Shown here: positions 1 to 64,000 of the stretch, one piece after another
Layout: each line of letters opens with the position of its first letter
How positions within the stretch are numbered: position 1 is the first letter of the stretch
From: Octopus sinensis
Taxonomy: Eukaryota
Direction: 5' to 3'
Assembly: GCF_006345805.1 (NCBI RefSeq)
Contig: NC_042998.1
Span: forward strand, 85,312,001 to 85,376,000
Length of the DNA stretch: 64,000 nt
The notes under the pieces: model-generated
Told to the model about the DNA's origin: nothing
What the model saw: only the letters and a program-made list of their open reading frames with translations
Databases searched by the model: none
Program-made: the position numbers and the translations under genes

Positions 1-1
1 G

Positions 2-32
<31 letters not shown>

Positions 33-40
33 TGTGTGGT

Positions 41-77
<37 letters not shown>

Positions 78-86
78 TGTGGTGTG

Positions 87-117
<31 letters not shown>

Positions 118-122
118 TGTGT

Positions 123-198
<76 letters not shown>

Positions 199-255
199 TT
201 GTGTGTGTGTGTGTGGTGTGTGGTGTGTGTGTGTGTGGTGTGTGTGTGTGTGTGT

Positions 256-326
<71 letters not shown>

Positions 327-330
327 TGTA
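1..330. repeat. (GT)n microsatellite, imperfect
   Basis: Direct reading; source of the spurious CV-repeat ORFs. Confidence 0.99.
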
Positions 331-376
331 TGCTGGCAACATGCATGTGTATTTCAGAGAGACTTGTTTGCTATTG

Positions 377-538
377 AGAGAGAGAGAGAGATACAAAGCA
401 CACAGATAAAGAGAAAAGGTGTGTACATAAGTAGAGAGACAGAGAGGGTGGGAGTGCACAAGTGGAGAGTGGAAGTGCATATGTAAGAGTAGAGAGAAAA
501 GAAAGAGAGAGAGGGTGAATGGTGAGGGAGGAGTGAGT

Positions 539-576
<38 letters not shown>

Positions 577-760
577 TGAGAGAGTAATAAAAGATTAGAA
601 AAAAAGAAAGTGAGAAAGAACAAGTGTAGAGTGGTAGTGAAAGACTGAAACGAGAGAGAGAGAGAGAGCAAGGAGGAAAGTGAGAGAAAAGAATGAAAGA
701 ACAAATGAAAGAGAGTGAGGGGGGGAGAGAGAGAGAGAGAGAAAGAGAGAAGTTGGCAAG
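377..760. repeat. (GA)n / purine-rich low-complexity tract
   Basis: Interrupted GA runs. Confidence 0.9.
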
Positions 761-976
761 TGCAACAGACTGAGTTGATGAGTGATGATAGACAGTGAAA
801 GAAAGGGAGATATGTACATAATAAAGTGTGTGTAAGTTGTATAAAGTACTGATTATACAGTAAATCAACCTGAATGTGTGAGTGTGACTGACTGAAATGG
901 TGGAAGTTAATGTATTGAAGAAACAAACTTCTCCCCCCCCCCCGACCCACCTCTGTCTCCCCTTCCCTATCTATTT

Positions 977-992
977 CTGTCTGTCTGTCTAT

Positions 993-1039
<47 letters not shown>

Positions 1040-1165
1040 CCAGTCTGTCTTGGAAGAATACTAAGTCAAAGTGACCTTATTTGAAAGTAGGCTGTGTAAT
1101 AATTCTCAAGCAACAGACTTAAAACAGTTATGTCCCAATTGTTGCAGCAACAGTCAACAATAAAT

Positions 1166-1231
<66 letters not shown>

Positions 1232-1250
1232 AAGAGAGAGAGAAAGAGAG
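977..1250. repeat. (TCTG)/(TATC)n and (GA)n microsatellites
   Basis: TATC array at about 995-1040, GA array at about 1168-1250. Confidence 0.95.
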
Positions 1251-1840
1251 AATGAAAGAGTTAGAGAAAGAGATTAGCAAGCACCATTTTCCGCCTGTGC
1301 AAAAGAAATGTTGAAGCTACTATAATAATAAAATCTATAGGAGGATTTTTGTTTCAACAGTTTCTGAACTGGAGTGGTGTAGTGGTAGTGATGGGTGAAA
1401 TAACAGTATTGGTGATGCTGCTGATGGTGGTGGTGACGTAGGTGACAGTGATGGTGGTGGTGGTAGTAGTCATAGCTGTCTTGATGTTGATAAGATAAAG
1501 ATTAAAAGAAATATTGAAAGGAAAATTAATATTTAAAGAAAACAAAAAATGTCACAAGACCAAAAAGAAAGAAAAGCAAAGAAGAGATAAAAGTCTTCTT
1601 ACTCAATACTGGCTAGGAGATAGATTGATATAAAGAATGGAGGTAAAGGAAAATGAGACTGAAATGTTTACCACTCAAGCACAACAGGGATATATGAAGG
1701 GTAAACTATCCTCAATTAGGAAATGATACAAGCTTACAAACTTGGATCACCTGAAAATTGTTATTATTTTACAATGACAAAAATGCATAACTCTTTGCTT
1801 TTTTGTTTCATTTTCATTATTTTTTTTATATTTCTTACAC

Positions 1841-2225
1841 AAGGCGTAGGAGTGGCTGTGTGGTAAGTAGCTTGCTTATCAACCACATGGTTCTGGGTTC
1901 AGTCCCACTGCGTGGCACCTTGGGCAAGTGCCTTCTACTATAGCCTCGGGCCGACCGAAACCTTGTGAGTGGATTTGGTAGACGGAAACTGAAAGAAGCC
2001 CACTGTATATATGTGTGTGTGTGTGTGTATGTATTTGTCTCCCCAACATCGCTTGACAACCGATGCTGGTGTGTTTATGTTCCCGTAACTTAGCGGTTCA
2101 GCAAAAGAGACCGATAGAATAAGTACTAGGCTTACAAAGAACAAGTCCCGGGGTCGATTTGCTCGACTAAAAGGCAGTGCTCCAGCATGGCCACAGTCAA
2201 ATGACTGAAACAAGTAAAAGAGTAA
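1841..2225 (+). mobile_element. tRNA-derived SINE, family A (octopus OR-like), near full length
   Basis: A box TGGCTGTGTGG, B box GGTTCAGTCCC, CORE-like ACCTTGGGCAAGT, central TA/TG microsatellite, 3' tail GGCAGTGCTCCAGCATGGCCACAGTCAAATGACTGAAAC; many copies in the window. Confidence 0.9.
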
Positions 2226-2361
2226 GTGACAGTTTCATCAGTAGGAAAATGAGAGTATGTGACATTCATTCACACCATTTTCTAAATTTATCTGTAAGTG
2301 AAACGAAATAAAGTGAAAAATTACTAACAACAGGGAACAGAAACTATAACGTGAGATAATA

Positions 2362-2566
2362 CTGGTTTCAAATTTTTGTTACAAGGCCAGCAAGTCCTGT
2401 GGGGAGAGTAAGTTGGTTACATTGACCTCAATTGATACTTATTTCATTGACCCCAAAAGGATGACAGCAAAGTTGACCTTGGCAGAATTTGAACCCAGAA
2501 TGTAAAGATGAATGAAATGCTAAGCATCTTGTCCAGCATGCTAATGATTCTGCCAGCTTACCACCT
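2362..2566 (-). mobile_element. tRNA-derived SINE, family B (Meta-like core)
   Basis: Reverse complement of the family at 7199-7395. Confidence 0.75.
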
Positions 2567-2644
2567 TGAATATAACATGTAATAATATTTCATTTTTGGA
2601 TTTGGTTTGCAAGATTCTTTATGTGAGTTCGTGTGTTGAAGCAT

Positions 2645-2812
2645 ATTCTGTTGTGTCTGGGGAGAGTAATTTTCTTTTTGTGCCTTATAATTCAACACAC
2701 TCACCGGTAAAATTTCCACTTATTTCTTATTTTTATTTTCTTAAAATAAGTAGAAATTTTATCGGTGAGTGTGTTAAATAAAGAAAGTGACTCTCTCCAA
2801 ACACAACAGAAT
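2645..2812. repeat. Foldback inverted repeat, about 80-bp arms
   Basis: ATTCTGTTGTG..AACACACTCACCGGTAAAATTTCCACTTATTT pairs with AAATAAGTAGAAATTTTATCGGTGAGTGTGTT..CACAACAGAAT. Confidence 0.85.
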
Positions 2813-4129
2813 GTAATAATATTGCTATTCATCTAAGGCACAAAAACATTTGATTTATAATGACAGGAGAATAAAGTTGTGTGGTGGTGTTGATGCCCTT
2901 TTCAAGAATATAATTTTTTAATATAAACACATTAGAAATTTGGAAGGAGTGGTATAATTGATTATATTGATCAGAGTATTTTATTTTACCAATCCCAGAA
3001 GGATGAAAGTTAACTGTGGCAGAATTTGAACTCAGGAACAGAGCAGGAACAAATACTGAAAAGCAATTTTATCTATTGCTGGAATGATTCTAAGAATTCA
3101 CAACACTTTCTCAAAGAAAGTAATTAGAAGAAATGGATTTCAAAAATGTGCTTTGTTTGTCCTATAGAACTAGGCAGAATATTTACTTCATTTAACTGGT
3201 GGCAAATTCAGCCTCAAAGCCTACCATCACATAACTTTAGAGGTCATCTGAATTTTCAAGGCATTTAGACTGAAAAAACAAGACTCACCTCCACTACCAT
3301 CCCCAAACAAAATGTTATTCCAAATCAGAGTTAATCCCAGTTGTCACTGGTATTCATTTTTAGATGAGCACACCAGAGTTAGCTGAAACAAAGTGCCTTG
3401 CTCAAGGACATAATGGGCCCATTGGTCCAAATATTGAACTCATGATCTAACAGTTGTAACCATATTCAACACCCTAACCATCAGGCTAAGTGCTTTAATA
3501 ACTAGATACAAGGCTACGGATAAATAGTGGGCGAGTACTTGACCTAGGTGACTATAATATTTATTTCATACTTATTATTTTATCAAGACAATAAGTGAAA
3601 TAAAGACAAAAAAAAAAAGAAACACCCACAAAATGTTTAATCCAGCACTTGACTATCTTGGCCATCTCCTGTACTCTTCAAGCTAAATTATAAATAACTT
3701 TCTTACATAGCAACAAGGTTCAAATTTACAAAGAAAAAAAAATAGAATGTTGTGACATTTTTATTATTAATTATTGATTTGAGCAGTTTCACACAGAATT
3801 TCACTGTACCAGCAGGTACACCTTACACAGCAAGTATTTTGGGAGAGGGAAATATGTTCAGTCTTACAAATTTTTACTGTGTGGTGGGATTTTATTTTAT
3901 TGTTATTCTTTTTGTAGTGAAATCTTTTATAGTTTAGAATGTTGGCTCACTTGCCAAAGTAGACATTGGAGCTTGGTGTAGTCCTCTGGCTTCTTGGTGC
4001 CTATCAATCTGTCCAACTCATGCCAGCATGGAAAACGGGCATTAAATGGTGATGATGATGATGAATGTGTCTGTCAAGTTGTGTGCCACAGAATCAAAAG
4101 AAACTATTATACAAATTGAATTGGGCCTC

Positions 4130-4553
4130 TTTTACTCTTTTACTTGTTCCAGTCATTTGACTGTGGCCATGCTGGAGTACCACCTTCAGTCAAGCAAATC
4201 AGCCCCAGGACTTATTCTTTGTAAGCCTAGTACTTATTCTATCAGTCTCTTTTGCCAAACCGCTAAGTTACGGGGACATAAACACACCAGCATCGGTTGC
4301 CAAACGATGTTGGGGTACAAACACAGACACAAACATACACACACACACACATATGTGTGTGTGTGTGTCTATACATACATACATACATACGACGGGCTTC
4401 TGCCAGTTTCTGTCTACCAAGTCCACTAATAAGGCTTTGGTCGACCTGAGGCTATAGTAGAAGACACTTGCCCAAGGTGCCACGCAGTGGGACTGAACCT
4501 GGAACCATGTGGTTCGTAAGCAAGCTACTTACCACACAGTCACTCCTATGCCT
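4130..4553 (-). mobile_element. tRNA-derived SINE, family A, near full length
   Basis: Reverse complement of 1841-2225. Confidence 0.9.
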
Positions 4554-6714
4554 ATATATAACTAGACCTAGTTATATTTTTTTTAAATTTGTTTATAAAA
4601 TTGTGAGGTAGACTTTGCCTTTCAGGGTCAATAAAATAAGTACCAGTTGAGCACTGAGGTCAATGTAATCAACTTACCCCACCCTAGCTTTATGCCAACA
4701 TTTGAAACTAATATTAACTGATAGAAGCCTTACAAAGTTGTGAACCCAAGTATGAATTTTATGATATCATCTAACACCCCTCCCCTCAAAATTGCTAGCC
4801 TTGTGCCAAAATTAGACTGAATTGCTGCCACCACCACCACCATCATTATAATAAGCACTGTCAAGTTTGTAGATTAACAGAAAATAGAGTGTGCCAGATT
4901 AAATGACTTTTGGTATTTAGTTTCATCCCTCTACAGCCTAAATTCAGATCCTATTAGGGTTAACAGAAAAATGAATGCAAAACCAGTCAATTTGTGGGTG
5001 GAATTTAGTCAACTGCACCCTTTCCCCTTTATAATTTAGTGGCATTGGGCAACTGTAAGAAATAACTATTGTTATAGTGCAGTCATATCACCAAATACTG
5101 GGTTAATAGATTTATTTGTAACATAGATACACACAATAGGCAATATCACCTATTAATTCTCACTAGGTTTCATTTAACTGCAGTTAGGCTGTGCAACATA
5201 ATATTCTGGTATTAATTAATAAAAAATCTGTTAAGAGGTTGCAAGTGAGGTGTCAAATTTATAACCTAACTCCTCTTCCACAACCACCACCTCAATTTTC
5301 CCTCCTCTATAATACATCTAAGAACTAACTAGATGATTCCAAATACTAGTCATCTGTTTGTTTTATTAATGTATTTTATGTGCTTAACAGCCACTGATAA
5401 CCAAATAGTTCAGAGTATGCATAAGGATACATACATATATGTAGACACACATCAATGTAAGCTGATGTTTGTTAGAGAGGATTGCAGAAGATATACACCA
5501 GTTAAGAATGCACCTGAAGTATGTCTCTAGTTTTTTTTTTTTAGTTATAAATGTTACTACCAACACTCCATCACCACCTCCAACAACAACTATAACAACT
5601 ACTTGCATGCTTCAAGAGTTTTGGGGCTCAAATCCACCACAAGCTTTTTACTATGTATTCAGGTTATATTGAATGACCGGAAACCTTTCTGCCCATATCC
5701 TCAAGGGCTGGGTGGAAGGAAAACAGGATTGAAGGTGAGAAAGAATAGAGTGGTGACGTCAAAGACTGATGGAGAGTATGGCTACACCATGAGATTAAGA
5801 ATGTGCTGAGGAGTGGTGGCTGTATCGAGCCCCCACCCCCAACTCTTAGCTATGAAGAAGAAAATATTCATTCATCCGTTTTACCTTAGCTAATAGGAAT
5901 GGGCTATAATTATCTGGGAATGTTACTTCAGCAAAACTGACATCCTATTCAAACTTGTCTTATTTACTTAATGCTATGATAAAATAAAAAATGAAGATGA
6001 ACATTGTACTCAGCTTTCCCACCCCATCATCATGTCACCACAACCATTACCTGGTTAAGACAACATATTACATTAATATTAAGAATGGTTTTTAAAAGGG
6101 TTATTACACAAGACAGAAGAGAAAAGACAATATTTAATATTTATTGTTAATTGGATTATTCTAAGAGCAAGAGTGAGAGAATTGGTACCTTTATAGTATT
6201 TAGTTTCATACCTGTACATTCTGATTTTAAAATCTCAGAGAGATAATTTTACATTTCAGCTCAGAGTCCAGAAAATTAACCCCGAATATTTAGTGGGGTT
6301 ACTTTTATTAAATGGCTTTTTTTTTAGAGAATGTAATGTAGCACCTGTGATCCTTATTTAAGGCTTCTGAGACTGGTGAGAGGAAGAGAAGTTACCTTTA
6401 ACCTGGTGACCTGACCTGAATGCATGCATCAGAGTGAACGCTGCTAAAAGTAACTAAGGACCAGGTGGTGGCAGTTAAACCAGGTGAGAGATTAGGTCTT
6501 TCACTCAAGAATAGGTATAGCCATCTGACAGGTTTCCAGTTTTTGCCTTCCAACTTTCACTCACAAGACTGATTACCAAAGTTGTCACTTGATAAGATCG
6601 ATCCTGAAACCACAGAAGTGAAAAGCTATCTTCTTAGCTACTCAGCTCAGTCTGCACACTGAACCCTCCCTGACAACTTTGTGACCTTGCACTTCTAAGA
6701 AATGTTTAATTGGA

Positions 6715-7161
6715 TTTGGCAGAATTGTTAGTGTCAGCCTGAAGGTATTTGTCTGACTTTATATGTTCTGAATTCAAACCCACCCAAGTTAACTGAAATC
6801 TTTCATCTCTCCAGGCTTGATAAAATAAAAAATTAATCAAGTACCAGGATTGATTTAACAACCCTTCTCTACTAAATTTTTGACTTTGTATCTATGCTAG
6901 AACTAATTAGTCAGGGTGTAGATTGGTGGTAGAATCATCAGTGTCAGACGAAATGTCTTGCAGTATTTATTCAAGCTCTTTATGTTTTAAATTCAAATCT
7001 CATTGAAGTCAACTTCACTGTTTGTCCTTTTGGGTCAACAAAATGAAACACTAGTCAAGTACTGGGAGTGAGAGGTCAATGGCTTCATCTTCTTTCCCTC
7101 AGTTCAAAATTGCTTCCCTTGTGCCCAGATCAGAAACATGCACTTATAGCCTAAAAAAAAA

Positions 7162-7196
<35 letters not shown>

Positions 7197-8330
7197 TTAA
7201 GGCGGTGAGCTGGCAGAACCATTAGCATGCCAGGTGAAATTCTTAGTGGTATTTCACCTGTCTTTACGTTCTGGGTTCAAATTTGCCTTTCACCCTTTTG
7301 GAGTTGATAAAATAAGTACCAGTTGCATACTGGGGTTAATCTAATCAACTGAATCCCCCCTCCACCAAATTGTGGCTATAGTAGAAAGGATTATTATTAT
7401 TTTTAATAAAATTCAATTTCCATTATTGTAAAATATTTTGTTGCTATCTTCTGAGTAAAATATTTCATTGCTATCTTCTAACTGGAAATGATTAATTTAA
7501 ATTGAAGGTTTCAATAAAATTTTTGTAATTCAAAACTTATTTGCTGGGCATTATGCCATTAATACCAGAATGCATGTTGGGCAAAATGCTTAGTGGCATT
7601 TCGTCCATCTACGTTCAAATTCCTCTGAGGTCAACTTTGCCTTTTATCCTTTCAATGTTGATAAAATAAATACCGGTTGATCACTTGAGATTAATGTAAT
7701 TGACTTGTACTAAAATTAGAAGTCATGCTGAGCAACATTTATTTTGGCTTTACATTCTGAGTTCAAATTCCACTGAGGTCAACTTTGTCTTTCGTTTTTT
7801 CAGGGTCAATAGAATGAAGTACCAGTCAAGTACTGGGGTCGATGTAATTGACTAACTTCAGTCCCTAAATTTCAGACCTTTTGCTTATACTAGAAATAAC
7901 TATTATTGAACAAAATGTTCAGCAGCATCTCTTCCAGCTATTTAAATTCTTAGGTCAACTTTGTCTTTCATCAATTCAGGGTCAATAAAATGAAGTATCA
8001 GTCAAGTACAGGGGTCAATGTAATTGACTAAACCTCTTCCCCTTAAAATTACTTGCCTTACACTAAAATTTGTAACAATTATCATCATCATCTTTATTAT
8101 CAAGGAAAGCTGGCAGAATTGTTACCATGCCAGACAAACTGCTTTGTGGCATTTCATCCGTCTCTACATTCTGAGTTCAAATTCTGCTGATTTAACTTTG
8201 CCTTTCATCCTTTTGAGGGTTGATGAAATAAGTACCTGTTGAGCTGAAGGGGAGGGGGAAGTCAATGCAATGGACAAGTCCCCACCCCACTAAATAATTT
8301 CAGGCCTTGTGCCTGTAATAGAAACCACCA
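6715..8330 (+). mobile_element. Head-to-tail cluster of about 7 family B SINE copies and fragments (best copy 7199-7395)
   Basis: Recurrent TGGCAGAA..TTCTGAGTTCAAATTC..TTTGCCTTTCATCCTTT..GATAAAATAAGTACC, resembling the MetaSINE core. Confidence 0.8.
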
Positions 8331-8341
8331 CCATCATCATC

Positions 8342-8823
8342 ATTGAGTGAGGGAGCAGTGCATGCCATCAAAGTAACACTGGTGTACAAATATATGAAGC
8401 CCAGTATACTCATCATAACTACCTGTGTGTGACATGGTGATCTTATATGAAAATAAACAGTGCATGACCTTGCAGGTGGGACCCAGTTAGAATTTTCATC
8501 AGGTTGAATAGTCCACCCCGCTCAATAGGTCCCTGAATAAGGGTTGTTTATGGATGATGAACAACACACCAATGTTTCCAGAGATGAATTATCCAAATCC
8601 CAAAGAATCTCGCTCAAGACATGGCATGATGCTCCCCAATTATTTCTGCCCATGATCAAAGATGCACATATCGTCAGCCACTAAGGATCAAGCAACTGAC
8701 AAGCAAATACATAGTAGTGGGCAGAATATTTGCTGTAGCGCATCTTTTATACCAAGATAAAACAACGTACATGATAACACTTCCAATCAGTTAAGATCAG
8801 AAGCCATGAGAGCCACTGCCTGG
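8342..8823 (-). mobile_element. 3' fragment of a non-LTR retroelement with a (TAA/TGA)n tail
   Basis: Reverse complement of 21500-21710, which ends in a TAA-repeat tail. Confidence 0.6.
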
Positions 8824-8845
8824 TTTATTATTATTGTTATCATTA

Positions 8846-9212
8846 TTATTACCTCTGCCTTTGCTAAGGCAAAGGTAATAATAATGTTTTTCAATCGTGT
8901 TTTCTTGTTTGTCTGTGGAGAAGATATCTCAAGAACCGCTGGATGGATTCAGATGAAACTTTCAGGGATGTTTGGCCTCATGACCCGCATGAACTGATAG
9001 ACTTTGGGATCAATTCGGTACCAGACAAGGATTCTGGATTATTTTTCTGTTATTTTACTTCACTTTTGAGAGTGGTTGGGTTCATTTTTAGTATTCTCAT
9101 TTGTGAGAGGAGTCAAGTTTATTTCAGATATTCTCATTTTAAAAATCATTTCTGGCTAATAGTTGAAAGGAAGTTGGTGTTGCCTTGGCAGAGCTTTGCA
9201 CTCTCTGAGAGC
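8846..9212 (+). mobile_element. Helentron-associated (HINE/DINE-like) non-autonomous element
   Basis: Subterminal inverted repeats ACCTCTGCC / GGCAGAG, GTTT/GTCT motif near the 5' end, 3' hairpin GCACTCTCTGAGAGC, located in a TTA microsatellite. Confidence 0.65.
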
Positions 9213-9840
9213 TATTATTATCATTATTATTATTATTATTTGGGCAGTGGAGTGTCTCTAATGTAGGAGAACCAGTGTAAGTGTGCCTTGCAGTATTCTC
9301 TTTTATTCTTCTTAATGTCCGAGTTCAATAACCTGCCATGGTTGATATTGCCTCTCATCTCCACATAGTTTCTCAACCCAACCTTTTACACTGCACTTGT
9401 GCTAATCTCAGTATTCTTTATTTGCAACACAAAACAATAATATTTATTATTTTTAAATATAAAAAGAATTATACTTGCAAAATAAAAAGTAAAAACAGAG
9501 AAATTAATTAAATAAAATAAATTATACAGTATGTTCTATTGGTGAGCCAAGAGGAGAAGGAAATTAATGTTTTAGACAGAACATTATTTGAAATGTTACT
9601 TTTTTTTTCTTCTCCCTTAGGGCATACTGACACACACAATTTTATGAGCATTTTTTTTTTCATTCTCTACTGAATTAATTCTTGTCAAATGTAGACATAC
9701 ACAAAAGTCTCCTGGAATTTGAATGATTATGTTATTTTAACTGTGGCTGTTGATGTTGATGTTGTTGTAAGTGATGCGGTTGTTATTTCATCAGATTGGA
9801 ATATAAAAATATTTGATAAAAAGTCTAACTTGAAGCATGA

Positions 9841-9887
9841 TCATGACAAAAAGAAAATGTATTTAGCTTGGAGTTCTTCAGAGAAAA
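9841..9887 (-). CDS. Candidate terminal exon start; phase-1 reading (V)FSEELQAKYIFFLS*, or purely 3'UTR
   Basis: Strong acceptor ttttcattttctcatctccag; followed by repeat-free AT-rich sequence. Confidence 0.3.
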
Positions 9888-10046
9888 CTGGAGATGAGAA
9901 AATGAAAAGAACAAGAAAAAGAGAAAATGAAAAGAAAATTTGTTCGATCATGCAGTTAAAACATAAAAAAAAACATGCCTTATATAATTCTAAAGAAATA
10001 AAATATAAAAAACAAAAAAGTATATGCATGAATGTGTGTGTGTATG

Positions 10047-10113
<67 letters not shown>

Positions 10114-10384
10114 AGTATCATAAAGAGTTAGATATAAGACAACAGTCAGTAGCCTGTTTATGTAATATAAGGAGAATGAATGATTAAATAAGCTGTGGAT
10201 GGTTTATCTGTCTAGGTTGAAGGTTTGTCTTTTAGTAATGCTATAACATTGTCTTGGGGCAAATTTCACTCTCAGATGCTTATCTGTAAATAAGTAACAT
10301 GAGGTAGTATGGTTTAGTTGTTGCTGGAAACAAATCATTCCATGGGTAACTAAAGAAAAACAGGAGTACCAACAGTGGCTTTAA

Positions 10385-10570
10385 CTTTTACTTGTTTCAG
10401 TCATTGGATGGTAGATTCGAAGGGTTTAGTCAAACAAATCGACCCCAGTACTTAGTTTTATTGTTTTTAAATCTGGCACTTATTCTAAAGACCTCTTTTG
10501 CTGGACTGCTAAGATACAGGCACTGTAAACAAACCAACACCAATTGTCAGGTGGTAATGATGGTGGAGAA

Positions 10571-10618
<48 letters not shown>

Positions 10619-10830
10619 TACATACATACATACATACATACATACATACATACATACATGCATGCATGACAAGCTTCTACACAGTTTCTAGCAACCAAAT
10701 CCACTCAAAAGGCATAGGTTGGCCCAAGGATATAGCAGAAGACACCTACCCAAGATGCTGCACTGTGTGTCTGAACCTGAAACTATGTGGTTGGAAAGCA
10801 AGCTTTTTAATCATTCAGCCACACCTGTGC
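10385..10830 (-). mobile_element. Degenerate family A SINE with expanded (CA)n(CATA)n centre
   Basis: Similarity to 4130-4553. Confidence 0.8.
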
Positions 10831-10999
10831 CTTTTATGAAAAATTTGCCAAACAAAAAAAAAAACATCACCCCTATGATTACTTTCAGTAGTAAGTCCCA
10901 AAGCACATTAGATTAGAAAGGAACCAGTAAGCCCTCTTCTTTACTATTATATCTACAAGAGAAAATAAATATAATGCTGAGGGTTAACTGAGCACTTAC

Positions 11000-11086
11000 C
11001 TGATTTACAATGCTATACTGACTTTGCAATATCTATTACGACAAGGTGGACTAGACCAAACACTTAAGAATTAAGTACTGCTTTGG
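11000..11086 (-). CDS. Candidate 87-nt stop-containing exon; phase-1 reading (A)KAVLNS*
   Basis: Acceptor ccttttcgttgtgtctgtag and consensus donor CAG|gtaagt; stops in all three frames. Confidence 0.45.
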
Positions 11087-13617
11087 CTACAGACACAACG
11101 AAAAGGTAACAGGGCCTAAACTTCTGACCACTGAGCTTCTTACCCAATACCTTGTCAACTGATCCCTTTGTTTCTTTAGGAATTATAAATATATAGAAAC
11201 TCAACCTAACATGCTACTTGCTTTAAAACCACCTCCTGGCCCTTCCATGGTAGCTTTTAGCCTACTTTACTTTGTTACAAAACATTCACATCAGATCTTT
11301 AGTTTTCTCCATTCCTTTATAATCTATTAGTTTTCTTCGTGCCTTTATAATCTAATGGGACTTTAGACCTCCTCCTCCTGCTGCTGCTACTGCCGCTGCC
11401 ACCACCACCATCACTACTACTCATTGAGGTGTTGTGCTTCTGTGGCATATTTTTCATAGTGTTGTCCTGTACATGTTCAGGTTGGACATCAGCTATATCA
11501 AACACAATTATCTAGGAGGGCCTGAAAACAAGTTCTGCCTCTCCTTTTCTGACTAATGTATAACTTTCCATCCAAACAACAATTTAGGATTGAATAGTTG
11601 GCACTAAACTGCAATTATCTTCCCAGTTCTTCAATTTTACTATGATTTGGGAGAATGAGTTAGTTATTTCTCTTCTAACATTTATGATACAATCCCATAC
11701 TTATTTCTTCATCAAATAAATAAACTGCTATAGTTATTAGATATGAAATTTTTTAGTGAAGGTGCAGTATGAAACTAATAAAAGATTATTAAGAACTGAT
11801 GAAGAAATTCTTTTACTTTTTTTTTTACCACATTAGCATTTAGCTGGAAGTTTTTCCTTTTCAAACATGAATTTGGAAATTTAAACATTAGTGAAATTTT
11901 TTTTTTTTTTTTAAAGCTAGATACCATTTTACCACTGCTAAATTATGTAGTAAGACAGGCAACATGTGAGCAAGGCAAAGTTGAAGAAAGCAGAGTTATA
12001 AAGTTATGTGCTCTGCTTGGGGATAGTATAGGGGAGTGAATCTCAAGAGAAGAGCTAGGCATAATTGTAAGGTTTGAACTGGTGACCATGTAGTTAGTAA
12101 TCTAGCACCTTAACCTTTACACACCGTTCTGCCCTGAGGATCAGTACAGGAAAATATTTCGCTGCCAACTTTGAGAAAAGTCTGCTAATTGGGTGAATAC
12201 TGTCTGATAATGCATGAAGTTACATGAAATTTACTGACGTCAATAAGTCAGAAGTCACTAGTGTAAGATTAGCATGATGATGATGATGATTATGAACTGA
12301 TTTACATTATCATCATCATCATTACCATCATTATTATCATAAAAAATATATATACTTGTGTCTACAATGGTTCTTCACATGCTGCTGAGAATGTACAGAT
12401 TCCAAACAATGAGATAACATAGCAGAGTAAAGAGGAACAAAATAATATCAAACAAGAGCTAAATAGCAAAAAAAAAAAAAATGGATAGATACAAAGGAGA
12501 AAGGAAGAATTGTTAAACAAAAAAAGAAAAAGGAAGAAAGAAAGAAGGAAAATGGTTGAGGAAAGAACTTTTATATTAGAATTCTGATTTTGATGTTGTA
12601 TTATTGTATCATATAGCGAAACATTTCTCAATACAAAAATGAAAATCTGCATGACCCTTTCATTGATAGTGGTGGTGGTGGGGAGACCAAAAAAGAATGA
12701 AAGAGGAGGGAGGGTCTGAATATTGGTGTTGGTTACACAACCAGAATTGTATATACACAGTTTAAATATATTTTCTACACAGTTATAAATATAATTTGTG
12801 ACTTGAAGAAAAAAATGTAGGAAGTATCTGGTCGAAAAGCACAACATACAATCACATTGTTATCTCTAAAATTTAGGAATCAATACACTTTTATATTTCT
12901 TAAAGTGCCATGTCACGTGTATGATTAATTGTATGTCGTTTAATTCATAAAATATAAAAAAAAAAGCAGTGTCATTAGAATACATTTTGTTGTACTCATA
13001 GCGAGGGCAACTCCTGGTACTAAGCTTGAGCATGTAATTATAAATAAACAAATTTTCTAATTGGAGTAATGTACATACAGCTTGCATGTCATATACTCTT
13101 TCTGGCTGTGTCTCATATCATTAGAGTACCAGACAAAATGCCTTCCAGTATTTTTTCTGAATATTTACATTCCGGGTTCAAATCTCAAGGTCATGTTTGT
13201 TTTTTTACCTTTTTAGAATCAATAAAATGTAAGTCTCATAACATTAGAGTATCAAATAAAATGCCTTGCAGTATTTCTTCTGAGTCTTAATGTTCTAGGT
13301 TCAAATTCTGCTAAAGTCAACTTTGTCTTTCATCCTTTCAGGATCAATAAAACAAAAGATTTATATTAAAATCTAATTTGTTATTTCCATCCATTCATTT
13401 ATCTTTAGGTATACATTGCAGACCTTAGATTCATTCTGAAAATGCCACTGATTCAGAACCATAACCCCTACAAGTTCAAATCCTGCCTAATTTAACTTTT
13501 ATTTTCATATTGATAAAATAAAAGTCCGAGCTTTGCACTAAAGTAGAATTCCCTGATTATATCTCACCTTTAAAAATAGCCTTGACAAGTTAGAAGTTAT
13601 TATTATTATTAATCATT

Positions 13618-13803
13618 AGGGCTGGTGCCATGTAAAAAGCACCCAGTACACTTTCTAAAGTGGTTGGCAGAAGGAAGAGCATCCTACCATAGAAACCATG
13701 CCAAAACAGACAAATGGAATCTGGAGTAGCTTTCCAGCTTGCCACCTCTTGTCAAACTATCCAACCTATACCAGCATGGTGAATGGACATGAAATGATGA
13801 TGA
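13618..13803 (+). mobile_element. RTE-type 3' tail / SINE family C relic
   Basis: AAAAGCACCCAGTACAC..GGACATGAAATGATGATG. Confidence 0.7.
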
Positions 13804-15010
13804 TCAGCAGCATTTCTTCCAACTCTTTACATTCTGAGTTCACATTCTGCTAAGGCTGATATTGTCTTTCGTCCTTTTGGGGTCAATAAAATAAGTTCCA
13901 AATGAGCACTGGCCTCAATGTAATTGACAAACTCCCTCATGCCAAAATTTCAGGCCTTGTGTCTATAATAGAAAGCACTGCTACTATTCTTACTACTACT
14001 ACTACTCACATCAACCTCATTTTCCCATATTTTTTTTAATGCTGGCACAAGCTGGACAAGAATTCTTTATGTTGTATTATACAGCCGGAAGGGCTTCTTG
14101 ATGACAACCCTTCTTTATAAGTGAGGTACTTTATTCCACAAATCTTCAAACATAGAAGCATTAAGTTAGCAGACATGTACAAGCAACTCAAGGCTATAGA
14201 AGAAGCTACATGGCTAAGGCACCATGCAGTGGGATCAAACCTAAAATAATGTGAGTATGAATCAAATTTCAAAACCACACAGCTGCTACATCTGTATCAA
14301 GTGTATGTGTGTGGGCAGTAGGTTGGCAGAATCATTTTAGAGAACTACATAATATACCTTACAGTATTTGTTCCAGCTCCTTACATTCTAAGTTTATATC
14401 TAACTCTCTCCCCTCAAAATTGTTACAGGGAGGAATTTACACACATATTACAGTATCAATTAGATTATCAGATGTTGTTATATACTGATGGTCACAATGC
14501 TACAATGTGAAGACGCGCATTGTTGTAGCTTTTGAATGATGCTACCCTGCTGGCTAGGAGGGTGGGTCAACATTCTGGCTGAACAGAACACCACTGTCAC
14601 ACACACACACACACACCTTCTGACATACATAATTAATGTGGTGGAGTGGCAGAAACAGTAGACAGCTGAACCAATAATATTTAGTCATGATTCTTTAAGT
14701 ACTGAGTTCAAACCCTGCGATGGTTGACTTTGCCTTTCATCTTGTAATATTTATAGTCATTATATATACATCATTTGATAAAGAATGGTTGGAGAGGGGT
14801 GAGGGAAGGAAAAATACAAACAAACCAATGAGACTAAATCTTTAAAGAGATTAAAGGTGATATTGATCATGGAGCCAGACAAAGTATAAAACAACAACAA
14901 CAACAATATTGTCTAATTCTAAATAAATCACGAGGTTATTATTGAAATCAAGTGTGAACTACCATCTATTAAAAACACAATTAACTGTAAATTATCAAAC
15001 ACAAACTCAC

Positions 15011-15279
15011 ACAAAACAACCACATAAAAAACCCACAAAAGAAGATAAACACAAACACATCATCATCAAAAAGACATTTAAAAAAAAAATTGTGAAAAGG
15101 GACTAAAAAATTTGTCCAAAGAATGATGAAAGTAACAACTACTCTAGTTGGAAACACTGGCCATTTCTCAAGTAGCTTCCACATCAATTTAATTAGAGAG
15201 AGAGCGTGCACACTAGATAGCTAAGATGTTGAGCAAACGAAGGCTAATCATAGACATTTTAATTTGTGTTTTGTGAGTT
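15011..15279 (-). CDS. Candidate stop-containing exon; phase-1 reading (E)LTKHKLKCL*
   Basis: Acceptor ttcttttttcttatag; possible donor TGT|gtgagt; non-repetitive sequence. Confidence 0.3.
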
Positions 15280-16214
15280 CTATAAGAAAAAAGAACAATC
15301 TTCTATTTGTGGAAACCTGTTTAGGTGTATGAGGAGTCAAAAGGTTATCAGGAAGCTAGATTAATTAATCACAGATACCCAGAAATCTGGTACTCACCTA
15401 TGGTTTCTGTGGTGTAAAACAAGTCAAAGATTATCTTGCATAGATGCAATCTATTCTGTGTGGTTAAGTGAACTGAGGCATTATAGAGTTGAGTGTCTTG
15501 CCCAAAACAGAGAGAAACATTCCACAGTGGATTTGAACTCAATGCTCTGCTCATTCAGACAGTTCTTCATTCTAATAGGTTAGCAAACAGGTTGGCATTA
15601 ATAAATTTCATGAATAAAAATATTATTTTTTACACAAGCATTATCCCATGCTTGTATGAGATAGATAAAAATTCAATGAGGCAGATTTTCTATGTCCAAA
15701 TGTTCTTCCTGTTGCCAACACTAACCTGTTTCCAAGCAAAGTAATATTTTCTCTGGTCCTTCAAAAATGAACAGTACAATGCCTGAATGTGAATTCATGA
15801 ATGATTGCAGATGAATGACACTGCTTGTATGATGTGACAATCATTTAGAATTAGTGTGCAATGTCAAGAACACACACAAACATCCAATGGTTTTTTTTTT
15901 AGTTTCCATCTATCAAATCCACTTACAAGATTTTTGTTGGCCCAAGGTGCTATAAAGCATGACTACCTCAAAACCACATATCTGTGAAGCAAATTTCTTA
16001 ATCACAAGCCATGCCTGCTAAATAATGCATTTACAATAACCATTTCATGAGTTCACTTTTCCAAATAAGGTCCCCCTAAACTGTTTTTCCTCTCAGAGAC
16101 AGTACATAAAAGATTACCTATAATAACATACTATTACACTATGTATTGTTGGGAAACCACTGGAACTTTTATCTTCATGATTGATTCAAGAACAATTGTT
16201 TTTATTGTTTAGAT

Positions 16215-16491
16215 CTGTGGCCCTCAAAAGTATTTTGATATAGAACCCTTATATGATTTACTAAAAATTGTAGAAAACATGCCTATATTTTACGAACAAA
16301 CTTTGCAATCCTAATTCTAAAAAAGACTTTAAATGAATCAAAAGTTATCTGAGAGTTACATACAATACCTTATTTGGAATATAAGTACCATGCTGTTTTT
16401 ATAAAATATATTTTTTATCAAAGTTTATTAGAAGATAACTTATTTTTCCGAACCTCAAAATATTTTACAGAACCCACTTTGCAAAACTCTG
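16215..16491. mobile_element. Degenerate hAT/Charlie-type MITE
   Basis: Decayed TIRs CTGTGGCCCTCAAA / TTTGCAAAACTCTG; 8-bp flanks GTTTAGAT / ATTTAGAC. Confidence 0.55.
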
Positions 16492-17019
16492 ATTTAGACC
16501 CAAATCAACTCCAAGTGACCTGTGATGAGAATCATTCCAGCCATGACCATCCTATCGTTTTGGGGGTATGTCTTGGATTACATTATCCAATGTATCCTTT
16601 CCTTTCTCATGGCAGCAAAGTGTGATGAGGGAGCTTTAACTGTTATTTCTAGCAGATCAAACAACCACATAGAGGTCATAGTGGCTTCCCTTGTACTTTC
16701 TCTAAACCCATGAAAGAATTTAACACTATAAATTCTGAGAATTTATACAGAGCTCTTCTTACTACTTGGTATTTATTGAACTGTACATTGTTACTATTCA
16801 AGTCATTAAGCATAACCAGAGACAGAGTGCAGTACTTAAAGACGAGACATGAAACATTACTCCTTAAATTGACAAACTGGCTCCACACTATTAAATTGGC
16901 CAGATGTAACTCGTAACTATTCCTTTATACATCCAGCCATTCAAGAAGTTTTCATAGACTTTATGGCTAACATTCTGCACTCATCTTATTTCTTGTTTTT
17001 ACATGTTACATTCATTTAA

Positions 17020-17759
17020 ATTTTTATTTTGGTCACTTAATTTTGTACAATAAAATTTTTCTTTTTAATTCTAAATTTGAATACCCAAAGAACATCATTT
17101 TAAAAATCATGGATTATATAACATTTTTTTTAGAAAATTAATAATCATCTATTTTTTCTTCTAATAAAGATTATGATAATTTAACAAATAAAAAAAGAAA
17201 AATGATGAAAATCTAAAAATAATCTATTTCTAAATGCTGGTGTTGCTTGAATCATTTTTTTTGCACTTTTTTTTTTTAGAATTACAACAAAAAAAAAAAA
17301 ATTGCATTTCATTATACATTCTATATTCTTAAAATTAGAATTAAAGAATTTTCATAATATTTATGAAAATTAATCAAGCTATCTTGAAAATTCTCCATTA
17401 ATTGCATCAACTAATGTTGTCACTTATAATAATGTTAAATTCTCCTCAAATTGTTGCTGCAGTCTTCGTCAAGTCAGCATCTTCATTTATCGAAGATTAA
17501 ATTATTTGAATTTCTGATAATTTTGAGAGAAGAGTGTATAACCTTTTGATTTTTTTTCTTCATTATTTTTTTTAAGGTCCTACAAGTTTCTTCATAAATT
17601 TTTATAATACTAGTTAGCAGCCCATGTTTTTGTCAATACCATTCTACCAAGAATCTGAAGAGTTCAATCCTCCACAATACAAACTTCTTCAATACACATG
17701 CTGATTTTTGTTTATTAATTTTTTGACAACTTTGAAAAGATACTTGAAAATGTTTCAAG
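17020..17759 (-). other. Candidate terminal exon (phase 1: G|CT TGA = Ala-stop) with 3'UTR-like sequence
   Basis: Acceptor ttttgtttttgcattttaattag; about 750 bp of repeat-free AT-rich DNA; minus-strand AATAAA near 17711 and 17022. Confidence 0.3.
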
Positions 17760-18276
17760 CTAATTAAAATGCAAAAACAAAAACTACAAAAATTAATTAT
17801 ATATTTACCCCTATTCTAGATCAGAGTCTTATTTAATATCATGTTGTATTCAAAGTACTAGCTTGAATTCTAAGAACCTTTATTTCCAAACTGAGTAGTA
17901 TATTCTTGTCCACAAAACTACGAATACATTGATGGCTTTGTGAGTAGTATGCACACAATAGTCTTGAAGACAATTGAGGGTCACATGAATAATAATGTAG
18001 TTGTTAACAGCATCACCACTTTAGATCTACTTACTATGCTGATATGGATCGGATAGGTTATCAAAGTCATATTAAGTTCTTATTCAGAATTACTGCCCTC
18101 TTAGTTGAATCAGAAGATAAATAGTTTGTAGATTTCATTTTTGACATAGTTTCTATGGCTTGATGCTCTTTCTAACACCAAATACATTTAGAGAGTGTAG
18201 TAGGTGTATTTTATCATGGCACCAGCAATGGAGACGCTGTCATGTCCTCAATGCAACTCAAGAGTTCAACCATACA

Positions 18277-18329
18277 TTTATCTTTATCTAGTCACAGCTC
18301 ACGAGCTGCAGCCATGCTGGGGCACCGCC
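18277..18329 (-). mobile_element. SINE/LINE-type 3' tail fused downstream of the 5S copy
   Basis: GGCGGTGCCCCAGCATGGCTGCAGCTCGTGAGCTG..GATAAAGATAAA, homologous to the family A tail at 2172-2220. Confidence 0.85.
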
Positions 18330-18340
18330 ATTTAAAAGAG

Positions 18341-18459
18341 TGCTTACAGCACCTAGGTTTCCCAAGCGGTCACCTATCTAAGTACTAACTAGGCTCGATG
18401 TTGCTTAATTTCAGTGATCGGATGAGAACCGGTGCTTTCAACGTGATATGGCCGTAAGC
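18341..18459 (-). pseudogene. 5S rRNA: Full-length 5S rRNA copy (119 nt), probably a retroposed pseudogene or SINE3 head
   Basis: Minus strand GCTTACGGCCATATCACGTTGAAAGCACCGGTTCTCATCCGATC..GTTAGTACTTAGATAGGTGACCGCTTGGGAAACCTAGGTGCTGTAAGCA; helix I pairs; box C carries G>A changes. Confidence 0.93.
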
Positions 18460-19299
18460 CAGAAACATTGTTTCTGTTCAAACACCACCCATTTTACAGA
18501 GTGAACTGGGTACATTTGATTAGGACACCAACACCAGAGAGATTGCCTTGTCTCTGGAAAGACTACGTAGTCCTCTCTACATAGCCACCATTCTTTTCAA
18601 GTCAAACATAACTAAGACTAGTGGGGGGAGGGGTTACTAAGAGTGCAAAAAGAAGGGAGGATATGAACATGAATGTGATGAGAGAAACAGTAAAGAGACT
18701 GTAGAGGTCATAACAAAAGAAGACAGACAGTGTAGATATAAAATTTTTTAAATGTTGTTAGTAAAGATGAAGTTAATAACCAATCAAAATTACAATCCTA
18801 TTAGCAAAGAGCTCATCTCAGGCGTTTTTAGATATTTAAGATAATGTAGCTTCACAAAAGCATTTCTTATATCGCTCTAATCAGCTATTTCCTTAAGTCA
18901 AGCAAACAACAATGACAAAATTACAACTTGTACAACCAATTTTTAATTTACAATATATCTAAATACCACAATGAAAGCCAAAAATCCAGACCAGTAATAA
19001 TTAATGATGAGTAACCAAAAAGCCATTGCACTGTTGAATACTTAATCTTCATACTGTATATATAGGATGTGTCAGCTTAGCAAGGACCATCACGGCACCA
19101 TTGTTTTCTAAATACTACTCCGCCAGAGTTGAACTCTGTATTGTCAGCTAATAGAAAACTCATCAATTTACAATACTGCTGCAGTCTGATATGAGATTTG
19201 TTCCAAACCTATGGCATTTATTTATAGCTATGTGGAACTGGCCAGTATGAAGGTTTCTATGTATGTATGTTTACATGTGTATGATGTATGTGTGCGTGA

Positions 19300-19480
19300 G
19301 TGGATATATGTATTTTATCCTGTTCTCATTTTCTCGTTTTTCTATCCTTTTCTCTCTATCTTTCTGAAGAAGAGCTTAAGCTCAAAACATCAAAGGCATT
19401 TCTATTTCTCGAACATCAACCTCAATAACTACACTGTATATGCTTTGTTTTTAATCTCTCTTTGTTGTATATTTTGAACC
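19300..19480 (+). mobile_element. Penelope-like element terminal relic with hammerhead-like motif
   Basis: CTGAAGA-A-GAGC-TTAA-GCTC-AAAACATCA at 19364-19392. Confidence 0.55.
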
Positions 19481-19656
19481 TATAGACACACAAATTATGA
19501 TATATAAATTTATAAGTAAGTGGATATCTAAGACAAAACACAAATGAAAAACATTGATGGAGTAATAATCATGAATTGCTTTCCTATTTTTGATTATTTT
19601 TCTATTTAGTCTTTTTTTACTACCTTAAAACCATTCTTATAAAAGATATTACTTAC

Positions 19657-19719
19657 CATAAGTTTTATGTTCTTCTTTTGGGTCTTTATCTTCTGAAATG
19701 TGATGCAGTGTAGGACTTT
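19657..19719 (-). CDS. 63-nt symmetric phase-1 exon, (E)SPTLHHISEDKDPKEEHKTY(G)
   Basis: Acceptor ttggtttttccag, donor ATG|gtaagt, open in phase 1, homologous to the exons at 31.0 and 50.4 kb. Confidence 0.75.
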
Positions 19720-19791
19720 CTGGAAAAACCAATTTTAAATTCCAAATTCAAACAGAACTAAAAGCTATAAATATTATAAAAAGATCATTAC

Positions 19792-20015
19792 TTAACCTAT
19801 TAACATTCACATTACTCTGTTCAATATAATACTTATTTATCCACATTGTTTGTAACTAATCATGCATTATCTTGTAGCTTTGAGACATTGATGATGCGAC
19901 TATTTTCAGAATGACATTCTAGGGTTGGAGTAAGAGGCTAGACCTGGCTGGTTTGAACATAAAACAGGTAGAATACTTGGGCTGTATATGGCCAGCTTAA
20001 ATGCTAAAGGGTTAG
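19792..20015. mobile_element. TTAA-flanked piggyBac-like MITE
   Basis: TTAACCTATTAACATT..AATGCTAAAGGGTTAG; inverted relative of 32908-33135. Confidence 0.7.
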
Positions 20016-21499
20016 ATCACAAATAAAAACCAAGCCAGCACAACTAAGCACGTTTTTAAGTTCAAAACTTTTAAAGTCTTCACATTCTTTGTCTGAATTT
20101 TGCTAGTTGAATGGGAAAAATGGAGTATTATTGTTAGTTAGATATTTCCATATGATAAGGTCTCCTTGCGCTGAGTTAACTAAGAAACAGCACAACCACC
20201 AACATCAATAAAAAATATTGTATCAAAGTAATTGTTAATTCACTTCAAACCAAACTTTTGAAGTGTATTTATTTTATTTCAGTTCTAATATACCGACTGA
20301 TCAATGTCAAATAAATTATTAAACTGGAAACTGCTAGAAGATGAATGAATAAATCAATAATTAAATAAATAAATAAAGGAACTTTGTTTACATTTAGAAT
20401 GCATTTTCTTTTTCTATCTAAGGGAGTTTAACCCTCAGAAATATGAGTTATTATTTATGGCTGAATTGGCATTCAAGATAATATCACTTATAAAAGACTT
20501 ATTTACATATTTCTCAATGCTTCTATATTTACATTCTAAATGTAAGCAAGCAAACAAACTTGCTTTCTCACTTGAAATATTAAAGTATGTAATTTGGATG
20601 TTTGAAAGTTGGAAGACTACATTAGTAAAATGGTATCATGACTCTCTGGGGGTACAGTTGAGACATGGTTTGTGTCCTGCAGTTGGCTTTCTGATTTGTT
20701 TCCATCTTGGGGTGGTTTTTGACCCTCTGTCTGCTTAATTATATAGTCTGATTTGTGTCCATAAAACATCATTTATAGAAGACATATTCACATGAAAGAA
20801 CCATTACAAAATATCTTGTTTAAAGAGAACACAATTATAACCCTGTACTCATTCATGCTTGTAAGTTTCATTCAAGTGAGGTCCAATAGTCACAACAGTC
20901 ATTTTGTCTAAAGGAAAAAAAAATCACTTGACAATTCTAGTCTAATCTCCCCCTTTATTTATATTCCCCATGTTCCACTTGATATTCACAATAAAATTAA
21001 TTTTCAATACTTGTGCATATATTGTAGATAATACAAGTGCTTATAACACTGTCAAGAGTTGCCAATGTCTTCTTAACTGATGTACCTTGACAGGAACTGT
21101 TTCAGCTACAATTTCTATGATAATCAATGAAAGGAAACTCACTATTTTCAGTGATATTTTAACTTTCATCATCATCACCATGAACACCTAGCCATTTATG
21201 TCTTGAGTAAAAGGACTCCTAAGGTCAGTTATATGGTTCCCTTGGTGCATAAGTGACTGAGATTACAATATCCCCCCTGAATGGGATGCCAGTCAGGTGC
21301 AGGGTTACTCAATTGCAGCTGAGTAAACTGAAGCAACTTGAAGTGTCTTGCTCAAGAATACAACACACCATCCAGTCCAGGAACTGAAACCATGACCTTA
21401 CAATCATGGGTGCCAACACACTAACTACTAGGCCATGTGCTTTCAAACATAATCTTATTTGGAGAAAAAGAAATTATTTTAACCAAATAGAAGGCTTGA

Positions 21500-21710
21500 T
21501 TTCTAACTGGGCCCCACCTGCAAGGTCGTGCGCTGTTTATCTTGATATGAGATCACCATGTCACGCACATATGGTTGTGATGCATGTGCCTAGTGTACCC
21601 TTATCAGACGGGTAGTCATGATGGGTATACTGGGCTTTGTATATTTTACCCCAGCGTCACTTTGATGGCAAGCACTGCTCTCTCACTCAATGATAATAAT
21701 AATAATAATA
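21500..21710 (+). mobile_element. 3' fragment of a non-LTR retroelement with a (TAA)n tail
   Basis: Matches the reverse complement of 8342-8495. Confidence 0.65.
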
Positions 21711-22491
21711 AAACTGAATTGTAGACCAAGTATATGGTACATGTGGTTAATTGGCAAAAATATGACCATTCCAAATATAATGGTATAAAGATAGTCTCCA
21801 TTTATTTTATTTTTATTTTTTACAGTGCACAGACATGATAAATTTTGCATAGACAACCCTCTTCTGGGTGGTTAAAACCCTATTATAACTGTATTACTGG
21901 TATCCTTTAGGATACCAGTAAATTTTCAAGATTTGTTTTAGGCAGAAAAACAACAACCATACTCAATGCTTGGTAATATGGTACTTTGTTTCACAAATTT
22001 AATATCTTATGATAATAGACCTACCATATGCTAAAGAAAATTGTTATCAGCTATTGATGTGTAACATAAATGATTCAAATCTGCTTTTAAAATTTCTCCT
22101 GATAATCCTGTTATATCAGATCTAATTCCAGCTTTAGATAATCATTGTGGTTATTTCCCAAGTATTAATGAGTCTGATGCAGTTTTGTTTACCCATTCAA
22201 GCTATTTAACCATAGTGAGATTTTAGGTGTACAATACTGGACATTTTACCCAAACTGAGGGTATATAGTATTTACCAGTTACTGTTTATGTATTTCAAAC
22301 AGACCCCAGTAGTTATTTTTATAAGTCTGCTTCTTATTTTATCAGTCTCTTTTGATGAACTGCAAGTTTATGGTGGGGGGGGGAAGGTGACATAGGCAAA
22401 CCAACATTAATTGTCAAGCAATGGTGGTGGTAGGTGAGACAAACACAAATATACATCCCCTGCCTCTCTCTCTCTCATATATATATATATT

Positions 22492-22662
22492 GCCATGTTG
22501 GACCGTTGAACTTACCTCATTTTTTCCCTCTTAACCCTTTCTGTTGAAGAGCGAAGGCTCGAATTGTGAAAGACTTTTCCATTTTTTCCAAGCATTAAAC
22601 TAATACACCTGCCTGTTGTTCCTACACCTATTTTTCACCTTCGGTTTTCTGTAAATTTGAAC
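22492..22662 (+). mobile_element. Penelope-like terminal relic between (TA)n runs
   Basis: CTGTTGAAGAGCGAAGGCTCGAA; homologous to the reverse complement of 46731-46860. Confidence 0.65.
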
Positions 22663-22676
22663 TATATATATATATA

Positions 22677-22913
22677 ATTTAATAAATACAATATATGTTT
22701 TTATGTGCTACAATTAGTTTCATGTGATGAAAGCAGCTTAGACAGTATCTTTTAAACACATCTGGTACCTTAGTACAATATTCGGGCAATGGTCACATGG
22801 AGCATCTGAAGACTGTGCTAAGGTATCAGGCATGTTAAAAAATACTGTCTGAGATGCTTTCATCACATGAAACTAGTTGTAGCACATAGAAACATATATT
22901 GTGTTTATTAAAT
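22677..22913. repeat. Foldback element, about 105-bp arms
   Basis: TATGTGCTACAATTAGTTTCATGTGATGAAAGCA pairs with TGCTTTCATCACATGAAACTAGTTGTAGCACATA. Confidence 0.92.
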
Positions 22914-23364
22914 AATATTTATCTCTCACCAGATTGAGTACTTTGTTTTGCTGATTTTACCATCATGGCACAGTAGACTATACATATGTTTTATCTTTAA
23001 CTTGTTTTAATCATTAGACTGTGACCATACTGGGGCACCACCTTGAAGAATTTTAGTTGAATAAATTGCCCCTGGTTCTCTTTTTTTTTAAAAGCCTGGT
23101 ACTAATCCTATTAGTCTCTTTTGCAAAACCACTAAGTTACAGGGATGTAAAACACCAGCACCAGTTGTCAAGCGGTGTGGAAGGGACAAACATGGAGACA
23201 AATACACACAAATGTGTGTGTGTGTGTGTGTGAGGCTTTGAGCAGTTTCTGTCTACCAAATCCATTAGTAGAAGACACTTGCCCAAGGTACCGCTCTGGA
23301 ATTATGTGGTCGGGAAGCAAACTTCTTACTACACACCATCATCACCCTCTTATACACACTATCA

Positions 23365-23777
23365 TCATTTAACATTGATTTTCCATGGTGGCATGGGTTG
23401 GATGGTTTGATCAGAGCTGGCAAGCTGTGGAGCTAAACAAGGTTCCAATCTGATTTGGTTTAGTTTCTACTGCAAGATGCCCTTCCTAACACCAAACACT
23501 TGGCCGATGCCAGCACCGCCTTGACTGGCTTCTGTGCCGGTGGCACATAAAAAAACACCAACCGATCGTGGCCGATGCCAGACCGCTCTGGCACCTGTGC
23601 AGGTGGCACGTAAAAAGCACCCACTACACTCGCGGAGTGGTTGGCGTTAGGAAGGGCATCCAGCTGTAGAAACACTGCCAGATCAGACTGGAACCTGGGG
23701 CAGCCCCTGGCTCCCCAGACCCCGGTCGAACCGTCCAACCCGTGCTAGCGCGGAAAACGGACGTTAAACAATGATGA

Positions 23778-23780
<3 letters not shown>
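23365..23780. mobile_element. Two family C (RTE-tail) copies in opposite orientation
   Basis: Minus copy at about 23365-23495; well-preserved plus copy ending GGACGTTAAACAATGATGATG. Confidence 0.8.
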
Positions 23781-23813
<33 letters not shown>

Positions 23814-23863
23814 CGGGAAGGTTTATGAAAATAAACAAAAGACAAAGGCAGGTTTACGAAAAT

Positions 23864-24524
23864 ATAAACAAATTAGACACATCAAAAATACTAAATACAT
23901 CAAATACAAGGTATGCATATATACACCTATACATGCAAAATGAGAGAAAGAAAAAGGTGGAAACTTTCAGATGAATTTTTATGCATAAATATATAGATAT
24001 TTATATTAATAGGTTCAACTTACATAGAATGCAAACAGAGGAAATTAAAGGGGTGGAAGAAAGGTATTATAAATCCAACAACTGTTTTCGGGGGCTGGGT
24101 GATCCATAATAATGTTGGTAGATTTAATCGGTGATCCATAATAATGTTGGTAGATCACAATATGCGAGAAGTTCAAGGATGGAACTTTTCTGCACCAAGA
24201 TCTGATATTTCAGATCTTCTATACCCTGATAACAGAGGCTTGTCTCATCCAATGTTAACTGCATCCATACAGCTGCATATTGTGATGAACTAAATCTACC
24301 AACATTATTTACGGATCACCAAGCCCACAGAAACAGCAGTTGGACTTTCCTTCCACACCTTTAATTTTCTGTTATTTGTACTCTGTAAATTGGACATATT
24401 AATATAAATATCAATATATTTATTCACAAAAATTCATCGTCTGAAAATTTCTACCTGTTGCATGTATACATGTATATATATTTTGCATCTGATATATTTT
24501 ATTTCGTTTGTCTAATTTGTTTAT
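23864..24524. repeat. Long foldback, about 250-300-bp arms, with an internal 32-bp tandem duplication
   Basis: ATAAACAAATTAGACA / TGTCTAATTTGTTTAT outer ends; ATCACAATATGC / GCATATTGTGAT inner ends; GGTGATCCATAATAATGTTGGTAGAT twice. Confidence 0.88.
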
Positions 24525-24789
24525 CCACATAATTACACCTGTACCCGCTCAACTTGATCCCTCTTATAGCCTTTCTTTACCTTGAGGTCTACCAGTTCTA
24601 CTCACAAGACATTGCTTGCCCCAAGGTAATAGTAGAAGACACTTGCCCAAGTGTCAAGCAGTGGGAATAAAGCTAAAACCATATGGTTGTGAACCAAAAT
24701 TCTTAACCAAAAGCCTTAGTTTGAATCTCTTGTGCACTACTAAGTGTCTTCTACACAGAGAATCTCTGGATCTCATCTGTGAACTATCA

Positions 24790-25110
24790 TTATCATCATC
24801 ATTTAACATCTGTTGTCTATGCTGGCATGGTTTGGACAGTTTGGCTGAGGTCTGACAAACCGGTGGGCTGCACCAGGCTCCAACCTGATCTGGCAAGGTT
24901 TCTACAGCTGGATGCCCTTCCTAACACCAACCACTCCAAGAGTATAAGGAGTTCTTTTACATGCCACCGGCACAAGTGCTGTTTGCATGACACCAGTATC
25001 TTCCATGACTATGATTTTACTTGGCTTGACGGGTCTTCTCAAGCACAAAATAATGTCAAAGGTCTCAATCATTGTCTCCGTGAGGCCCAACACTCGAAGG
25101 GAGCTTTTCA
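24790..25110 (-). mobile_element. RTE-clade LINE 3' end
   Basis: Remnant peptide LRVLGLTETM; homologous to 28757-28970; (GAT)n tail. Confidence 0.7.
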
Positions 25111-25539
25111 CATGCTACCAGCTCCATTTATTGAATCTATACATGTACCATTGCAGTGACATAGATCTTCAGCTGCCATGTAATCTATTAAAATTATGTT
25201 AATTCTGTAGAGAACCAATATTTAATTTAATTCATTTATTGATTGTACTTTTGCTAAGAATATTTAACAAATATATGTTTTGGCATAGGCATGGCTTTTG
25301 GTGAAGAATTTTGGTTCACAACCACATGGTCTTAGCTTTAGTCACACTGCTTGGCACTTGGGCAAGTGTCTTCTACTATTACCTTGGGCCAACCAATGTC
25401 TTGTGAGCAGAACTGGTAGACAGAAATTGCATGGAAGCACATATGTGTGCATAAAAGTTGTCATTTCCATTTCTTGTGTACGATTCGCTGAGTAAAAACT
25501 AAAAGACAAAAACCGTCTTGTTGTATTTACATTCTTATT

Positions 25540-25757
25540 TCATTATTGCCCACAAGGGGCTAAACATAGAGGGGACAAACAAGGACAGACAAAGGGATTA
25601 AGTTGATTACATCGACCCCAGTGCATAATTTATTAACCCTGAAAAGATGAAAGGCAAAGTTGACCTTGACGGAATTTGAACTTAGAACGTAACAGCAGAC
25701 GAAATACTACTAAGCATTTCACCTGGCATGCTGATGTTTCTGCCAACTCGCCGACTT
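25540..25757 (-). mobile_element. Family B SINE
   Basis: Reverse complement of the family B head and core. Confidence 0.8.
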
Positions 25758-28224
25758 AATATTGTATTTACATTCTTGGTAAACATTGTATCCTATAGCT
25801 CTATGCCCTCAAAGTAGTGGAATAAAATCTTCCTTACTTATGAAACAAGAAAGAGTTTTAGCCACAGGAATATCATCTGGCCTTGAAAATACTGCCTCAA
25901 ATAAGCACCTAATCTACATCAGTATGTAAAACAAATGAACCTATATTTGGTGGTAAGTGTCTTGCTGCTAGTACTAGCAGTTCTGTCTACCAGTTCTGCT
26001 CACAAGACATTGGTTGGCCCAAGGTAATACTCCTCCTAGTAGAAGATGGGTACCATAAAGCAGTAGAGCCATATAGCTTTCTGATTGACATTTTAACACC
26101 TGCTACTTTGCTGTGCTGAACTCAAATCTTTTCTTTATCAATAGAGACTAGACATAAAAGTGTCTCTCAAACACTTATTTAGTACATTGAAAACTGGTAT
26201 AAAGTTCAGTCCACAAATATTTCTTAGTAATTAATGAATGGATATGATGGAGAGTGAAACAAAGATTTCTATCTTGTAAACACACACATGGACACATACA
26301 CAGTGATGTGTCATCACATATGTGGCTATCATTTTATCTTGTCTAATTCATTTTAATACACTGTCTTATCTATATTTTCATAATTACATATATGTATGTG
26401 TATATATACATACATATATATAAACATATTTATGCTTAGATATACTATACACATACATATAAATGCATAAACACAGATATAGACATATTGTTTCTGTGAT
26501 TGTGTGTGTGTTGGAAAGAAATCTTAAGTCATTGGTGTTATGTACTTTTAACTGCTGAATGGAGATTTGCACTATTTCATAAAATACTGTCTAAAATATT
26601 TCTCTCTGAACAAAGCAAGATTAACACACATTTCACACCCATTTGTGGATTATGGGTTGTCTGTGTTCATGTATGAATGATAAAATTAGTAAATTAGCAT
26701 ACTGAAGGGTCAGTTAATGGATATAGACTTAATTATCTGAATATTCACGCTTAATGATTTATTTCTTTACTTTTTTAAGAATTGTGTTTAGTATAATTTC
26801 TACCTTTATTGTCTTGCATTCATTTTTATTTACTAAATGGCTGGGATGGATTTAGCAATAATCATTAGCAATAATCGTAACAATAGTCATTAGCTCAATA
26901 TTGTTGTAGTGTTTTATACAGTTGAGTGCCCATCTTTCTGAGAGTTGCTCAATTACAAACGTTGGATTGACACAACCTGATAGACCAAAGCAGCTTGTAC
27001 TATTTATGCTTCTTCTTACAATAGCTGCAGTAAATTCAAACATTTAGCCACATGGCTACTAGAGTAATCCTTTCACTGTGTCATTGTAGCTCTTAAATGG
27101 ATTAAGAGTAAATAAGTATAGACATGGCCTATTGTGTGGTTAAGAAGTTCACTTCCTAAATTAGGTGGATTAGAGTTCAGTCTCACTGCATGGCACCTTG
27201 GGCAAGTGCCTTCTTTTATAGGCAAACACTTTGCAAGTGGATATTGCAGACAGAACTGAAAGAACCCCACAATGTGTGCATGTCCCTTTTTTTGACCTCA
27301 TGGGGTCATTATAAATGAGAATCTCCTTTATGTAAGTGGGGTTTCTTGTTCCAGTCTTCTGTGGAAACATGTCTAGCTGCAGGGAAATTTATCTTGCTTG
27401 GAAACAGGTGAGAGTTGATGACAAGGGTATCCAGTCATAGAAAACCTGCCTCAACAAATTCCATCTGACCCATGTAATCATGGAAAAGTGGACATTAAAA
27501 TGGTGATGACAGTCACAGTGCAGTTGTCAGTCAACATTTTGCATGCTGCATTCATTCATTTTACAAGCTTTTTTGATGTTTGCATGGGTTGGACAAATAT
27601 GCTGAGGCATTGTTTTATAGCAGGCTGCCCTTCCTAAGGATAACCCTGATTTGCTTTGCAAGTGATCACTTATTCCACAAGCCTTCGAAGGCTCTAAGTG
27701 ACTTCCCAATTTGTTGACAGGAGACAATGTTGCAAAATTATTTCCAAAATCACACAATTAGAATGGCTATAATAAACATGATTACTTCACCTGTTTCTCA
27801 TATAGGCTTCGACTTGAGATATTTAGGAGGAATGAAATAGAATATTGTAATAGCCATGCTTTAATGAAACAATTGTAATTAAGAATTAGTCCTGAGTTTC
27901 AAAACCAATTTGGCATGATCCTACATTTTAATTTGCAGATATTGTTAACAGTAACCAGTTGATAATATGTATGCCCCTATTGATCAGGATTTTCTGTTGG
28001 ACAGGTTATTGCAGTGGCTTAAACTTGTAAATAGATGAATTTGTATTAATATGAATTTAATTAAAAAAAACTATGCTGGCATGTGTTAGGCACAGGCATG
28101 ATTGTGTGGTTAAAATGCCCACTTTGCAACCACATGGTTTTAGGTTCAATCCTTTTGCTATAGCCCTAGGTCAACCAATATCTTGTTAGTGAATTTGGTA
28201 GATGGAAATTGTTTCATATATATT

Positions 28225-28720
28225 CATCATCATCATCATCGTTTAACGTCCGCTTTCCATGCTAGCATGGGTTGGACAGTTCAACTGGGCTGCACCAGGC
28301 CAGTCAGATCTGGCAGTGTTTCTACAGCTGGATGCCCTTCCTAACGCCAACCACTCCGAGAGTGTAGTGGGTGATTTTATGTGCCACCGACACAGGTGCC
28401 AGACGAGGCTGGCAGACGGCCACGCTCGGATGGTGTTTTTATGTGCCACCGACACAGGTGCCAGACGAGGCTGGCAGACGGCCACGCTCGGATGGTGTTT
28501 TCTTATGTGTCACCGACACAGGTGCCAGACGAGGCTGGCGAATGGCCACGCTCAGATGGTGTTTGTTACGTGCCCTCAGCACGGAAGCCAGTCGATGCGG
28601 TACTGGCTACGGTCACGTTCGGATGGTTTTCTTATGTGCCACCGGCACTGGTACCACAAGGATACAAATTCCATTGATGTTCATCTATTTTGATTTGGTT
28701 TGATTTGATTTGATTTGATT
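28225..28720 (-). mobile_element. Young family C (RTE-tail) element with internal tandem repeats of about 62-65 bp
   Basis: ATGTG(C/T)CACCGACACAGGTGCCAGACGAGGCTGGC repeated three times at 28379-28570; CpGs retained; (GAT)n tail. Confidence 0.85.
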
Positions 28721-28756
28721 ATATATATTATATTTATATATATTATATATATAAAA

Positions 28757-28970
28757 CTGTGGAAGGAACTTGTGGTAGAGATAGACCCAAGAAGACATGG
28801 GACAAGCTGGTAAAGCATGATCCTTGAACTTTGGGCCTTATAGAGGCAATGACTAGTGACCAAGACCTTTGGAAATATACTGTGCTTGAGAAGACCTATC
28901 AAGCAAGTGAAATCATAGTCATGTCTGATACTGGTGTCCTGGCACCCGTGCTGGTGGCATGTAAAAAAAC
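28757..28970 (+). mobile_element. RTE-clade LINE C-terminal remnant
   Basis: Translates VEGTCGRDRPKKTWDKLVKHDP*TLGLIEAMTSDQDLWKYTVLEKT, the RGRP..W motif typical of RTE C-termini. Confidence 0.8.
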
Positions 28971-29084
28971 TATCAAGCATTGGGCCTCACAAAGGCAAAG
29001 TTTTCTTGAATGAGAAAATCTTTTTCTCATCAGCTGTAATGAAAAACTGCAAAGTCTAAGGAAGGGAGGTAATGTACCCAACCT

Positions 29085-30170
29085 TTGTAAGTCCTTTGAC
29101 ACTGGTGAGGGTTGTCACTGTTTAGCACCCAGTCAGACTTGTGTTAATCTTCTACCAAGACTTCCAGCTTGTGAGTACCAAGCCTCACTCATCTCTTGGA
29201 CCAGTAGCTTCTTGTCAGATCACATCATTATGGCACGTGTTGAGGGAACTCTCATTCTGTCTTACTCACAATTAACTCTAGTGTTCCCCAGAGTTCAGTT
29301 TGTCCCCTTACTCTTTTTTTTCTATATATCAACAACCTACTTGCTGCCACAGCCTACAATGCTCACTCCTATGCAGATAATACATCACTTTAATCCTCTC
29401 TAACCTTTCCCAACTATGAATCATCCACACACAACCTTAGCACCATACACCAATCTGCACTGATTCATTGATCAGCTTGAGAGAATTCTTTAGTGAGACA
29501 GTGCCAATCTTGTCTCTTTTAAGGAGGCAAAAAAAACTCAAGCATTACTCATGTCAAGGAAACATCACCACATCCCTTTAAATATGAACAACACTTAGCT
29601 ACAGTCTTCACTGTCACATCAAATACTTGGCTTCACTATTACCAAAATCTCTCCAGGCAAAAGCACATACTTAACATAGCTTGGACTGCAAATCAAAGAC
29701 TCCCAAAGCACTTCTCTTCAAGACCCAGAAAATATTTCAATTCTCAACAACTGCTCATGTGAAATTCACATTTGAGAGCTGATCCTGCAAATGGGACAGT
29801 ACTGCTGCTATGTTCAAAGACATCTTGAATCCAGAGAAAAGCCACTCAAATGATTGGCATTAAATCAATCAAACAGTTACGCAGTCTCTTCTATTACTAT
29901 GAAAATGATCTTTCCTCACAGCTGGCTAATCTTGTACCTTATCTAGTCAGACACTCCCAACCTGCCTGCCTCTCTCTCTTTCTTATCATATTTATTTTGT
30001 CCAACTGCCGAAGCCTTCTACTAACCAGTATTCTCAGCCTTTCCTAGAGCATCAGCCCTCTGGAATCTTCTTCCAGTTCATGCTTCTCTTACATATGCTA
30101 ACTTAACAACAGTTTAAATGGAACATTAACAGCATCAAGCAGATTGGTCTTAGAGGGAAAAGTGGGGTTG
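29085..30170 (+). mobile_element. Decayed non-LTR reverse transcriptase fragment (CR1/L2/Jockey group)
   Basis: Frameshifted motifs KSFD, SVPQSSV.PLLF..YINNL, HSYADNT. Confidence 0.75.
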
Positions 30171-30975
30171 AAAAGGTCATGAGCAATGCCTTTTCCTCCA
30201 AACTCAGCAAGTAAAAGAAATGTTATAAATAAAAACTATGGCCATCCAGTTTTCTTTTTTTTTTTTTTTTTTTTTTTTAGGCTTAGTGATTCAAGACTGC
30301 TGTTTTACCATGTCAAGTATCCAGATAAAGAGTCTGCCTAACTGGCTTATAACCAGTGGAGGGTGAAATAGGGGCAATGCAGTTGATGTCCAGCTTAAAC
30401 TTTTGTGGGTTGATACCTGTAGGAAAACCAAGACAGAAGTTCTGATGCTGAAGTTTATGGGTATGACAAGGTGCTTAGTGAAGGACTTTTAGACAGGTTA
30501 GACAACAGGTAATCAATTACACAAAGCAAGATACATTTTTGAAAAGTATCAAGCAATGTATACACATTTATAACTTTATGTTCATTTGCATACATATTTA
30601 CTAATTTACAGAGGAAAATATCTTTGAAAGCATTGAAATTACACTAAAGCTGTTTTTTCAATGGAATACATTTTTAAAGAAAGCTGTTACCAAAACATAA
30701 TGATAAAAACACAAGTATGAAGAGTACGGTAGATATGGTAGGGTATGGGTGTGTATAAACAAATATAGGTCTTTAAGTTGGTGAAAATGTGTAAAAAAGA
30801 TTGAAAGCCATCTTGTTAAAACTGAAGACATAGACAAAAAAGTAAAAAGAAATCAAAATATTGATTTTTTTTAGTTTATTTCATTCATTTTCTCTCTCTC
30901 CTTTAAAATATCCAGTAAATAATGAGGAGGAGGAGGGGGATAGTAAAAAGAGTGGTAATGAATAGATTTGCTTAC

Positions 30976-31038
30976 CTAACATTTTTCGGTCATCTATTAA
31001 TTCTCGCTGCTCACAGCTACTGTGTCGAATTAGACTCT
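30976..31038 (-). CDS. 63-nt symmetric phase-1 exon, (E)SLIRHSSCEQRELIDDRKML(G)
   Basis: Acceptor ttttttatttttgcag, donor TAG|gtaagc, only phase 1 is open, CpGs retained. Confidence 0.8.
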
Positions 31039-32907
31039 CTGCAAAAATAAAAAATAAAGAAACTTATAAAAATTATTCAAATGCACAAAATTAATTGATG
31101 CCTAGTAAAATAGTCTAGTAGTAAATACACATTTACAAATAAAGCACCTGATGCTGGTCCTGAGATCAAACCAACAGAAATGTAGTGCAGAAGTAAATAT
31201 TGATAAAAGGTACATTTCATTTCTAAATATAAAGTTAATAGTCAGAAAAATTATAAATTTTATTGACAACAATTCATCTTAGATACTCTTTCCTTATTTT
31301 GGCACAAGGCTAGCAATTCTGAGGGCTGAGAGAAGTAGATATTTTTCAACCTCAGTGCTCAACTGGTACTTATTTTCATTGACACTGCAGGATGAAAAGC
31401 ATTTTGTCTGGCATCCTCACCATTCTTCTACCTCACCACCTTAATTCATCTTAAATGTCAAGACATTCAATCAGACATTAAAAAATGCTTTTTTTCCTAC
31501 TTGTTTCTTATAGACAATAAATTGGCAGAGTTGATGGAGTGCTGGATAAAATGTAAAATGCTTCACTGTATTTCTTCCAACTCTCTGGTTCTGACTTTAA
31601 ATCTTGCTGAGGTCAACTTTGCTATTCATCCTTTCAGGGTTGATAAAATGCACTAATTGTACCAATCTAAGTTGGTGGACTTGATAGAGAGTTGAGTAAG
31701 AAGCCTTGTGGTATCTGTTCTAGCCCTTTGTATCTTTGTAGTAATGCCTGCAATGACACTAGTTTCAAGCCACATCAGTGGAAGTTCAGGATCTTACCCT
31801 TGGCTAAACATCAGTGGCATAGATAACAGAAACTTGCATCATAAGCAACTTCTAAGCTTTTTCAAATTCTGCTAAGGCCAGCATATAGATATCTGCCAAT
31901 GCATGGTCAGCCTTGATCAACAGAGAGCCTATATTTTTTTATAAACTATCCTTCTACATATTGTTGTCAAGTGGTGAAAATCCTTAACAGTTTTGATGTT
32001 AGAATTCATTCATCAACTAGGAATAACTCAAATCATTCTAGCCTAACAAGTAACTGGTTCCAACAAAGTCTCCTTCCACCACCATCATCAAACTGTATAC
32101 TTTAGAGTTAGCTCCCATACTTATTGAACTTTACAATCTCTCCGTCCCTCTATAGCAGTCTATCCCAATTGAAGGAAATAAGCTACAGAATATACACAAA
32201 AGGTCACATTCTGTTATAGTTGTAGAGTTGTTTTCTCTTACTTTAGAGGAACAACAAAATGATACAACAACCATTTACAATTCTCTAAATCTCTGATGTT
32301 TGAGTTTCTTATAAATTTGATTTTTATTTGATTCATGTTGCTTCAAATAAACAAATAATACAGAAATTTCAACAGCAAAAACTGTCCAGCAGATATCCCT
32401 AAATCAGAGGCTATCTACTAGAGTTGAATCTTTTCATTATAGTATTTTTAATGAAATACTGTCTCTGTATTTCAATTAATTTTGAAAATAATCAAAACTT
32501 TGTAAGAATGTAGTAAAACAACTGTATTTGTTCCAACTCTCTGGTTCTGACTTTAAATCTTGCTGAGATCTACTTTGCTATTCATCCTTTCAGAGTTGAT
32601 AAAATGCACTAATTGCTAAACTGATATTTCAAATAGACATTTTGCTTAAATAGTGCATCTCAATCAAGGTGACTTGGCCCAGAGTATTATTTCCCAAGTT
32701 CTACCCACAAGGCAGGTAGAACCAAAAACTCCAAGATAATTGAAGGGATTTGAGTTCTGAGTTGTTCCATCTATGTGGCACCAATTTACTACAAGTTCAA
32801 CTTGGAAATTCATGGTCGCTAGTTTAAGTGTTAGGTAAAGAAGTAGCAGCTGGCAGTCTGATAATCCTTTTGATAATAACCCTAAGACCACTCCACAAAC
32901 TTCATGT

Positions 32908-33304
32908 TTAGCCCTTTAGCATTCAAACTGGCCATATCTGGCCAAAATATTTAACCTGTTTTATATAGAAACTGACCAGATTTGGCCTTTTACCTCAGCC
33001 CTACCATGTCATTTTACAACTAAACAATCACATCACTGAAATCTCTAAACTACAAAGTAATGCATGATTAATTCAAAACAATATAAACAAACAAGCATCA
33101 AGTTTGACAGAATAACCTGAACACTAAAGGGTTAAAGTGATCTAAGTTAAAAAAAACTTCCACTAAAATTTCATGTTAATTTGTATCTTAAGAATCATCT
33201 TAATAACAACAAAGTTATTTCATAAAGCTTTTCATTATTTTCAAAATTAATTGAAATAATAAAGACAGTGTATTTCTATAGAAATATGGTAAAGAGAGGG
33301 TTAG
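32908..33304. mobile_element. piggyBac-like MITE (32908-33135) abutting a second related MITE half
   Basis: TTAGCCCTTTAGCATT..ACTAAAGGGTTAA; 33131-33304 resembles 59100-59272. Confidence 0.7.
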
Positions 33305-34671
33305 CAATCTAAAATAGTTAATGGAAGCCAAATAGCATAAGCAACTCCATTTCAATGAAACTGGACAAAAAAAAAAGCATAATATTTCTGTGCATTGGAA
33401 GAATCATACAGATTGAAAGGATAAATAATGTATAAACTTTTGAATGAAGTGTTTCAGAGCTGGGTGTTCTTATCAATATCATCAGCTCCCCTTTCACATG
33501 AAAGTTGTACCTATTTTTTAAGCGCAGTGAATGAAGTAAATAATTATGAGCCTTTTATAAAGAATCAATATTTAGTGTTCAAAGATCTGTGTCTAAGAAC
33601 TGAAAGCAAGTAGCATAGAACATAGATTCCTGCAATTCTTTCATACTTCAAACTATGCCACACCTAAATAATATTCTTTTATGCTTGGGCAACAGCCATC
33701 AAGGGGTCTAGTTGATTATAACGACCACAATACTTTATCTAATTTATATTTCTATATAATGAATAACTAAGTCCTCCTCAACATTAAGGGATGCAAACAC
33801 ACTGATCATAATCATCATCATCTGTCTTCTATGCTGGCATGGGTTGGATGATATGACAAGAGTTGGTAAGCCAGAGAACCACGCTAACCTCTGTTGTCAG
33901 CTTTGACATGGCTTCTACGGCTGGATGCTCTTCTTAATGCCAACCACTTTACAGAGTGCACTGGGTGCTTTTTTATGTAGCACCAACACCAGTGGAGTTG
34001 CCAAAGGTATTTTTGGTTGACACACTATCAACAATCCCTTGCCAATACATCCCCCCCACTACACACAGCAGGCTTCTGTATAGTTTCCATCAACTAAATT
34101 TCAATATTTCAGTTATGAAGCATTGTTAACAATATAGTATAAAATACTTGCCTAAGCTACTGTATAAAGGAGTATGTAGTTATGAAGCTAACTTTTTAAC
34201 TACACTGATAAAACAATTATGTGTGTATGGGTGGGTTACCATATGAACACAAAGCTAATTGAATCTCAATAGTAAAAATCCTTCAAACATTACTACAAAG
34301 TTTAGAGATCTTAAATTTTATTGAGAAAAAAAAAAAGAAGACAAAAATGATAATTTATTTCCATAAAAACTTCAATTTCTACACTATTTATGACAGGAAA
34401 GAGCACCATTTAAATTCTAATAGATTTCTTCCAATCTCTTCACCACCACCTGCTCTCCATAATTTTGAATATTTACATGCCTCTATTAATTACTATTTGT
34501 AACATGACTTAATGACTAAGTTGACCAACATAAACCAGTTTTAGAAAACTCACTGGCAATGTCGTAAATTGTCATATTTAAAATTTTTGTTCTAATTAAA
34601 ATATAGCTGGAAAAATATGCTTTTCTTGTAAAATTTAGTACATTTCTCAAGAAATTGTTCCATTTACCATT

Positions 34672-35450
34672 TTCTTTTTTGTTTCAGTCATTTGACTGTG
34701 GCCATGCTGGAGCACCGTTTTAGTTGAACACATCAACCCCAGGACTTATTCTTTGTGAGCATAATACTTATTGCATTGGTCTCTTTTGCCAAACTGCCAA
34801 GTTACGGGGACATAAACATACCAACATCGATTGTCAAGTGATGGTAGTGGGGAGAAACACAGACACACAGCCTGCCATGTATTGGCTCTGTGGTAAGAAG
34901 CTTGCTTACGAATCACATAGTTCCGTGTTCAGTCCCACTGTGTGGCACCTTGTGCAAGTGTCTCCTACTATAGCCTCAGGCCGACCAAAGCCTTGTGAGT
35001 GGATTTGGTAGACGAAAACTGAAAGAAGCCCATCGTATATATGTATATATATATATACGTGTATATGTTTGTGTGTCTGTGTTTGTCTCCTCCAACATCG
35101 CATGACAACCGATGTTGGTGTGTTTACGTCTCCGTAACTTAGTGGTTCGGTAAAAGAGACCAATAGAATAAGTACTAGGCTTACAAAGAATAAGTCCTGG
35201 GTCGATTTGCTCGACTAAAGGTTGTGCTCCAGCATGGCCACAGTCAAATGACTGAAACAAGTAAAAGAATAAAAGAGAGGGAGTATATATATACACACTC
35301 ACACACATATATATATATATATATATACACGATAGGCTTTTTGCAGTTTGCGTCTACCAAATCCATTTACAAAGCTTGGGTTGGCCCGAGGCTATAGTAG
35401 AAGACACTTTCCCAAGGTGCCACGCAGTGGGACTGAACCTGTGCACCTAT
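34672..35450. mobile_element. Nested family A SINEs: plus copy (about 34870-35275) inside a minus copy
   Basis: Minus tail 34672-34870, plus copy, then minus head 35330-35450. Confidence 0.85.
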
Positions 35451-36689
35451 GTAAACTATTTTAACACATTTCCACTTAGCACCCTGAATACAATTTTATA
35501 ATTTTAAGGCTTTTATATCTGTAACTCTAATTTTATTTTGGAACACATAGGTAGCAAGAAAATTTTTGTTTTTTTCAATTTTACTTTTGATAAATCAGCA
35601 CAAATTAATAAATGATTGTATCTTTTATCGTTTACTCGTTTCAGTCATTTGACTGTTGCCATGCTGGGGCATCACCTCAAAGAATATTCAGTTAACTGTA
35701 TCAACTCCAGTACTTATCTTATCGCTGTCTTTTGCTGAACTGTAAAGTAACAGGGACATAAACAAACCAACACCAGTTGTTAGGCAGAGACACACATACA
35801 TGCTTGCATATACAAGTTTCTTTCAGTTTCTCTCTGCCAAAGAAAGTGAAAGGCTTTGGTCAGCCTGAGGTCATAGTAACAAACACTTGCAATAAAGTGG
35901 TCATCTACCAAATCCACTCACACAACTTTGGTCAGTCTAGAGTTAATTACTGAAGAAATTCAGCATACCAAATATTTATAAGATAGCTATGTGGAATTAA
36001 GCTCATGGAATATACCACATGATCTCTGCAGCACAATATGGGTATTGCCTAAATAGACTTAGGTTTCGAACTTGCTAAAAATCTTCATTAGAACTTGTTT
36101 AATTTTATTGCTGTGATACAAAAGGAAAAAGAAAAAAAGACCCACTACCACCACCACCTTATAGCTACTATGGAGAATATGCATATTAGTTTGCAGTTAA
36201 TTTACACACAAATTGTCAGTTGATATTTATTAAACAATTACTCAAGACACCAACATAGTATGAAAATTATGAAATTCAGTTTAGTGAGGCACATGGTGAC
36301 AGGTGTAAGAAATTCTGGAGTAGATTTTGAAAAATGCTAAATAATGAGTCCAAGATCTACAACTGATTAATGAGTTCAATAAATAGTTCAAAATTACTTC
36401 CAAGAACCTAAAGTACAAATATTTGATTCTATAGAAAGACTATAAATGTTTTCAACATACAAAGACTATTAAGTGTATTCAATATATTTTTCTTTTCTTT
36501 TTGCTATTTCCATGCTGTGCTAATGTATTAGTTACAGTTTTAAGAGTTTCACATACATGGGAAAAGCTAACAACACAAGTTTCCATGAACTTCAAGGTCA
36601 TATGTGTATACAACATACATACACACAGGCTTCCAAAAATGGTTGGCTGGAAGTGCTAGATAAGGTCTGCTGGTTTAAGTGACATAATT

Positions 36690-38980
36690 ACCGCATCATG
36701 TGGAAACAAGTGAGCGATCTGGTTTGAGTCAGAAGGGAATTTAAAAAAAATAAATCTCTTGAAAATCTAACTTGGTTTCAAACAAAAGTGTTCTCTCGAA
36801 TCTCTGAGTAAAAAGCAAACTGTATTGAGTCATACCTGAGAACTGCGATGTTGCATCGAGAAAAGGTAAAACTTTTCTGACTCCAGAAGGATGAAAGGTA
36901 AAGGTGACTTCAACAACATTGTTTTTGTAATGATAATTTGTAACGGACTTAAGACCACAAATGTAAAACTTTGAGAAGAGACTAAGCGAGTCAAGCAAAC
37001 CCTGTACCGAAAAGCTATTTGTATTTATTATAACCCCAGAGGGTGACTTCTCATGTTGGCCCAATACCATAAATTTGTAGGAAGAGAGGAGTAACGCATT
37101 AAATTAATTTCAACGTACATTCTGGTTTATATTTATTAACTTTAGTTCTATGAAAGGCTAAAAATATATACACCATGTGCGTTTGAACGTAATGGGTACA
37201 CAGACAGAAACTAAATAAAAGTTTTATGAGATTTTTGTTTGTCACTTCGTTGCTTTCCGTAATAACATGAACAATAATCATTTTCTTTCGTTGCAACCAG
37301 GGCAAAATAGAGTTACAGAAAACAAAAGAGAGGGAAAGAGAAGGAGGTGAGGGTAGAAATAGGTTACATAACAGAAACGGATAAACAAATACAAGTAGGT
37401 GAGGTGACGCTGTTGTTATTGCATAGGTCTAGCTGACCTAAATAACAATCTACAAACAACCTCAGTGGTGTGTGAGTGTGTGTTGCCTAGTAAGATTAAT
37501 ATAGCTGACCTACATAACCAAATTGTAAGGTAGCAAGCGCTTGGAGACAGAGAAACAACAACGAGCAAAAACAAAAAAACAAACTAGCAGTTGAAGTTAG
37601 TCATTACTGAAAGATAGGCAAGCTTCTACTTTCAAATGTTAATAGATTGATTATATAAATTACAAACAGTTTGAAGAATGTGTGACAAATAAAGGAGAGC
37701 GATAGAAAAAGAAAGGAGGAGGAAAGGGAGGGAGAAAGAAAAAAAGAGTTAGAGAAGGAAATAGGACAGAGAGAGGGAGGATGAGGAGTGTGTGTTGAAG
37801 AAAAGAAAGAGGATATACGGAAAGACAGAGAGGAAGAAATACAAAGAGAGAGATAAAAAAGAAAGAGAGGAAAGAAAAAGAGCCCGCGAAAGTGTGTTTG
37901 CGTGAAGTCTTCAATAACTTGATTTCTATAAAAGATTCAAATCTATAGATGCTCCCCTCCACACACACTCAAACCAAGCCATGTGAGAGAAATTGGAAAG
38001 ATGGAAATGTACAAGTCAGTCTGATCTTCATGATCTATCAAGTTACATTTTTGTGTTTTGAGAGGAAAGACAAACTGAAAAGTCTACAGTCTCCATAAAA
38101 GGTGTACATAACAGTAAAAAAAACTTCACCCTTTCACAGCCTAATTGTTGTATAGTTCCAAGTTAATCCCGATTGAGCAAAGCTAAGATCAAAGGCAATC
38201 GAGCCATGACCAACCTGTCTTTTCACCTATGTCTACGGAACTCATAACCACATTCTTCAACGTATCCTTTTCAACGTAATTTTACGGAAATTTGGCTGCT
38301 ATTTTTAGTAGGTTGAGCGACCACACAAAGGGAATCCTCAAACTTTTTCCTTCCAGTGTACCCTTCCGTCATGTCCGGCAGTGTTGGCATACTCCTCATG
38401 GAGAATATATTGTTAAATGGTTGGATACCTTTTTATGGATGTCATAAAATAGACAATGTGTATATATATAATTTATTATTTTATGAAATTTGCAAGACAT
38501 GACATACTTGACAATCTTCTTTTTTTAAAGGGGAGAGCTTATTTAACTGAGGTTAACTAAAAATGTCTGCGTTGTTCTCATTATCATTCCTTGCTGTCAT
38601 TTATAACTGATAAAAGTTTACAAATTGTTTACAAATGACACAAACCGGATCTTTTCAGTTCGTGGTCACGCTATCATGTGGAAGTCTCTTGCTCGGGGAA
38701 CATATGTCATTTCCGGTTTGTAGAGACTGGTTGCATTTGACTGACTAAAATCTTTAAATCTTCGTAACCTTTAATTATTGATTTCTCCCACAAAAAATTG
38801 CGATTTTTGTAATTAGCATGAACGTCTACTCTTGTGAAAAAATTTTCAATAAAATCCGAAGAGGTAGTGCAAACTAAAAATATCCCTTGGCATCAATTAG
38901 ATAAAGGCCGATCTTTAGTGAATGCTGTTAAATCTAATAGAGCAATGGCACCTCACTTTGTGGTGCCACCAGCCGCATAT
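36690..38980. promoter_or_regulatory. CpG-retaining island, candidate hypomethylated promoter or enhancer
   Basis: About 40 or more CpGs counted by eye versus few per kb elsewhere; GA-rich tract at 37700-37880. Confidence 0.5.
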
Positions 38981-39333
38981 TGGTTATTTAAACAGAATAA
39001 TATTTCTGAAATGGAACCTTCATTTGGTTCCAACAACACATGAAGAGCTTATTTTTTTGTTTTCCACAAATGTTATCAAACTAATGTGAAAATATTTGGC
39101 CCTCTCCACTATTTTTTATTAATGAAGAAATAAAGTACTATCTGTAGCAACATAATTTCTCAATGTATTACTGATTTCTCAGGATCATTGCAATAAAAAA
39201 GAAATTCCTCATTAAACATGGTGTAGGCATGGCTGTGTGGTTAAGAAGCACTTTGGGTGTCTTCTACTATAGCCCCAGGCACTGACCAATGCCTTGAGTG
39301 AATCTGGCAGGTGTATGTGACCACCATTATCAT

Positions 39334-39365
<32 letters not shown>

Positions 39366-40658
39366 GTGTGAGTGTTTGCACCCAAACTGTTTGACCACTG
39401 ATACTGGTTTGTTTACATCACAACTTAGTGCAGCAAAAGAGACCTACAGAATAAGTACCAGACTTCATCTTTCTTTCAATATAAAAGGACTAAGGTGGCA
39501 AGATGGCAGAATCGTTAGGCAAAACGTGCCAGGCAAAATGCTGAGGTTGACTTTGCCTTTCATCCCTTTGGGGTCAATAAAATAAGCACCAGTTGAATAA
39601 TGGGGGCAATTTAACTGACTTAACCAACCCCTAAAATTGCTGGCTCTGTACCAAAATTTGAAACCAATATAAAAGGATTAACACTGTCATTTATTCTGTT
39701 CAAGGATGCGTAATGCTGATAAGTTGTAAGGTGCAGGGATAGTTGTGGGGTTTAGAAGTTCACTTCCCAATCACTTAGTTTCAGTTTCAGTCCCATGGTG
39801 AGGAGCCTTGGATAAGTGTCTTCTGCTATAGTTCCAAGCCAAACAAAGCCTGGCAAATCAATTTGCAAGACAAAATGTGCGTGTGTGTGCATGGTAGATT
39901 TTCCTGTCATAGACAACAAATGATTTCTGTAATTTCTTGCTCAGCAACCTGCACAGATAATTTGTTTATAGCGATTAAATGTTTGTGTTGTACATTAACT
40001 TACACCCTCCATCAAACTGACATTGCCTCTACAGAGGCACAGTGTGCCACACATCAGATGTCAAAGTGACTGCAAAGCAACATGAAGTAAAATGTTTTGA
40101 ACAAGAACACAAAACAGCAGCCGATTCAGAAATGACAACCACTTTCTTGCAATTGTGTGTGCAACACCTCATCTGCTAAACTATGCACCTTCAAACAAAC
40201 ACACACACACGTACGTATATATGTGTGTTCCCATGTCTTGACATTATGTGATAGTTGTAAACAAGTGTCCTATAAGCAGTATCATTTGTCTAATCTGTGA
40301 AAACATGTCCAGTTTATGGGGAAATATTACCTTACTCAGAAACAAGTGGTAGTTTGCAACAGGGAAGAAATCCAGCAGTAGAAAATATATACCATTAATT
40401 TCTGCTTGACCCATGCAAGCAAAGAAAAATTTATGTTAAAACAATGATGATGATAATTCAGCTTCATATGCTGAAAGCTGGTGGCTATAGGGAAAACTTG
40501 AATAGGGAGTTCTCAAAAACTGAAGTTGTGAGGAGAGAGGAAGTATAAATGACCTTACATGGAACTAGTTGAGGAAGCAGAAGTCACTACAGTAGCAATA
40601 GTGACAAAACATTAACCTATGAGGAATGTTTGTATTATGTGAGTGAAATTTAGCCTCT

Positions 40659-40892
40659 CAGTGGTTCTCAACCAGGATCCATATAAGATTTTGTTGATAA
40701 AGTTTATGTACAATAAATTGATTATACTTCTAATATACACAAAATGTTTTAATAATCATTTTTATGTAATTCGCAATAAAATTTAATTATAAAAATATAA
40801 TAGGACTTTTAAAACATTGAATGGCTTCGAACATCCAAGTAAAATAATAACCAAAGTGGTCCAAAAGTAAAAGAAATGGTTGAGAAACATTG
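40659..40892. mobile_element. hAT/Charlie-type MITE
   Basis: TIRs CAGTGGTTCTCAACC / GGTTGAGAAACATTG; TSD not preserved. Confidence 0.75.
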
Positions 40893-41697
40893 AGCTAGAT
40901 AGTCTTTGGAAGTGGACACAGATTAGGTAGTTAGAGATATGTGAGTACCATGAAAGACTGGTTTGTGAGACCTAACATTTGTAACAAGTTTGGAATGATG
41001 CTATTTAGCTTAAATAAGCCCTGGTTGAGCAACTTCATGATCAAAGATGTTCCAGCCATAACTCTATCCAGTGTATTTTAAAACCATGAATCTCTTTTCT
41101 TTTTTAAAAGATTATTGTGATTTGAGTGAAATTTAGCAGCTAATTCTAACTGTGAGGTGTTTCTGGGTGAAGAGGGTCTAGTATTGTAAAACTGTTTCTA
41201 ATGTGTGTATAATGACTGTCCTTTAGTGCCGTTCAGTAAAACATGGCTAACATGATTTCATTGGGAAATGTTTAGGAGGTTTGTTCAAATCTAGTTTAAG
41301 TTACATGAGGACTATATCTGAGGGCAGAAGGTTAAGGAGGAATGAAGGGTGAATTATCAGTATATGAATATGAGAGTGATTAGAATTAAGAATAACACAA
41401 GAATATACAGGAAATAGATGGGAAAACAGAACTGAAGATTACAGAGTTGATGGTTCATATGATATAACCAAAACACAACATTCAATGATGTAATGCATGC
41501 AACAGTTCACTGTTGTAAGGAATAGAAGCAGAGTAAATAATTAATTTAGCTGATGGTACTGAGTTCCACTCACCATCACAGGTTTAGCTAGGAAAATAAT
41601 GAGCTTTGCTAAATTGACTTGGTTTATTCTAGATACATTGCATAGTGAAAAAATCTTTTATACTGTCCCAATAACTCAGATGTGTGCATGAATATAT

Positions 41698-41985
41698 CAT
41701 CATCATTTAACATCAGCCTTCTATGCTGGCATGGGTTGGATGGTTTGACAGGAGCTAGCAAGCCAGAGGACTGCAACAAACTCTACTATCTGTTTTGGCA
41801 TGGTTTTTACAGTTGGATGCCTTTCTTAATGCCAGCCACTAAACAGAGTGGAGTGGGTGCTTTTTATGTGGCACCAGCACTGGCAAGGAATGTTTAGCAC
41901 AGTTTTTGTGGTTGGATGTCCTTCCTAATACCAACCACTATACAGAGTGGACTTGGTGCTTTATATGTTACACCAGTACTGGCAA
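41698..41985 (-). mobile_element. Family C relic with internal duplication
   Basis: GTTGGATG..ACAGAGTGGA..CACCAG.ACTGGCAAG occurs twice. Confidence 0.7.
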
Positions 41986-44084
41986 GACACACAATACATC
42001 CACACATTTTGAAGTTTCTCCAGCAGCAAATTTCATGAATAAGAAACACAGCCACTGGTTCTAGTTCATTTCTTTTTATTATTATTAGTTAATTGGATAT
42101 CAAGTTGACTAATAATGAAAGAGTGAAATAGAACCAGTGATTGCTTTTTATCAAAACGATCCTTCAAATTACACACACACACGCACAATTATTATCATCA
42201 GCATTATAATGTCTACTTTTCCATGTTTGCATGAATGAGACAAAAGGACACTGGACAGTTTTCAGTAGCCAGATGCCATTCCTGATGCCAACTCCAACCT
42301 GTTTCCTAGTGAGATAATAATTTTTTTCCAATCTATCAGACAACAGCCTGGATAAAAGCAGCAATTTCTGACACTGTCAGCCATCATTTACAACCAGCAA
42401 ACACATGTGAAGACAAGGGAAAATAAGGATGCATTCAAACACTTATATGCATACACACACACCCATACCTGAAAAGACCTTAAGCAAGGGCTCAAGTATT
42501 TCAGCTGATTATTCTTGAGCCAACTTGTGTGCTAGCTAAGGTTGTAAAGCAAACAAAGAGTTAATAAAAAGTGAGGGCCCAGTGGGATTTAAATCTAATC
42601 CCATCTCAACATTACCATAAAAAAACAAACAAGATTATCATATTAAACAAACCAATAAAATCTATTTTGTCATTTGACCTGTTCAATACAATTTCAACAT
42701 TTCCATTTGACAATCTCCCTACTATCATCATTAGGACAACTTCTTTGATCTATTCAATATAATAGAACAGCTCCCTATCAACTTAAAAAAGGAGGGAGGG
42801 AGAGAGAAAAGGTAGAGAAAGGAGAAATCACATGTTTAAATTTTAAATCTTGGGGCAACATTCTATAATGAAAACAGGAAGGTCATGACTGGAAATGTCA
42901 CGAATGATTGTATTCTTGTTTTGATGCATCATTTACCTCCAAGTCATAGCTTAAAGGTAGAGGATCAAACAGAGCTGACCCCCAAATCAAGTTGACATTA
43001 AAATACTTTGCATCAACAATGAGACATCAGGCATCATGATAGCGTATATTTACCACAATCTTGAATAGCACTGAGAGATCAGAAGACTTGACGGACAAAA
43101 GTAATATCATGCTATAAAAATCTCTAAGTAGTGTAAATTACCACAAAACTCCATGTATAATCTTTTTGTTGCATCCATTGGATTGTGGTCATGCTGTTGC
43201 ACTCCCGTGAAGGGTTTAATCAAACAAACTTCCCCCTTTATATATATTTTTTAAAAGTCTGACACTTATTCTATCAGTCTTTTTGCCAACTAAGTTAAAA
43301 GAATGTAAACAAACTAATACCTGTCATCAAGCAGTGTGGTGGTGGAGGTAAAACAGATACAAACACACACACGTGTGTGTGTGTGTGTGTGATTAACAGT
43401 TAATCACACGTGTGTGTGATTAACAGTTAACATCTGTTTTCTGTGCTTACATGGGATGGATGGTCTGATGAGAGCTGCCAGGGCCAGGAGCCACACCAGG
43501 TCCCATTGTTTTGTCATGGTTTCTACAGCTGGATGCTTTTCCTAATGCCAACCACTTTACAAAGTGGACTGGGGGCTTCTTATGTGATGCCAGTGTTTTT
43601 TGCACGGCACTATCACCAACAGGCTCACATAAGTACTTTGCAAGATAAAAAAAACCTTCAACTGAGAGTGAAGAATAGTATTGAGCAGGGTGTTGGCACT
43701 GTACTAGTTAGATTTAAAGGTATAGAGAATAGAGATAGATGTGTTACTGTCGAGTCGATACATGGATACCCCAGTTGGAAAACAAAGGTGGGCAAGACAC
43801 ATACAATAGGCTTCCACACAGTTTCTGTCTACTAAATTCACTCACAAGGTACTGGTTGGCCAAAGTGCTGTTCAGTGGGGCTGAACCCAAAATTACATGG
43901 TTACAGCACAATGTTTTTAACCACACATTCATACCTATATGTTTTTCAACAAAATAAAGATTAAAATTAGGGGTGCTTATAATGCATGGCACTGAGTTGC
44001 AAAGTTCACCCACATGCACAAACAAACTTACTGAAGAAAAACACAATACTGTAATAAAGCTTTATTAGCTTTAATTATATTTTC

Positions 44085-44415
44085 TTTTCTTGTTTTAGTC
44101 ATTTGACTGCAGCCATACTGGAGCACCACCTTTAGTCAAACAAATCAACCCCAGGATTTTTTCTTTTAATACTTACTCTATCGGTCTCTTTTGCCAAACC
44201 ACTAAGTTACAGGGATGTAAACACACCAACATTAGTTGTCAAGTAATGATGGGACAAACACAGACACACAAATACATATATATACGAAATCCACTCACAA
44301 GGCTTTGGTTGGCCCAAGGCCATAGTAGAAGACACTTGCCCAAAGTGCCACACAGTGGGACTGAACTTAGAACCATGCGGTTGGGAAGTAAGCTTCTTAC
44401 AACTCCTGCACCTAT
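44085..44415 (-). mobile_element. Family A SINE
   Basis: Similarity to 4130-4553. Confidence 0.85.
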
Positions 44416-46730
44416 ATATCAATTTATTTTACATAGATACTAAAAACTGCAATTCTGAATTATAGTAAATTATTTTTTCTTGTAAGAATTGTTTAATGCT
44501 GCTTATTATACATAAGGTTTTTGAGTCAGCAGGTTTTGTCCTTGACCAAAGCACTTCATTTAATGTTAATCCAATCTACTTAGGTAAAAAAGAGAACTAG
44601 TTGGGTGCTGGTGCTCTCTCTCCTTCCAGCTGTCACATTCTCAGTGTTCTACTGGGTCAAAAGAGGAAACCTGCAAAGGTGTTAGTTTGACAAGAAGTGA
44701 AACAATGAACAAAATCATCAAGTGATATTCAGCAGATAATGAGTACTTGCTGAGTGCTGGTGCAGCTCCCACTTCCTCCAGCTGTCACATCTTCAATGTT
44801 CAGCTGGATCAAAACCTAAGAGGTCCACATAAGTGCCTAAAACAATTAGTGATAACATGGTAAGTGCCACCAAGTGATAATACTTGACTATAAGTTTTAC
44901 TAATGAACAGAGTGACATCAGTTGCCAAGGTTATGAATAATGTTAATGAAACAGAGCATCAGAACTGCAATTCCCCAGTCACTTACACAAAAAGCAAGGG
45001 CTTGCTTTCTTTCTGTACCTTACAGCACTGCATCTAATCTATTTAATTTTCTTTAATGTTAACAAGAAACTACAAATTTGTAGATATGGAGTTAATTTAC
45101 TACCAACAGAACTTGACTGGTGGCTTATTTGACTATCCCAAGTGAATAAAAAGCATATACAATCCCAACAAGATTGTGTAAGGCACTCTTGTTATTATTA
45201 CTACCACCATCACCATCATCATTTATTATTCCACTAATCATGGATTTGAGAAATAGTATTTGTTTACAAGCATAAAATAACTAATGTAAAAAGGCTGTGA
45301 ATGAAGATGTTCTATGAATGCAGAATCAAAATAAAAAAAAATCCAAAATCCTTCCCTTCATCCTTGGTTGATAACTGATAACTAAAAATAGGAGTATTTA
45401 AAGCATTCATATACTTTTGTTTGAAAATCCACAACAGCCTGCAACATTTTTCTCCTGAAAGTCAATATGGCCTTTGCTGCTTTCTAAACTGTTCAGGCCT
45501 ATCATAATGGAGAGAGAGGGGGAGAGAGAGAGGTGAAAACATACATGATGCATGTGTGCACACACAAAACAAAATTTTGAATCATAGAATTAGGCCTTAT
45601 TAAATGCGTTTTAACTGGTTAGCTAACAACAGGTCACCTTATCTTTCAACAATGACTGCATAACTAAATGCTAAAGCATGACCCTATTCCACAGAACTAC
45701 TGTATTAAAAACAAAAATAATAATACATTACAAAATAAACTGAAGCAAACAATTCAAAAAGTGTGTCATTGACAATGAAGCTTTGAATGCGGTTTGTAAT
45801 TTTGGTTAACTGAGAAGGAATTTCTGAAACCTAAATATAACTTGCACATATTATCCAGACAGTTGGAACTGGTTTTGTAGTAAGAAAATCTACATGAACA
45901 AGCAATTTTGTTTCGTTTTAAAACGTGTGGTATATGGGATGAGGGGGGATATTATAATATGTTATCAGGTAAATATGTGTAAGTATTTCATTATTGCTTG
46001 CAAAATAGAATAAGAATTGCTAATTTAAAAGGCTTTTTAAAACTTTATTTTACAAGTTTTTTGTTTGTTTGTTTTTCAAAATTCTTCTTGGGTTGACACT
46101 TATTAGTTGCAATATCTTAACATTCTTTGAATATGGCACAACTGAAACCAAAGATGGGATGGAACACCCTTTTTTTTTTAAACAAGATTGTATGACTTAA
46201 CTGAAATTTATTTGATTGGTTGTGTTAAAATGGTGTAGAAATACCAACTTCTGCTTATAGATAACACTTTGCTTGCATGTTGGTACACATTTGTGTGCTT
46301 GCATGCATGTCCATGTGTTTGTATATAAGAATTAGTGGTAAAAGTCATAAAGGCTTTTGAAAATATTACTTTTTTTCTCTAGATTCAAAAGTATCAACTG
46401 ATTGAGAAGTTAACCTGCTTCCAGATCAGGGGTGCTCAAACTGGATATGTGTATACCTAGGAGTACAGTACACAAGTGAAATTGCAAAGGTACACAAGGT
46501 GTGTAAAAGCACTGGGATTTTAAAAGAATCTCAACCAGCTAAATGCAGCTTGCAAATACAGAAAATGTGTAGTATGCTGTTTGCTATTCCTATCCAATTA
46601 TCATTTTGGACAAGTATTTTCAGCAATGTTTATAACCCAAGAAAAATTTCATGCAAAATAGGCATGACTCTCTGAAATTGTGCCTAGAATTGAGTTACTT
46701 ATGCTCATCCATATCATATATATATATATA

Positions 46731-47506
46731 GGGTGAGAATTCACAAAAAACAAAAGACAAAAACAAGTGGTGTAGACAACAAACAGATGTATTAGTATAA
46801 TGCTCAGGAAGTGTAAAAGTCTTTAACGTTTTGAGTCTACGCTCTTCCACAGAAAGAAACAAGGAGAGAAAATAAAGAATGTGTAGTGGCTAGTGATCTA
46901 TCATGGCGAATGCCAAACAGAAGGGTCACACGGGAGAGCTAGGAAGAAGGGGAGATAATAAAGTAGTGGTGATCCCAAAATGAAGGTGCATGTGTGTGTG
47001 TGTGTGTATAAGTGAGTTTGTATGTGCGTGTGGAAGAGGGCTGGTGATCTTGACATGTGAGTGTGTGTAGGTGCAAAAATGTGGGTCTGTGAAGTGGTCA
47101 ATGCTAGTGTGTGCATGGTGGTGTGTTGTGTGGTATGGTGGCATAGGGTGTAGTGGTGTGTGTGATGGTGTTGGGTGGTGGGGGAGGCGAGTGGGGTGTG
47201 GGTTAGGCTTAGGGGGGTGGGGTGGGCTGACGATGAAGGAGAAGGTGGGTAGGAGAAAAGAAGTAGGAGTCAGAGCAAGAGAGGAGAGGTGGGTGGGAGA
47301 GAGGCGAGGGAGGAGAGTTGGACCCATGTGGCGCAAAGGAACAAAGAGAGAAGATCAATCCCTGTTCACGGCACACACGGGAGTCCGGATGGCCCCTGTG
47401 CAAGGACAATCTGAACATGGACAGGTGTTGCAAAGAGTGACCAGTAGAGTGGAAATGGCGTGAGATCATGGTGTCATTGCCGAGTCAGATGTCTCAGAGG
47501 TGTTTG
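46731..47506 (-). mobile_element. 5'-truncated Penelope-like retroelement: GIY-YIG endonuclease C-terminus plus 3' region
   Basis: KHL*DI*LGNDTMISRHFHSTGHSLQHLS..REQGLIFSLCSFAPHGSN resembles the PLE EH..HF...HS..E..I..L....P.GLN signature; hammerhead-like motif at 46824-46852; ends at a (TA)n run. Confidence 0.85.
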
Positions 47507-47848
47507 TTCTCTTAAGAACGTATAAGAGTACAAATAGAGCTCATTCACCCTTAGAATTCCCAAATAGCCAGTAGTATTCTTATGGTATGTTGCCAATTCT
47601 AGTCTTAGTTTCAAAGAAGAAGCTATGGATGTTATAGCATGGAAATCTAGATTTACTTATGGAGACAGCAACTGAGTATCGCCTGAGGAGATACATATAG
47701 ACCCTCTTATACAAGTAAACCGTTACATAATTTCATTTAAACTAAACTTTAAATCCATGTATCAAAACATTTGTAGTGATTAAAAAGTTGCCTAACCGTA
47801 CTTACTCTTCCTTTTGACTCTTTTACTTTATATGTATGTATGGATGGA

Positions 47849-47881
<33 letters not shown>

Positions 47882-50406
47882 TATATATATAACACAAAAA
47901 CATTAAATTAAGTGAAACTCATTTCTCATAAAGGCACAAAATTAGAAATTTGGGAGCAGGGAACAGTCAATTATACAGACCCTAGTATTTAACTGGTATT
48001 TTATTTTTCTTAACCTCAAAAAGGGGGTAATCAATTTAACTACTCCTAGATATGAGGATAAAAAACTGCACCTGTCTGACAAGCCATGCTGAACCAGTGT
48101 GGCAGAGTAGGCTCGTCAAACCAGTATGATCTCAACCTCAGATTCAAGGCTTCCTCATCTGACTGTGATTGAGAACATGCTAAGGCCTTTGTCCTGCAGT
48201 GGACTGACCATGGGCAATCCAGTCCAACCCCAGAAGGATAAAAACCAAAATTGACCACAATATGTTACTCAACCATTTTACACAAAGCAGCCAATCTATA
48301 AGGTGGAGCCTTTGTCAGTGGGAAGGCTGGTGCACTGCAAAGCTATTGAAGGAAGGTCTCAAAACAGCATACATGTTCTCTTGATGACTCCCGATACACA
48401 CCTGGTGTGTAGAAATTTCAATTGGCAGCATATGCACAAGCAAGTTGTTTCCAAATCAACACACTGGAAGGAAAAGTTTAAGGACACCTACAACCCAGTA
48501 AACCTGAGATAAACATTTAATTAGACATCCATCCACAAAATACAAACCGTTAAAGGCCTTTCAATCACATTACTTATCTACCTGGCTATATCACAACACC
48601 TCTATAAACCACTAGAGGAATATCTATTGCTAGAAACATCAATCAAATTTCCCCTAGACCATACACTATCCACATAAAAAGGAAGAACACATTCACAAAT
48701 GTAACTGAAGATCTCCATATAAAAAATGCAAGATCGATGGCTGGAACACCTTCAATCATAGGTCTGCTTGGTGAGAATTCACCTGGAGCAAATGAACTAT
48801 GTATTAGAATAACAATAAAGCAACTTGAGGTGACAAATTGGCAGGATTATTAGGGTGTTGGATAGAATGCCTTGTGATATTTGTTCTGATCCATTGCATA
48901 CTGAGTTCAAATCACACCAAGGCCAACTGTGCATTTCCTCTTTTCATGGTTGAATAAAAAAAAAAAAAGAACCAATCCAAGGTGGTGAATTAGCTAAACA
49001 ATTAGAACATAGGACAAGATGCTATTAGGAATATGTTTCAGCTCTTTGTGTTCTGACTGCAATGCCTATAATAGCACTGATGTCAAGTTGATTCAGTCCT
49101 AAGGTGGTGGTGTTTCCCTTGGTGCAGAGAGGGGAGACTACATGCATAGGTAAGAACCAGTCTTTTACAAAAATCCTTGTTCAGACACCTACACATACAG
49201 TTCTTAGTCAACCACGACCACCAGAGGCTTGTAGAAGGTGATTCTATGCAAATGATACAACTATTTCTTATGTAAATGACTCTTGAAGAACTTATGAAGA
49301 AGTTGGGTTGATTATCTTAAGAGTAGCAACATTTTAAAAAATACTTATTAATATTTTTCATTGCAGTCAATTTCCCATGGCGACAGACTAACAGATTTGG
49401 TAGAACAACAAATATAATACAATATAATGCCTTTTCATATTTAGCTCATTTATATTCTCAGTTCAAATCCTTCCAAGATTGACTATGTGTTTCAACCTTA
49501 CATGGTGAGTAAATTCCAACAAAGTACTGGTATTCATATGATCAACTGTTTCTTCCCAAAACTGTGTCGCCTCGGGCCTAAGTTACAAATCAATATTTTT
49601 GATTACAAACAAATCCAATAGACGCCAACAAGGAAAAACAGACATAATTCTAATGATGAATTACACCAATTAAAATTCTTGGTTTAACATAGTTTAATTA
49701 TTTTACATTCAATTGTACTATAATAACTTGACTAGATTGACAGGTTTTGAAAATTTCTATGCTAATTGTTGGAGCAAACACCTCTAACAAATAAATTAAC
49801 ATGGAATTGCAGAATGGCTCCCATTACCAGGAGAAGAGATTAGGCTGGATATCTAGTGTAATGTGACTTGGTCTTAAAGCACAGTTCAATACATAAGGTA
49901 AAGCTAAAATATCTGGTTTATGTTGTCTAAAAGAGGACATATCCAACACTTTAGTGTGTCAGCTTCTTCAGTTAATAGTTTCTTTCAGACTATGTTAAAG
50001 ATCTCATTCCTCTTTACCCCCATCGAAAGTGCCATTCTCTCTTGAAATCCTAGCTATTTTAGATGTGCTTTTATTATATCATTCCATACTCAATTTCGTA
50101 CACGAATAAATAAATAAATACTAACAACTAGGAGTGCAAACAGCTGTCTGTAGTTCTGTCAGGTCTATTAATTAATGAGATGAATGCAATCAGCACCAAG
50201 TAAAACCCTCTTTGAACTGTTAAAGTATTTCTGTCAACAACTCAAATCATTGAGGTGATGGGGTAGAAAGAACTCTCTCTCTCTCTCCCCTACTACCTAT
50301 TTCTTGCCAAAAAAAAAAAATGGAAAAGAAAAAAACACAAACATAAATTATGCTGCTACACCAAAGACAGCATCTCTTTTGAATAGCATTGGTAATTCTT
50401 ACTCAC

Positions 50407-50472
50407 CAAAGGGCTTGCGGTCTTCTAACATATTTTCCCTTGGCTCATTCCTCTCTTGATGATTCAGACTTT
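50407..50472 (-). CDS. 66-nt symmetric phase-1 exon, (E)SLNHQERNEPRENMLEDRKPF(G)
   Basis: Acceptor ttgttgtttttcaatag after a long pyrimidine tract, donor TTG|gtgagt; homologous to the 31.0-kb exon. Confidence 0.8.
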
Positions 50473-50759
50473 CTATTGAAAAACAACAACAAATTGAAAG
50501 ATAAAAATGATAAAAATAGAAATAAAGAGAGAAAAAGAGACAGAAAAGAAAAAAAAAAGAGAAGAAAAAAGAAACGAAAGGAAATGTTGCTGAATGTATG
50601 GCTAACTGAAGCACAACATTTATATGATTGGTCAATATTATACTGTCTATTTATGTGAATAGTTAGTAGTATTAAATAAGAGACATAACATTATGTGGTA
50701 TATATAAGATTATTAAACGAAATATTACATGATCTAATGTTAGTAATTAAATCGATACT

Positions 50760-50761
50760 CT

Positions 50762-50805
<44 letters not shown>

Positions 50806-50970
50806 ATGTATGTATATATATATATAAAGATAGATAGAAAGACATACATGAATAAATATATATATATATATATATATGCAAATATACATACATATATATA
50901 TATATATACACGCACACATGAATGAATATATATATATATGCAAATGTGTACGCATACATACATATATAAG
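50760..50970. repeat. (TA)n / (TACA) compound microsatellite
   Basis: Direct reading. Confidence 0.95.
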
Positions 50971-51454
50971 ATGGGTAACATAACTGATAATATATATTGT
51001 GCACAGATATTCAGATGACAATAACTACAGCATCCACTTTTTATTTAACCAACTACTGTGATTATTCAATAAAACCTTTGCTACACAATAAGCTCGTTAT
51101 GTATAATTATTTTGTGAATATTATATACAACAATATCAGTTGATGGATTAGTGCACAATATACTTGGTTAATTAATAGCATATTAATGGAAATATATAGT
51201 ATAGTTTAGAGATATATCAACTAAAAGTGTATATAATTGTACATGTGTGTGTGCATGAGAAAGAGTGCATGTTTACAAACCTCAGGGAAAATTACTCAAT
51301 ACACACAAGAGTTTATATATTTATTAAAATCGAGATGTCACCACACTATAAAGCACTCAGATTTGCTTTTCACTGCAACAAAAAGCTGAAATGCAAAACT
51401 GAATAATGATAGTGACATTTCCGATTTCGATATATATGTATAGACAGATACACA

Positions 51455-51845
51455 GATGCATGGCTATATGGTTAAGCAACTCACTTTGCGATCACATGGT
51501 TTTGGGGTTCAGATCTGTGCACAACTTTGACAACTGACTTCAAATATAGCCCAAGGTGGACTAATGCCTTGTAAGTGAATTTGGTAGACAGAAACTGTGT
51601 AGAAGCTCATTGTATACATGCGTGTGTCTTTGTGCCTGTCCCCCACCTCCACCACTATTTAATAACCAGTGTTGGTTTGTTTACATCCCTGTTACTAAGT
51701 GATTCAGCAAAAGAGACTGATAGAATGAATAAGTCCCAAACTTCAAAAAAAAAGTATTGGGATCAATTTGTTCAACTAAACTTTTCAACATGATGCTCCA
51801 GCATGGCTACAGTTCAATCACTGAAGCAAGTAGAAGATACAAGAG
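51455..51845 (+). mobile_element. Old family A SINE
   Basis: Degenerate head and tail TGCTCCAGCATGGCTACAG. Confidence 0.75.
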
Positions 51846-51961
51846 ACACACTTATTCATGATTACACAGATACATGTACATGTGTATGTGTGTCTGTCCA
51901 TTTTTGGCTACTTTTTCTCATGAGTTATAGTGTACATGAGTACTATATACAACAAGTTCAT

Positions 51962-51999
<38 letters not shown>

Positions 52000-52629
52000 A
52001 TATATGTATATATATATGTATATATATATGTATACACACACACATGTATGTATGTATGTATGCACACACACACACATCACTGTTTTAACAACCACATTTC
52101 CATGCTTGCATGGGCCAGACACAATTCATTGAGGCAAATTTTCTACAGCAGTGTGCCCTTCCTGTCCCTAACCCTCAACTATTTCCAAGCAAGGTTATAG
52201 TCCTCATGGCCGGGACACATTAGCATGGAAAATTGAAAATAACACCACTTCTATGACAGTTACAATCATTTTACAACTTTTGTGTGATGTGAAGGCAAAT
52301 GAACACAAACACTATCCACCAGAATAGCATGAACCTGTCAATTCCTACAAAATAAGAGAAAGATCCAATGTAATTTTCACTCAACATGATCAGGTGAAGT
52401 TTTTACACTGGATAACTCACTAAAGATCAGCAGCAAAAAAGGTCCAATGAAGTTTACATGCCACAAATTTTCACATGATAAACTTTTTAAAGAAATACAG
52501 AATTAGTGATGTAGCTACATGTTATTTGTATTGGTTCTTAAATTTTATGAAAGGCCTGACAGGAGCTGAATTAGAAGTCCATCTAGAGGGCAGCTTTTGG
52601 GCTACTATATATATATATATATATATATA

Positions 52630-53010
52630 TAGTTAATCCAAACAAGAAAGCACAAAAAAACACAACAACTCGAGGAAGCACAAACACATACACACACACA
52701 CATATATATGTATATATATAGACACACACACAGGTAAATATATATAAACATTATGTACATACACATGCATTTATATACATAAACATGTGCATACACAACT
52801 ATATATATGTAATCAAATCGAACATTAAAAATTGAACATTAACAACTGAACATAAAAAATAATGCTAACAAAACAACAAAGGGACATATATATGGAATGT
52901 GTTAGCTAAAACGCTCAGTAAAAGTGGGTAAAAAGAGTGAGTTTTTAACATTTCATGCATAGATTTTTGTCAGAAAGAGAAGGAAAAGTCCATGAAGTCT
53001 AAAAAAATAA
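52630..53010 (-). mobile_element. Penelope-like terminal relics within (TA)n
   Basis: Degenerate CTGAC..GAAATGTTA motif at 52946-52973; layout resembles 46731-46870. Confidence 0.45.
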
Positions 53011-53867
53011 TATATATATACACATACACATTAATATATGCATGCACACACATGTAGTTATTTAAGATGATAGAGATATACAATAACAAAATGACCAAAA
53101 GAATATCAAAACCTGTCAGAGTATAAATAAAGCCCAAAGATAGTCTTAATACAATACATCAACACCTCTATCACTGTGTATTTACTTAATCCATTGCATC
53201 ATAGATATATACCTTGCTAGAAACAATTACACATCACTGATTGAGACATAATTATCAGTAAAATCTCAATTCATCAAATATCTACACACACACACACATC
53301 ATTATCTTATTTTATTCTTCATTAACAGTACTTCAAAATTGAGGTCAATTTAATTATCTAATTCTATACTCTGAAAGTCGGTCAAAAGTAGGCTTGTATC
53401 TCAGTACAATGCTTCACATTACATATTTTGATAATGATTTACTTTACTTCATTTCTTTCTCTCTCTTAAGACCTTTGCTTCTAATCAAGCATAGGCCAAC
53501 AATGACATTTCTGCAGTGTTTTCAGCTCTAGGGTCTTAAGGTGTGGCCTATCCATCCTTGAAGAAAGGCCTTCTGCTCCCAGGTCTTGTTAATTTTGAAT
53601 TATCATTGATGCTCCTGTAACTTGTGAAGGTACATGGCTTAGTGGTTAGGTCGTTGCACTCATGATCTTAAGATTGCACATTCAGCTCCTGGACTGAGTG
53701 ATGTGTTGTGTTCTTGAGCAAAACACTTCATTTCACAATTCTCCAGTGTACTCATCTGGCAAAATTGAGCATTCCTGCAATGGACCTGAGTCCTGTTCCA
53801 AGTGGAGTAATGTATATGTGCCACAGAATTAGGAAAACTGGCACTATGAGTCTATATGACTCTAGAA

Positions 53868-54172
53868 CAAGGCTGGCCAACCTGAGGCCTGCAAACTTTT
53901 GTCTTGCTTGATATTTTCTTGAAATGGGTTATTTAAACAAGCATTTTAAAAATTTTATCAAAAATTAAAGATCGTAATGAAAAGTAAAAGAGAAAGATAC
54001 TACTGTTTTTGCAACGATAATATTTCATGTTGAATCAACATTAATTCATTCATTATTCTAATAATAGTATGAGAAAGCAAAATGTTTTCAATTCTGTCAG
54101 TATATAAGCAGACCCCCAAAAACTTTCTGTGATTAAAGTGGCTCACAATGTAATTTGAATTGGCCAGATCTG
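53868..54172. mobile_element. hAT/Charlie-type MITE inserted at the end of a SINE
   Basis: Perfect 8-bp TSD CTCTAGAA; TIRs CAAGGCTGGCCAA / TTGGCCAGATCTG. Confidence 0.88.
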
Positions 54173-54743
54173 CTCTAGAAGGATCTTTATCCCTACTTTT
54201 ATCATTCTGTAACTTTGCCTTTTCCTAGGTAAAAGTGTTGACCCTACAGAAGTCCATTTTCACTTCTGAGAAGAGGTAGTTCACATTAATCTGGCCCTCT
54301 ATCCTATGACATGTCCAACATGGGATGCCCTACCAGGAGCTCGCACACTGCTGGCAGAGCTCTCAGGGTCACACAAGCCACAGCACTGCAACAAGGACCG
54401 GATCTGATGATTACTTTATTTCTTACAGTGTGTTATTTATAGTAAATGAAGTCAGAGAGATTTAAGCGCATGTTCTGAGGGAAGAGAGGCTTAGCTATTT
54501 AATTTTCACAAACAAATCTGTTTTTAAATATTTAGAATAAACAAGATGAATAAAGAAAGTTGGGAATGAGGTCATTTGAAATGCAAATAAAGTCCTTGAT
54601 ATTGATGAAATTAAAACACTGTCAACTAAAAGCAGTAATTAGGTCATGCAGTAAACAGCCATGAACAATTCAAACATTGACCAGATTTTCTTCCTACACA
54701 ATCCACCTTATAGTTATGGATGAAAGCAGAAACACAAACTCAC

Positions 54744-54764
54744 TTGTATATGCATGCCAGAGCT
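54744..54764 (-). CDS. 21-nt symmetric phase-1 microexon, (E)LWHAYT
   Basis: Acceptor aattactttttcacag, donor CAA|gtgagt; length is a multiple of 3 and it is open in the phase of the other exons. Confidence 0.55.
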
Positions 54765-55869
54765 CTGTGAAAAAGTAATTTTTAAGCTGATTACACTATG
54801 AAAATAAAAGGTAGTTTTTGTTCCAGTTTTACTTCGAGGATATCTACTCCAATATTTTAACTTGTTTGCACATTTTTTTTGACAAACTGCCATTTGTAAT
54901 ATTAACACAGAGTGAAAAATTATGGTCTCAGAATTTTTGTTTAATTTTGAGTCAACCCTCATTGAGCAGACCTATAATCAAAGGCCATCCAGCCATAAAC
55001 ATCCCATCTGTTTCAACCTACATGGAACCCAGAACTATATTAGCCAATGTGTCTTCCTTTTTTAAGATGGCAGGGTGTAATTTGAGGGAAATTTGGTTGC
55101 TATTGCTAGCAGATCAAGTGACTATACAGAGGCTTTCTCCTCCTTGGTATGGACTTAGAAGTTACAGGAAGAGGTAGGTGCTTGCCATCAGTAGCTGCAA
55201 CCTTAATAATGTAAACAAGTAAACCTTGTTTACTTAATTATTTTCAAACGAATGGAATTAAAAATGCCCAGCACTCCTAATTAAAGAAATCTCGAAAAGC
55301 AGTACTTTTGTGGAGAAACTGTCTATAATTGTTGCTAGTTTTGCTTCCAACCTCACAATACTCAACAAAAGTACTCCAGTACATTCCTCCTTCACTCCAT
55401 GAGATTTGTCATTTTGCATACATACATGCTAATTGTAAAAAATATGCTTTTGATTACTCTAAATCAATAATGCTATTAGCCCCGACATTATGTACCAGAA
55501 ATAGTTCATATTCTTACCAAATTCCTCAATCAATCTTTCCCTAGAGAGTTTTTTTTACCAGTCTTTGGTATAAAGTAGGTTCCATTCTAAAGAAGAGCAA
55601 CTTCTGATACGGCCAACTATCAACTGAAAACAGTTTCTAAAAATACTCATCTTCAACACCTTTCAGTTGTTTTCCTTTTCCCTGAAAAGGATACATTCAC
55701 TCCTCAGTGTTTCTTCACTCTAGACAATTTCAGCTTCAGCAATATTGTTTCACTTGTTTTTAGAGAGCATTTGGCTGTGTCTGATATAAGAAACTCCAAG
55801 CCTAGTTACTTGTCTATGGACTTCAACTCTTAGATTTAAAGCTACATGCCCAAATGCATCACTGTAGAG

Positions 55870-56062
55870 CAACATTTCTCAACCGGGGTCCTGCGAGAAA
55901 GAGTGATGTTAATGCTAATTTCATGATCATAATATTACTATACATGCACAACATATTATTGGTTATTGTAATATAGACATCATCCTATCTAACCTATTAT
56001 GTTATCAAAAAAATATAACAACTATTGAGGATATATTTAGTGATGTCTGTAATTTATGGACA

Positions 56063-56123
<61 letters not shown>

Positions 56124-56253
56124 ATTTACCACGTGAACTACAATGAAAAAATATGAGTAATATATGGTATATAATTTGTTTTTTGTGCAGGGGTTCCTTG
56201 AGACATAATTTATTTTAAGGGTTACACATGAGTAAAAAGGTTGAGAAACGCTG
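55870..56253. mobile_element. hAT/Charlie-type MITE containing a (TA)n run
   Basis: TIRs CAACATTTCTCAACC / GGTTGAGAAACGCTG; TSD CTGTAGAG / CTATAGAG. Confidence 0.88.
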
Positions 56254-56269
56254 CTATAGAGTGTGCAGG

Positions 56270-56720
56270 TGAAACTATTTCTGATTCACAATCTATCAAC
56301 CCAGTTTTGTCTCTCCTCCTCCATTAATTCTCTTGTAACAAACAATCTGCTTGCCATCTTCAATAGTGCTCACTCTTATGTTGATAACACTGCTCTTTAC
56401 AACCTTCCTTAACTTTCCCCACACAAACATCATTCACATGCAATGTAGACACCTCACACTAAGGAGGTACAGCCTCTATGAACAAAGACCTAAAAAATAT
56501 CTTTCAAAGAGGACATGAACACTTTGATGAGGACATTCTCTTTCAACAGGACAAATACACAACCACTACATACATCAAGGAGACAATCTTGTACCTCACC
56601 TTCTCTAACAATTAAACTCCACATAAATTTGCTAAACCTCACAATCTCTGATGATTCTATATTCCTAACATAGCAAAAACTGCATCCTTTTCTAGGTCAG
56701 AAAATGCTTTAACGCTGATC
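56270..56720 (+). mobile_element. Decayed LINE RT fragment related to 29085-30170
   Basis: NNLLAIFNSAHSYVDNT, a YADD-region relic. Confidence 0.6.
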
Positions 56721-57639
56721 GTCAGCTGCTGCTGGTTGTGGTAAACACACAAAATATCACAGACCAAATCTAAAAGAACATTCACCTAACTGACAAATGT
56801 TAAAACCAACTCACTGGATTTACTTTACTTTCTTATTCACTGACTTATTGAATATCAACATTATGAAGCTTGTAAATATCAGAAGACTTATGAAGGCCAT
56901 AATTACTGAAACCTTCCTCCAAACTAAGCAAGACATGAAAATATAGAGCTTATTTTAACTAGTTATGATACCAACAGAATTAATTGAAGTTAAGTAGAAT
57001 TAAGTATCTTACTTGGAGGAATGGCTCAACCACCTAGTTTCAGGTTCAGATTTATAAGTGAATCTAGTTGATAAAAACAGTATAAAGTGTGTGTATGTGT
57101 GTGTTATGCATAAATATGTATATACATGATAGTGTGTGTATCTGTGTGAATGTTTACATTCTGTGCTTCACATGAAAAAACACTAAGTTATAGTGAAGTT
57201 TGTTGTCATTCCCTCTCAACAAATCTTTCACAAGATGTGTGCTTTTGAAGACATGGGGAATAAAAACATATCCTTTTCTTGAAAAACTGGTACAAGTTTA
57301 CTGTGAGGAAGGACATCTACCTTAGAAACAATGCTTCAATGATATGTATTCAACTAACCCATACTAGCATGGAAAAACTGACATAAAACAAACTTGGAGA
57401 TGCAACAAAATAGTTGCAATGGTAAAATTTGAATTATAACCTTCCATCTATTACCCTAGACACATTGACCAGGCTGTAGTAAAAGTTAGCATTAAAGTAG
57501 AGTTTGAAGCTTTCTTTGTGCTGTTGAACAGCAATAATTGAACACCAATAGCTCTTTTGTGTCTTGTGAAGGATGAACAGTAGAAGGAATGGAGAACTAC
57601 TACCTAAAATCATTCCTATTATTCCTTTCACAAAAAAAA

Positions 57640-57920
57640 AAAAAAGGAGGGGTTTCTCTCTTCATGTGATATGCAGACAATATGAGGCATAAATGAGAAG
57701 CATAATGTTCTATGGAAAGGGGAAAATGGGCAGTGAATGGAAGCAGAGCTACTGTGATTGGAGAAAAATGAGGTCCATTAAAACGAGCAATGTTAACTAA
57801 TGATAAAAGCTGGAACACAAGTGAGTTTACTGATGTATGCAGAAAGAGACAACTGCACAGTTATGGACATGTAATGCATGTGGAAGATGCATGCTGGAGA
57901 AAGGAATCCAACCAGAAAAT
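57640..57920 (+). mobile_element. RTE-clade LINE relic
   Basis: RKRQLHSYGHVMHVED resembles the RRLRWxGHVxRM motif. Confidence 0.6.
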
Positions 57921-58258
57921 GTTAACTAGTATAAATAATATTCATGCAACGTTTTATAATGTTTTAACTAAAATGTTATGGTGGTTGTTGTTAATTTATA
58001 GTTTATTTTACTGATTTTGAAACAACTCATGTTGAAGTAATAAATAGAATACATATATATAAAACATTTAAAGTAGCACTGTAAACATCACTACACATAC
58101 ACAACGAACTAAACAACAACACACATACATACACACACACAAACAACTACCCACACACACAAAATAACTAATCAACCAAACATCCTACTACATACACACA
58201 CCTACACACATAATTTTGAGCGTTTATATCAGTTACAAGTACGAACTAAGTGAATTAC

Positions 58259-58357
58259 CTAACATAACAAACATGATCATCTTTAGACGAAATACAGGTT
58301 TTAATTCACCGCCACTACATTAATGTCACCACCACCACCCATCACCATAGTGCATCT
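58259..58357 (-). CDS. Candidate 99-nt stop-containing exon; phase-1 reading (E)MHYGDGWWW*
   Basis: Acceptor ttttactatcacatcag after a pyrimidine tract, donor TAG|gtaatt, local CpG retention. Confidence 0.4.
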
Positions 58358-59033
58358 CTGATGTGATAGTAAAACTAGCAAGAGCAAAAAGGAGTGGAGA
58401 GAGAAAAGTTTTATATATGTGTGTTTATGTTTACCAGGTGTATCTATAATCACACTTCAAATCCATTTGAAACATAACTAGGTATTAGCACATTGAAATT
58501 ATGTTCAACACAGATAAGATGTAAAGAAATTAGAGGGAGGTCTTAAGAAAATAAATCTAAGGTAAGATGGTCTGGAATTCAAGGAAATTGGTAGTGGTAG
58601 TCAGAGGTATCATTATTATCATTTTATATTTGCTTTCTGTACTGGCATGGGTTAGATTATTCATCTCAATCTGACAGGTTGGACAACCATGTATTGCTCA
58701 GATGTTTGATTTGGCATGGTTTCAATGGCTGGATGCTCTTCCTGATACCAATCATTTTACAGTGTGTACTAGGATGCATTTTTTAATGACATCAGCACCA
58801 GAGAGGTTGAAATGGCCTATGCCAAGAAGAAAGAACCTCATAAACCTCATGTTCCCTCTGCTCAATTCATCATCCACTTTACAGAATGTACTGGCTGCAT
58901 TGTTTTCTTCAGTTTTTTGTAGCACCAGCACAAGTGAGGTCACTTTGTAACTCACAAAACTAAAGACCACTCTCTTCATAAATAAAAGAAAGAATAGGTA
59001 GGAGAATATCTTTAAATGAGGTAATGAGGGAAG

Positions 59034-59272
59034 TTAACCCCTTTTGATATGAACTCATCTGATGATGACCCTTGTTCTATGATAAAACCATCCCAAGCAA
59101 TCTAAATTAAAACCTTCCATCAAATAAAAACATCTACCCCTCCATGTTAATTTATGTTCTATACATAAGCTTAATAATGGCAAAGTTATTTTATTAAATT
59201 CTTCATTATTTTCAAAATTAATTGAAACAGAGGCAGTGGATTTCAACAGATATAAATTAACAAAAGGGTTAA
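59034..59272. mobile_element. TTAA-flanked piggyBac-like MITE
   Basis: TTAA-CCCCTTTTG..CAAAAGGG-TTAA. Confidence 0.75.
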
Positions 59273-59639
59273 TGCAGAAGTATATTCATAAAAGTGTAAA
59301 ATATAGTCCAGTAATTCTCTTTTTGTCATAAAGGAACAAGTGTTGGAAATGTCAGATTTTTTAACTCCTCACAACAAATGAATTGATTGTCATTTATTCA
59401 TTATATTGCCTGATCAAAAGGGAAAGGCAATGCTCATGACCATTTACAGGGCCTTTGAGATGGGAGTACAGAGGGATGAAGCTATCTTTAAATTGGAGAT
59501 CTGGTCCAAATGCTTGAATCAGAGTCAATTCCACCACAGGCATCCAAGGGCCAGAGTGATGAATGAACAGAGGCCACAAGGAAATTTGAAATGAAAATGC
59601 AGAGGCTTGGCTATCTGTCAGTAACAGTGAATGTTCCAA

Positions 59640-59920
59640 TTGATCTGATCAACAGAACAACCTGTCAGTGAAAATAATGTGCAAGTGGCTGAGCATTCCA
59701 CAGACATGCATACTCTTGATGCTGTTCCCAGGGAGATTCAGCATGACACAGAGTGTAACAAAGTTGGCCCTTTGAACTACAGGTACTATTCCTTTTTGTT
59801 GGCTGAGTAGTCTGGAGCAATGAGAAATAAAGTATCTTGCTCAAGGTCGCAACATGTTACCAGGAATCAAACTCACAGCCTTGCGATTGTGAGCTGAATA
59901 TCCTAGTCATTAAGCCATGA
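59640..59920 (-). mobile_element. tRNA-derived SINE, family D
   Basis: Shares GCTGAGTA.ACTG.AGCAA..TCTTGCTCAAG..CCAGGAA with 21270-21440 and the reverse complement of 53626-53780. Confidence 0.7.
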
Positions 59921-61327
59921 ACCTTCTATAATGCAGAGGACCTGAACAAATACTATAAGGTTACATTTCCAAAGCACTTAACAATTCCACAGGTTCTACC
60001 AGTACAGAATGGTATCTTACTTAACATTGGAAGGGTGAACAATAAGGCTGACCTCAGCAGAATTTGAAATGAGAGTACAAGAGGTGGGAATAAATACTGC
60101 AAAGCATTTTGTTAAATGTTCTAGACTTTATCATTTATCTTTTACTATCAATCTGTTTTACTGGTTTTTAACTTAAAGAGGACAAAGAAACCAATATCAG
60201 TTGTCAAGTATGGTGGTGGGGTGGAGAACACACACACATTTATACAAGGGAGTGCCACAAGTTTTTTGTTGACCAAATTGATTCATAAGGCACTGGTCAA
60301 CACCAGACTATAGAAGGCACTTGACCAAGGTGTCATGCAGTGGGACTGAAACTGAAACCATGTGGTTGCAAAGTGACCTTCTTAACCACAAAACCAAGCC
60401 TATGCTCATGCAAAAGGAAAAAGAAAACTTCTCTGACCAAAATGCTAGATTATAATTCCCCTTATTGAGCTGTTATCTTTTTATTTAAGTTTTCTTGTGT
60501 TAACTTTTGCTCATTCTGATCACCATAACAAGTCCCAAATTCTAATGATTATCTTTGATCAGTGAAAGAATACAATGGATTATAGAATATCTTTAGAATC
60601 CTTCAATGGAAATAGCAATTGAAATTATAATTATGATGAGTGTAAATTGTATTCAAATAATAAAAATAATAAAATTACAAGGAAAGTAAAATTGAATAAA
60701 TGTGATAAATTTTGAGTATTTTTAGCATAAAAATAAGATCATAGTTAAATGGCAGGAATAACAGCAGTTAATCTCTGAAAACAAAAGAATGAAAACTTGG
60801 CTTCTTCTATCGACAGAAAATATTGGGATATTTAAGATGGGAGAGAGAGGAAGCGGGAAGGACACACTCTCTCTCTCGTATTTTCATATATATATATATA
60901 TATTACAAACAGATACATACACACACGCATATATGACTACTAGAGAAGAGAACCCTCAGTACTGAGATAATGAAGTGCATTTTTATATTTTAAATTGAGT
61001 AATTCAATGTTATACATTCATTGGAACTTGTAAATCAGATCCTTCTGGGATCATTGAAATAAAAGTAATAGTCAAGTACTGGGGTCAACTTAATCAATGA
61101 TCTCGCTCTCATTAAAATGATGGTTTTGTGTCTATGTTATGTATAAATCATTAGTGTTAGACAAAATGCCATACAGTATTTCTTCTAGCTCTTTTTGTCT
61201 TGAATTCAAAGCCCTGCTGAGGTTAACTTTGCCTTTCATTCTCTCGGGGCCAATAAAATGAAGTACTGTCAAGTATTGGAGTGAATGGTATCTACTCCTT
61301 CCCTTATGCATAAATCAGAAGCCATTC

Positions 61328-61990
61328 ACCATCATCATCATTTAGCATCCGTTGTTCATGCAGCAATGGGATGGGCATTTGACCAGGGCCGGCAAGCTGG
61401 AAGGCTGCACCAGACTACAGTCTGATTTGGCATGGTTTCTACAGCTGGATGCCCTTCCTAATGCTAACCACTCAGAGTAGTGGATTGGTTAATTGTTAGA
61501 GCATCAGACAAAATGGCCTATAGTATTTCTTTCGATACTTTGCATTTTGTGTTCAAATTTTGATGGGGTCAACTTTGTCTTTCATAGTTGATAAAATAAA
61601 ATGCCAGTCAAGTACCAGGGTCAATGGTAATGAATCACCTCTCCCCTCAAAATTCGACTTTGTACTTAGATCAGAAACTATTATTGTTCTTATATATTTT
61701 TCAGTACCATCTCGTGCTGGCACCATGAAAATAATATCCCATGCTGGTGCCACATAAAGAGCACTTATGCCAAAGTCACATAAGTAGCACCTGTGCAGGT
61801 GCCACATTAAAGGCACTCATGCTGGCACCAAGTAAAAAGCACCCAGCACACTCTGTAAAATGGTTGGCATTAAGAAGAGTATCCAGCCATAGAAACCTTT
61901 CCAAAACAGATGACTGGAGCCAGCTTGCCAGCTCCTGTCAAACCATTCAATCCATACCAGCATGGAAAATGGGCATATGATGATGATAAT
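61328..61990. mobile_element. Oppositely oriented family C copies flanking a family B relic
   Basis: Minus copy 61328-61480, plus copy 61715-61990. Confidence 0.7.
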
Positions 61991-64000
61991 GTGTGCCTTT
62001 AAAAATAAAGTGATTCTCATACTGACAAGTACCAGAACCCTCTGCCTGACTAAATTAAGGAAACTTTAACACTCCCAACTCTTTAATAAAAAGACAAAAT
62101 AGAGTTTGCTTTATATAATACTTCTTTTTTCACTATAGTCTTTGACAAATTTAAAAAGTTTAAAAATCTATCTAATTTTAGTAAACATGGCAATTTTTCA
62201 ACTTGCATCTCAATCATCATGGCCCCCTACTACCCAGGGGCACCTTAAAGTATTCAGATTTGTCCATCTACTTTCTAGTTCAAATCTCAATGGAGCAGTG
62301 AGTTGATTTAGTCTTAAATACTGGATATATCAAATAATGACTGATAATATACCAATATCAATAACACTATCAATACTAAACCGCAACTTGTGAGTCATAT
62401 GTGACTCTCAAAGGTACTATGTGTGCCTCCCAAGTTAAGACTGAGTTTCAGAGCTATTTTTGCTAAAGATACCAAACTCTAGGGATGCAGTAATGAAAGA
62501 AACAAAATTAAATTAGGCTATATATGTGTGAGTGTATGTTTGTGTATGTATATTTTCTCATGGTTAAAAAACAAAATTATTGTGAATCTTGAACATGAAA
62601 TAATACAGTTATAACAAATCAACTAAAAGTATGTTGACAATTCTAAGGGGAGACAAATGCCTACAAATATTCTAATGAATAAACATTTGAGAAAATATAT
62701 CCCTTAATTTCAAGAAAAAGCAGCCCTAACTCTTTCAAATCATACTCTACTGTCTTAATAAAAGGAACTTTGATCACAGGATAGGTCTGTTCAATTAGGA
62801 CTGACTAGGAGCTAAACAACAACACAGATCATAAGATTGTAAGACTAGGAAAACAGGCAATTTCAATTAGTTTCATTTTAACAGCTATTTTTTTAAGGCT
62901 ATCTTCCAATTGTAAATGATTAAAAGATATTTTCATAAAACTGAAATTAGTAGTGTTGGTGTTCATGGTGGTGGTGGTGAGGTTGTGATGAATATCAATC
63001 TACAATCATTTTTATTTTCCCCAAGAATTTCTATTTGAGCTTGGAATGTCAATTTTGGTTTCATAATACTTTCAATTCAATTCCTGCTTCCCCATCACGA
63101 CCTCCACCATCACTACCAGAATCTATCTGATTTCAAATATGAAATCCTTTCAGTTTCTTAATTTTTCTCTCAGTTTCAAATTAGGAAAATTCCTCTATTT
63201 TGTTGAGGATTAAGCCGTCAGTATTGAAACCTCATAAGATGGCTTTGATAAGAACCAAAAAAAAAAGACTTCTCAGATTTAATTATGTAATATTACAAGA
63301 ATATACAACCTAATGTCCAATAGAAATGATTCTATTCAGTAACAAATATTATTATTTTGTGTCGATATCAAATCTTTCTACTTCTCAAAAAATTGTGTGC
63401 ATTCTTTGGATGATTTGCAAAATAACAGAAACAAGGAAAATCCAATAATGGCAGTTGCAGCACAAACATTCTTGCCACAACACCTATTGAAAATTTCCTA
63501 TGAATTTACGCTAATACTATTTCCAACGTTTTGATTCAGGGAAAATATTCAATTTTGAAAACTCATTCTGTATTTCTAGTAATTCACTGACTCTCATTTG
63601 TATGAAGGTACACACACTCACCAGACATACATAAACACCAACATGAACGTAAACAAAATACAGGTAGACAGACAAACAAGCAGATTTAGAATACAGACAA
63701 CTGCAAGTGAAGCATGCACCAACATGCGCCCAGATGAAATTTCACAGATTGTGAAACATATATATACGCAGAACCACACCAAGACACAAGCCCAAACTTG
63801 TATCAGTGCACAGTGTTATATTACATAATTGCTTATTTTATTCTATATTCCATCAAGATCTATTTATCTACACACACACACACACACACACACTGAACCA
63901 TGAAACACAATTACATCAGTTATTTAGTCCATTCTCTATTACTCATTCCTCAATTTACTCAGCTAAACAGGTCCATACATGGATGTATAATTAAGAAGTT

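Follow-up and report, generated by a model that had tools for sequence, protein, structure and literature searches.

Positions 18277–18459 of the window, that is, of the whole 64,000-nt stretch of octopus DNA analysed here, were initially annotated as a 5S rRNA head on a SINE 3′ tail, either a candidate SINE3 family or a chimera of 5S and LINE tail. The question raised by this locus is whether head and tail are multiplied together as a family or were joined singly and, in the latter case, by which route. The window is part of contig C2 of a 2.7 Gb genome. The insertion proved to be longer than annotated, from 18276 to 18470, including 11 bases ahead of the 5S. Its parts are as follows.

18276–18470, minus strand: whole insertion, 195 nt, one event, without target-site duplication, as given by the empty site in organism E.
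18460–18470, minus strand: 11 extra bases 5′ of the 5S, 6 of them an inverted copy of the adjoining flank 18471–18476.
18341–18459, minus strand: 5S rRNA copy, full length, 119 nt, with 4 changes (positions 37, 47, 51 and 85) with respect to the nearest gene variant.
18334–18340, minus strand: 7-nt pyrimidine stretch CTCTTTT, ending in T4 and taken to be a pre-5S trailer with its oligo(U) 3′ end.
18276–18333, minus strand: 3′ end of a CR1-type LINE, 58 bases, starting at the fixed short-tail position of the LINE family.
18310–18329, minus strand: tail hairpin 1; the tail starts 3–4 nt ahead of it.
18295–18308, minus strand: tail hairpin 2, with a 5-bp stem and a 4-nt loop; the stem letters covary in pairs across tail families.
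18277–18288, minus strand: terminal repeat, two GATAAA units.

The 5S was complete, as the initial annotation had stated, matching the full Rfam model RF00001 (model positions 1–120, 102.6 bits) over 18459–18341 of the minus strand, and it was the sole RNA found by Rfam in the window. Microsatellite noise accounted for the Rfam microRNA matches, which were below the cut-off, and no tRNA was found in the window by ARAGORN. The 4 changes were counted against the closest variant in the genome's own 5S gene cluster. Those at positions 51 and 85 fall in what we take to be boxes A and C, and the window copy is probably inert, in view of these two changes in the internal promoter boxes, the T4 run behind the 5S and the absence of the upstream block of the cluster genes. 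The stretch CTCTTTT had no exact match among the trailers of 5S genes, the best match being 5 of 7 letters, and it is assigned by analogy with trailers of this kind on genes of the cluster. The 11 bases at 18460–18470 are likely a patch that would have been added during repair.

The tail ends in GATAAA repeats (18288–18277), as described before, and it is of the same type as that of the SINE A copies, but not of the same family: 43 of 49 ungapped letters were identical to those of the LINE copy L069, and 31 and 29 of 49 to those of two SINE A copies in the window. The paired changes of the tail stem-loop between families were likewise found, whereas the stem of 6 bp with a loop of 2 nt originally drawn had to be replaced by a stem of 5 bp with a loop of 4 nt, which is the second of two hairpins. 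The fold of the window copy's own tail was within shuffles (z −0.87), and the folds of LINE and SINE A tails gave z values from −2.2 to −3.4 against shuffles. SINE A copies with a related tail variant are located in the window at 1840–2225 (plus strand), 4127–4553 (minus), 34883–35277 (plus), 44082–44403 (minus) and 34670–34870 (minus), two of them lying head to head near 34870–34885.

Contigs of four public DNA runs, of 24 listed, were aligned to window positions 17800–19000. In organism E, a related species with flanks a few percent divergent from those in the window, 18275 was joined directly to 18471, with 195 bases absent and no shared letters; the support consisted of one contig in each of two runs, from two studies, with 124 letters on the shorter side. 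Contigs from the runs of organisms A and D crossed from the flank into the element. Joints around 18095–18208 belong to another repeat and were left aside. The empty site implies that the 5S, the linker, the tail and the 11 extra 5′ bases arrived together, after the split from organism E and without target duplication (0 bp at this locus), and the case of two adjacent insertions, which the initial annotation had named against itself, is excluded here. Among 61 other copies of 5S plus tail, six sat as a single gap in another repeat, four of them cleanly. The shared flank stretch in 45 copies had a mean of 5.5, compared with 5.2 when shuffled, a value reached by 4 of 200 shuffles; since this excess is weak, duplications could not serve as proof of unit insertion, and it was the empty site that supplied it.

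The LINE sharing the tail, whose search had been recommended in the earlier description, was found. An exact 26-nt tail pattern gave 2826 matches genome-wide and none in its control. Among the first 70 tails listed, 21 extended more than 250 nt into the LINE, seven extended 36–194 nt, and 42 ended no more than 24 nt away from the pattern, one particular base being the most frequent end point. The LINE has an ORF2 frame of 1039–1040 amino acids with a reverse transcriptase domain (RVT_1, 9e-30), and endonuclease domains PF14529 and PF03372 were seen in close homologues of its protein; an ORF2 with APE-type endonuclease and reverse transcriptase is expected of the CR1 clade, as is the observed 3′ end with hairpin and short tandem repeat. 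Named relatives of the protein were found in argonaut (62% identical) and in stork (32–36%), the latter being presumably CR1. The label CR1-type given to the driver LINE is based on motifs, not on a reference tree. Three long copies were 97–98% alike and many of the 128 scored LINE matches lay in long open frames; the family is young and has intact frames. The last approximately 55 nt of the LINE form two hairpins, with paired substitutions in the stems from one tail family to another.

The start of the tail in the chimeras was practically constant. Exactly 3 or 4 LINE letters before hairpin 1 were found in 19 of 21 chimeras with the driver LINE's tail, one of the 21 probably having another tail variant, and solo tail copies were longer in 28 of 70 cases (Fisher p 0.0002 against the chimeras). 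The variable 5′ truncation of the LINE part expected of L1-type chimeras was not observed, as the 19 starts lay within one base. Chimeras of a second LINE family, whose tail is a different variant, began at this point as well (L445). This fixed start suggests a jump at a physical RNA end, as at SINE starts, which would be that of a discrete short tail RNA, cut or trimmed to the part protected by the enzyme; a stop of the enzyme would give the same fixed start.

Dispersed 5S copies were surveyed with an exact 23-nt pattern of the 5S end, which occurred at 130 places genome-wide; 100 were listed and 93 fetched, and the seven skipped were all 5S plus tail. Five sequences were cluster genes, two belonged to a small cluster and one duplicated another exactly; of the 85 dispersed 5S ends left, 82, among the places listed, had a partner within about 30 nt (72 recognised automatically and 10 by inspection). 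SINE A heads were the commonest partners, followed by short tails of several variants and by other SINE heads or internal parts. Three ends (L060, L101 and L131) were without recognised partner; in L060 a gene-like trailer was followed by coding-looking sequence, and this copy may be a capture on an mRNA or on another LINE. In all sets pooled, including those biased by the query, 117 of 121 distinct dispersed 5S ends had a partner. Reversed-pattern controls for the exact-pattern searches gave no matches, so the 5S/tail pattern is not due to chance. With two mismatches allowed, 820 5S ends were found genome-wide, about 120 of them cluster genes and, by extrapolation, the genome would contain several hundred 5S chimeras. 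Within SINE partners, internal join points recurred across different captured RNAs (L233, L235, L290 and L336; L035, L144 and L335), which suggests discrete shorter SINE RNAs.

Marks of the 5S precursor were found in the linkers. A match of at least 7 nt to a 5S gene trailer was present in 27 of 70 young linkers, compared with 5% of shuffled linkers, and in 6 of 47 linkers of older copies; some matches were long, such as one of 16 nt in L134. A T run of terminator length was retained in 43 of 117 linkers and 74 had fewer than four T's, and 23 contained at most one T after the first base, with eight A-runs, so that some joints show no oligo(U) end. Roughly one linker in four belonged to older trailer classes, which accompanied older 5S variants and several partners; genes with these trailers were not found in the 200 kb of the 5S cluster and four neighbouring 10 kb stretches, and we infer that such classes derive from former or other 5S genes.

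Other RNAs behaved in the same way. U6 gave 48 matches; once the clustered genes, three copies resembling genes and two duplicates were set aside, a partner was present in 18 of 20 dispersed copies; 7SL gave 25 matches, 10 of them gene-like, and a partner was found in all 15 remaining. A pattern running from tRNA T-loop to tail occurred at 75 places genome-wide (reversed control, 0). Among 41 of these fetched, 37 had a paired T-stem, 33 a T run and none CCA; all 37 trailers differed and many isotypes were represented. An intron-spanning pattern of tRNA-Leu(CAA) was found at 25 places, 16 gene-like and 9 dispersed; the dispersed copies contained the intron in 9, by construction of the pattern and hence giving no share of spliced copies, the 5′ leader in 6, and a CR1 tail or SINE head in 8. 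ARAGORN isotype calls are unreliable for intron-bearing or truncated tRNAs and Leu(CAA) was assigned by eye. In five copies (L459–L461, L464 and L481) a shared double deletion removes the anticodon and the partners differ, as if one defective gene had fed several captures. Tandem gene clusters were located at C1: 141.92–141.95 Mb (U6, variant sequence), C5: 117.01–117.04 Mb (7SL) and C15: 28.98–29.18 Mb (U1), and a cluster of intron-bearing tRNA-Leu(CAA) genes at C27: 6.913–6.922 Mb (L466–L480).

As a control, U1, which has no oligo(U) end, was searched, giving 42 matches, of which 15 were read from the first 30 and 11 from the last 12; CR1-type tails or SINE partners were found behind none of 12 dispersed segments. 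One U1 copy (L322) carried a short tail of another kind, and a further one (L356) ran into an old repeat. The short tail of L322, like that following a tRNA-Leu copy (L463), ends in ATT repeats and probably originated in another LINE; ATT repeats are also found at the end of several dispersed U1 copies. In the opposite direction, a small RNA was found ahead of none of 12 SINE A heads in unrelated loci, 5S, U6 or 7SL ahead of none of 70 sampled LINE tails, and a tRNA-like head on two of these 70. These background counts indicate that chimeras are a small share of retroposition events, yet nearly all dispersed copies of Pol III RNAs. The two degenerate tRNA-like heads on LINE tails (L416 and L422, on C1) may represent a small true SINE family or another Pol III RNA. 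In at least eight copies on C27, C28 and small contigs (L438–L445), a tRNA-like 3′ half, trailer and LINE tail had one junction and microsatellite flanks in common; this set looks amplified as DNA and not from a Pol III promoter.

Taken from sequence comparisons, the reading that we consider probable is that the 5S/LINE-tail element is one of many joints, each made singly, in which the LINE reverse transcriptase, having copied a short template up to its 5′ end, would jump to the oligo(U) terminus of a nascent Pol III transcript. Of the two options initially offered, the chimera formed by repeated template switching is favoured by the variable junctions, and the tail from a CR1-type LINE and the similar capture of U6, 7SL and pre-tRNAs go beyond it. 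Binding of the enzyme to the two hairpins of the tail, with priming at a nick in the genome, would come first, as judged by the tail held in common and by what is known of stringent LINEs. The template would then be a complete SINE RNA or just the last approximately 55 nt of the LINE RNA, both partner types and the single tail start being observed, and the enzyme would add a few untemplated A's able to pair with the UUU end of pre-5S, U6, 7SL or pre-tRNA. The captured RNA would be copied next, and copies often do reach its first base. Host repair would finally close the 5′ joint, with the observed absence or shortness of duplications and, sometimes, a patch. The products resemble new-born SINEs, mostly without further amplification.

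The joint in the window agrees with this sequence of steps: T4 is followed by the LINE's own AAAT, as expected if A's added to the cDNA paired with the UUU end of the precursor. The T4 run, for which readthrough or template switching was formerly deemed necessary, calls for no readthrough, being best read as a copy of the precursor's oligo(U) end. On the other hand, A or AT letters also occur ahead of solo SINE A copies, so the A's at the joints may be templated, which counts against the addition step. For the R2 enzyme in vitro, jumping is described as dependent on untemplated addition, mostly of A, with an overhang complementary to the end of the new template, and an overhang of three or more A's as unproductive (PMC8857657). 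The R2 enzyme likewise leaves one template at its 5′ end and resumes at the 3′ end of the next, helped by untemplated A's; it differs in belonging to another LINE clade and in having been studied in vitro, the authors suggesting that jumping may be unneeded in vivo (PMC8857657).

Genomic junctions alone cannot separate such a jump from prior ligation of the RNAs, in which a ligase such as RtcB would join the Pol III RNA to the tail or SINE RNA and the chimera would be retroposed whole. RtcB, as the tRNA splicing ligase, meets pre-tRNA, the fixed tail start could be a nuclease cut leaving a 5′-OH, and trimmed trailers of varying length do occur. Nascent Pol III ends are 3′-OH and SINE start sites are triphosphorylated, and SINE 5′ ends are nevertheless the commonest partners, a poor fit to the end chemistry of ligation; the captured pre-tRNAs, moreover, are unprocessed, with leader, intron and trailer. 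Ligation is the route shown for human U6/L1, where it needs a cyclic phosphate and a 5′-OH and is sharply reduced when U6 carries a 3′-OH or the partner a 5′ triphosphate (PMC6789731). For the octopus chimeras this route is considered unlikely.

Less likely still is a capture during repair, that is, a normal LINE or SINE insertion at which the host polymerase or the LINE enzyme patched the 5′ joint from a nascent RNA by pairing with its U-rich end. Flank-copied patches at the 5′ joints of the window copy and of L287, together with the absence of target duplications, are in line with it. Such patching should also strike the 40% of solo LINE copies truncated further upstream, yet LINE body was found behind none of 118 ends of 5S, U6 and 7SL, and the copies begin at the very 3′ end of the RNA and often reach its first base (49 of 117 5S heads begin at position 1). 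TATG was present directly ahead of 11 of the 49 full-length 5S heads, and many inserts of the CR1-type LINE system (L001–L030, L061–L090 and L398–L437) have TATG at the start or lie within (TA)n runs, which could reflect either a preferred target or bases that the enzyme adds.

The existence of one or several true SINE3 families, transcribed from the 5S promoter through the linker and multiplied from master copies with a hypervariable linker, is very improbable. The window element does have the 5S head with internal promoter region and the 3′ tail of a partner LINE, whose body lies upstream of the tail in other copies, both of which define SINE3. All 40 best DNA matches span head and tail, which suggested a single family, although these were selected by the query and their linkers differ. 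Sampling by exact patterns, in the direction of the genome-wide junction check originally proposed, gave, instead of the uniform head-to-tail structure of master genes, 110 distinct combinations of linker and partner in 117, few recurring and up to three times, with the same 5S heads on many different partners. In a tree of 73 5S heads the partner label needed 29 changes, compared with 30.6 when shuffled, so partners do not cluster, with the low power of 119 columns; a pair of heads with the same partner (L362 and L367) had a support of 98. Readthrough would be possible in the linkers with fewer than four T's. The linkers copy the trailers of different genes, however, and three other RNA classes behave alike. 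The 2826 exact tail matches make the chimeras a minority by-product of abundant tail copies, which is Kojima's 2015 criterion against a SINE (PMC4494074). A 2026 repeat annotation of O. vulgaris lists "5S", "U" and "U-L1" SINE entries, uncommented there (PMC13282606); its single "5S" SINE family (Table 1) would speak for SINE3, but averages 6 kb per insertion, a better fit to arrays (PMC13282606).

The 5S gene cluster was located at C4: 131.78–131.98 Mb (L181–L200), the two strands of these 200 kb carrying 121 gene ends with 31 different stretches up to the first T4; its genes share an AT-rich upstream block, which chimeras lose. A small second 5S cluster lies near C4: 135.79 Mb (L098). The divergence of head and partner was correlated (rho 0.39, p 0.006, n=49), more so with SINE A partners (rho 0.60, p 0.001, n=26), and without significance when the partner was a tail only (rho 0.26, p 0.33, n=16) or SINE B (n=7). 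Sequential insertion, with 5S landing ahead of a pre-existing partner or tails and SINEs aimed at Pol III terminators, is hardly credible in spite of the GGCG-like start that partners have in common, given the empty site lacking both parts, the absence of a tail or SINE head behind all 121 cluster 5S genes and of any partner behind the U6, 7SL and tRNA-Leu cluster genes inspected, the lack of gene flanks in dispersed copies, and the correlated ages of head and partner.

The element, having a sense small RNA as 5′ part and a LINE or SINE as 3′ part, both inserted in one event, and with copies formed independently and few junctions repeated, is filed with the U6/L2, U6/Mon-1 and U6/L1 chimeras as a variant. 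The platypus U6/L2 and U6/Mon-1 and the anole U6/L2, U6/RTE and U6/AnolisSINE2 chimeras (Doucet et al. 2015, PMC4476161) are alike in joining a sense small RNA to a short 3′ end of a stringent LINE or to a SINE, in their small or absent target duplications and in that nearly all dispersed copies are chimeric; template switching was proposed for them and the oligo(U) end named as a possible reason. As duplications of 1–9 bp are given for 72.5% of platypus L2 chimeras (PMC4476161), a target duplication around the whole element is regarded as an L1-type feature. The survey in platypus and lizard, as described there, covered only U6, with 40 and 16 copies, mostly 5′-truncated in platypus, and one unresolved case of a CR1 chimera is mentioned in turkey (PMC4476161). 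In the octopus, by contrast, the LINE is CR1-type, four RNA classes are involved, the captured RNAs are precursors with trailers and often full length, SINE partners are joined at their 5′ start and the tail has one fixed start.

Mammalian U6/L1, 5S/L1 and tRNA/L1 chimeras are similarly independent and non-propagating, those of U6 being sense, full length and with a T run at the joint, and differ in a variably truncated L1 part and duplications of 6–19 bp; in human 5S/L1 and tRNA/L1, which are attributed to twin priming, most copies are antisense and truncated (PMC11838501, PMC6789731), whereas the octopus 5S and tRNA copies are sense and keep the precursor 3′ end. SINE3 families (zebrafish SINE3-1, AmnSINE1, OS-SINE1 and HaSE3) also have a 5S head on a LINE tail, those of vertebrates using CR1-clade LINEs, with a template switch to 5S proposed for their birth, and differ in a uniform structure derived from master genes and, usually, a body (PMC4494074, PMC7245038, PMC4824008, PMC10886601). 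In the octopus the body is absent, hardly any junction recurs and the 5S part is unmodified gene sequence plus trailer. No report of such chimeras in any invertebrate, or of SINE3 in cephalopods, was found in a literature search that included few subscription papers and was conducted outside Repbase, Dfam and SINEBase. New here are the invertebrate host, the CR1-type driver, the four RNA classes, the clear precursor marks, the sense full-length 5S and tRNA copies and the fixed tail.

The origin of SINEs by placing a head on a tail has long been ascribed to template switching and seen almost only in finished families, and in the octopus intermediates are numerous for all three head types (tRNA, 5S and 7SL). 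The trailers, leaders and introns and the absence of CCA place the capture in the nucleus, on unprocessed RNA. The youth and intact frames of the driver LINE make jump and ligation testable against each other in vitro. The set of chimeras also bears on why few newborns amplify, as the upstream block is lost and a terminator-length T run stands in many linkers. In annotation, automatic pipelines may label these copies as a SINE3 family or as extra 5S, U6, 7SL or tRNA genes.

More tentatively, and with somewhat less than even confidence, it is proposed that an octopod CR1 family would shed a self-retroposing RNA of approximately 55 nt with two hairpins, from which, or from a SINE, the reverse transcriptase would routinely jump to any nascent Pol III transcript. 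If this reading of a tail RNA is true, the genome would be a standing nursery of SINE1, SINE2 and SINE3 precursors, with hundreds of snapshots of tail gain, and would hold a fossil record of past 5S gene trailers.

Follow-up and report, generated by a model that had tools for sequence, protein, structure and literature searches.

Three short exons lie scattered over the minus strand of a 64,000-nucleotide stretch of octopus DNA (the window), and they raise the question of which gene they serve, whether they are copies of one another, and whether a transcript uses them singly or together. An earlier note, made from the letters of the window, had described them as minus-strand exons of 66, 63 and 63 nt, phase 1-1 and ending in G, and all three were found again at the same places (Table 1). 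Each is bounded by AG and GT(A/G)AG, in keeping with that description, but the acceptors, which had been called strong, score 10.7 for R2, 4.7 for R1 and 2.6 for R3 on a simple matrix, so that the term applies to R2 alone. The remark that only one of the exons appears among the open reading frames also holds, as stop-to-stop frames of at least 70 aa include that of R1 and neither that of R2 nor that of R3. The three exons are real, as confirmed by spliced contigs, by public protein models that carry the R1, R2 and R3 peptides end to end, and by a profile built from a non-octopod protein.

Table 1 Exons of the repeat and of its host gene. Plain numbers are positions in the window; G000:C2 numbers are positions on the contig.
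Feature	Position	Strand or location	Details
Repeat exon R1	50407-50472	minus	66 nt, phase 1-1
Repeat exon R2	30976-31038	minus	63 nt, phase 1-1
Repeat exon R3	19657-19719	minus	63 nt, phase 1-1
Candidate alternative first coding exon	38215-38245	minus	ATG at 38245, phase-1 GT donor
Repeat exon R4	G000:C2 85308395-85308451	outside window	57 nt, cassette; donor reads CT in this assembly
Repeat exon R5	G000:C2 85304398-85304469	outside window	tandem CAG-CAG acceptor giving 72 or 69 nt
First coding exon	G000:C2 85459303-85459348	outside window	exon map
DBD exons	G000:C2 85249631-85249728, 85247173-85247323	outside window	exon map, Pfam zf-C4
Hinge exon	G000:C2 about 85245534-85246903	outside window	exon map
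LBD exons, three	within G000:C2 85231187-85236574	outside window	exon map, Pfam Hormone_recep

The whole window (1-64000, minus strand) lies inside the 5' part of a nuclear-receptor gene, all coding exons of which map in order on a single strand. A query with the hinge returns Octopus proteins that carry the unit peptides end to end at the N-terminus, before their DNA-binding domain (DBD), and one of these, P0057, matches Pfam zf-C4 at 96.1 bits and Hormone_recep at 55.7 bits, which places it in the nuclear receptor superfamily. The repeat fills most of the A/B (AF-1) region and immediately precedes the DBD. Both published CgNR1CDEF-beta primers translate to peptides of the oyster orthologue cluster, while neither alpha primer does; the oyster protein, in turn, finds its best matches in the octopus genome at this locus, and 63 of 72 DBD residues are identical between octopus and oyster. 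Vogeler et al. 2014 (PMC4070562) gives the oyster protein, CgNR1CDEFb, as EKC29666 and calls the placement of the NR1CDEF group unstable. In our tree, which took in 36 rows after six without the LBD anchor pattern were dropped, the octopus receptor and CgNR1CDEFb form one clade with support of 100/99, apart from the other NR1-type rows. By reciprocal match and shared clade, the host is the octopus orthologue of the oyster orphan nuclear receptor NR1CDEF-beta.

The ligand-binding domain (LBD) of NR1D/Rev-erb/E75 receptors ends after helix 11, without a helix 12, and their heme ligands are a His in helix 11 and a Cys before helix 3. Among solved structures the octopus LBD matches NR1D2 best, and its His in helix 11 aligns; the Cys position falls outside the alignment, and the residues immediately preceding helix 3 include no Cys. 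The octopus receptor also differs in keeping a C-terminal helix, with about 20 residues past helix 11 and a predicted helix at 865-869, and in the tree it lies outside the clade that contains the Rev-erb-like rows. The gene is not new, since public Octopus gene models already annotate both the exons and their host, under E75/NR1D-like names. These names need correction, as the gene is NR1CDEF-beta, a little-studied receptor, and not E75/Rev-erb. With the oyster protein it shares an orthologous DBD, hinge motifs and LBD, whereas no repeat units were found in CgNR1CDEFb or in the other non-cephalopod orthologues examined (best E 0.58 and 1.3).

R1-R3 are, with high confidence, the first three units of a five-unit repeat encoded by one exon per unit, its five related exons extending across 58 kb. 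Measured against shuffles that preserve composition, the peptide similarity has z 5.1 (p 0.0005) for R1-R2, z 3.0 (p 0.008) for R2-R3 and z 2.3 (p 0.027) for R1-R3, and the likeness of R1 and R2 extends to their DNA (40 of 66 columns, z 5.6). Equally alike triplets came up in 113 of 200,000 random draws from 826 exon-like candidates, overlapping draws being skipped. Taken from sequence alone, the likeness among R1-R3 is real but modest, and one might suppose that the exons are genuine but unrelated and share nothing beyond a common charged composition; the weak R1-R3 similarity would fit this, as would R4 of this genome, which resembles none of the other four units at the protein level (p 0.16-0.85). 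Against it stand the R1-R2 likeness that survives the composition-preserving shuffles, including that in the DNA, and the units D1-D6 of the squid/cuttlefish-like protein P0005, which are plainly related to one another (D4-D6 z 11, D1-D4 z 6.8). A profile made from these six units alone recovers four of the octopus exons, with R5, R1 and R2 as its top three matches, in that order, and R3 as its fifth out of 11,866 ORF pieces. Unrelatedness is largely refuted, and we give it almost no weight.

The octopus genome holds tandem homologous exons in one gene, with the same phase at both ends. The proposal of an old exon duplication that yielded a charged, modular, frame-preserving repeat is supported, with an array larger than had been noted. 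A C-terminal core, [LIY]E[DE][HR]Kx[FY], is shared by 10 of the 11 units of P0061 and P0005 and is lost in R4 of this genome; a tree of the units leaves 8 of 10 forks open. Neither the 264 kb surrounding the gene nor another 30 kb upstream yielded a sixth octopus unit. Own-genome searches with the R1 and R5 peptides, which are weak tests, returned one candidate each, the query itself, and a search in which the repeat region of P0005 was set against short proteins gave 21 candidates, none at E 0.1. A profile match at G000:C2:85400451-85400540 (E 0.005) was set aside as chance or a relic, as it is without a pyrimidine tract or phase-1 donor and borders repeated DNA. A likeness of R2-R3 to LBD helix 11 (E 0.026) was likewise rejected; P0005 does not retain it, and helix 11 of the orthologues reaches just 2.2 bits on the core matrix.

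Conservation in other species, which the earlier note had proposed as a check, is found both in other octopods and in the decapodiform-like P0005, the non-octopod units coming from one cluster of two proteins. The best cross-species unit scores pair R1 with D1, R2 with D2, R4 with D4 and R5 with D5; R3 scores 41 with D6 and 40 with D3, so that for its partner one has to go by unit order and a weak tree. P0005 lies outside the Octopus and Argonauta clade in the tree, and its unit lengths, together with an extra residue before unit 5, fit a layout of one exon per unit. As its six units are collinear, the unit duplications likely predate the octopod-decapodiform split.

How the units are joined is seen most directly in sequencing contigs. 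R2 and R3 are joined in those of all seven distinct runs, which means that the two are included together and are not mutually exclusive. The joint from 19719 to 30976 has CT..AC ends in 4 of 4 runs. In 4 of 4 runs at R3, the letters of R2 adjoin R3, R3 is covered edge to edge without flanking intron, and no path that skips R2 at R3 is present in the contigs, which drop rare variants. R3 continues directly to R5 in runs X1, X2 and X7, and run X5 contains both the R3-R4 and the R3-R5 path, so that R4 is a cassette. The contigs over R3 measure 2833, 3175 and 3386 nt, and their downstream span leaves room for the 2330 coding bases after R3; R2, R3 and R5 occur within the same contigs, at odds with the choice of one paralogous exon per transcript. 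The contigs show the R2-R3, R3-R5 and R3-R4 junctions, while the R5-DBD junction and the R1-R2 junction, the latter present in the Logan-contig protein P0066, are known from public models and from proteins predicted on Logan contigs.

The protein models agree with the contigs. R2 and R3 are both present in all 11 Octopus-cluster proteins that have a DBD, with one model beginning inside R2, and R4 is present in 8 of the 11. R1 is found in P0001, P0057, P0060 and P0061, and its internal Met serves as the start codon in some gene models; it is missing from an older O. bimaculoides model with a different first exon, P0065. The N-terminus of P0065 agrees at 9 of 10 residues with the candidate alternative first exon in the window, which sits within weakly repeated DNA and might, on this weak indication, join R2 and bypass R1.

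The earlier note had envisaged R1-R3 as an array of cassette exons, to be included one at a time, in mutual exclusion or in combination. Every unit is frame-preserving, R4 is a true cassette within the array, and the R2-R3 contig of run X5 ends at the 5' edge of R2, which is compatible with a branch there. The R2-R3 joint in all seven runs and the presence of R3 in every DBD-bearing Octopus-cluster model, however, make such use of R1-R3 very unlikely. The junction check proposed with it thus confirmed the R2-R3 splice and located optional use at R4 only, which lies outside the window and is the only internal cassette seen; no skipping of R2 or R3 appears in the contigs.

In tau (3R/4R) and in the N-terminal mini-exons of troponin T, symmetric exons duplicated in tandem encode a protein repeat of which one unit is alternatively spliced. 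The octopus array resembles these in its one exon per unit, identical phase on both sides, serial inclusion and a cassette that alters unit number; it differs in being lineage-restricted, in lying in the AF-1 of a transcription factor, and in its 58 kb of intron. In E75A/B/C, EcR-A/B1 and PPAR-gamma1/2, A/B isoforms arise from alternative first exons, and public octopus models likewise differ in first exon and start codon, but what varies here is how many homologous units are present, not a set of unrelated N-termini. Dscam1, with its mutually exclusive clusters of duplicated exons, shares the tandem paralogous exons within one gene, whereas the octopus units are included together.

We assign a probability of about 0.6 to the reading that combines this anatomy with a flexible, multivalent regulatory tract that tunes receptor output by its length. 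On this reading, one symmetric exon would have been duplicated repeatedly in tandem before octopods and decapodiforms split, giving small phase-1 exons, one per unit, five of which are spliced in series into the A/B region. The resulting tract would lack a fixed structure and may offer cofactor docking or phosphorylation on the shared core and on RRxS/T and SP sites. Unit number varies through R4 skipping and, judging from gene models, likely also through the use of other first exons, by which R1 is lost or shortened, while a three-base acceptor shift at R5 in the models would add or remove one residue; tract length would in turn set the strength of the receptor's transcriptional output. The odds of a sequence-specific regulatory role for the repeat fall a little short of even. 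No Pfam family covers the repeat, so none indicates a binding partner. In an AlphaFold model the repeat has pLDDT 26-34, which is no sign of disorder, as the model fails on the DBD as well. FxxLF-like motifs over unit junctions and inverted SUMO sites were considered and rejected, since neither is kept across units.

The same anatomy could also be a nearly neutral spacer: the A/B region, being tolerant and unstructured, would let symmetric exons be copied without harm, with only length and charge preserved, and R4 would be a copy in decay. Conservation of the units is lower than that of the hinge (56/109 residues between octopus and the decapodiform-like protein, against 304/442 in the hinge, 72/73 in the DBD and 192/205 in the LBD), as one would expect of a loosely constrained spacer; R4 has diverged, is two residues shorter and, in this assembly, lacks a GT donor; and unrelated internal repeats occur in the A/B regions of 8 of 22 non-cephalopod orthologues. 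We nevertheless consider this account unlikely, though the strongest of the alternatives, as octopods and the decapodiform-like protein agree in the order and length of the units and in the C-terminal core, and R1, R2, R3 and R5 are identical between two Octopus species, R4 being the only part of the A/B region that differs. Among the non-cephalopod sequences, the LEERKL motif of the clam is similar to the repeat core; its score of 8.8 bits (p 1.5e-4 per site) is no better than that of matches in the hinge, which makes it a lead at most.

On a more specific proposal, every unit closes with a variant of the short HKKF motif, and the array would offer the Smrter/NCoR-SMRT co-repressor complex a multivalent docking surface. 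Several units do end in H-K-x-F/Y, the best of them D5 of the decapodiform-like protein (5.8 bits, p 3e-4), and in Klaus et al. (PMC9890238) fly Eip75B has an HKKF repressive domain and such domains enriched Smrter. On the 13-column matrix with basic flank from that paper, however, the octopus units fall short at -4.3 to -13.8 bits, below incidental matches in the DBD and LBD (3.4 and 3.8), and acidic residues replace the basic flank. The receptor hinge already has a strong PIKKR match (13.5 bits, p 1.6e-5). We regard HKKF docking as very unlikely.

Returning to the tunable tract, its boldest form would make the coleoid activation region a set of exon-sized docking modules for one cofactor, with promoter choice and the cassette acting as a rheostat on module number (3-5 in octopus, up to 6 in squid-like animals) and the abalone, vent-snail and clam repeats as independent solutions for multivalency; we hold this to be rather doubtful.

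Nuclear-receptor AF-1 regions are hard to dissect, being without alignable modules. The octopus repeat supplies natural ones, with units matched across species and one copy naturally skipped, which makes the effect of motif number on transcription directly testable. In the open-licence literature we found no description of this gene's A/B region as an exon-per-unit repeat, which is restricted to the coleoid sequences examined. Separately, an unrelated octopus gene model on contig C6 contains 13 nuclear-receptor-type DNA-binding domains, together with a putative lyase fusion, and is possibly more striking than the repeat.

The three minus-strand mini-exons reported in the earlier note, here R1, R2 and R3, translate to the peptides it gave, and each lies between AG and GT, is phase 1-1 and ends in G, as it had described. 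Their pairwise likeness exceeds that of shuffled sequences (p 0.0005, 0.008 and 0.027), with a modest excess for R1–R3, and 113 of 200,000 random triples drawn from 826 exon-like candidates were equally alike; taken from sequence alone, relatedness is suggestive and short of proof. A splice-site scan of 100 kb on either side of the window revealed another exon of this kind, the fourth, 7.5 kb past the left edge. Farther along that strand lie nuclear-receptor exons, of which the DNA-binding domain (DBD) exon begins in phase 1. Using the receptor hinge as a query, we retrieved 56 proteins from 2,204 candidates; in the Octopus ones the three peptides follow one another directly, and after them come one or two further units and then the DBD. 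Every coding exon of one Octopus receptor model, P0057, maps in order on the genome.

Coordinates of the repeat exons and associated features (C2, this contig in genome coordinates; C6, another contig of the assembly)
Feature	Position	Strand	Remarks
First coding exon of P0057	C2:85459303-85459348		R1 follows 96.8 kb on
R1	window 50407-50472	minus	
R2	window 30976-31038	minus	
R3	window 19657-19719	minus	
R4	C2:85308395-85308451 (L012:6395-6451)		23.2 kb past R3; in longer models
R5	C2:85304398-85304469		DBD another 54.7 kb on
Candidate alternative first coding exon	window 38215-38245	minus	one older model
Weak repeat-profile match	G000:C2:85400451-85400540 (L004)	minus	E 0.005; first intron
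Tandem repeat	window 28375-28656		62 bp, 4.4 copies
Hinge exon	L018:3534-4903		456 codons
Multi-DBD gene	G000:C6:84165092-84181737 (L055-L057)	minus	models P0140, P0142, P0143

The candidate alternative first exon sits in weakly repeated DNA and may be an exonised repeat. The weak profile match in the first intron is without proper splice sites and could be chance or a relic unit. The tandem repeat belongs to an interspersed element with very high abundance in the sequencing runs examined, and related copies are also present in the flanks of the window.

A run search listed 24 runs, 20 with the hinge exon, all as contigs, and 7 distinct runs were examined. The R2–R3 joint (19719 to 30976, CT..AC ends, 63 letters on the shorter side) was present in 4 of 4 runs over the span 19400–31200, and in a comparison with R3 only, R3 was covered over its full length and preceded by R2 letters upstream, again in 4 of 4. 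With X2 in both comparisons, spliced contigs, a check of the kind the earlier note had proposed, hold the R2–R3 junction in all 7 of the distinct runs examined. Contigs from runs X1, X2 and X7 (2833, 3175 and 3386 nt) run from R3 into R5, and run X5 shows two paths after R3, one 121 nt long at depth 9.4 and the other 58 nt long at depth 4.7, a difference of 63 nt; judged by eye, its mixed loose end reads R4 plus R5. The Octopus cluster includes 11 proteins that have a DBD. R2 (inside which one begins), R3 and R5 are each found in all 11 and R4 in 8; R1 is complete in 6, starts from an internal Met in 3, gives way in 1 to another first exon (the candidate in the table), and is not reached in 1. 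The R1–R2 and R5–DBD junctions are based on the models and on P0066, a protein from a 3174-nt Logan contig, rather than on run contigs. From the R2–R3, R3–R5 and R3–R4 contig paths and the unit counts in the 11 models, we therefore conclude that the array is spliced in series and that R4 is a cassette. Mutually exclusive use, one of the options suggested for these exons, is not supported, as R2 and R3 are joined in every run examined and occur together in every one of the 11 models (one of which begins inside R2).

Between the two Octopus species, R4 alone among the units shows differences. It is single copy, its donor in this assembly is CT in place of GT, and it is skipped in both runs of the best-matching organism examined at R3. 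The exon is nevertheless part of public models for this species despite the CT donor, which could be an assembly error, an allele, or the mark of a copy being lost.

The host gene is publicly named E75B-like, NR1D2-like or uncharacterized. The peptides encoded by both published primers for the oyster receptor CgNR1CDEFb occur in the oyster orthologue cluster, and those of the alpha primers are absent from it (supplement of PMC4070562); the three best matches of the oyster orthologue in the genome studied here are this octopus locus (search with a stricter first pass). In a tree of the DBD plus the LBD (ligand-binding domain), the cephalopod, bivalve, gastropod and nemertean orthologues form one clade (100/99); the tree holds 36 rows, with 6 dropped, carries long-branch warnings, and places two divergent rows inside the orthologue clade as well. 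Apart from that clade stand rows that we take to be ROR/HR3-, E78- and Rev-erb-like. NR1D2 is the nearest solved structure to the octopus LBD, which keeps the helix-11 His but, unlike NR1D2, goes on into another helix past helix 11. PMC4070562 describes the placement of this group as unstable, and an oyster expression study (PMC5041327) lists the oyster orthologue among five receptors differing between sexes.

Six units are present in each of two proteins, P0005 and P0068, which come from Logan contigs 2849 and 2960 nt long. P0005, whose units are D1–D6, falls outside the Octopus plus Argonauta clade and, with weak support, near a cuttlefish protein. Best-scoring partners are R1–D1, R2–D2, R4–D4 and R5–D5, with R3 tied between D3 and D6; D6, which lacks a counterpart in octopus, is like D4 (z 11). 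A profile built only from the six D units recovered R5, R1, R2 and R3 among 11,866 ORF pieces and missed R4. The conservation on which the earlier reading depended is borne out, with units present in other Octopus proteins and in the decapodiform-like P0005 and P0068. The Argonauta model has unit 5 only and the cuttlefish model zero units, a shortage that may reflect small exons missed by gene prediction. The repeat profile had no match in the non-cephalopod members of two protein sets (139 proteins, best E 0.58; 151 proteins, best E 1.3), in which no protein was named as Nautilus. Internal A/B repeats of their own, unrelated to the coleoid units, occur in 8 of 22 non-cephalopod orthologues, at a level that 0 of 100 shuffles attained, and such repeats may be ordinary. 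Abalones (P0020, P0131–P0133) carry five to seven hydrophobic-W-K-K/T motifs in A/B, and in the group of P0046, P0047, P0054 and P0056, Gigantopelta has 20-residue and 8-residue arrays and clams a doubled 12-residue unit.

The region between start codon and DBD is the AF-1 region (PMC4070562). The repeat tract there spans 107–131 residues, about one third charged, with recurring RRxS/T and SP sites and a common C-terminal core. In the hinge, 15 of the 16 orthologues keep P[IL]KKR and all 16 keep ALHGLL, and PIKKR scores 13.5 bits on a published Smrter-linked matrix (PMC9890238); because of this, the receptor likely has a repressive capacity. Within the variable hinge exon, conserved islands (ALHGLL, ALSLLL, LDLR, PIKKR, PVNLS and two SUMO-type sites) suggest a multi-motif repressor. 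The A/B repeat, whose function we infer, would modulate this capacity. Across the octopus/decapodiform-like split, repeat identity is lower (56/109 residues) than that of the hinge (304/442) and the repeat units do not match the HKKF matrix; both results count against a strong sequence-specific role.

Repeats that arose by exon duplication and include one cassette unit are a known kind, as are A/B isoforms made through alternative first exons. We found no description of the two combined in this receptor in the open-licence literature, where the names of the receptor group occurred in oyster papers only, a tapeworm paper lists the oyster accession, and searches for coleoid exon duplication and octopus gene identifiers returned nothing. 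The repeat, one exon per unit in a nuclear receptor of coleoids, is real and annotated, yet apparently undescribed.

Elsewhere in the genome, a gene on C6 strings together many C4 zinc-finger DBDs of nuclear-receptor type in tandem, including one 2989-codon open frame with at least 9 DBDs. Two public models, 4009 and 4182 aa long, have 13 passing Pfam stretches followed by a selenocysteine-lyase domain, and neither has a Pfam LBD match. The lyase fusion may be a gene-model artefact, because a 3526-aa model has 11 DBDs without the lyase and the O. bimaculoides lyase entries are 422 and 446 aa long. A homologue search limited to 1325–4218 aa gave only 2 matches, and a term search of the 2DBD nomenclature paper (PMC10497141) had no match for five terms, octopus and 3DBD among them. 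This 13-DBD gene is possibly more surprising than the repeat itself. The genome has 109 zf-C4 matches in total. Many of equal score, several per contig, lie on small contigs (C8699, C8701, C12460, C12463, C12465, C3455 and others), often with one internal stop, and could represent expanded copies that bear DBDs, short introns, or repeats in the assembly.
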